The notes under the pieces: generated by a model | The model's database searches: none | Told to the model about the DNA's origin: nothing | What the model saw: the letters and a program-made list of their open reading frames with translations, nothing else | DNA from: Barthelona sp. PAP020 | Lineage: Eukaryota | Reading direction: 5' to 3' | Length of the DNA: 38,177 nucleotides | Assembly (NCBI GenBank): GCA_040182905.1 | Contig: JARQWU010000072.1 | Span: 1-38,177, forward strand | Shown here: piece after piece, positions 1-38,177 of the stretch | Numbering within the stretch: position 1 is the stretch's first letter | How the letters are laid out: each line of letters opens with the position of its first letter | Made by a program: the position numbers and the translations under genes

Positions 1-643
1 CATTTTGAGATTACGTATTTTTTTTTTAAAGAAGACTGCCCTTCGACATCAATTACGCTCAAGACAAGTTCGATCACCCCAATAAAAACCCAAGCTCTCA
101 GAAACAAAGTCTATAAACAAAAAAAAAAAATTATAAATGAAAAAAGGAGTCAAACTTTCAATTTGTTTTTCCCTTTCAGGGTATCAATTAAAATTTGTTT
201 TTGATGAGTTTACTCATACTTTGTTTGCAAATAAATATGGATGTGTTACCATCGTGCCCCATTGTTTCAATATTTCAATATCTAGTGTGAAAAACCAAAT
301 GTAATTAATACAAGGGTACACAATTGTATCTAAAATTGCTTCCAAATTGACTCTTCTTTTATTTTTCGATAACCAACATAAAGTCAGGATTTTGAGTCAA
401 AGAAAATATGAAAATTCTTTAATTGAATGACTAAGATTTCACTAAAAAATCATCGTCCCCTTGAGATCAATCATTTTACAGGATTCTGTTGCTTAAAAGA
501 AACAAACTACAAACATCTCTGTTCTTGGTTTTGAAAAAAAATCTTTTTTTGAAAAGTTTACAGTAAAATCAAAGCCACAAAAACGGATAATTAAAGAACT
601 ATTTAACACATTCTTTTAAATATAGGAAGCAATGTATTTAAAA

Positions 644-2896
644 TTACGAATACAAACCATCAACAAATCTGTTTTGATTGTTAATGAACTTGATACTCTT
701 TGCCTTATACGCTTTTTGATTTAAATCTAAAGTTCCATTTGAAAAAGCAGCTAAATGCTTTATAAAATAAAAACAACCATCAAATTCATCAAAAAAATCA
801 CCGTCCAAAAGTTCTGCATAATATTTATCAACAACAATTTGTATGACTTCATCCTCAGCATAACAGTTTTCAATTTGGGAATTTTCACCCAAATGATTGA
901 TTTTTGCTAATCCTGAAGCAATAGGATTGTCAATATTATAAAAAAATTGACATCCCATTAGAGTAGGAAATAGTTCTGAAGTCGGATTATTTGAAATGTT
1001 TTCATTTCTTTCAAACGTCGTTAAGCCAAACAATAATGCCTTTTTTATATTACCTATTGTTGTATGACCTTTATATAATGTTCTATGCCTTCCCATTAAC
1101 AGCAGTATATCAAGTGGTGTGATATAATCATTTATTTCTTTGAATTGAGTATTGGCAAATTTTCCAGAAGCCACTAAAATACAGAAATTCTTTTCATCAA
1201 TCAATTGCTGCAGAGCCATCACATAAAAATTTGCTAAGGGATGTGAACTCTTTGAAAATGATTTTCCCAACAAAACTTTGTGAGGAATTACCGAACAAAT
1301 GCCTTGTTGAATTGATGGAAAGGATGCCATATTAGTGGACAATTGATATTTACGAGAAATGAATTGAAGTAATTTAGAATTTTGTCTTCGAATCAATCTT
1401 AATGTGAATCCGCATGGTGATCCCGTCAATAGCATATTCAAAATCGATATGTAAGAAGAATCAAAATCAATTGAATTGTTATTATTTGAATAATTTTGCT
1501 TATGTAAAACTTTAGCAGAATTAATTGTTTCCTTAGCAGAATTTTTAATGTTTAAAAAATTTCTATTTCGAACATCCAAATCTTGAGCACATATATCAAT
1601 ATCCTCCATTGTAATAGAAATTAATTGGGAAATCATTCCCTTTTCAGTATCATCAGCAGTATTTGCTGATCCATCAGCAACCCATTGACTGGCATTTTTA
1701 AATTTATGTATCAAACCTTCAGGTAATAAATAACTGTTCCTTGGAAATATTGTTACAGTAGGAATATCAAAGGTTTTTGCTTTTGTGTCTACATTCAATT
1801 GTAACAACTGAATTCCATTTGAATCTTGAGGCACATCTAAATTATGAACGAAATACGGTGTTTGAGTTAAAAAAGATCCATAACATTCATACAATTGATC
1901 AATTAAAACAGCAGCATTGTATTTTTGCTCACCAGCATACGTCATTAATAAAATTTTTTCTTGAAAACTGTTTCTAATCTCACTGCTCAAACATCGAAAT
2001 ATTTCATCAAACACGTTCACAATGCAATCAAAGTATTCATTGTTTAGTTCTCCCCCAAAACGCACCATATCATCACCAGACACATCCAAGCTTTCAACTA
2101 AATGCGTGATAATAACCAAATGCTTTATGTCGTTACTGGGATGATTCAATTGCAAGAGAATAACTTTTCTACCTTTCAAACCAAAAGATAAATTGGGCAA
2201 ATCAATAAACTTTATATATGGCACATTTGCAAACATTTCATGGTAAACAACGTTCGCTTCTTGTTTGATATTATCATAATACCCCTGAAAAGGCTGAAAA
2301 TTTGTGCAAACAAAATAAGGGGAAATATTGGAGGCCATCACATCAGAAAATTGTTCATAATTCAACATAAACTCAGAACCTGATAATCCGATCAAGTTTA
2401 CCCCAGAAAATTTGTAAATATGTAACATTTGAGTGAGAGTTTGTTCAATATTTATTGCAGTTAAACAAGGAAACAATAAGGAACCAGAAATCATATATGG
2501 TATGAAAGGATGTGCAATAAACTTTAATATGTTGGTGTGAATATTGTTGAAAAACTGTCCTAAGAGAGCCAAATCACCAGAAGTACCAAATTTTGGAATA
2601 ACATTCAATAAATTCGCAAACATTCCAATAGAACATATCTCATGTTTGTTCCAAGGTTCTTTTAAAAAAATTTCATTTGGCAAAATTTCGTTCGAGATGT
2701 TTTCAGAGTTGGAATACTTAATTAATAATCTTAAATCTCCTCGGTTAAAAAATTGTTTTGCATATTTGTGAATATTTTGAGGTTTGTGTTTTACAACACA
2801 ATATATAAATGTTTTAATCACTATTTCCAATTCGGGATGCTGCTGAAGATAGAATTCTTGATTTAATAATCTATCTTCTTTGTCTCTATCATTCAT
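644..2896 (-). CDS. RIIa/dimerization-docking (RIIAD1/CATIP-like) domain fused to a degenerate 5'-nucleotidase (CD73/UshA-like) body, 750 aa
   Basis: aa 12-56 (FYLQQHPELEIVIKTFIYCVVKHKPQNIHKYAKQFF) match the YLxxHPE...F...K.P.NI..YA..FF D/D pattern. aa ~87-300 follow metallophosphoesterase motif order with substituted ligands (MFANLL, ISGSLL, GLSGSEFMLNYEQF..SPYFVCTNF, HLVIITHL). aa ~545-720 resemble the 5'-nucleotidase C-domain (SHPLANFYVMAL, ITPLDILL, NIKKAL, FPTLMGCQFFYN, IVVDKYYA..DG). ATG to TAA, no intron needed. Confidence 0.7.
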   Translation of the reverse strand: MNDRDKEDRLLNQEFYLQQHPELEIVIKTFIYCVVKHKPQNIHKYAKQFFNRGDLRLLIKYSNSENISNEILPNEIFLKEPWNKHEICSIGMFANLLNVIPKFGTSGDLALLGQFFNNIHTNILKFIAHPFIPYMISGSLLFPCLTAINIEQTLTQMLHIYKFSGVNLIGLSGSEFMLNYEQFSDVMASNISPYFVCTNFQPFQGYYDNIKQEANVVYHEMFANVPYIKFIDLPNLSFGLKGRKVILLQLNHPSNDIKHLVIITHLVESLDVSGDDMVRFGGELNNEYFDCIVNVFDEIFRCLSSEIRNSFQEKILLMTYAGEQKYNAAVLIDQLYECYGSFLTQTPYFVHNLDVPQDSNGIQLLQLNVDTKAKTFDIPTVTIFPRNSYLLPEGLIHKFKNASQWVADGSANTADDTEKGMISQLISITMEDIDICAQDLDVRNRNFLNIKNSAKETINSAKVLHKQNYSNNNNSIDFDSSYISILNMLLTGSPCGFTLRLIRRQNSKLLQFISRKYQLSTNMASFPSIQQGICSVIPHKVLLGKSFSKSSHPLANFYVMALQQLIDEKNFCILVASGKFANTQFKEINDYITPLDILLLMGRHRTLYKGHTTIGNIKKALLFGLTTFERNENISNNPTSELFPTLMGCQFFYNIDNPIASGLAKINHLGENSQIENCYAEDEVIQIVVDKYYAELLDGDFFDEFDGCFYFIKHLAAFSNGTLDLNQKAYKAKSIKFINNQNRFVDGLYS

Positions 2897-3017
2897 TAAC
2901 TATCAAGTTTTAAAAAAAAATAAATAATAAATATAATAACCAAAATGGTAACCATTAAATTTATTTTCTCGTAAACGACATGCCTAAATAAAAAAAATCA
3001 AATTCCTAAAATTCAAT

Positions 3018-3461
3018 TTAAGCGCTGTTAGATGTTGATTCAAAATCAACATTATCCAAATCAGGAATATCATCTTCTTCATTAGCTTCTTCCTTAGGGG
3101 CTTCAAAATTGTCGGGAAGTTGCAAGTTGTTTGTAAGAGCAGGTAAAATAGTAGACATAACATCAGTAAGAGGCTTTTCAACAGGAGTTCCGACAATACC
3201 AAATGTATCATGATCCATAATAGCTTCAACATTGGGATTATCAAAGGCCAAAACGGTTGAAGGGTCATTTTCTTTCATCATAACAACTTCTTCAACAGCA
3301 GGGAAAGGTTGAGCTCTTAACTTTTTGAAATTAGATTCAATTTTTTGCTCATTAACATCGACTTGAGGAGTTCTTCTTTTTTGAGTACGAATACGTTGTG
3401 AACCTTTTCCACCAACGCGACCTTTGGAACGAAGTTTTTCAAGAGCTTCTTGGTTGACCAT
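3018..3461 (-). CDS. BTF3: Nascent polypeptide-associated complex subunit beta (BTF3/EGD1), 147 aa
   Basis: MVNQEALEKL...RVGGKGSQRIR..K N-terminus, NAC domain (KKLRAQPFPAVEEVVMMK...LAFDNPNVEA...TFGIVG) and C-terminal EDDIPDLDNVDFE. The start is moved from the track's TTG (3518) to the ATG at 3461, in CAAAAATG context. Confidence 0.93.
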   Translation of the reverse strand: MVNQEALEKLRSKGRVGGKGSQRIRTQKRRTPQVDVNEQKIESNFKKLRAQPFPAVEEVVMMKENDPSTVLAFDNPNVEAIMDHDTFGIVGTPVEKPLTDVMSTILPALTNNLQLPDNFEAPKEEANEEDDIPDLDNVDFESTSNSA

Positions 3462-3566
3462 TTTTGACAGTAAAATCGAAGGAAAAATAAAATGAAAACT
3501 TTTGGAAAGAATTAACAAAAATTTTTTTTTTTAATCCATTGTTTTACTCTTTTAAAAACTCCAAAA
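3462..3566. promoter_or_regulatory. Putative bidirectional promoter / 5' region shared by divergent BTF3 and RPL18
   Basis: Only 105 bp separate the two start codons. The region is very AT-rich with a central A/T tract (~3517-3534). Both ATGs are preceded by CAAAA. Confidence 0.55.
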
Positions 3567-4291
3567 ATGGTTTGTTTGTGTGATATTTCTCTTATTAAAA
3601 TTATTATTGAATGTTTCTAATGTTTAGGGTATTGATTTAAAGGCTGGTGGTAGAGTTCCCAATTCACAACGTTCTGGTCCTCGTAGTAGAAACCAATATT
3701 TGATGTCTCTTGTTAAAGTATGTTTTTTGAAACCATTTATCGAATCTTTTGTTGATTGATTCAACTTTTTTGAATTTAGAATTTTTCAAACACTAACCTT
3801 TTTAGCTTTATCGTTTCTTATCTCGTCGTACTGATGCTAAGTTTAATGATGTTGTTTTAAAACGTCTTTACATGTCTCGTGTTAACCAACATCCCGTTTC
3901 CATGAGAAAGCTCACTAACATCATGAAGGATCATCAAGATAAGATTGCTGTTATTGTCGGAACTGTTACTGATGACATTCGTGTTCTTGAAATTCCAAAG
4001 ATGACTGTTTGTGCACTTCGTGTTACAAACACTGCTGCTGCTCGTATTGAAGCTGCTGGTGGTGAAATTATTACTTTTGATCAATTAGCTGTTCGTGCTC
4101 CCACTGGTGCTGATACTGTTTTCATTCGTGGACCTGTCAAATCTCGTGAAGCTGAAAAACATTTCGGTCCTGCTCCTGGTGCTAAGGGATCACATACTAA
4201 GCCTTATACTCGTGGTAAGAGCCGTAAGATTGAAAGTGCTGCTCGTCGTCGTCATAAGACTAAATATGTTTATCGCGCTCCTCGTGAATAA
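3567..4291 (+). CDS. RPL18: 60S ribosomal protein L18 (eL18), 3 exons: 3567-3569, 3628-3717, 3806-4291; 192 aa
   Basis: The spliced product [58 protein letters not shown]... joins in frame to the 3872-4291 ORF. That ORF has eL18 motifs [30 protein letters not shown]...SHTKPY. Confidence 0.96.
3570..3627 (+). other. RPL18: RPL18 intron 1 (58 nt, directly after the ATG)
   Basis: GTTTGT donor and TTCTAAT branch-point-like sequence followed by GTTTAG acceptor. Removal restores the conserved MGIDL start. Confidence 0.88.
3718..3805 (+). other. RPL18: RPL18 intron 2 (88 nt, phase 0 between LVK and LYRFL)
   Basis: GTATGT donor, CACTAAC branch point at 3791-3797, then CTTTTTAG acceptor. Removal restores the conserved LVK-LYRFL junction. 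Confidence 0.93.
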
Positions 4292-4443
4292 TCGGAATAT
4301 TATATAAACTAACCTTTGGAGTTTTCTACATTTTTTATTTATGTTGTTAATAAAACAGAATCATCCCTTTTTTGTTGAACAATCAAAGAATTTACGACTA
4401 TCAAAAAAATAAAATTGAAAGTTTATTGAAAAAATGATGTAAA

Positions 4444-5889
4444 TTATTCAATTTTCGATTTGTCATTTGGTAAACTGTTTTCATTCTCAATAATAGAATG
4501 ATCTTGTTTCACATCAACAGCTTTGGAAACCTTTGATTTGTCAGCAACATGTTTGGGTGTTGGAATAACAAAAGAGACAAGAAGAAGACTGAGCAAAACA
4601 ACAAAAGGGAAATAATAGATTCTTGAATAGATACTGTGTGCTTCAGCAAATGATAAAGCAAAAAAATAAATGAAAAATGAAGGACAAGAACGAGAAAGAA
4701 TGTAACCAATAATTGTGTAAACAATTTGAACAATTTTGCTTGATTTTTTGATCAATGGCGTCACTTTAGTGTTAAAATTCTTGAAAACAATAACAGACAA
4801 AAAACAACAAGCGAAAAAAATATAATAACCTGGTTTTATCCCATGCCATAAAGCACTGAAACCAAAAGTCATTAACAATGAAAAAGGTGTTGAAATCGTT
4901 TTTTTTTTATCATTTTTTATCATTGTTTTACCAAAACTTCTGTTAATATATTTGAACAACCATTTGGACACTTTAATATTCCATGCTTTAAACGTTTCAT
5001 TAACATTTGGAGAAAATAAAGTTTTGAACGGTAAAATATTGACACTCAAGTTGTTCAAATCATCGATCGTACTGAAATTAGGATTCAAGCTCAAACCCGA
5101 ACAAATACAAGCCAAATCAGTGATCAACCAAATGCATTCATAAGGAATAGCATGCAAACAACCAACAAAACCTGTCATCACAATTTGTTTAAACAAAGAA
5201 TTATTCGAAAAAATATGTTGTTCATACTTCAATATATTCATTTTAGTGTATGAAAAATATGCAAATGTGATCCAAATCAAAGCAAAAAAAATCTTCTTAA
5301 CCATCCATTTTGAATGAAAATCGCTAGAATGGGAAATCTTCTTTTCAACAATTTCTTGTGTTTTTAGCGTAATAAAATCATAATATTCATGGAATTCAAA
5401 AATAGGACCAATAACAAAAGTGCTCACACAAAAACAATATCCCAAAAGGTCATAAAAAGTTTTTGGTACATTTTTCTTGCAATTATTATCTTCTTCTTTT
5501 GACCAATTTATCAAAATTGAAATTAGTTGCAAACAAATAATTTGCATTGCTCCTTCAAAACCTGAACCATAAACTCGAAATGTATGAATCGAAATTCTAA
5601 GAACATGTATTGCCATCAAATGTGAAAATATAATCAAAGAACCAATAAATGCAATGATTTTTTTGTGGGAATTTTGATGAAAGATCTTTAATAAGAGTCC
5701 AATGAATAATGGAGGAATAAAACAATGTATACTCCATTTATCATATGCTATAAATAAAAATGATACACTAACAATAAGGGAGTACAGTTTTCGAATCCAA
5801 ACATTCTTCATATATCGTATTCCCAATGAAAACGGTATTGTCAATAAAGTGCACAGTATTTGTGAACTCTTATATGAAGCTAATAACAT
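4444..5889 (-). CDS. Membrane-bound O-acyltransferase (MBOAT), lysophospholipid acyltransferase type (ALE1/LPCAT3/MBOAT1-2-like), 481 aa
   Basis: Multiple hydrophobic segments, with GP.FEF.EY, WNIKVSKWLFKYI and TFGFSALWHGIKPGYYIFF (catalytic His) motifs. The C-terminus KSKIE* fits a KxKxx ER-retrieval signal. Confidence 0.9.
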   Translation of the reverse strand: MLLASYKSSQILCTLLTIPFSLGIRYMKNVWIRKLYSLIVSVSFLFIAYDKWSIHCFIPPLFIGLLLKIFHQNSHKKIIAFIGSLIIFSHLMAIHVLRISIHTFRVYGSGFEGAMQIICLQLISILINWSKEEDNNCKKNVPKTFYDLLGYCFCVSTFVIGPIFEFHEYYDFITLKTQEIVEKKISHSSDFHSKWMVKKIFFALIWITFAYFSYTKMNILKYEQHIFSNNSLFKQIVMTGFVGCLHAIPYECIWLITDLACICSGLSLNPNFSTIDDLNNLSVNILPFKTLFSPNVNETFKAWNIKVSKWLFKYINRSFGKTMIKNDKKKTISTPFSLLMTFGFSALWHGIKPGYYIFFACCFLSVIVFKNFNTKVTPLIKKSSKIVQIVYTIIGYILSRSCPSFFIYFFALSFAEAHSIYSRIYYFPFVVLLSLLLVSFVIPTPKHVADKSKVSKAVDVKQDHSIIENENSLPNDKSKIE

Positions 5890-5936
5890 AAAATAATAAA
5901 GCTACAAACAATAAAACAAAAAAGAATATCCTTCAT

Positions 5937-6395
5937 TTATTCCTCATGATCTTGAACTTCAGCCATCTCGACATTTGCTTGTTTTGCTTCAATAATTGGA
6001 CCTATGTGATTCAAAAATTTTGCCATTTCATTAATTTCATTATTTAATGCCACTGCTTTATCTGTAAGTGATTCAAGTTTTCTGTCAAATATATCAAGTG
6101 TTTGTTCTTTATTACGCGCACAAAAAAAATCTTGACCAATATCAACCAAAAATTCATTATCTTCTTCTAAAATACCAGGTACATACATAGTTTGAGTTAT
6201 TGGAATCAAACAAGTTTTTCCAATAACTTCTTGGGTAATATCTTCAACAGCTTCACGAGATGATCTGAATCTGGCGACAACAGTTTGCAATCTACTTGAT
6301 TCGCGATTCAATTGAGTGTGTTTGTCATCGATTTGTCGATGCATTTGAATTAATTGCTCCAAAGGATATTGGTCTAAATCTGGAATTTGATTCAT
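5937..6395 (-). CDS. PFDN5: Prefoldin alpha subunit 5 (PFDN5/GIM5), 152 aa
   Basis: Coiled-coil ends flank LIPITQTMYVPG...FLVDIG..FF..R.......IFDRK, matching the alpha-prefoldin LVPLTSSMYVPG...VLIDVGTGYY pattern. The N-terminal DL.Q.PLEQL is typical of subunit 5. Confidence 0.88.
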   Translation of the reverse strand: MNQIPDLDQYPLEQLIQMHRQIDDKHTQLNRESSRLQTVVARFRSSREAVEDITQEVIGKTCLIPITQTMYVPGILEEDNEFLVDIGQDFFCARNKEQTLDIFDRKLESLTDKAVALNNEINEMAKFLNHIGPIIEAKQANVEMAEVQDHEE

Positions 6396-6737
6396 ATTTG
6401 AAAATAAAAAAATCGGTTTTTCATTTTCAATTTGAAAAACTTGTGTTTTGCATAAATTTTGGTAACACAGCTCTTTTTAAATATTTATTGCACTGACGTT
6501 CGTTGGGTATATTTGTTAAATAACATATCCCAATGAAATTTTTATTGGTCAATTACGACAAGAAAAGTGAATTCGGAATGGTGCAGAGTCATTCTCACAA
6601 GAAAATTCTATCCCACAAGCATTTCGGTCATCTTCAACCAAAACCAAAATCAAAAAACAGATTTAAAAAACGTTATTTATAAAAGTGAATTTATTTCAAT
6701 TCTTTTTTTTTTATTTTGATACCAATAAAAACAATTT

Positions 6738-9700
6738 TTAAAGGTCAAGATCTGGGAAGTCTTGATCATCTTCATCCTTTGCATTTTTACGTCTACGTCT
6801 ACGTTTCTTCTTGCCTTTATTAGCAGCAGCGGATGCACTGTCAGTATTTAAAGCTGAAAGGAAGGAATTGGCTGCAGTATCTTGAGTTTTACCACGGCGT
6901 TTTCTGGGGGTATCATCATCATCTGCTTCTTGAAGTTGACCAGTCTGATGTATCTCAATGTTCACATCTAGTTCCATAGCTTCAACGTCTTTTCTTTGTT
7001 CTTTCAAAGTTTTCTTTGCATCAGCTTCAAGAATAGGATTATTTTCATTTGTTTCGGAAACTGAAGAAACTGTTTCTTCAGTTTGAGAAGGTTGAACAAA
7101 CACAGTGTCAGGAGTTTCCTTTTCTTCTTCTTCTTCATCCAAAGTTTGTCCAATGTATTCAAGATATGTGATTAACATTGAATGCAAAGCAACAGCTTCT
7201 TGTTCAGTTAATTCACCAACAATTTGTGAATCACAGAATTGACGAATTTTGGCAATAACATTGAAATCGAAATTGGAAATGATAACAGGAACCCATTCCC
7301 TGAAAACATTGTCTATTCTCTTGTATTTGATTAAAGTTAATGAAACAGTTGTATTGTTTTCCTTAGCAAATTGCAATTCAGCAATAACTGATTTCAAAAT
7401 GGAATCCAATTCTCTTTCGAAAGAAGGTTTTCTCGGAGTTTCAATTTCTTGAGAAGGTGAAGCAAAATTCTCCTTTAAAAGAGATTTCAATAAATTAATT
7501 AAAGAATCCAATTTCATTTGAGGGATTGCATAAGGTCTAGAAGCATCAACAGAACCAGCAATTTCTTGATGGACTGTCAAATTCATTTCAGACCAAGATT
7601 TCTTTACTAAACAAGATAAGAAATATTCAATTGCTTCAATACGATTAACAGGAATAATTTCAGGTAAACCGATTTCAATTTTAGAAGAATAATGATTGAT
7701 AAATGCTAAAATTGGATCAGGAATTTTCTCGATAACAATATCCAAATTCTTTTGTTGTTTGCCTGTTAATTGTAATTCAACGTTATCAGTTGCAGCGTTT
7801 TTAAACAAATATAAGATCTCTTTATCAACGGCAGTCAATTCAACATTCTTTAAAACTTTGAATAATTTATTCAAATGACAAACACGGTCAATGTCAATAA
7901 TGAACCTTTCTTCTTCCAAATAAGGGTCTTCAGTCAATCTTGTTGGTTTTGAAGCTGTAGTTACTAATTTAACAAATGTTGATGCCAAAACTGTGTTAGT
8001 CATCAATTGTGTCAAATCATCAAGACATTTCTTTTCTTTTTCAGAAATATTGTCCAAACAAGAGGTGTTTATAATTGCAACTATATTCTCCAAAACTTCA
8101 GAATCAACCTCATGACCACTAATCAGATCATTACAAACGTTCGAAACAACATTACAATTCTTTCCAACTAAAGATTTGATCAAATCTTCATCTTGAGGGT
8201 TTATTTCAAACTCTTCCATGTCACCATGCATTAAAGCAGTGTAACCAACCTCTAATTCTTTCAAAATGTCTCTTTCGTTCTTGAAAAGGTCAAATGGATT
8301 GATAACATTCAATAATTTAACCAGGAAGTCAAGTTTTTTGGGTCCAAGAGTCAAAGGTAAAACAAAATTCTTGTCAACATCATCAAAAGATAACATTTCT
8401 AATAAGATGCTTGCGTTAATTCGAGACAACAATACAGGGTTTTGAGATTTGATACAATTCTTCAGTTTGTCAATGACTTCTTTTTCTTCAGCAGAAGGAA
8501 TTTCAATCTCGATTTGCTCATAACATAATTGGGCTTCTTCTGAAACCAAAGAGGCAGGAATACTGAGGTCAACTGCTTGTTTTAATTTACGAATGGTTTC
8601 TTCAAAATTAACAGCAAATTTGGACTTATGTTCTTGAATAACAGCCTCGGTTGTTTCAAAATTGAATTGACTGGCCAAAGTCGAAGCATCATTAACATCC
8701 TTAGTATAACGTGTTAAGTTATAAAGATCGAGCAATAATTCATTGTGCTTGTTCAATAAACTGGATACATACAAACATTCTAAAGGAGGCAATACAAGAT
8801 CATCTCCAGTATTCGAATTAATCATGATTTCAGCAGCACATCCTGCTTCTTCAGGTGTCATTTCAGACACTGGAACATTGCACAATGCTTGAACACATTT
8901 ATCAGTTTCCGATTCACTCAAAGTGATAGTTTTGTTATCTTCATGTGCCTTCGACAATTTGTCAGCAATGGATTTAATTGAAAGATCAATATTCTTTAAA
9001 TCTGGAATTGAAGCTCTTTGAATCATTTCAACAGCACATTCAGATTGTTCTGTTGTAAACACAGCATTGAAATCAATGGCAGAAGACACTAAACTTAACA
9101 CTTCAGCATGTTCTGCAGTGAATACATAAGAAGGTAATGTTTGAAGGTGTTTGTGTAAATCTGGAGCGGTGTTTTTATGTAAACCAACATTTGCACCACA
9201 TCTTATAGCAATGGTAAAACCAACAGCAATTGAAGACATTTGAGGATCAATGATAGATGATAAATGTCCATTTTCAAGATCAACATAAAGGTATTTCAAA
9301 ATACTCTTTAAATCAGAGCTTTCAATCTTCAAAGATGATTCGATCATGGGTAAATTGGCGTTTTTATGACGGTTAACCATTCCAACAATGTCACCCCAAA
9401 CTTTTTCTTCTCTGCTATCTAAAACAGCACCATATTGCATAATATTGTTGTAAAGTGAAGCTAAAAGCTCCAATTCCTTATATTCAAGTTCAAATGATTT
9501 ATTACTGTGAACAGCGTTCTTAACATTAGACAGTAATTCATAACATTCAACAACAGTCATAACAGAACTGAGATCAACATCTTCGTCAACAATATCATCA
9601 TCTGAATCTTCAACCGTAAATTTGGCATCTTTTCCAATTTCAACATCCATAGGAGTCATTAAGGACTGTAATAAATTAGCAGTACTTGCAGCAGTATCTT

Positions 9701-12700
9701 TTGATTTGGAAGGTTTCACTTTGGTCTCTTTTTCAAGAAGATCAAAATCATCAACTTGTTCATTTTCGGAGATATCTTCATCACTTTTATCAAAAGTGGC
9801 CTCATCCAACATTGCATTGAATGTTTCTTTAACTTTCATTTCCTTTACTTCTTCTTCATCACTACGAACAGTCATTGTATCAGTCATTGTATCATCAATA
9901 TCATCTTCATCACCAATCAATTTACTGAAGAAATCTTGTAAATTGGTGCCATCTTCATCAGCCATATTTCCTTCACCAGTAGCAGCAACTTCTTGCAATC
10001 CAGCCTTGGAAGCAGTCTTAATGAGAGTAGAAAGAGTTCTGACGGCATGTAACATGGGAGGTTCAGCTTGACCTTCTTTGGGTTGAGGTAGATTAGCAAG
10101 AGATGCAAGTAATTGAGAATTACCAAGAAGATCAAAAGTCTTCTTTTTAGGAGGCTCCTTTTTATTTCTTCTTCTCAACCAAACAATAACACAAATTAGA
10201 ACAATAAGTGTTGGAATAAGAGCAGCAAGAACAATAGTCATGATAGGCAATTCTTCTTCAACAACTGAAGGTTGTTCAACAAACACACTACCAACAACTT
10301 GAACAGGCTGAATGATATTCTTAGTTGTAACAACTACATCTTCAACTTCGACAACAATTTCACTGTGAACAAAGATCAATTGTGTCACAGACAATTCAGG
10401 TGCATTGAATGAAATGACTTCATAAGCACCTAAACTATCTAAATCTGAGTTCAAGGATTCAACAGTGAATTCTTCAAGCTCAACTTTTTCAGGAGATAAA
10501 GCGCTCAATTGAATATTTCTGTTGACAATTAATTTGTAGGAATATTTGGCATCTTCACAACCCATGTTGGAAGTTCCATCATAGATAGGAATCTTGTTGT
10601 CATCATTCCAACAAACCCAGAAATTTTTAACATACGTGACAATTGTTTCACCAGCATCAACTTTATCATTGGCATACAATGAAGAAACTGTAACAAATGA
10701 TTTGGCTTGAATGGTTGTACCAGTAGTATAAGGTCCAACATTATTATTCAGCAAATTGAATTTTACGAAATCTGCGGTCAATTCAGGACCGTAGAATAAC
10801 ATACCAAGACCAGAACTTGTAACATCGTCAAATGATGAAGATTTTGTCTTAGTAATCTTATATTTAAGTTCAACAGTTTTTCCAGTTTCATTATTGCATA
10901 ATTGAGATGTGATAGCATTATCAGGGCATTCAGCAACCTTCCAAATCACCTTATAATCATCACTGATAAGATGATGAGGATAAGAAACCCAAGAATCATT
11001 CTTGGTAGCCATTTGAACAACATCAACATTTAACATTGCAGTTTGTTTACCATATCTCAGGATTTCAAATTCATTTGATAAAGATGCACAATCAGCAGTG
11101 CCGTTGAACAGTGAATACATGTTCTTGTCTGTTTGTACCGGAAGAGTTGTTCTCCAAACCACCAAAGGTGAATATCCACTTCCTTCTGGATCTTGAATAA
11201 TACCAAATGACAGTATTTCAAGAGAAACATAGATGTCATCATCTTCTTGCATATCATTACAAACACCACTTTCACAGAGTTGAAGACTAATCAATTCATA
11301 ATTGAAGAAAGTTTCAAATTGTAAGGATTCGGTAAATGAATGCTTAACTTCATCAGCTTTAACTGTAGAACCATAGAATTTAACAACAGAAACTGAGAAA
11401 TCAGAATAATAGTCAATAACAGGTGTGTTATTGAACACAGCAACATCCAAAAGTAAATCAGAACGTAAACCTCTGCAAGCAGCAAACTCATCAAATGTGA
11501 AATGACCTGTGTATCTAATTTCAGAACAAGATGTGTTTGTAAGAGTCCAATATTGTCCAGGTGTAGAATATGAGGGATATACCAATGAATTTATGGCGTA
11601 TCTCATATCAGCAGCAGGTGCAGTTGTTCCGAATTTATTTAATGATATAGATTCCAACAATGAACGATCTCTGTTTTCACAATTGTTCGCTTCTTTAACT
11701 GTACGACCAGAAGGTACATACAATTCGAAATCAAGTGCATAGAAACCTCCACGAATATAAGGGGTATCAACAATAATTTCCAAATCCCAAGTTTCATCAT
11801 CAAAATTAATGGTGATTGTAGGTTCTTCCATTGTTGTAGGAATATCACTCTCAACACCTTCACAAGTATCACTGACCAAATAATACCAATCATCACAAAC
11901 TTCGTCACGAGGAGTACCATCAAGATTGGCAAGTAAGCAAGTTGTAGAACTATTACACCAACCACAGAAAGAATAAGCAACACATTCATCTTGTGTTTTC
12001 ATAGATTCACAATCTTTTCCACAATCGAGTCCATCAAAACCATAATCACAAACACAACTATCAGGAGTACATTCACCATTCCATAATTCAATAATACCAG
12101 TACCAACAAATAGACCATCATCTCTCTTGTAATTACCAGAGGTAAGAGTAATGTTGGTACTTGCATCTGGAACAAATAATACACCAGTATTTTCAAGAAC
12201 GAGTTCTATGAATGACATGTTCTCATCAACGGTAACCATACCACTGGAAATGTATAATGAAGTCATGTAACTATGATTTGGTAAGGCATCATTTGTAATT
12301 TGTTGGAAGAAAACTCCCTTTCCATTACAATAACCATTCCAAGCACTAACATCTCTTCTATCAATAGTAGTGTCATAATCTGCACAAGGAATATTAACCT
12401 TCACTGGAGCACCTGAGTTTTCAACAATGTGTTCCGTATCGAAATAAGTTTTACCACCATTGATTTTCATTGATTTCAAACCAAACTTCAAGTTACGTTC
12501 AATTCTTAATTCAGCATCATCATTTACAGACATCCAACCATTGACATTCAAATCATTTCCTGATTTGATGTGAACTTTACCTTTCTTACTAACAGAGAAA
12601 TGTGCTTCAGAACCGAAAGTCAAGTTATTGTGGAAATTAACAGGTTCATTTTGATAAATAATATCCAATTGACCCTGAAGAATCTCAACAATTCCATAGA

Positions 12701-15700
12701 AATCAGTTGAACAGTTCAAAACTGTTTTGACATTGGTTGTGTGAATCATGACACCATATACATTCAATTTCGAATCTTCATCAAATTGAATGATTCCATA
12801 TTCATTTGTAGTTAACACGTCAAAAGTACCATTGATCAGAACATTGATCTCAGAATAATCAGTGAAAACAATATTTTCTTTGTACCATTTGAAATAATAG
12901 TCAATATTCAAAACGGTTTTATTTAATTGCAATCCATTGGTTACATTAAGGTAATCAACATCAATAACACAAGAACCAGCCAAACATACAATCTTAACAG
13001 GATTACCATCTTCATTAACAATTGTGCTCGTGTTGATTTTTGTATTCTTCAAAGTTAATACTGTATCACTCTTCAAAATAAGAATACCACAATTGATCGT
13101 ACAATTCTCCAAAAGAATGTCAGAAGAATCAATTATGAATTCAGCATTGCTGCCAACAGTGATATTCATTTCTTTCAATACGACTCCATCACCATCAATA
13201 ACAAGATTGGTTTCTTCACTGATGGTGATATCACCAGTGACTTCAGAACCACCATTAATCTTGAAATCACCACTATTGATATTCAATTCACCATACATAA
13301 CAACATGTTGCATGTTAAGATCACCTTCAGATTCCTTGTCAATCACACCATACACAATAACATATGAATTGTTGGAGGTTGTGAACTTAGGATAATCTTT
13401 GGTAAGTTTGAGAGTGGTATTATCACAAATGACAAATTTGGAATAATCATTCAAAATAATGTCATCTTGAGACCAAGTAAATTCTAACACATCAATATTC
13501 ATTGTGGCGTTTCCACTCAAAACATGGTCATATGAAGTTGTAAATACAAAATCATCAGTAACATTCACTGTACCTTTATTTAAGGTACCAACAACTTCAG
13601 TTTGAGCCCATTCTAAGTTCTTACAAACAAGAATAGAAGAGATATACAGTTCACCGTTATCAAAAACACATTTGTCAACATAAAGAGGTGCATCAACATA
13701 GGCTTTACCGGAAGTTGAAATCTTTAGATAATCAAGATGACTGATAGTATCTGAAACATTTGCAGTGACATTTAATGTGAGGTCACTCGTAACAATGGTC
13801 TTCTGAAGAGTGTTGTTCAAAGAAGCACCATTTTCCAATGAAAGAACCGATGAACTGAACCATAATGGCTCAGAAATAGTCCAATTTCCTTCAACAAATG
13901 TTAATTTTGTATCTGTAACAGGAATACCACTTGTCCAAGTGAATTGAGCCCCATTGAAGAACTTGTGTTCAACACCAATGAATTGGGTACTTGTGATAAA
14001 TTGAGCATTGCCGAAATGTAACATCACACCATCGAAAATCCAGGTTCCAACACTGTGAACAATGCCACCATGATTAATGATGTTCTTTGAAGTGATGGTA
14101 GATGACGTTGTTTTCATCATTGTACCATAATTGTAGATGAATGAATCATCATCCAAATCAGAACTACATGTTGATCCTTCAATGTCAATTTGACAATTTT
14201 CTAAACAAACAATAGAAGAATTCTGATGCAATCTTAATAAACCAGCCTTCCAATCAACAGAAGTGTTAACATGAACAATAGTGTTTTGACTAAGTTTTTT
14301 CTCGGCACCACCTTCAATATCGAAAGTATTTACAGTGATTAAAGTTGGTCCATTTATAGAACCATCAGACCAAGTATAGGTATCAGCAGTAATGAAACCA
14401 GTTGAGTTTAAGGAACCACCTTCACCATAGAAAGTGTCATTCACATTAATAGAACCATTGTTTTCAATCAAAGAACCACTTCTAAGCTTAATATTTGTTG
14501 CATTAACAATTGTATCATCTTCAATGTAAGTATTGGAACCGAATATTGTCAAAGTTCCAATAGTATAAGTTGTGTCATTCTTGAAATGAATAACACCATC
14601 ATTAACCAAAATGGGAGTTTCAGGATAGAAAACCAATGGCTTTTCAATGAATAGTTCACCACCATCTCTTACCATTATACCCAAAGAACAATTGAAATAT
14701 GCAGGTCTTAAAATTGGTCCAACGTCTGCAACTTGAAGTCTAGATTCACCAATTAATCCTCCATTTCCTTCAATAATACCAGATTCAAAGAAAATAGTAC
14801 CTGTAGAATCAACAAAACCGTCAGCAACAATTCTATCACCAGAAACGTAGAAATCACTGACAGACACATTAGCATGGAAGAAAACAGTTCCTCCATTTTG
14901 ATAGAAACGTCCGAAAGTACCACTGTCTCCATCATTGTACATATGTAAAATACCATCATCAATTTGAACAATAATATTATCACTAGAAGTTTTGGTTGAA
15001 TTATGGTAAAGATTTAACGTTCCTTTAGTTAACTGAATCATCGAAACTGTCAATATAGAATCAATAGCCGCTGTAGTTGTGGTACCATAATCTTCATCAA
15101 TCAGAACAGCACCTGTACCATCACCACCAAGTGTTGATAAGAGAGAATGTGTTCCTGAAGCAAACACAAGTGAAGCACCAAAATTCAATTCAATGTCACC
15201 ACTGTCTAAATCTGAAGTGTTAGTCAATCTAATTGATCCACCATTCATTTGCAAAGTTCCCATGTGCTTCAAACCCGCAATAGTCATTTCACCACTTGAT
15301 GTTTTGACAACTGAACCATTGTTAATGAAAGCTGGTCCAAGATAATCAGCATAGAAACCTGCTTCTTCGCCAGTGATGAGAACACTACCATAATTGTGAA
15401 TTTGTCCAGATTTTGCTTTAATCATACCTTTTTCCCAATTCATTGTCCCATTGTTGAATAAAGTCATTCCATCAAGTATCAAAGGAGTAGTGATACTGAC
15501 ATCTAATTGATTCAAAACATGAATTTCATTTGCAACGGTAATTTCACCTTCTTCAAGCAACAAATAACCAGAAACTATCTTGGATGTACCATTAATTACA
15601 CCTCCAGATATATTAAATGAATGAATGAATTCAGTATCAGAATTGATTTGAACATGTCCTCCTTGAACAGCTAATGAACCAATTGCATGCGTGAATTCAC

Positions 15701-18700
15701 CTTCAACCAATTCATATCTACCACCAAACATTTGCATAAATGGTAAATGCGTGACATCACTGGGTCTGGCAACTTGCTTAACAGTTCCTGATTGTAAAAT
15801 CCAAGAAGAACTGATAACATACACGTCTTCAACATAAACAACAGCATCTTCATTATCAATTGATACTGAACCACCAGAAATTTGGAAAGATATATTGTGA
15901 TTACCATTGCCAAATTGTAACAAGGAGAAAGTATCCAATTCAAGATTACCTCCAACTTTAGATGAATTGGTTAAGGTAAGCTTTCCGGAAATAAATGTAA
16001 TATTTCCTTCACTGACAAGACCTCCAATGGAAACTTCTCCAGAAATGATCAAATTACCATTGTTGGATAATCCAAAACCACTTTCAGGAATAATAACAGT
16101 ACCATCATTTGCAGTTAGTTCACCATTCTCTGCAACATAAATCATTGCACCATCTTCAATATTGAATACACCTCTGGGAATGGTCATAATACCATCTAAA
16201 ATGATAGAAGTTTCACTCAAAGATTCAAAACCAGGTTCACATGTAGCACCAGCTTCAACACGAATGGTACCTAATCCAGAAATACCATCATTCCATGCAA
16301 AAGTGTTACCAACACTTATCAGAGTCTTTTCATTGAGATACCAATTGGTACTAACAGTCAAATCATTCACAGCTAAAGTAACATTATCAACATTTGAAAA
16401 TGATACACTTCCAGCTAAAGAAGTGAAAACATCAGTTGAATAATTACCAGGAGTGAATAAAATATCACCATCATATTGTTTCAAGTAACCAACAGAAACA
16501 AAACCATTTGCAAAAGACACATTACCACCAGAAATGATAAATCCTCTTGCTTTTTGAATAAGGCTAACATTACCAGCTATTGTGGTGTTTCCATCGTTAA
16601 TTTGTAATGTTCCTTCACCATAAATAGTACCATTTTCACCAATTGTGTGATTACCATCAATCAAAGAGAATGAGCAAGAACTCATAATATTCACCAAACC
16701 ATTGGTAGTGATGTTCAAGTGATTCAAAACAACTGCACCCATTGAACAACTTGATGTATTTTGAATGATGAAATTCCATTCAACATTGAAATCAACTGCA
16801 GCTTCTATTGAAAGTGAACCTTGAACATCCAAAATATTCTGTTCACCCTTGAGATTAGTTGAAGAACTCAATTGGAATACAGTTTCAGAATGTTCACCAC
16901 CAACAATATGAATCAAACCACTTTCAACATTGAATGTACCTGATTGATGTACATAGGATGAGTTAACTTCAATAAGAGGATAACCATAAATGTTTATATC
17001 ACCATATACATTCATATTTTCAGTGAGGAATGTCAAATTGTCCCTAAGAATACCAGCAGTAAATTCCAAAGTGTCAGTTACTTCAATAAGACCAACATTA
17101 ACAATAGAACCACCACGTAAGCTTAATTTAGGTGTATTAAGATATTCAGGAACAGACAATGTACCATCTTCAATAATCAATTCATCTTTGATTTGAACTG
17201 ATGTCAAATATGAAGTACCTGGACCAGATAATTTCAAAATAGTAATATTGTAGGTTGCATCACCAGTTAATGGATCGAAATAGATCTCACCACCAGTTTG
17301 AGATAAAACACCACTACAATACATACCTTCATAACAGAATAATCTACCTGATTTAACTTGGAAACCACGAATAGGATTAGTTAATCCAATAGGTGCATAC
17401 ATATACATGTCACTTTCCAAAATTACAGAACCAGCACCATAAATAGTAGCATTATCACCACGTAATGAATGATTACCGTTTCTCAATGTTATTGTACAAG
17501 CAGCTTCAACAACCCATTGTCCTTCAGTAGTTGTGTTACTGAAGAATACTGTACCATAATTACACAAAACATCACCAGTTGACTCAAATGGCCAATTGAA
17601 ATAAACACGTTTTGTTGAATCAATGTTAAGGGATCCATTATTAATCTTTAGAAGATTTTGATTTGAATCTGTGGTATCACCAACACGATAATCCTGACTT
17701 GAAGAAATAGTGAATGAACCACCTTCACCAATTTCAATTGTGGCATTATCTTTCGAAATAGTATAACCATCTTCAACTTCAAAGTTACCCAAAACTAAAA
17801 TCTTGGGATCATCTTCAAGGCTCAACATACCTTGTTGAATGAAATTTCCTCCAACGGTCAATAATCTTCCTTTACCAGATAAAGTACCATATTTCCAATA
17901 CATGTGACCATTTACATTGATATTACCAGAATCTAATATCTTTGGAGAAGTTGTGACATCTCGATTCAATGTGAAACTTCCAGTAATATCTAATTCTTCT
18001 TTGACAACCAAAACACCACCAGTCATTACATAATCACCTTGAACATTCAATCTATTTGACAAGGTTACATTACCATTTGTTTGTTGAATAGAGTAAACAG
18101 TATAATTGCTGTTATCTCCAGTATCTTCAAATATCAAAACAGCATTGGGTCCATTAATTTGTAATGGAACACCACTGGGATTGGTAAGAACGAATCCAAG
18201 TTTGGCATGAACTTCACCGTCAGTAATGGCAGCTTTAGCTCCAGCCAATAATTCCAAATTACATGAAATTTCAACATAATTTCCTCCAGTTACAAGGAAT
18301 TCATATGGTCCAACAATAGGTTTTACACCTGTAAGAGAACCTCCCATAATTTCAAGCTTGTCTTGAAGTTGAATCTCATCATCTAATAATATGGAACCAC
18401 CTGATATTTCCAGGTAGTTTGTTTCAATCTTACCATTTAGTGAAACAGTAATAGATCCTTCAGAAATCGTAATGCGGTCAATATGATAAACACCAGTCGG
18501 CGCAGAAGGATGAATATCAGTTATTAAAGAACCAATAATCTTGAATTCTTCATCTGTTGGTTGATAAACAATACCTTGTTTGGCAAGATGTAAAACACCA
18601 GCAGCTAAAACAGTAACTTCAGCATTTGCCATAATATCCAAACGAGTTTCAAGGAATACTGGGTCTTCATCAAAAGTAACCTCACCATACACTATCAATT

Positions 18701-21700
18701 TACCTGTTCCATTAATATTAGAATTGGCCTTAACTTGAAGAGTTGAAAGACTATTGATTGTCATTTCGTCATGAATTTCTAATGTTCCACCATTCAAAAC
18801 AATAGTTGTTCCAGCATCAGTGTCACAATTTCCTTCACAACTTAACATTGTGCCATCAACAATTTCAAAGTTCTTTAAAGTAACTTTGTCGAATCCATCA
18901 GCGGAATAATCACCAACAACAACTTTCACGTTGTTACTTGTAACAATTGGAGCTGATGAGAACACAGCATGTGGTCCAATTTCAAAGGTTGGTGAAGTTG
19001 AGAAAAGCAATCTATTTGAATCAACGACCACTAATCTTCCATCAAATACAGTTGAACTGTTCTTAACAAGAATATATCCAGGATCATTGACAGTAATTTG
19101 AGCAGAACTGACAATGCTGTGATTACCAGTATCAAAAGTAACTTCACCATCAATTAAAACAATACCATCAACAATTGAATTCTTGGAAAGTTCCAAAGAA
19201 GCGCCGTTACTGACTGATAAACTACCTTCATTCTTAAGACCTTGAATATCAGCAGCAACTGAAACTGTCATTGTTCCTTTGTTGGTAAAGTATGAATTAC
19301 CATCAGCGATGAAAGTGAGTGAGCTGATGTCAATTGTAGCATCACCACCAATTGTTAAACTACCTCCATTGACAGCTGTAACAACTGAACCATCAACATT
19401 GGAGTTTAATTCGATAACAATTTCAAAACCAGACAATTGAAGAGGAGAATCATAAACATAGAGTTGATTTTCAACATAAAGAGCAGCAGAACCTTCAATA
19501 ATTGGATTGTCAGAACTTGTAGCACCCCATTTGAAAACATCAGTTGTGATATTACCAACACCCTCCAATCTTCCGTTGATAAGCTCTAATGTATTTGAAA
19601 CAACTAAATCACCAACAACTTCAACAGTACCATCATCAATAACAAGTTTATCAATACTATGGTAAGAACCAGCTTCAACACTGTCAAATAGCATCTTTGC
19701 AGGTGTTTGAACAACCAAAGGTTGGTTAGGATTGACAATGGACGTTCCATCGATAGCTTGGAAAAGACCATTGTTCATTTCAAAAGTACAACCGGAATTC
19801 AAAGTCCATTGTCCCTTAGAAACAACAAGAGTATCAGCATTCTTCATGGAAATTCCAGTACCATCACAAACAATGGTTCCATCTGTTTCCAAAATATGAG
19901 TACCACTATAATACTCAACAGTTGCAGAGAGAACATCAATAGAACCAGTAATGGTTGAATTTTGAGTAAATTGGAATGTACCACCTGTTAAATCACAATC
20001 ACCATTAATTTCGATATGACCAGCAACAATGACACCACCATTTTGTTCAACAACACCATTCATGTAAATAACTGAATGTCCTTGAGTATTTAATGCCAAG
20101 TTTTGTGAAATAGTGACTGTTGAAGAAGTATCAAATATGAACGAACAATTATCAGTTGATGAAATTCCACAATCAATAACAACACCATTGCGTAAAGTGA
20201 TTGAATTTTTCATGATAACAATAGAACCTTCACTAATAGAAGGATTAGCACTTAAAAGATATTCAACATCAACTGAAGAAAGAATAGTGATATTTTTAGA
20301 AATGGTGGGAGAATCAACATTCAATTTAGAAGTGATATTGACAACACTCATTTCAACAACATCTTGTGAAACAACACCATTAGTTAAAGTAAGTATTCCA
20401 ACACTCATATCAGCACGAGGCTCGAAATATCCAGCAGTTAAAGTTAAAGATCCAATAGTGACATTAGAACTTTCCATAATCAAAAGATTAGAATCAGCAC
20501 CATTAATTTCCAAAGGAATTGTGGGGTTAGTGAATGTGCATGAATCAAATAACTTTAAGTTCTTTGCAATGAGTTCAAATGAACCTGCAGTAAGAGTAAC
20601 TTCTCCTTTCATATAAGAATCATCATGAATGCTGTTAATTGTCACTGCACCAGCACTTTCCAAGGATCCACCTTCTTCTAAATATAGAGTACCACCAATA
20701 ACTGACAAATCAGCTCCACCTTCAACAACAAAACTGCCACCAGCATTGACGCTAGTAATTGTACCAGTATTAAGGCTTAAAGAACCAAGATCGACAGCTA
20801 ACATATTTTCAATATATGTACTAATTAATCCTGTGATAATTACATTGTTGGCCGAAACAAGATGAACTTCACCGTATATTTTAAATTGGCAACCAACACA
20901 TTCACTGTTACCAATTAATTGAATTGAGCTATCTGATTCAATGTTAAACGTGGTATCTTGTGAAATTTTTATAGATCCAGAACCACATAATTCAATATTT
21001 CCAACTTTCCAGTCCATAACAGAACCACTGCCATCAGTTTGAATATTTCTTTCAATGTACTTTGCTGCAGTGGTTAAGAAATTGAAATTAGTGGCTTTAG
21101 TAAAACCAGTACCATTTTGATATCCACCATAGAAATTGTATGTATCTGCAATAATAGTACCTAAAGGACCATCAACTAAACCAGAGTTTTGATTGAAAGT
21201 TGTAACATCAAAAATAGTTCTTTCTAATGCTTCAACAATGGCATTATCATTGACGTTAACAGTAATAGCACTTCCATATGCATCACGATTGAGTTTTAAT
21301 TTGACATCATTATTCAAATGAACAACAGGCAGGGCAACATATCTCTTTGAAGCATCCTTAATTAATTGAACTTCACCATTATCAATCACAAGTTCTGTTG
21401 ATGTGGGAGTAAATGAAATGTCAGCTTCCAAAGACAAAACAGTTGAATCATCATCAGCGTTAAAATTGAATCCATGAATATCAACAAAATCACATGCCAC
21501 AGTACCTACAGCAGTTCCGTTAATGACATATTCACCATTGGTAAGTGTGGCAGTATTTCTGATACTGAATGCACCTGATTCAAATGAAACATAATACACA
21601 TCACCTCCATTAGTTGGTGATAAAGTACCAGAAATTTGAACATCAGATTCAAAACGCAATTTTGCCCCTAAAGCAAACTTAACAACATTGTTGATAGTTG

Positions 21701-24700
21701 AAGTAACTTTCAAATCCAAATATGTATCAATGTTCCAAATACCTAAATTATTCACAGAAGCCGCAAGAACATTTGATTTTTTATCCATAATAACGATTTC
21801 ATTGGTGAATGTGACTTCACCATTGTTTATCAATGAAGCACCATAATCAAAAATAATTGAACCAGCAATTGTAGCATCTGCCACTTCAACAGATCTGTAT
21901 TCGATCAAATGATCTTTATCAGAGAATGTGGCAGTACCCAAAACAACAATTCTACCATCTAAACCAGAAATAGTAACATTATCAAGATTAAAAGTACCTT
22001 CTGATTTCAATAAACCAGCACCATCTACAGAACCTGTAACCAAATCAATAGCGTTGGATGCAATTAAATCACCTTGTTGAGAAATAGAACCTGAATTCAT
22101 TGTATAACTTTGAGAATACACAGTAATACCAAAAGCTATCTTCAAAATACCATTATTTTGAATGACTTTACATAAGGTCACTGTATTTCCATTGTCAGAA
22201 GTAATTACATCAATAATACCATCATTAATGATGACACCATTGGCACAAGTATTTAATTCTGCACCTCCTTCAACATATAAATTACCATCATCAATACGTA
22301 GCTCATTTCCAGTGATAGAACCTTTAACAAACACATTTGCAAGTTCGGTTGAAATAACACCTTGACCAGTGATTGTGCAGTTCTTTTCAAAAATCAACAT
22401 GGCATCACGAATTTCAATAGATGTTCCCGCAGCCATATCAATTGAACCATGAATTTGGGCACTCTTTTTCAAACCTAAAACACCATCGTTTTGTTCAATC
22501 GTACCATAGAGAATGAGAGGAGCATAAATATTGATTGATCCGTTCATTATTAACGTACCATTAACCTGGAAATTACCAGACATATAAATATCACCTCCAA
22601 CATGAGAAATAATTCTACCTTCATTAGAAATGGTTAAAGAACCATCATTTGTGACATTAATATTACCACTACTCCAATCAAAATCACCATTACATACAAT
22701 ACTACGTTGGGACCATGTCAATGTTCCAACTGAATTTATGAACAAAGTACCAGAAGTGATTGTACGACCAAAACCAACCATTTCACCACCTTTCCAAATG
22801 AAATCACCAACAGCTTCAATATCACCTAAACCGGAAATGTAACCTCCTTCAAAGATAATACTTCCATAAGATTTCAAATATCCTGCAGTAATTGATACTG
22901 AACCATTTGTAATATTCAATCCACCTGATAATTCAACAGGACTCTTGATATTTAAATCACCATCAAAAATGTTGGTTGCAACAAGTTGGAATGGATCTTC
23001 ATTATCAGAACCAGCAAAATCTAAAGTACCTCCATAAAGACTTAAAATACAATCACCAATAAAGTTGAAAGGTGGCATGAAATAAACAGTACCATTGTAA
23101 ATATCAACACTTGCACCATCAGTAATGTTGAAAGTTGCCTTTGTAATCAAACTGGTACCATTGATAAGTAAACTACCATTACCTTTGATGACCATACCAG
23201 AAGAGAAAGTAGCTGTTCCTTCTTCAAAGATGAAGGAAGAACTTTCATCCATATCAAGAATTCCATTGTACGCAGAATTACCAGAAATATGAATATGTGT
23301 GTTGTCTCTAATTTCAAAAGTACCGTAATTATCTAAGAAAATACCAAGTGAAATATTTCCACCAGGAGCCAAACGGAATTGTCCACGATTTTGTAAGAAA
23401 GCAGTAGAATTGTCAGGAATTGAAAGAGAAGCTTCAGGCTTTGTAACAAAGAATGATCCATAATTCACAATACCTGTACTGCCTAAAATAACCAAATTTC
23501 CTTCATCATAATCCATATAACCATAATTGATAAACTTACGACAATTAATAACTTTATCAGCTTCACTACTGAAATTCAAATTACCCAAATTTGTAAAAGT
23601 AACACTATCCAAAACTTTTCCATTTATCCAATCAGTGTCTCCATCAACTTTGAAATCACCAGATCCCATAATAGAACCTTCAGAGAAGTTTGTAAACGTT
23701 TGAGAAGTGATAACACCAGAATCTAAAACAATATAAGCAGTTGGTGAAGAAATATTGGCAGAATTAAGAATGAGGAGATTTCCTTGAACATTAAGAGTAC
23801 CATTATACATACGAAGAGATTTGATAGTGAAACAATTTTCAGAATCTAACAAAGGTCTTTCAACATTGACAGTACCACCATCAATTACAAGATCAACACC
23901 AGTTCTATCAAGACCACATGATGAAGGTTGAAGATTTACAACTGCAGAACCTGAAACAACAATTTCTGCTTCCATAGCATCAATATCTTGAACACCTGAA
24001 CTGATTTCAATACCTTTACCCTTGGCGACAATTTTACCACCAGTGGTATACAATTTTTCTTGACCAAATTCAATAACACCTGTTTCTTCAGCAGCTAACA
24101 AACCTTGTGAATAACCACCACCAACTAATTGAGAAGTACCATTGATAATTGTGAAATTTTCAATGTTTTCAATAGACCATTCAATTCTGCTTCTTGAAAC
24201 TTTTTCATTGGGCATCCAATTGGTTTCAGCAGAAGCAGGATACATAGAATCACAATTACCAATTGCCATGAAAGGTTCATCATCCAGATTAGTTGTAAAA
24301 TCTACAAATCCAACCAAATTATCAGTGTTGATAGTATCATTACCATAGTTGTGAACATCAGTAAGAGAAATAGAAGTGTCAAATATGGCAAAATTCTTTA
24401 GAGTAACATTCACATCTGAATTAGCAACAACAAACAAATTAGTAACTTCCGATATGGTTCCAACACAAGACGCATAATCAACGGTTGTACCATTGACGGA
24501 TAACAAAACCAATGAACTGTTATAAACAACCATTATTGGGATAAAATCATCAACAAAAGTGATATTGACATAATTATCGGCAAGATAATCATTAGTTTGA
24601 CCAGTTAAGTGAATACTTGTTTCTTCAGTCCAAATCTTAGCATCAATTGTACAATTAACACCATATTCTTCACAGTAAATAGAAATTTCAATGGCACTTT

Positions 24701-27700
24701 CCATACCAAAAGTGGTATTCACAATTGATTCATTGTCAAAAATGAACGTCCAACCAATAGAAAACTCACTGCCAAATAGTAATGCATGTGAAGCTTCAAT
24801 AGCAATTTGTTTACCAACCGAATGAAGACCAACGCTAGAATCAAACGTGTAGGATCCAACATCAGTATCAACATCATAAAGAGCAAACAATGGAGATAAA
24901 CACATAGTTTTGGAATCATAATCAACAAGAACTTCAATAGGATAATCTGATTTTGTAACATTACCAGAATTGGAGAATGTTGCTTTACCAGTATTCTTCA
25001 ATAAAGATACTGATCCCATATACATGCTTGTAAGATTAGAAATAATGAAATATGCATCATTTTGTCCATGAATGTGTCCAGAATACCATTCAACACGTTC
25101 ATTTGCCAATAAGATTCTTTGATCCATAAGCTTGTAATGAGTACTGGAAATGACCAAATTTTCACGAACATAAGTAGAACCTAAACCTGAAATATAACCA
25201 CCAGTAAATGCAAAATCACCAAATATATCAATTAGACCACTTCCACTTTGAGTGGCATTGTCATCTTGTGTGACATCCTCATTGACCACAGTAGTGCCAG
25301 ATACTTGGAAAGTACCATCTCCAATCAATGTGATATTATCAGTAGTAAGATGCGCATCAACTTGCATTTTACCACCAGTTATAGAAATGGATGGAATTAC
25401 GAAAGGCTTAACAATTTCTCCCTTGAAAATTACAGATCCATCTTCAAGCAAGAAAGCAGCATCCGTTTGAGTATATCCAGGTTTTAAAACAACATCACCT
25501 GAGCTAACTTGGAAAAGACCTTCTGCACTTAAGGTTACATTACATAACATTGAGACATAAGATCCATTCACCAAGAAGATACCTTCACCAGTGATTGTTG
25601 TGTTACGATCAAAATCATGATCACCATCACGAACTTCAAAGGTAGAATCAGCATCAATATATATTGTACTGGTATTATAATTGTTGTCCCCTAAAATAAC
25701 AATATGAGAATCGGCCAAATTGCATTCGGATTCATATCTGTTCAGCATTTCAGCAGATATACTGAAATCATCGGTATCCACAAAATTGACAATACCTTTA
25801 TTGATGAATCTTCCTTCAACACCTTCATTTGTACCAATAGAACCAACAGCACTATTGACATTGAAAATAGCATTTTTAGCAACTTCCATTGACCCACGTT
25901 CATTAATAATAACATCACCACCAGCAAAATTAACTGTTGAATCTTCAAAAATCAACTGTGCAGCGGAAATATATTTAACACCATCAGTTTGAATGGTTGC
26001 ATCATTATTAACAATAATTTTACCAACACCAGTAATATTACCATTTTCAAACAACATTGAAGTTAATGACAATCCTTTTGAGCATTGTAACAAACCACCA
26101 TAAATATTTAATTCTGAGACTTCAAACAATTTACATTTTGTATCAAAAGTACCATTATACACTGAGAAACCATTGATATTAACATGTTCAACATCACTGG
26201 AAACTGTCAAGTAACCATCACCATCAACAGACATGATACCTGTTCCATTCAAAAATGCAGGTGCAATAACCTTGAAATTAATGGAAGTGACAATGATATT
26301 GGCACCAGCTTCAATAATAGTTGTTCCTGTAGTTTGACCGATGGATTCTAAATAAAGAACACCCTTAACCTTGAAAATGTTTTTGTTGTTAAATTGTCCA
26401 CGAAGTACGGTAGAAGTGATAGGATTGGTCTTGTTGACATAACCTTCATTGTAAATGTTCATACCAAAATAGGATGCTTCATCAGAAGGATCTAATACAA
26501 TTGAACCACCTTCCAAAACTTGAACCTTACCAAATGATTCAGAAGAAAGCATTTGAGAAGTACCATTGATGAAAACAAGAGAACCTTGAACTTTAATTGT
26601 AGCATCATTCAAAGTAATATTACCACCATCAATAGTAGTGGTACAATGTTCAGAAATAACTACAACAGATTGTTGATCAAACAATAGTGTTTCATATTCG
26701 GTATTATTCCAATCATAAGAATCAGAAACGAAAGAAACTGTCTGGTTGAAAATGATTTCACCAGTAGAATCAATAATACCGTATTCAAATAACATACTTT
26801 CATTGAAAACAACAGATGAAACAATAGATAACAATCTACCACCAGCAAGATGAATGCTTGGAGCAAACTCATAGGCAAATAACACATCACCACCACTCAC
26901 TAAAATTGTGTGAGAATTTGTGAAATTTGAAGTGTAAAGATAATGAACACCACTTTCAAAAATGATGAGATCATCATGAATACTGATAAATGAACCATAA
27001 ATACCAGAAAGTACATTATTGAATGAAACAACTACTTCATTCATCTCTAAAATGGCATCAGGTAAAATGTAAACAATAGCAGTAGATTCAAATATGAGGC
27101 TAATATTTAATCCAGTATCAATTGTACCAACTAAATAACCATCAAATGTTGTAATACCACCACGGAATATTAAATGTCCATTATTGATATAAATGGTACC
27201 ATTTTTGTGATTGGTTAATCCACCATTATTGAAAACTGCCAATGATTCATTAGATTTGGTCAAAGAACCATAGTTTTCGATAACAAGATTCATTTCAACG
27301 GTATAATTATTACCCTTAATGTTAATGTCTCCATGATTAATAAGTGTAACTGGATTGCTACCACTTGTGAATACATCTAATATGGGATCAACATTGAAAA
27401 TACCATAATTAATCAACTCCAACCTACTTCCAATCAATTGACCGTTGATGAAGGTACTGTTGGCAGTTTCATTCAAAACGATTCTTCCAGAGATGAAAGA
27501 TTTTGTTTCATCAGTATCAAGAATCATAGAACCATTGACAACAATAGTTGCATCAACTTCATATTCTACTTTACCGTATCTAAAATCGAAGTTCTCAATG
27601 ATAACATTAGCTTTACCAGAAATTGCTGGAGTACTTGAACTATCATTTGACATCACTAAAGTCCTGACAAAGGCATTATCATGAGGCAAGAAATTACCTT

Positions 27701-30700
27701 TCACAATAATACTATCAAAACCACCACCAAGGGTTTCGTTGCCCATTACATACAATTGAGAGTTTTCATCAATTATCACATCTCCTTTGACCCATTGATC
27801 TTCAGGATAAATAATCAATTTTGTATTCTGAAGAACCACTGTTGTATTTTCGGTTGTAATTCCCCATATTCTTAAATAATTTTGATTGTAGAATATAAGG
27901 GTACTGTTAGTTTCACCGGCAATTGTTACATTTTGCAAATAAGAAGTCCAATCATCTGTTCCTTTATTATGAACCATACGATAAATGTCAAAGTTAAATG
28001 TCAAAGTCTTATTCTCTTGAACATTAAAAATAGTGTTTGTAATTGTTGCACGATCATGTACACGTTGATCATCATACCCAAGAAGTTGTAGAACAACATC
28101 ATTCATGGCAAAAAATGTTCCATATGACGAACCAACACGTCTGTAAAGTTTCAATGTAGCATACAAATAAACAGTACCTTGATTGTCAATATTATGAACG
28201 GTAACCGTTTCATTAATTGTCAATATACCATTCTTCTCCACAAAAAAGCTGAAACCAGTAGCTCCAAAATCACCATAAAGACTTGAATAACCTGATTCAA
28301 TTCTAAAAGGAACATCACCAGAAATTCTTTGAACAACAGAATTATTTCCTGGATTCATATAAGAAGCAGTATGTGTTAAGGTGCTCCACCAATTATCATA
28401 AATTGTACAATCTTGGAAAACAGAATTTTCACCAAAAACAAAGACAGAAGACATGGAATTTTCATTTGTTAATCTCAAAGTACCACCAGTCATGATTGTA
28501 GTGGGTAAAACACCTTTGACGAATTCACCTCTCAAACGCAAAACACCTCCTTGAACATATAATTTACTAGCTAACGACTCAATGTTGATCTTTGTACCAA
28601 TACAATAATAAGGTTCAACATTTGTGCAATTTCTATTAAAATAATTGTATTCGATTGAAGTGTAACCACTCTTTTGAATCAATTCACCTGTGAAATTCCA
28701 ATTACCACGCAATTGGGAATCGGGATATGCGCTTGAAACTTGAGTGCCAGAACCAGTATCCATGACGATAGTACCATTACCACTAACATTTGCATCAAGA
28801 CCAAAATGTATGACTGAAGTAAATATTAAGGTCGAATTAGTTTCAATATAGAAACTGAAGAAACAATAATAAGAGTCCTCTGTAGTGTAAAGATAATCCA
28901 ACTTCATTGTTCCATTCAAAACATTGACAACAGGGAATGTGTTCCAATCATTGTTTCCATCTAATATGTCAAAATCAACTTGAGTCATAGGAAGCCATAA
29001 ATTAGAAAATGAACTATACAACTCATAAGAACCAGTTTTAACCAAAGTAACATTGTAGTTCAATCTCAAATGCAACTGCAAATAACAATCACTGATAGAA
29101 CAATCAATTTCTAACAATCCATAAGAAACAAGATGTGTATCATCACTTGTTGATACTCTGTAAGTGTTAAAGTTTTCAATATGAGCTTTGGTAAAAGTAG
29201 AAATAACTATTCTATCATCAAGACTTGCAGTACCATTAACAAAATTAAGAACTCCATAGAAAGTGTGGAATTGATACCAATAATTAGAATCATACCATTG
29301 AGCACTGACATAACTAGGGATAATTCGAGTCCAAACTGAACCACCATAGAACGTAACAGTTGAATCATATGTAGTGTTAAATGTACCTCTTGTTTGAACA
29401 GTACCATACACATGTAAATCATAGAAAGATGCAAAATATCCATATTCAATAATCAATTTGGCATTTTCTTCTATTACACAAGGCATAACATTAGTTTTGG
29501 TATTTGCAAGAGTAAAGACTGAATAATTGCTGAAAACAAGCTTATTATTTACAGCAAACACACTGTCGTAAGTACCTTCCTCATTCAAAGTAAATTGAGA
29601 ATTATCAAAGAAGTATATATCCATATTGGCAACAAAATGTCCATTTAATATTAAATTACCAACATTATTAAAATCAACTGTTCCTTCAATACCAAGAGTA
29701 GAACCAAATTCAACTTCAAACAATCCTCCAATATGCAATTCAGCACCAGATTCAACTAAAAGAGTATTATCTTCCAAATATAAACTCTCTAATTGGTAAA
29801 CGGTACTTCCACTACTGATGGTAATAGTTCCTGATGAACGAACAATACAACTGATATTGAACAGATCAGAAACTGCAATCGTCATTGTTCCTTCAACATA
29901 TAGGGTACCCTTTTCACCTGAGTTGGTGTAAACAGAGGAATTATCCTTGTTGCATAAAAGTGAACCTTCACTTACAACAACAAAAGACACTGATTCACCC
30001 AAATGAATATGTCCATCAACAAGTGTAGTAACAGCATAAATATTAAAAGCAACAAATTCGAAATCCTTAACAATTTCTGTAATTAAATCAAATGTGCCAT
30101 GTACATTACAAATACCATTACCTGTAACAAGACCTTGCTCCATAGTTAATGAATTAGATACGTTAAAGACACCATCAATATTAATAGTACCCTGAGTAAA
30201 AGTTACGTCGGCAAAAACAACTTCTTTGTAAACAGAAATTTCAAGCACAGTATTAATACCATTGATTTCAACACCAATGAAAGAATTGTCATGATTTATA
30301 ATCAAGGTACCATTACCATATAAAAGCATTGTATTATCAATTTCAAAAACAGAATTAATCTCCAGAGTTGATGAAGTGTCTTCACAAAGTTCTTTGAAAA
30401 CACAAGTATTATTGCAAGAGAAAACATCTCCTTCAAATACCCAATTTCCTTTGGTGAAAAGAATTTCAGTTCCTTCAACAACAAAAGAACCTGTTGATAC
30501 ACCATTAGCAGCTAATTCAATCTTTCCATCGGAATAAATGGATCCAGAATCACCTTGAGAAATGATTCCTGAAAAAATCAAATAATCGTGAGAAACAAAG
30601 CTTCCATAATTCACAAATTCCCATTGAATTTGTTTTGTTTCATTGTTTGTACCATCAGAATTGACAATTGATCCATAATTGATAAATTGACAAGTAGGTG

Positions 30701-33700
30701 CATTTGAAACAAAGTCGGATAATATCAATGATGTTCCAGAAAAAGTACCTGAAGCATCAGAATTAACAGTGATTGAAGCGTCGGAACAATTGAAAATTGC
30801 ATCTGTGATTGTTAAAGAATTGGTAATTTCCAAAACTTTAGTGGTAATTTTCTTTTCATCGGAAGTGATAATGAGCATATCATCAATTTTAATCTTTCCA
30901 ATCTCTTCAAAATTACCCTTTCTCCATTCTAATGAAACAACTTCCGTGTTTGCAGCAATAACAGTACCACCATTGAGAATAACTGAATCTAACTGACAAT
31001 ATCCATTGCAATCTAATTCACCATCAATGACATTAATATCTTGTGCAATATTTGTTTCTGCATCAGTAATCAATTTCGCACCTTCTATGTATAAGAAAAC
31101 AGTGCTTGAACCAGAGAAAGATACTTCACCAGAAATGAAACGAATTAATCCGGTACCAGTTGTAGAAGACGTGTTAAGGAAAGAAATATCATTAATAATA
31201 TGTAATTCCCCATCAACAGTGATGATGTTATGAATTTCAGAATCAACACCACTCAATGTTAATTCACCACTGGTTATAGCCAATGTACCTTTTTGAATAA
31301 TAGACATTCCAATATCAACATTGACAGTGTCTGAAGTAATAGTGTCATGATTATAAATTATACATACGCCAGTTGTTGAATCATCAAAAATATTTGTGTC
31401 CTCAATTGTAGAGAAAGTAATATCATTCAAATTGATAATGGTTCCATCAACACATGTTGTATTACCACCATCAAATTTAAGTTCACCATTGTTGATAATT
31501 GTGGCACCATCAATTGTTGCATTTTGCTTCATTGAAACCAAAGCAGAAGCTCCAACAACCACACTACCAGTACCAGTCAAAGTACCATGAATAATTGCCA
31601 TTGATTGAACAGTGAATGATTCAACTCCGGAAAGGCAACCATCAGTTTCAATATTTAAGGAACCAGCAACAATAGGGCTGACAACTTCAAAACATCCTTT
31701 TTTGATCAATATACTTCCACTTCCAAAGTTTGGTGAATTCAAATCAAATTTGAATGATCCTCCTTCTTGAATGACAGAACCAACAATGTTTGTAGTTCCA
31801 GTCAATTCTAAAGTATTATCTAAACAAATTAATGATGAACCAGACACAGATTGAACTGTACCTCTAATATTTTGGAGAATACCAGCCGTTGAATTGAAGT
31901 AAAGTTTATCATACACAGTAACAGTACCATCGAAAACGAATTCATTGATAAAAGAAAATGAAGCTCCCTCAACAGCACCACTGATACCAGAAATAATTTC
32001 ACCAGAACCATATGTACGAACATTAATTGTTGTAAAAGAATCAGAATCAACGGAAGTATCTTTGTGGAAAATACCAGAAACATCAATGAAACCATAACCA
32101 CTAATTTCATCATACGTGGAACAAAGATCACGGAATGTACCTGCAGATTTAACATAAATAGAACTATTAGAATATGCCAAACTATCACCAATAACAAAAC
32201 TACCAGCAATCCAAGAAAACACACCACCAATACTTAATCTAGAATTCAAAACGAAAACTCCAGTAACTTCAATGGAACCACCATGTGTGAAGAAACGACC
32301 ATCACCAACAATGAAACCATCATTGATTGTAATCTGATTGGCTTCAATGGTACCATCATTAATAATTCTTGAAGTACTCTTCAACAAAACATTGGCAACT
32401 AACACTTCAGTATCTTTCTCCACAACGAGAACAACACCAGACAAGTCCAATACAGTTGTTGCATGTGAAATCCAAGATGATTTTCTTGTGAAGGTAATTA
32501 TTTCAGAACCAGAGAAAGTAAAAGTACCTTCAAAATCTAAAGTACCATAGAAATAGGAAAGATGGGTGTTAATACCAAAAGATCCTGTACCTGTTAAGCT
32601 TCCAGAGTCTTTCAAAACAAACAAACCATTGGTACCAGCAACAAAATTGACAGAACCTTCCAAAAGAACAGCACCATACAAGTAAGTGATACTTGAAGCT
32701 TGAATGCTGCCATCACTTTCAATTGTAAACGAATCATTGAAATGTAAAGGAATATTGATCTCCAAATCGACAGACAAAATACCAGAGTTGATGAAAGTAA
32801 TCAGTGATGTCAATGAATCAGCAAGTGAAGGATTAATACCAACACTACAATCAACACAAGAAGGCAATGGTTGAACATTCACAACATTAATTTGTGCATT
32901 ATCAAGCACAATACCGGAACTGCCACCTAATTGAAGTGTAGTTACATTTAAAATAACATTTTGAAGGGTTAAAACACCTTCTAAATTGATTTCTTCAATG
33001 TGAACAAATTCTAACTCCAAAGATCCAGCCATACCAACAATTGAAAGTGAAGAAATGTTTAATTTTTTCACAGTAAAGTCTGAAGTTTCAATTGTAAATG
33101 TCGAAGAAGAAGCAACTACTTCATCCATATAACAATATCCACCATATAAACAAGTGAAATGAGATCCAGAATGTAAAGTTAATGGAACACTAATATTTAC
33201 ATCATAAACGGTAAAGTCATGAGTGTCATTTGTTAATAAATTACCATCACCATTAAATGTGACATTTTTCATAATAACTGGATGATCAATAATAACAGTC
33301 TCACCTACATTGAAAACGGCATCATTTAGATTCAAATCACTGTCACCAACAAAACTTACATTCTTCAAAATTTCAAATGAAGTTTCTTTGGTGATCAAAT
33401 TAGCAATGGCCATCGAATCAGAATCAGCATCTAACAATGAATCAACGTAGATAACTGGTTCACGAATTTCAATATGTTCAGATGCAACGTTATTGAAGTT
33501 TTCAGTATAAATTTCAAGAGCAGTACCCAAAATAGTTGTTGTTGTTCCACCAATGTTAAAATCGGTTGTGTGAATCATAACTTTATCCCAAGTAGAACTC
33601 AAATCACCAACAACCCAATTTGAAGTAATATAAAAAGATTCAGCAAAGATACTGAGTCCAACATCAAGACTGGGCAAGAAATTGATAAAATCATAATTTG

Positions 33701-36700
33701 CGGTACCTCTTTCACTAATGGTTAATGTATTAGCATCAATTCGTTGAAGATACAAAGGTAAAGCTGTTGTTGCTAAATCTAAGTTGTCAAACTTAATTCC
33801 AATGGGATAATAACTGAATTTAGAATCTATTTTAACAGCACCAGGAATTGTATAAGTTTCATTGGAACAAACAATTGTCAAATGTCTTTGATCGGTATCA
33901 GTTCCAGTAACTCTATTCATCCAAATATCACCAGAATAATTGTTTATTTCACGAATGAAAAGTGATTGATCACCAGTAGCTTCAATATCAAAGTTAGAAA
34001 GTTGGTTGAAAGTGTTGTGAGAATCAGCTAAAATTAATTTGGCTGATCCTGAACCTATAAAGGAATCCAACCAACGAATCCATCCAGTACCAGTTGAAAA
34101 TGATATGGTCAAATCTTTTGTGAATTCAACACTACCACAAGGAATATCAAGGAATGGATAGATTGACAATGATTGATCTGTTGCAATTGATAATTTTCCG
34201 ACAACAACTGTTGAAGCAAGGATCACTTCAAGAGGATCAACTTTTGCAATTGACAATTCACCAATAATAGTCAATCTTGGAATAATGCTACTTGAAATAG
34301 AGCCATCAAACTTGAAAGTACCAGATTGATGAGTTGCCTTACCGAAAATAGCAAACACACTGTAAGAATCATAACCAGGATCTGCAACAGTAACCGCAAT
34401 ATTATCAAAAGTAATGGCATTATCATTAAATACAAATGAAAGATGAGAAGTTTGAATATCAACAACCAATTTAGTGGCTTTCTTTGAAACAAAAGATCCT
34501 TCTCCAGTAATTGTACAGGAATCAATATTGAGAATATCTGCAAAAACAGTGCCATGAATTATCATCGTGGAACTTGTGCAAGATAGAGTTGTCACATGAA
34601 TACTGGAATATTTTCCCAATTCAACGGTACCAGCACTTGTGATGGTCATTGTATTAGCATAAATATTGTGTTCAAAAGTAGCAGTTTCTCCAGAAGCTGG
34701 AACTGTAGAAATAACAACATCATCTTTGGAACGAGGTTGCATTCCTGAATCCCAGATGGAAGAACCTGAACTGGGTAGTGCTGACAATGTGTGAGTAAGC
34801 ACATTACTATCAGTTGATGAACAAAGAGAACCAGAATTATCACCAGAACAAATACATTGAAGTGATGTAGCATCAATATAATTTCCTGAAGCACAATTGA
34901 CGGCATATTGACAAACACCACCGGCACGACTCACAGAAGCACAATTACAAGGAGCAGATGCTGTCGTAACACCACCTTCACAGTAATCAATACCGACTTT
35001 CAAATGATCATAAGTGTCTCTCATGTAGAATTCACTCAGGTATGGTGAGCCACTGAAAACAATAGACTCAAAATCACCATAAATATGATCTGCTTTAATT
35101 AATGAAACAACACTATTCAAAGTACCTGACGAATAATCCACATAAATTTTGCCACCACGAAGATATGTAACTGTAGATGTAATTAAAGTTCCAACAGAAG
35201 CTAAAGTAAAACGTAACTCTCCATAATTGGCAAAGTAAATGATATTTGCACTCTTTCCAGCAATTAAATTGAGAGTACCGAAATTGTGAACATTTCCAAA
35301 ACCAGATGAAACATCTAATGTACCATAGTTCATAACAGTTGTAAAAACAGTGCTTGCAGAAGAACCATCTTGGGAAATCGTACCATTGTTATACACAATA
35401 TCACCAAATTCTCCCGAAAAAGATGCACTAAGTGTAATGGTACCCAAATTGACCCAAGATGCATGATTATAATCACTAGCTCCAGTTAAAGCAACAATAA
35501 TACCTTCATTAACTTTAATACGGAAGTCATAATTGTTATTAGTAACAGTAACAGGATAAACAAATGTGGTATCTAAATCAAAAACAATTTCAGATGTGGC
35601 AAAATCATCCCAACCAACACTGATAGTCTTCAAATTGAACACCGAATGGAACCAAACCAAACGAATGCCTCTAAAGTAAACAGTAGATGTATCAGGAACA
35701 GCCCATAAACCTTTTTGAACAACGGTACCAGGTCCTTTAAGAACCAAAGATTTACTCATGTCAAATAAAGTTGTAACCTCTCCATTAACAGATTGAAGAG
35801 TTAACAAATCAGTTACGATGACATTTGTTAATGTAATGTTACCATAACAAACAATACCACACATATCTCTAATTTCAGAATTGAGTGTTGTATCATGATA
35901 ACCCTTGATATAATCAACATCAACATGGAATCTTAACGATCCACCACCTGAAACATAAACTTCAGAATTGAGATTCACAGCAATTGTTCCAATGAAATTG
36001 ATAAAACCAGCATTCACTTTAATTGTATCAGCTATTATTGAACAATCATTGCAGGTAAAATGAGGATATGTATTTGCATCTCCACCAACATCTAAATAAT
36101 TAGTTTCAAATGTACCATTTGAAGAATCAGCATAATTAGAATCGAAAACACCTCTCAGGTACATCTTTACAGTTCCTTGAGATTTAATCAATCCACGATT
36201 CTCCACGGGGGAAAGGAACTTAATATGACCATTAGAAGAGAATAAAATTGAACCTGTAGGACTCACAATAATCTTTGAAGTACGAGAAGCAACACCAATA
36301 TTTCTATCACTAGTATCAGTTCTATAATCAGTGAAATTTCCATTTATTGTAAAAACGGTGTTTGATGCCAGAGTAATATCACCTGTTTTTAAAGTGACAT
36401 TCTTGACAACAAACTTTTCATAAGGAATAGTCAAAGCAATATTTTGTTCAAAATCACCACCAACAGTTAAGGAACCAGTCCCTGCAAAACCATTGGATTT
36501 TACGATCATATCACCATCAACTTGAAGCGTAATACCTGAACCAATGAACAGAATACCACTGTTTAAAGTAAATGATGGAGCTTTCTTTACTTCTTCATTA
36601 TTTCTTTTTGTTTCAAACCTAATTTGTCCAACAGAATGTGTGTAATCAATATAATTGAAATCTGAGCCAGCACCCATGATTAAGATTGAATCTGAACTTT

Positions 36701-38177
36701 GGAAAATAGGAGACCTTCTAAAAATAACATTTTTAGTATGGACAGTTGTTGAGGAATGAACATACAAAACAGCAGAAAATATAACATCATCAAACATAAC
36801 TTGACCAGTTCCACTGACTTCAACTTGATTTTTGGCACCATCGAGATATAATAAAGATATATTTTGCTTGTATCCAACAGCAGGAGCAAATTTCAACTTA
36901 CCGTTGTCACGAATTAATATTTTAGTTGACCAAAGATCAGCATCCTTCAAAAATTGAATAACTGCAGCATTTAGCAATTCTAAACCTGAACCAGCAAAAT
37001 TTATTGAATAATCTTTGAAATTTACATCAAAAGAAAGTGTAATAGTACTTTCCATGTTGATGAAACCTCTATTTTCAAATAAGTCTTGCTTAGACGATGA
37101 TGAAACAGTCAAACCAGTCATAATTGTAAGAATGTGAGAATTGATGAAATGAATTCTCTCATTTGCATCAGCAGAATAAACAATTGCATTATAAATTTCA
37201 AATATGCATTGATTCTCCAGAGTCAAAGATCCATAAAGATAAATGTTATAACCAGAAGAAACACCACTAAATGAATCGCCAACAAAAGTAACATAGGCAT
37301 CTTGATAACCATAAATACGAACATGAGAAGCAAAAATAGGGGTTTTCAATTGTAATTCACCCCAAACATACAAATAACCATTCAAAAACTTGATAGAAAT
37401 ACTATCATTCAAATCATAAGCATACATCTTTCCAGAAAGTTCAGTTGTGACAAAGAATTTGCCGAAATCAACGTTGAGGCTGTCTGTTGAATAAGTTTCA
37501 CCAATAGAGGTATTTGAATAGTGATTATAAATAACTGCTTGTCCGTCAATATCTAAGACAGAACCCGCTTCTAACTCATAATCACCATAGAATCTATCTA
37601 TTGCACTTCCTTGAATTTGATAAAGACCAGTACCTTTCAAGAAAGATCCAGGATAGTTATAACCGGGTGTAGCATAACGACGATAAAAACTAGAATATAT
37701 TGTAAAATTACCATAGTTATGGAAAGAATTGTCAGAATATGCAATATTTTCAACTACAGTAAAATTACCATAATTGATAAGATGAGCATCACAATGGAAT
37801 GAACTATAAGTTTCAACGATTCCATAATTAACAAATTTAAAGTCTTCTTCACTTCCACTTCCCGAAAACAGATATAATTGAACAGTCTTTTTAACAATCA
37901 TAATGTTCAAATTGTTAATAACAGTATCATAAAGGTATATTGTAAAACTGTAGGATTTAACATTCCAAATAGCCTTATTCATGATATCAGTGGAAGAGAA
38001 GAAAGTAGAATCATAGAAGTAAATTTCTGCATCTTCTTCGAAATATAATTCAGCATGATGGGGCATTTTAACTTTGAGAGTAGCTTCAGAGTTAATATAT
38101 CCATCCAACCAAATATATTTCAAAATATGTAACTCTCTGAAATGAATGTATGAATTAGCCATGTATAAACGGCCAAT
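6738..38177 (-). CDS. Giant single-pass type I membrane protein (>10,479 aa, 5'-truncated by the window) with beta-solenoid-like repeats, EGF-like, LamG-like, PSI and FRAS1/FREM2-like domains
   Basis: A stop-free frame of 31.4 kb. Upstream of the track's ATG (38162) the frame reads ATT GGC CGT TTA TAC to the window edge, and MANSY... is not a signal peptide, so the true start lies outside the window. There is one 23-aa hydrophobic helix followed by RRRNKK, and many N-x-S/T sequons N-terminal to it. Confidence 0.93.
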   Translation of the reverse strand: MGRLYMANSYIHFRELHILKYIWLDGYINSEATLKVKMPHHAELYFEEDAEIYFYDSTFFSSTDIMNKAIWNVKSYSFTIYLYDTVINNLNIMIVKKTVQLYLFSGSGSEEDFKFVNYGIVETYSSFHCDAHLINYGNFTVVENIAYSDNSFHNYGNFTIYSSFYRRYATPGYNYPGSFLKGTGLYQIQGSAIDRFYGDYELEAGSVLDIDGQAVIYNHYSNTSIGETYSTDSLNVDFGKFFVTTELSGKMYAYDLNDSISIKFLNGYLYVWGELQLKTPIFASHVRIYGYQDAYVTFVGDSFSGVSSGYNIYLYGSLTLENQCIFEIYNAIVYSADANERIHFINSHILTIMTGLTVSSSSKQDLFENRGFINMESTITLSFDVNFKDYSINFAGSGLELLNAAVIQFLKDADLWSTKILIRDNGKLKFAPAVGYKQNISLLYLDGAKNQVEVSGTGQVMFDDVIFSAVLYVHSSTTVHTKNVIFRRSPIFQSSDSILIMGAGSDFNYIDYTHSVGQIRFETKRNNEEVKKAPSFTLNSGILFIGSGITLQVDGDMIVKSNGFAGTGSLTVGGDFEQNIALTIPYEKFVVKNVTLKTGDITLASNTVFTINGNFTDYRTDTSDRNIGVASRTSKIIVSPTGSILFSSNGHIKFLSPVENRGLIKSQGTVKMYLRGVFDSNYADSSNGTFETNYLDVGGDANTYPHFTCNDCSIIADTIKVNAGFINFIGTIAVNLNSEVYVSGGGSLRFHVDVDYIKGYHDTTLNSEIRDMCGIVCYGNITLTNVIVTDLLTLQSVNGEVTTLFDMSKSLVLKGPGTVVQKGLWAVPDTSTVYFRGIRLVWFHSVFNLKTISVGWDDFATSEIVFDLDTTFVYPVTVTNNNYDFRIKVNEGIIVALTGASDYNHASWVNLGTITLSASFSGEFGDIVYNNGTISQDGSSASTVFTTVMNYGTLDVSSGFGNVHNFGTLNLIAGKSANIIYFANYGELRFTLASVGTLITSTVTYLRGGKIYVDYSSGTLNSVVSLIKADHIYGDFESIVFSGSPYLSEFYMRDTYDHLKVGIDYCEGGVTTASAPCNCASVSRAGGVCQYAVNCASGNYIDATSLQCICSGDNSGSLCSSTDSNVLTHTLSALPSSGSSIWDSGMQPRSKDDVVISTVPASGETATFEHNIYANTMTITSAGTVELGKYSSIHVTTLSCTSSTMIIHGTVFADILNIDSCTITGEGSFVSKKATKLVVDIQTSHLSFVFNDNAITFDNIAVTVADPGYDSYSVFAIFGKATHQSGTFKFDGSISSSIIPRLTIIGELSIAKVDPLEVILASTVVVGKLSIATDQSLSIYPFLDIPCGSVEFTKDLTISFSTGTGWIRWLDSFIGSGSAKLILADSHNTFNQLSNFDIEATGDQSLFIREINNYSGDIWMNRVTGTDTDQRHLTIVCSNETYTIPGAVKIDSKFSYYPIGIKFDNLDLATTALPLYLQRIDANTLTISERGTANYDFINFLPSLDVGLSIFAESFYITSNWVVGDLSSTWDKVMIHTTDFNIGGTTTTILGTALEIYTENFNNVASEHIEIREPVIYVDSLLDADSDSMAIANLITKETSFEILKNVSFVGDSDLNLNDAVFNVGETVIIDHPVIMKNVTFNGDGNLLTNDTHDFTVYDVNISVPLTLHSGSHFTCLYGGYCYMDEVVASSSTFTIETSDFTVKKLNISSLSIVGMAGSLELEFVHIEEINLEGVLTLQNVILNVTTLQLGGSSGIVLDNAQINVVNVQPLPSCVDCSVGINPSLADSLTSLITFINSGILSVDLEINIPLHFNDSFTIESDGSIQASSITYLYGAVLLEGSVNFVAGTNGLFVLKDSGSLTGTGSFGINTHLSYFYGTLDFEGTFTFSGSEIITFTRKSSWISHATTVLDLSGVVLVVEKDTEVLVANVLLKSTSRIINDGTIEANQITINDGFIVGDGRFFTHGGSIEVTGVFVLNSRLSIGGVFSWIAGSFVIGDSLAYSNSSIYVKSAGTFRDLCSTYDEISGYGFIDVSGIFHKDTSVDSDSFTTINVRTYGSGEIISGISGAVEGASFSFINEFVFDGTVTVYDKLYFNSTAGILQNIRGTVQSVSGSSLICLDNTLELTGTTNIVGSVIQEGGSFKFDLNSPNFGSGSILIKKGCFEVVSPIVAGSLNIETDGCLSGVESFTVQSMAIIHGTLTGTGSVVVGASALVSMKQNATIDGATIINNGELKFDGGNTTCVDGTIINLNDITFSTIEDTNIFDDSTTGVCIIYNHDTITSDTVNVDIGMSIIQKGTLAITSGELTLSGVDSEIHNIITVDGELHIINDISFLNTSSTTGTGLIRFISGEVSFSGSSTVFLYIEGAKLITDAETNIAQDINVIDGELDCNGYCQLDSVILNGGTVIAANTEVVSLEWRKGNFEEIGKIKIDDMLIITSDEKKITTKVLEITNSLTITDAIFNCSDASITVNSDASGTFSGTSLILSDFVSNAPTCQFINYGSIVNSDGTNNETKQIQWEFVNYGSFVSHDYLIFSGIISQGDSGSIYSDGKIELAANGVSTGSFVVEGTEILFTKGNWVFEGDVFSCNNTCVFKELCEDTSSTLEINSVFEIDNTMLLYGNGTLIINHDNSFIGVEINGINTVLEISVYKEVVFADVTFTQGTINIDGVFNVSNSLTMEQGLVTGNGICNVHGTFDLITEIVKDFEFVAFNIYAVTTLVDGHIHLGESVSFVVVSEGSLLCNKDNSSVYTNSGEKGTLYVEGTMTIAVSDLFNISCIVRSSGTITISSGSTVYQLESLYLEDNTLLVESGAELHIGGLFEVEFGSTLGIEGTVDFNNVGNLILNGHFVANMDIYFFDNSQFTLNEEGTYDSVFAVNNKLVFSNYSVFTLANTKTNVMPCVIEENAKLIIEYGYFASFYDLHVYGTVQTRGTFNTTYDSTVTFYGGSVWTRIIPSYVSAQWYDSNYWYQFHTFYGVLNFVNGTASLDDRIVISTFTKAHIENFNTYRVSTSDDTHLVSYGLLEIDCSISDCYLQLHLRLNYNVTLVKTGSYELYSSFSNLWLPMTQVDFDILDGNNDWNTFPVVNVLNGTMKLDYLYTTEDSYYCFFSFYIETNSTLIFTSVIHFGLDANVSGNGTIVMDTGSGTQVSSAYPDSQLRGNWNFTGELIQKSGYTSIEYNYFNRNCTNVEPYYCIGTKINIESLASKLYVQGGVLRLRGEFVKGVLPTTIMTGGTLRLTNENSMSSVFVFGENSVFQDCTIYDNWWSTLTHTASYMNPGNNSVVQRISGDVPFRIESGYSSLYGDFGATGFSFFVEKNGILTINETVTVHNIDNQGTVYLYATLKLYRRVGSSYGTFFAMNDVVLQLLGYDDQRVHDRATITNTIFNVQENKTLTFNFDIYRMVHNKGTDDWTSYLQNVTIAGETNSTLIFYNQNYLRIWGITTENTTVVLQNTKLIIYPEDQWVKGDVIIDENSQLYVMGNETLGGGFDSIIVKGNFLPHDNAFVRTLVMSNDSSSTPAISGKANVIIENFDFRYGKVEYEVDATIVVNGSMILDTDETKSFISGRIVLNETANSTFINGQLIGSRLELINYGIFNVDPILDVFTSGSNPVTLINHGDINIKGNNYTVEMNLVIENYGSLTKSNESLAVFNNGGLTNHKNGTIYINNGHLIFRGGITTFDGYLVGTIDTGLNISLIFESTAIVYILPDAILEMNEVVVSFNNVLSGIYGSFISIHDDLIIFESGVHYLYTSNFTNSHTILVSGGDVLFAYEFAPSIHLAGGRLLSIVSSVVFNESMLFEYGIIDSTGEIIFNQTVSFVSDSYDWNNTEYETLLFDQQSVVVISEHCTTTIDGGNITLNDATIKVQGSLVFINGTSQMLSSESFGKVQVLEGGSIVLDPSDEASYFGMNIYNEGYVNKTNPITSTVLRGQFNNKNIFKVKGVLYLESIGQTTGTTIIEAGANIIVTSINFKVIAPAFLNGTGIMSVDGDGYLTVSSDVEHVNINGFSVYNGTFDTKCKLFEVSELNIYGGLLQCSKGLSLTSMLFENGNITGVGKIIVNNDATIQTDGVKYISAAQLIFEDSTVNFAGGDVIINERGSMEVAKNAIFNVNSAVGSIGTNEGVEGRFINKGIVNFVDTDDFSISAEMLNRYESECNLADSHIVILGDNNYNTSTIYIDADSTFEVRDGDHDFDRNTTITGEGIFLVNGSYVSMLCNVTLSAEGLFQVSSGDVVLKPGYTQTDAAFLLEDGSVIFKGEIVKPFVIPSISITGGKMQVDAHLTTDNITLIGDGTFQVSGTTVVNEDVTQDDNATQSGSGLIDIFGDFAFTGGYISGLGSTYVRENLVISSTHYKLMDQRILLANERVEWYSGHIHGQNDAYFIISNLTSMYMGSVSLLKNTGKATFSNSGNVTKSDYPIEVLVDYDSKTMCLSPLFALYDVDTDVGSYTFDSSVGLHSVGKQIAIEASHALLFGSEFSIGWTFIFDNESIVNTTFGMESAIEISIYCEEYGVNCTIDAKIWTEETSIHLTGQTNDYLADNYVNITFVDDFIPIMVVYNSSLVLLSVNGTTVDYASCVGTISEVTNLFVVANSDVNVTLKNFAIFDTSISLTDVHNYGNDTINTDNLVGFVDFTTNLDDEPFMAIGNCDSMYPASAETNWMPNEKVSRSRIEWSIENIENFTIINGTSQLVGGGYSQGLLAAEETGVIEFGQEKLYTTGGKIVAKGKGIEISSGVQDIDAMEAEIVVSGSAVVNLQPSSCGLDRTGVDLVIDGGTVNVERPLLDSENCFTIKSLRMYNGTLNVQGNLLILNSANISSPTAYIVLDSGVITSQTFTNFSEGSIMGSGDFKVDGDTDWINGKVLDSVTFTNLGNLNFSSEADKVINCRKFINYGYMDYDEGNLVILGSTGIVNYGSFFVTKPEASLSIPDNSTAFLQNRGQFRLAPGGNISLGIFLDNYGTFEIRDNTHIHISGNSAYNGILDMDESSSFIFEEGTATFSSGMVIKGNGSLLINGTSLITKATFNITDGASVDIYNGTVYFMPPFNFIGDCILSLYGGTLDFAGSDNEDPFQLVATNIFDGDLNIKSPVELSGGLNITNGSVSITAGYLKSYGSIIFEGGYISGLGDIEAVGDFIWKGGEMVGFGRTITSGTLFINSVGTLTWSQRSIVCNGDFDWSSGNINVTNDGSLTISNEGRIISHVGGDIYMSGNFQVNGTLIMNGSINIYAPLILYGTIEQNDGVLGLKKSAQIHGSIDMAAGTSIEIRDAMLIFEKNCTITGQGVISTELANVFVKGSITGNELRIDDGNLYVEGGAELNTCANGVIINDGIIDVITSDNGNTVTLCKVIQNNGILKIAFGITVYSQSYTMNSGSISQQGDLIASNAIDLVTGSVDGAGLLKSEGTFNLDNVTISGLDGRIVVLGTATFSDKDHLIEYRSVEVADATIAGSIIFDYGASLINNGEVTFTNEIVIMDKKSNVLAASVNNLGIWNIDTYLDLKVTSTINNVVKFALGAKLRFESDVQISGTLSPTNGGDVYYVSFESGAFSIRNTATLTNGEYVINGTAVGTVACDFVDIHGFNFNADDDSTVLSLEADISFTPTSTELVIDNGEVQLIKDASKRYVALPVVHLNNDVKLKLNRDAYGSAITVNVNDNAIVEALERTIFDVTTFNQNSGLVDGPLGTIIADTYNFYGGYQNGTGFTKATNFNFLTTAAKYIERNIQTDGSGSVMDWKVGNIELCGSGSIKISQDTTFNIESDSSIQLIGNSECVGCQFKIYGEVHLVSANNVIITGLISTYIENMLAVDLGSLSLNTGTITSVNAGGSFVVEGGADLSVIGGTLYLEEGGSLESAGAVTINSIHDDSYMKGEVTLTAGSFELIAKNLKLFDSCTFTNPTIPLEINGADSNLLIMESSNVTIGSLTLTAGYFEPRADMSVGILTLTNGVVSQDVVEMSVVNITSKLNVDSPTISKNITILSSVDVEYLLSANPSISEGSIVIMKNSITLRNGVVIDCGISSTDNCSFIFDTSSTVTISQNLALNTQGHSVIYMNGVVEQNGGVIVAGHIEINGDCDLTGGTFQFTQNSTITGSIDVLSATVEYYSGTHILETDGTIVCDGTGISMKNADTLVVSKGQWTLNSGCTFEMNNGLFQAIDGTSIVNPNQPLVVQTPAKMLFDSVEAGSYHSIDKLVIDDGTVEVVGDLVVSNTLELINGRLEGVGNITTDVFKWGATSSDNPIIEGSAALYVENQLYVYDSPLQLSGFEIVIELNSNVDGSVVTAVNGGSLTIGGDATIDISSLTFIADGNSYFTNKGTMTVSVAADIQGLKNEGSLSVSNGASLELSKNSIVDGIVLIDGEVTFDTGNHSIVSSAQITVNDPGYILVKNSSTVFDGRLVVVDSNRLLFSTSPTFEIGPHAVFSSAPIVTSNNVKVVVGDYSADGFDKVTLKNFEIVDGTMLSCEGNCDTDAGTTIVLNGGTLEIHDEMTINSLSTLQVKANSNINGTGKLIVYGEVTFDEDPVFLETRLDIMANAEVTVLAAGVLHLAKQGIVYQPTDEEFKIIGSLITDIHPSAPTGVYHIDRITISEGSITVSLNGKIETNYLEISGGSILLDDEIQLQDKLEIMGGSLTGVKPIVGPYEFLVTGGNYVEISCNLELLAGAKAAITDGEVHAKLGFVLTNPSGVPLQINGPNAVLIFEDTGDNSNYTVYSIQQTNGNVTLSNRLNVQGDYVMTGGVLVVKEELDITGSFTLNRDVTTSPKILDSGNINVNGHMYWKYGTLSGKGRLLTVGGNFIQQGMLSLEDDPKILVLGNFEVEDGYTISKDNATIEIGEGGSFTISSSQDYRVGDTTDSNQNLLKINNGSLNIDSTKRVYFNWPFESTGDVLCNYGTVFFSNTTTEGQWVVEAACTITLRNGNHSLRGDNATIYGAGSVILESDMYMYAPIGLTNPIRGFQVKSGRLFCYEGMYCSGVLSQTGGEIYFDPLTGDATYNITILKLSGPGTSYLTSVQIKDELIIEDGTLSVPEYLNTPKLSLRGGSIVNVGLIEVTDTLEFTAGILRDNLTFLTENMNVYGDINIYGYPLIEVNSSYVHQSGTFNVESGLIHIVGGEHSETVFQLSSSTNLKGEQNILDVQGSLSIEAAVDFNVEWNFIIQNTSSCSMGAVVLNHLNITTNGLVNIMSSCSFSLIDGNHTIGENGTIYGEGTLQINDGNTTIAGNVSLIQKARGFIISGGNVSFANGFVSVGYLKQYDGDILFTPGNYSTDVFTSLAGSVSFSNVDNVTLAVNDLTVSTNWYLNEKTLISVGNTFAWNDGISGLGTIRVEAGATCEPGFESLSETSIILDGIMTIPRGVFNIEDGAMIYVAENGELTANDGTVIIPESGFGLSNNGNLIISGEVSIGGLVSEGNITFISGKLTLTNSSKVGGNLELDTFSLLQFGNGNHNISFQISGGSVSIDNEDAVVYVEDVYVISSSWILQSGTVKQVARPSDVTHLPFMQMFGGRYELVEGEFTHAIGSLAVQGGHVQINSDTEFIHSFNISGGVINGTSKIVSGYLLLEEGEITVANEIHVLNQLDVSITTPLILDGMTLFNNGTMNWEKGMIKAKSGQIHNYGSVLITGEEAGFYADYLGPAFINNGSVVKTSSGEMTIAGLKHMGTLQMNGGSIRLTNTSDLDSGDIELNFGASLVFASGTHSLLSTLGGDGTGAVLIDEDYGTTTTAAIDSILTVSMIQLTKGTLNLYHNSTKTSSDNIIVQIDDGILHMYNDGDSGTFGRFYQNGGTVFFHANVSVSDFYVSGDRIVADGFVDSTGTIFFESGIIEGNGGLIGESRLQVADVGPILRPAYFNCSLGIMVRDGGELFIEKPLVFYPETPILVNDGVIHFKNDTTYTIGTLTIFGSNTYIEDDTIVNATNIKLRSGSLIENNGSINVNDTFYGEGGSLNSTGFITADTYTWSDGSINGPTLITVNTFDIEGGAEKKLSQNTIVHVNTSVDWKAGLLRLHQNSSIVCLENCQIDIEGSTCSSDLDDDSFIYNYGTMMKTTSSTITSKNIINHGGIVHSVGTWIFDGVMLHFGNAQFITSTQFIGVEHKFFNGAQFTWTSGIPVTDTKLTFVEGNWTISEPLWFSSSVLSLENGASLNNTLQKTIVTSDLTLNVTANVSDTISHLDYLKISTSGKAYVDAPLYVDKCVFDNGELYISSILVCKNLEWAQTEVVGTLNKGTVNVTDDFVFTTSYDHVLSGNATMNIDVLEFTWSQDDIILNDYSKFVICDNTTLKLTKDYPKFTTSNNSYVIVYGVIDKESEGDLNMQHVVMYGELNINSGDFKINGGSEVTGDITISEETNLVIDGDGVVLKEMNITVGSNAEFIIDSSDILLENCTINCGILILKSDTVLTLKNTKINTSTIVNEDGNPVKIVCLAGSCVIDVDYLNVTNGLQLNKTVLNIDYYFKWYKENIVFTDYSEINVLINGTFDVLTTNEYGIIQFDEDSKLNVYGVMIHTTNVKTVLNCSTDFYGIVEILQGQLDIIYQNEPVNFHNNLTFGSEAHFSVSKKGKVHIKSGNDLNVNGWMSVNDDAELRIERNLKFGLKSMKINGGKTYFDTEHIVENSGAPVKVNIPCADYDTTIDRRDVSAWNGYCNGKGVFFQQITNDALPNHSYMTSLYISSGMVTVDENMSFIELVLENTGVLFVPDASTNITLTSGNYKRDDGLFVGTGIIELWNGECTPDSCVCDYGFDGLDCGKDCESMKTQDECVAYSFCGWCNSSTTCLLANLDGTPRDEVCDDWYYLVSDTCEGVESDIPTTMEEPTITINFDDETWDLEIIVDTPYIRGGFYALDFELYVPSGRTVKEANNCENRDRSLLESISLNKFGTTAPAADMRYAINSLVYPSYSTPGQYWTLTNTSCSEIRYTGHFTFDEFAACRGLRSDLLLDVAVFNNTPVIDYYSDFSVSVVKFYGSTVKADEVKHSFTESLQFETFFNYELISLQLCESGVCNDMQEDDDIYVSLEILSFGIIQDPEGSGYSPLVVWRTTLPVQTDKNMYSLFNGTADCASLSNEFEILRYGKQTAMLNVDVVQMATKNDSWVSYPHHLISDDYKVIWKVAECPDNAITSQLCNNETGKTVELKYKITKTKSSSFDDVTSSGLGMLFYGPELTADFVKFNLLNNNVGPYTTGTTIQAKSFVTVSSLYANDKVDAGETIVTYVKNFWVCWNDDNKIPIYDGTSNMGCEDAKYSYKLIVNRNIQLSALSPEKVELEEFTVESLNSDLDSLGAYEVISFNAPELSVTQLIFVHSEIVVEVEDVVVTTKNIIQPVQVVGSVFVEQPSVVEEELPIMTIVLAALIPTLIVLICVIVWLRRRNKKEPPKKKTFDLLGNSQLLASLANLPQPKEGQAEPPMLHAVRTLSTLIKTASKAGLQEVAATGEGNMADEDGTNLQDFFSKLIGDEDDIDDTMTDTMTVRSDEEEVKEMKVKETFNAMLDEATFDKSDEDISENEQVDDFDLLEKETKVKPSKSKDTAASTANLLQSLMTPMDVEIGKDAKFTVEDSDDDIVDEDVDLSSVMTVVECYELLSNVKNAVHSNKSFELEYKELELLASLYNNIMQYGAVLDSREEKVWGDIVGMVNRHKNANLPMIESSLKIESSDLKSILKYLYVDLENGHLSSIIDPQMSSIAVGFTIAIRCGANVGLHKNTAPDLHKHLQTLPSYVFTAEHAEVLSLVSSAIDFNAVFTTEQSECAVEMIQRASIPDLKNIDLSIKSIADKLSKAHEDNKTITLSESETDKCVQALCNVPVSEMTPEEAGCAAEIMINSNTGDDLVLPPLECLYVSSLLNKHNELLLDLYNLTRYTKDVNDASTLASQFNFETTEAVIQEHKSKFAVNFEETIRKLKQAVDLSIPASLVSEEAQLCYEQIEIEIPSAEEKEVIDKLKNCIKSQNPVLLSRINASILLEMLSFDDVDKNFVLPLTLGPKKLDFLVKLLNVINPFDLFKNERDILKELEVGYTALMHGDMEEFEINPQDEDLIKSLVGKNCNVVSNVCNDLISGHEVDSEVLENIVAIINTSCLDNISEKEKKCLDDLTQLMTNTVLASTFVKLVTTASKPTRLTEDPYLEEERFIIDIDRVCHLNKLFKVLKNVELTAVDKEILYLFKNAATDNVELQLTGKQQKNLDIVIEKIPDPILAFINHYSSKIEIGLPEIIPVNRIEAIEYFLSCLVKKSWSEMNLTVHQEIAGSVDASRPYAIPQMKLDSLINLLKSLLKENFASPSQEIETPRKPSFERELDSILKSVIAELQFAKENNTTVSLTLIKYKRIDNVFREWVPVIISNFDFNVIAKIRQFCDSQIVGELTEQEAVALHSMLITYLEYIGQTLDEEEEEKETPDTVFVQPSQTEETVSSVSETNENNPILEADAKKTLKEQRKDVEAMELDVNIEIHQTGQLQEADDDDTPRKRRGKTQDTAANSFLSALNTDSASAAANKGKKKRRRRRKNAKDEDDQDFPDLDL
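10176..10244 (-). other. Single transmembrane helix of the giant protein (aa ~9307-9329)
   Basis: IMTIVLAALIPTLIVLICVIVWL is preceded by acidic EEE and followed by RRRNKK (positive-inside rule). Confidence 0.92.
10290..11830 (-). other. Membrane-proximal ~510-aa beta-rich domain resembling the FRAS1/FREM2 C-terminal region
   Basis: SCSEIRYTGHFTFDEFAACRG, YTTGTTIQAKSFV, VKNFWVCWNDDNKIPIYDGTSNMGCEDAKYSYKLI and LIFVHSEIVV occur in the order of motifs recalled for the FREM2/FRAS1 juxtamembrane region. Confidence 0.55.
11862..12080 (-). other. EGF-like module followed by a PSI (plexin-semaphorin-integrin) domain
   Basis: NGECTPDSCVCDYGFDGLDC is followed by CESMKTQDECVAYSFCGWCNSSTTCL...C..W.....C, containing the CGWC PSI signature. 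Confidence 0.82.
12300..33300 (-). repeat. Protein-level tandem array of diverged ~250-280-aa repeats (about 20-25 recognisable copies)
   Basis: A recurrent (W/F)xxGxIxGxG...WxxGxI...F.N.G..K...N.G.L.V..G motif set occurs at roughly 740-840 nt spacing (e.g. ~30917, 30133, 27575, 26780, 26045, 25202, 23620, 22790, 21975, 21128, 17888, 17053, 16287, 15547, 14362). No nucleotide-level identity was apparent. Confidence 0.7.
24198..24947 (-). other. LamG/concanavalin-A-like (pentraxin-like) domain in the giant protein (aa ~4406-4655)
   Basis: Motifs EFSIGWTF, FIPIMVVYNSSLVLLSVNGTTV, TNLFV, VTLKNFAIFDTSISLTDVHNY and DNLVGFVDF parallel the LamG-type consensus (FTxxxW; WxHVxxTYDG..LYVNG; G.IDEVRIYxxALS..EI; GLVGYW.F). 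Confidence 0.68.
34821..34982 (-). other. Tandem EGF-like Cys-rich modules in the giant protein (aa ~1061-1114)
   Basis: CEGG...PCNCASVSRAGGVCQYAVNCASG...QCICSGDNSGSLCS contains two CxC-x(5-6)-G-x2-C units. Confidence 0.7.

What the first reader, a model, noticed from the sequence alone, without database searches (positions are those of the whole stretch)
6738..38177. Uninterrupted >10,479-aa giant surface receptor/adhesin with a mosaic bacterial-type and animal-type architecture
Seen: a single 31.4-kb reading frame, still open at the window edge. It encodes >9,300 aa of ectodomain, one TM and ~1,145 aa of cytoplasmic tail. The order is beta-repeats, EGF pair, beta-repeats (with LamG insert), EGF, PSI, FRAS1/FREM2-like domain, TM, helical repeats, polybasic end. 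I do not recognise this combination from any characterised protein. Inference: assuming ~20-25 aa and 0.48 nm per beta-helix rung, the ~7,500 aa of contiguous repeats would form a rod of roughly 150-180 nm. That would be a membrane-anchored filament (surface hair, glycocalyx fibre or prey/symbiont tether) coupled to an intracellular signalling or anchoring domain.
Basis: partly seen in the sequence, partly recalled or inferred. Interest (0 to 1): 0.88.

Follow-up and report, generated by a model that had tools for sequence, protein, structure and literature searches.

The report
Giant protist tether with egg-coat domain
A single-celled eukaryote carries an unbroken gene for a membrane protein of over 10,000 amino acids, predicted to form a roughly 150-nanometre rod standing on a domain shaped like the building block of animal egg coats, which suggests that this building block is likely far older than animals.

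The parts
6738..38177 (-). Giant ORF, 10,479 codons, 5'-open; at least 1.14 MDa
   Evidence: no intron-like GT..CTAAY..YAG candidate of in-frame length by the pattern tested
34998..38177 (-). Beta-repeat block 1 (res 1-1060), predicted beta-helix; start lies beyond the window
   Evidence: autocorrelation z 3.9 at lag 21; weaker matches to the internal repeat HMM
34821..34982 (-). Cys-rich pair of short EGF-like units (res 1066-1119, eight Cys)
   Evidence: sequence pattern only; no Pfam hit at E<=10
24918..34805 (-). Beta-repeat block 2 (res 1125-4420), predicted beta-helix with degenerate ~250-280 aa super-repeats
24108..24917 (-). Non-periodic ~270 aa insert (res 4421-4690), LamG/pentraxin-like motifs by eye (recalled)
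   Evidence: periodicity absent; no Pfam or PDB hit
12090..24107 (-). Beta-repeat block 3 (res 4691-8696), predicted beta-helix
   Evidence: colinear with P0002/P0032 and P0001
12018..12080 (-). EGF-like unit (res 8700-8720)
   Evidence: EGF_Teneurin E 0.005, below cut-off; conserved Cys in P0001-P0003
11883..12014 (-). PSI-like unit (res 8722-8765)
   Evidence: PSI E 0.002, below cut-off; homologue P0027 passes the cut-off
11295..11831 (-). Juxtamembrane module, domain 1 (res 8783-8961): best-conserved beta domain, fold unassigned
   Evidence: HMM of 15 non-BaSk members hits at E 8e-36; pLDDT mostly 70-90 over its first 140 residues
10848..11285 (-). Juxtamembrane module, domain 2 (res 8965-9110): Ig-like sandwich in the position of ZP-N
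10287..10817 (-). Juxtamembrane module, domain 3 (res 9121-9297): predicted ZP-C-like domain, last strand in the EHP position, no basic site in the FG loop, two Cys
10182..10238 (-). Single transmembrane helix (res 9314-9332)
   Evidence: basic residues follow it
6741..10181 (-). Cytoplasmic tail (res 9333-10479): acidic linker, then degenerate ~70-80 aa helical repeats shared with barthelonid relatives
   Evidence: no Pfam hit of note
6786..6818 (-). Polybasic C-terminal patch (res 10454-10464), also at the end of P0001

Best explanation
This is a single-pass membrane protein of a likely barthelonid-type metamonad, predicted to hold a ~150-200 nm beta-helical rod on an uncleaved ZP-C-like base, and it likely works as a sparse adhesive tether for surfaces or bacterial prey. 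Shown: the ORF, one TM, the repeat periodicity, a transcribed colinear relative and the conserved juxtamembrane module. Predicted: a three-sided beta-helix and a ZP-C fold. Inferred: the protein enters the ER by a signal peptide beyond the window and is N-glycosylated; the stiff acidic rod projects a distal binding end and the mid-rod insert past the cell's boundary layer. The ZP-like base keeps its last strand (EHP position) attached because the FG loop has no basic cleavage site, so it would act as a non-polymerising pedestal, as in endoglin. The conserved helical tail and polybasic end would couple the tether to the cortex or flagellar skeleton and to acidic lipids.
Against: No fold prediction of the repeats was obtained; the tapirin hit has a high composition bias (11.6) and a second, 3-sequence profile gave no beta-helix hit. 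The module's model is moderate (mean pLDDT 62, pTM 0.55) and Foldseek E-values to ZP chains are only ~1e-3. No member of 23 hit Pfam ZP families at E<=10. TEM of three barthelonids saw no extracellular structures or flagellar appendages. No ligand, location or expression data exist for this gene; N-terminus and signal peptide are missing. The window's organism is inferred only from the giant's relatives.
Confidence: 0.55

Rival explanations
1. Structural scaffold or sensor at a specialised membrane (cytopharynx, posterior furrow or flagellar base): the rod spans a narrow extracellular gap and the large tail signals or organises the cytoskeleton, as ZP-anchored tethers do in animals.
For: The 1,147-aa tail is conserved over ~790 aligned residues at 22% with P0032, which is more than a passive anchor needs; EGF-PSI-ZP-TM order resembles receptors; TEM shows no outer coat, so a hidden site fits.
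Against: No kinase, GAP or other signalling domain in the tail; skoliomonad relatives have only short, unstructured tails.
Confidence: 0.18
2. Dense glycocalyx or surface-hair array that shields the cell or alters swimming.
For: 174 sequons, strongly acidic, rod-shaped ectodomain; skoliomonad relatives carry repeat arrays, P0004 with near-exact 373-aa units.
Against: TEM of three barthelonids: plasma membrane only, no extracellular structures, flagella without appendages (PMC13087550).
Confidence: 0.12
3. ZP-type polymer: the protein is cut near the membrane by a non-furin protease, and the module builds a filament or matrix (for instance a cyst wall) with the rods as side branches, as in uromodulin.
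For: ZP-C fold preceded by an Ig-like domain and an EGF unit; rod-less family members carry a basic site before the anchor in 12 of 16; one skoliomonad isolate makes double-walled cysts (PMC11603281 passages).
Against: No basic site in the giants (0 of 5); the model joins strands F and G by a tight hairpin; shedding would discard a conserved 1,147-aa tail; ZP-N identity of domain 2 is not shown.
Confidence: 0.1
4. The frame is not one protein (assembly artefact, foreign DNA or a spliced gene).
For: 5'-open; no reads or genome available for the window; the organism has introns (RPL18).
Against: Zero stops in 10,479 codons; GC3 0.21, even along the gene and like the neighbours' 0.18-0.25; no long near-identical internal repeats to mis-assemble; a relative is assembled from RNA as one ORF over the C-terminal ~4,900 residues.
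Confidence: 0.05

Closest known systems
Non-polymerising ZP-module receptors endoglin and betaglycan (TGFBR3)
   Different: 8-16% identity; only two Cys in the domain; an extra conserved domain upstream; >8,000-aa beta-solenoid instead of the orphan domain; 1,147-aa tail; unicellular host.
Polymerising ZP proteins (uromodulin, GP2, ZP2, ZP3, ZPD)
   Different: The eight canonical cysteines are absent; ZP-N not established; the giant has no basic site; polymerisation untested.
Beta-helical adhesins (tapirin; autotransporter passengers and chlamydial Pmp, the latter two recalled)
   Same: Gly/Asn/Ser/Thr/aliphatic repeats with ~20-residue coil periodicity; weak profile hit to tapirin 4wa0.
   Different: About ten times longer than typical passengers (recalled); eukaryotic type I topology, no beta-barrel; no Pfam or NCBIfam repeat model reaches significance (TIGR02601 E 0.29 in 1 of 17 units).
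Hypothetical BaSk proteins KAL0230858.1 (P0001), EP00792 P009526/P009527 (P0002/P0032), KAL0238416.1, KAL0223763.1, KAL0231316.1
   Same: Same order: beta-repeats, EGF, PSI, three-domain module, TM; barthelonid ones also share the helical tail. The window's module groups with them (98/98).
   Different: 23-30% identity; all are uncharacterised, and the four read start in mid-repeat without a signal peptide, so they look 5'-truncated; none exceeds 4,972 aa.
FRAS1/FREM2/ECM3 C-terminal region (recalled resemblance)
   Same: From recall only: giant repeat ectodomain ending in an unnamed juxtamembrane region with a basic site.
   Different: No tool result links them: the alignment search over 1,618-4,620-aa proteins found nothing and no FRAS1 cluster was among the Atlas rows shown; no Calx-beta, CSPG or VWC hits in the ORF.

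Membership tests
ZP module proteins | ZP-C Ig-like fold next to the membrane anchor | tested here: met
ZP module proteins | ZP-N domain directly upstream (bipartite module) | tested here: inconclusive
   Domain 2 is a beta-sandwich in the right place and is included in alignments to uromodulin (6zya 209-513, rmsd 30.8), but isolated ZP-N chains are not listed and generic Ig folds score 7.7.
ZP module proteins | Eight conserved cysteines (Cys1-4 in ZP-N, Cys5-8 in ZP-C) | tested here: not met
   Domain 3 has two Cys (9189, 9207; 21 of 21 rows), both before strand F, which has none; domain 2 has one fairly conserved Cys (9084, 12 of 21). Canonical definition from PMC13361971; known exceptions in PMC7456536.
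ZP module proteins | Match to Pfam Zona_pellucida / ZP-N models | tested here: not met
   None of 23 members at E<=10; none for the three domains alone. Atlas features for homologue P0027 list ZP clusters in 9 of 10 rows at 0.80-0.85, leads only.
ZP module proteins | External hydrophobic patch as final strand G | tested here: met
   Predicted: model strand 511-525 aligns in six ZP-C/precursor chains (to 525-528), while filament chains and the two ZP3 chains stop at 512-515.
Polymerising ZP proteins | Consensus basic cleavage site between strand F and the EHP | tested here: not met
   Absent in the window protein and P0001-P0004 (0 of 5); a loose basic motif is present in 12 of 16 rod-less members.
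Polymerising ZP proteins | Self-assembly into filaments | not testable with these tools
   Needs purified protein.
Single-stranded beta-helix adhesins | Three-strand coil of ~19-21 residues | tested here: inconclusive
   Periodicity fits; weak hit to tapirin; no model of the repeats obtained.
Autotransporters / two-partner adhesins | C-terminal beta-barrel or TPS domain, bacterial host | tested here: not met
   C-terminus is TM plus helical tail; host has spliceosomal introns and eukaryotic genes.
FRAS1/FREM family | Calx-beta and CSPG (NG2-like) repeats | tested here: not met
   No such Pfam hit in 11 tiles covering the ORF; defining domains from PMC12749355 passages.
FRAS1/FREM family | Homology of the juxtamembrane region | tested here: inconclusive
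   Word-seeded alignment search blank (weak evidence by the tool's own statement); resemblance is recalled only.
Type I membrane protein | N-terminal signal peptide | not testable with these tools
   The start lies beyond the window; no genome held; no extension found.

The most novel reading that the evidence does not exclude
The ZP module predates animals by a wide margin: a three-domain ZP-like module is shared by metamonads, heteroloboseans and foraminifera, so it may go back to the last eukaryotic common ancestor. Cleavable rod-less members would build protist coats by the egg-coat mechanism, while barthelonids fused an uncleavable copy under a megadalton beta-helical tether.
Probability: 0.5. 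Interest if true: 0.88.

Novelty: new variant of a known kind. Interest (0 to 1): 0.74.

Why it matters
A 2026 review treats the canonical ZP module as a metazoan synapomorphy, with ZP-like relatives only in unicellular holozoans (PMC13361971). A ZP-C-like fold in metamonads, in a family that also reaches heteroloboseans and foraminifera, would push the origin of this extracellular assembly module towards the root of eukaryotes. The small, cleavable protist members give simple proteins for testing whether EHP-gated polymerisation is ancestral. Separately, a >1.1-MDa, apparently intron-free surface protein conserved in barthelonids is a first molecular candidate for how these anaerobes attach or catch prey. 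One of these species is reported to have the smallest free-living eukaryotic genome, 10.2 Mbp.

Tried and rejected
Word-seeded homologue searches were blank three times (weak evidence). Pfam and NCBIfam tiles gave nothing above cut-off in the ORF; PHROGs and NCBIfam on 17 repeat units gave only scattered single weak hits. Single-sequence AlphaFold of res 8690-9316 failed (pLDDT 30). PDB sequence searches with the module, the insert and a 3-sequence colinear profile found nothing significant. Alignment A1 with whole giant homologues was misaligned and was not used. tblastn of a 790-aa repeat stretch against plasmids: no match. Prokaryotic genome scan: 1 of 63 candidates, a 26-residue match in an unrelated archaeal protein, rejected as chance. 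Metagenome scans and a viral scan: no relative, no extension of the 5' end. BFVD fold search: generic Ig-like rows only, TM <=0.15 by query. Sequencing runs: none was listed. No whole genome held. The Atlas could not read the window's own sequence; homologue P0003 gave no usable hit. Domains 1 and 2 were barely tested by the fold searches. Earlier-findings look-ups were empty. The sponge wreath domain was considered and set aside: it is described as vWFD-like (PMC11670116 passages). Literature: FRAS1 + zona pellucida + AlphaFold, 0 papers; ZP-C + unicellular + ZP module, 1 paper; FRAS1/FREM2 with ZP terms, none of the 25 listed of 413 held both; ZP terms with protist taxa, none of the 15 listed of 3,417 or the 20 listed of 427 held a ZP term. 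The library lacks most subscription papers, so this is not proof of absence.

Full report
Observation. The - strand carries one frame from 38177 to 6738 with 10,479 codons and no stop, open at the window edge; the two other frames of that strand have 540 and 1,338 stops. The only strong hydrophobic segment is 9314-9332 (3.03 against 1.70 for the next), followed by basic residues, so the N-terminal 9,313 residues are inferred to be outside and the last 1,147 inside. The first Met is residue 6 and no signal peptide is visible there, so the start lies beyond the window. No genome is held and a metagenome scan gave no extension.

Host. The neighbours are eukaryotic: NAC, RPL18, MBOAT and prefoldin. 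RPL18 has two spliceosomal introns (3570-3627, 3718-3805) whose removal gives an intact 192-aa frame. The giant's GC3 is 0.21, even along its length, against 0.18-0.25 for five neighbours, so it is a resident gene. No in-frame intron candidate of the tested pattern was found in it.

Relatives. phmmer of residues 8601-9350 against 1.84 billion representatives gave 31 hits at E<=0.001. The best five are hypothetical proteins of Barthelona sp. PCE, Barthelona sp. PAP020 (transcriptome), GEM-RC1 and TZLM1-RC, the BaSk metamonads (10.1101/2023.05.03.539051, passages). P0002/P0032 align as one HSP with residues 5438-10340 at 23% identity and P0001 with 7018-9394; the tail aligns with P0032 over 789 columns at 22%. 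A relative is thus transcribed as one ORF of at least ~4,900 codons. In a tree of 20 modules (P0034 left out as a near-copy) the window's row sits with the four BaSk rows at 98/98, with long end branches. The organism is therefore likely a BaSk metamonad; that is inference.

The repeats. About 8,400 residues in three blocks are rich in Gly, Asn, Ser, Thr and aliphatics. Against 200 shuffles, BLOSUM autocorrelation over the joined blocks gives z +8.9 and +8.7 at lags 6 and 7, +6.4 at 13, +4.1 to +5.4 at 19-21 and -14.8 at 3. The insert, the juxtamembrane module and the tail lack this pattern; P0001 and P0002 share it. That is what a three-sided beta-helix of ~20 residues per coil gives (established knowledge). 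Degenerate ~250-280-aa super-repeats lie on top. A profile of 17 units hits 2 of 177,635 PDB sequences at E<=10, the best being tapirin 4wa0 at E 4.8e-4 with bias 11.6, a beta-helical adhesin (10.1101/359786, passages). A 3-sequence colinear profile gave no such hit. No model of the repeats was obtained. At 25-19 residues and 0.48 nm per rung the two main blocks give 140-184 nm and all three 160-211 nm. 'Bacterial-type' describes the predicted fold at most; no bacterial relative was found.

Small modules. EGF-like (E 0.005) and PSI-like (E 0.002) units at 8700-8765 are below Pfam's cut-offs, but the Cys pattern is kept in BaSk relatives. The Cys pair at 1066-1119 and the insert at 4421-4690 have no HMM or PDB hit; LamG is a recalled motif resemblance.

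Membership. The canonical ZP module is defined by ZP-N plus ZP-C, eight cysteines and polymerisation, and is called a metazoan synapomorphy with only distant relatives in holozoans (PMC13361971, passages). Here domain 3 has two Cys (21 of 21 rows), none in strand F; no Pfam ZP hit occurs in 23 members; ZP-N is inconclusive. So this is ZP-C-like, not a canonical ZP module. Disulfide loss and reshuffling are known in endoglin and nematode ZP-C (PMC7456536, passages), so the failure does not exclude homology. I put homology of domain 3 to ZP-C at about 0.7.

Mechanism. In uromodulin, cleavage at a consensus site releases the EHP strand and triggers polymerisation (PMC7737619, passages). Endoglin and betaglycan lack the site and do not polymerise (PMC5464963, passages). 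In the model, strand 511-525 follows strand F by a tight hairpin and aligns with the final strand in six ZP-C or precursor chains, while filament chains and two ZP3 chains end at 512-515. A loose basic motif (two basics, or RxxR) within 26 residues after strand F occurs in 0 of 5 BaSk proteins and 12 of 16 rod-less members, one a near-copy; no chance rate was computed. The giant is therefore predicted to stay membrane-bound with its tail. [quoted passage not shown] A sparse tether fits both facts better than a dense coat. Ligand, location and the tail's partner are unknown; adhesion is inferred from fold class and cell behaviour (0.55). Rivals: scaffold or sensor at a hidden membrane (0.18), dense coat (0.12), ZP-type polymer (0.10), artefact (0.05).

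Novelty. No characterised protein with this architecture was found, and the literature searches named under Tried and rejected showed no report of ZP-like domains in these lineages; all papers were seen as search listings or passages, none whole, and no supplements were read, so gene-family tables in the BaSk genome supplements may bear on copy number. Partial relatives exist as unannotated records. Verdict: real, a new variant of ZP-bearing surface proteins, interest 0.74.

Noticed in passing
window 644-2896 (-): 750-aa ORF with no Pfam or NCBIfam hit. By eye the first ~60 residues resemble an RIIa/Dpy-30-type docking domain and the rest a degenerate 5'-nucleotidase-like protein (recalled, untested).
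   Followed up: partly
window 3567-4291 (+): RPL18 with two short introns (58 and 88 nt), the first directly after the ATG; both have a CTAAY branch-point-like motif within about 10 nt of the 3' AG.
   Followed up: yes
window 2899-6738: Very compact gene order: NAC, RPL18, MBOAT and prefoldin with intergenic gaps of roughly 40-340 nt.
   Followed up: no
P0029, P0019, P0025, P0008, P0027 (family members): The ZP-like module is fused to varied partners: a cytoplasmic RGS domain after the TM (P0029), C-type lectin (P0019), TSP3 (P0025), DUF11 and PSI (P0008), PSI (P0027). The RGS fusion hints at G-protein signalling use.
   Followed up: no
P0004, residues ~1-1480: Skoliomonad relative with near-identical 373-aa tandem repeats of the same beta-repeat type, suggesting recent expansion of the rod.
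   Followed up: no
P0002 and P0032: [quoted passage not shown]
   Followed up: no
window 11295-11831 (-): Domain 1 of the module is the most conserved part of the family (three Cys, invariant Tyr and Trp) yet was barely tested by the fold searches; it may be a distinct fold or a divergent ZP-N.
   Followed up: partly
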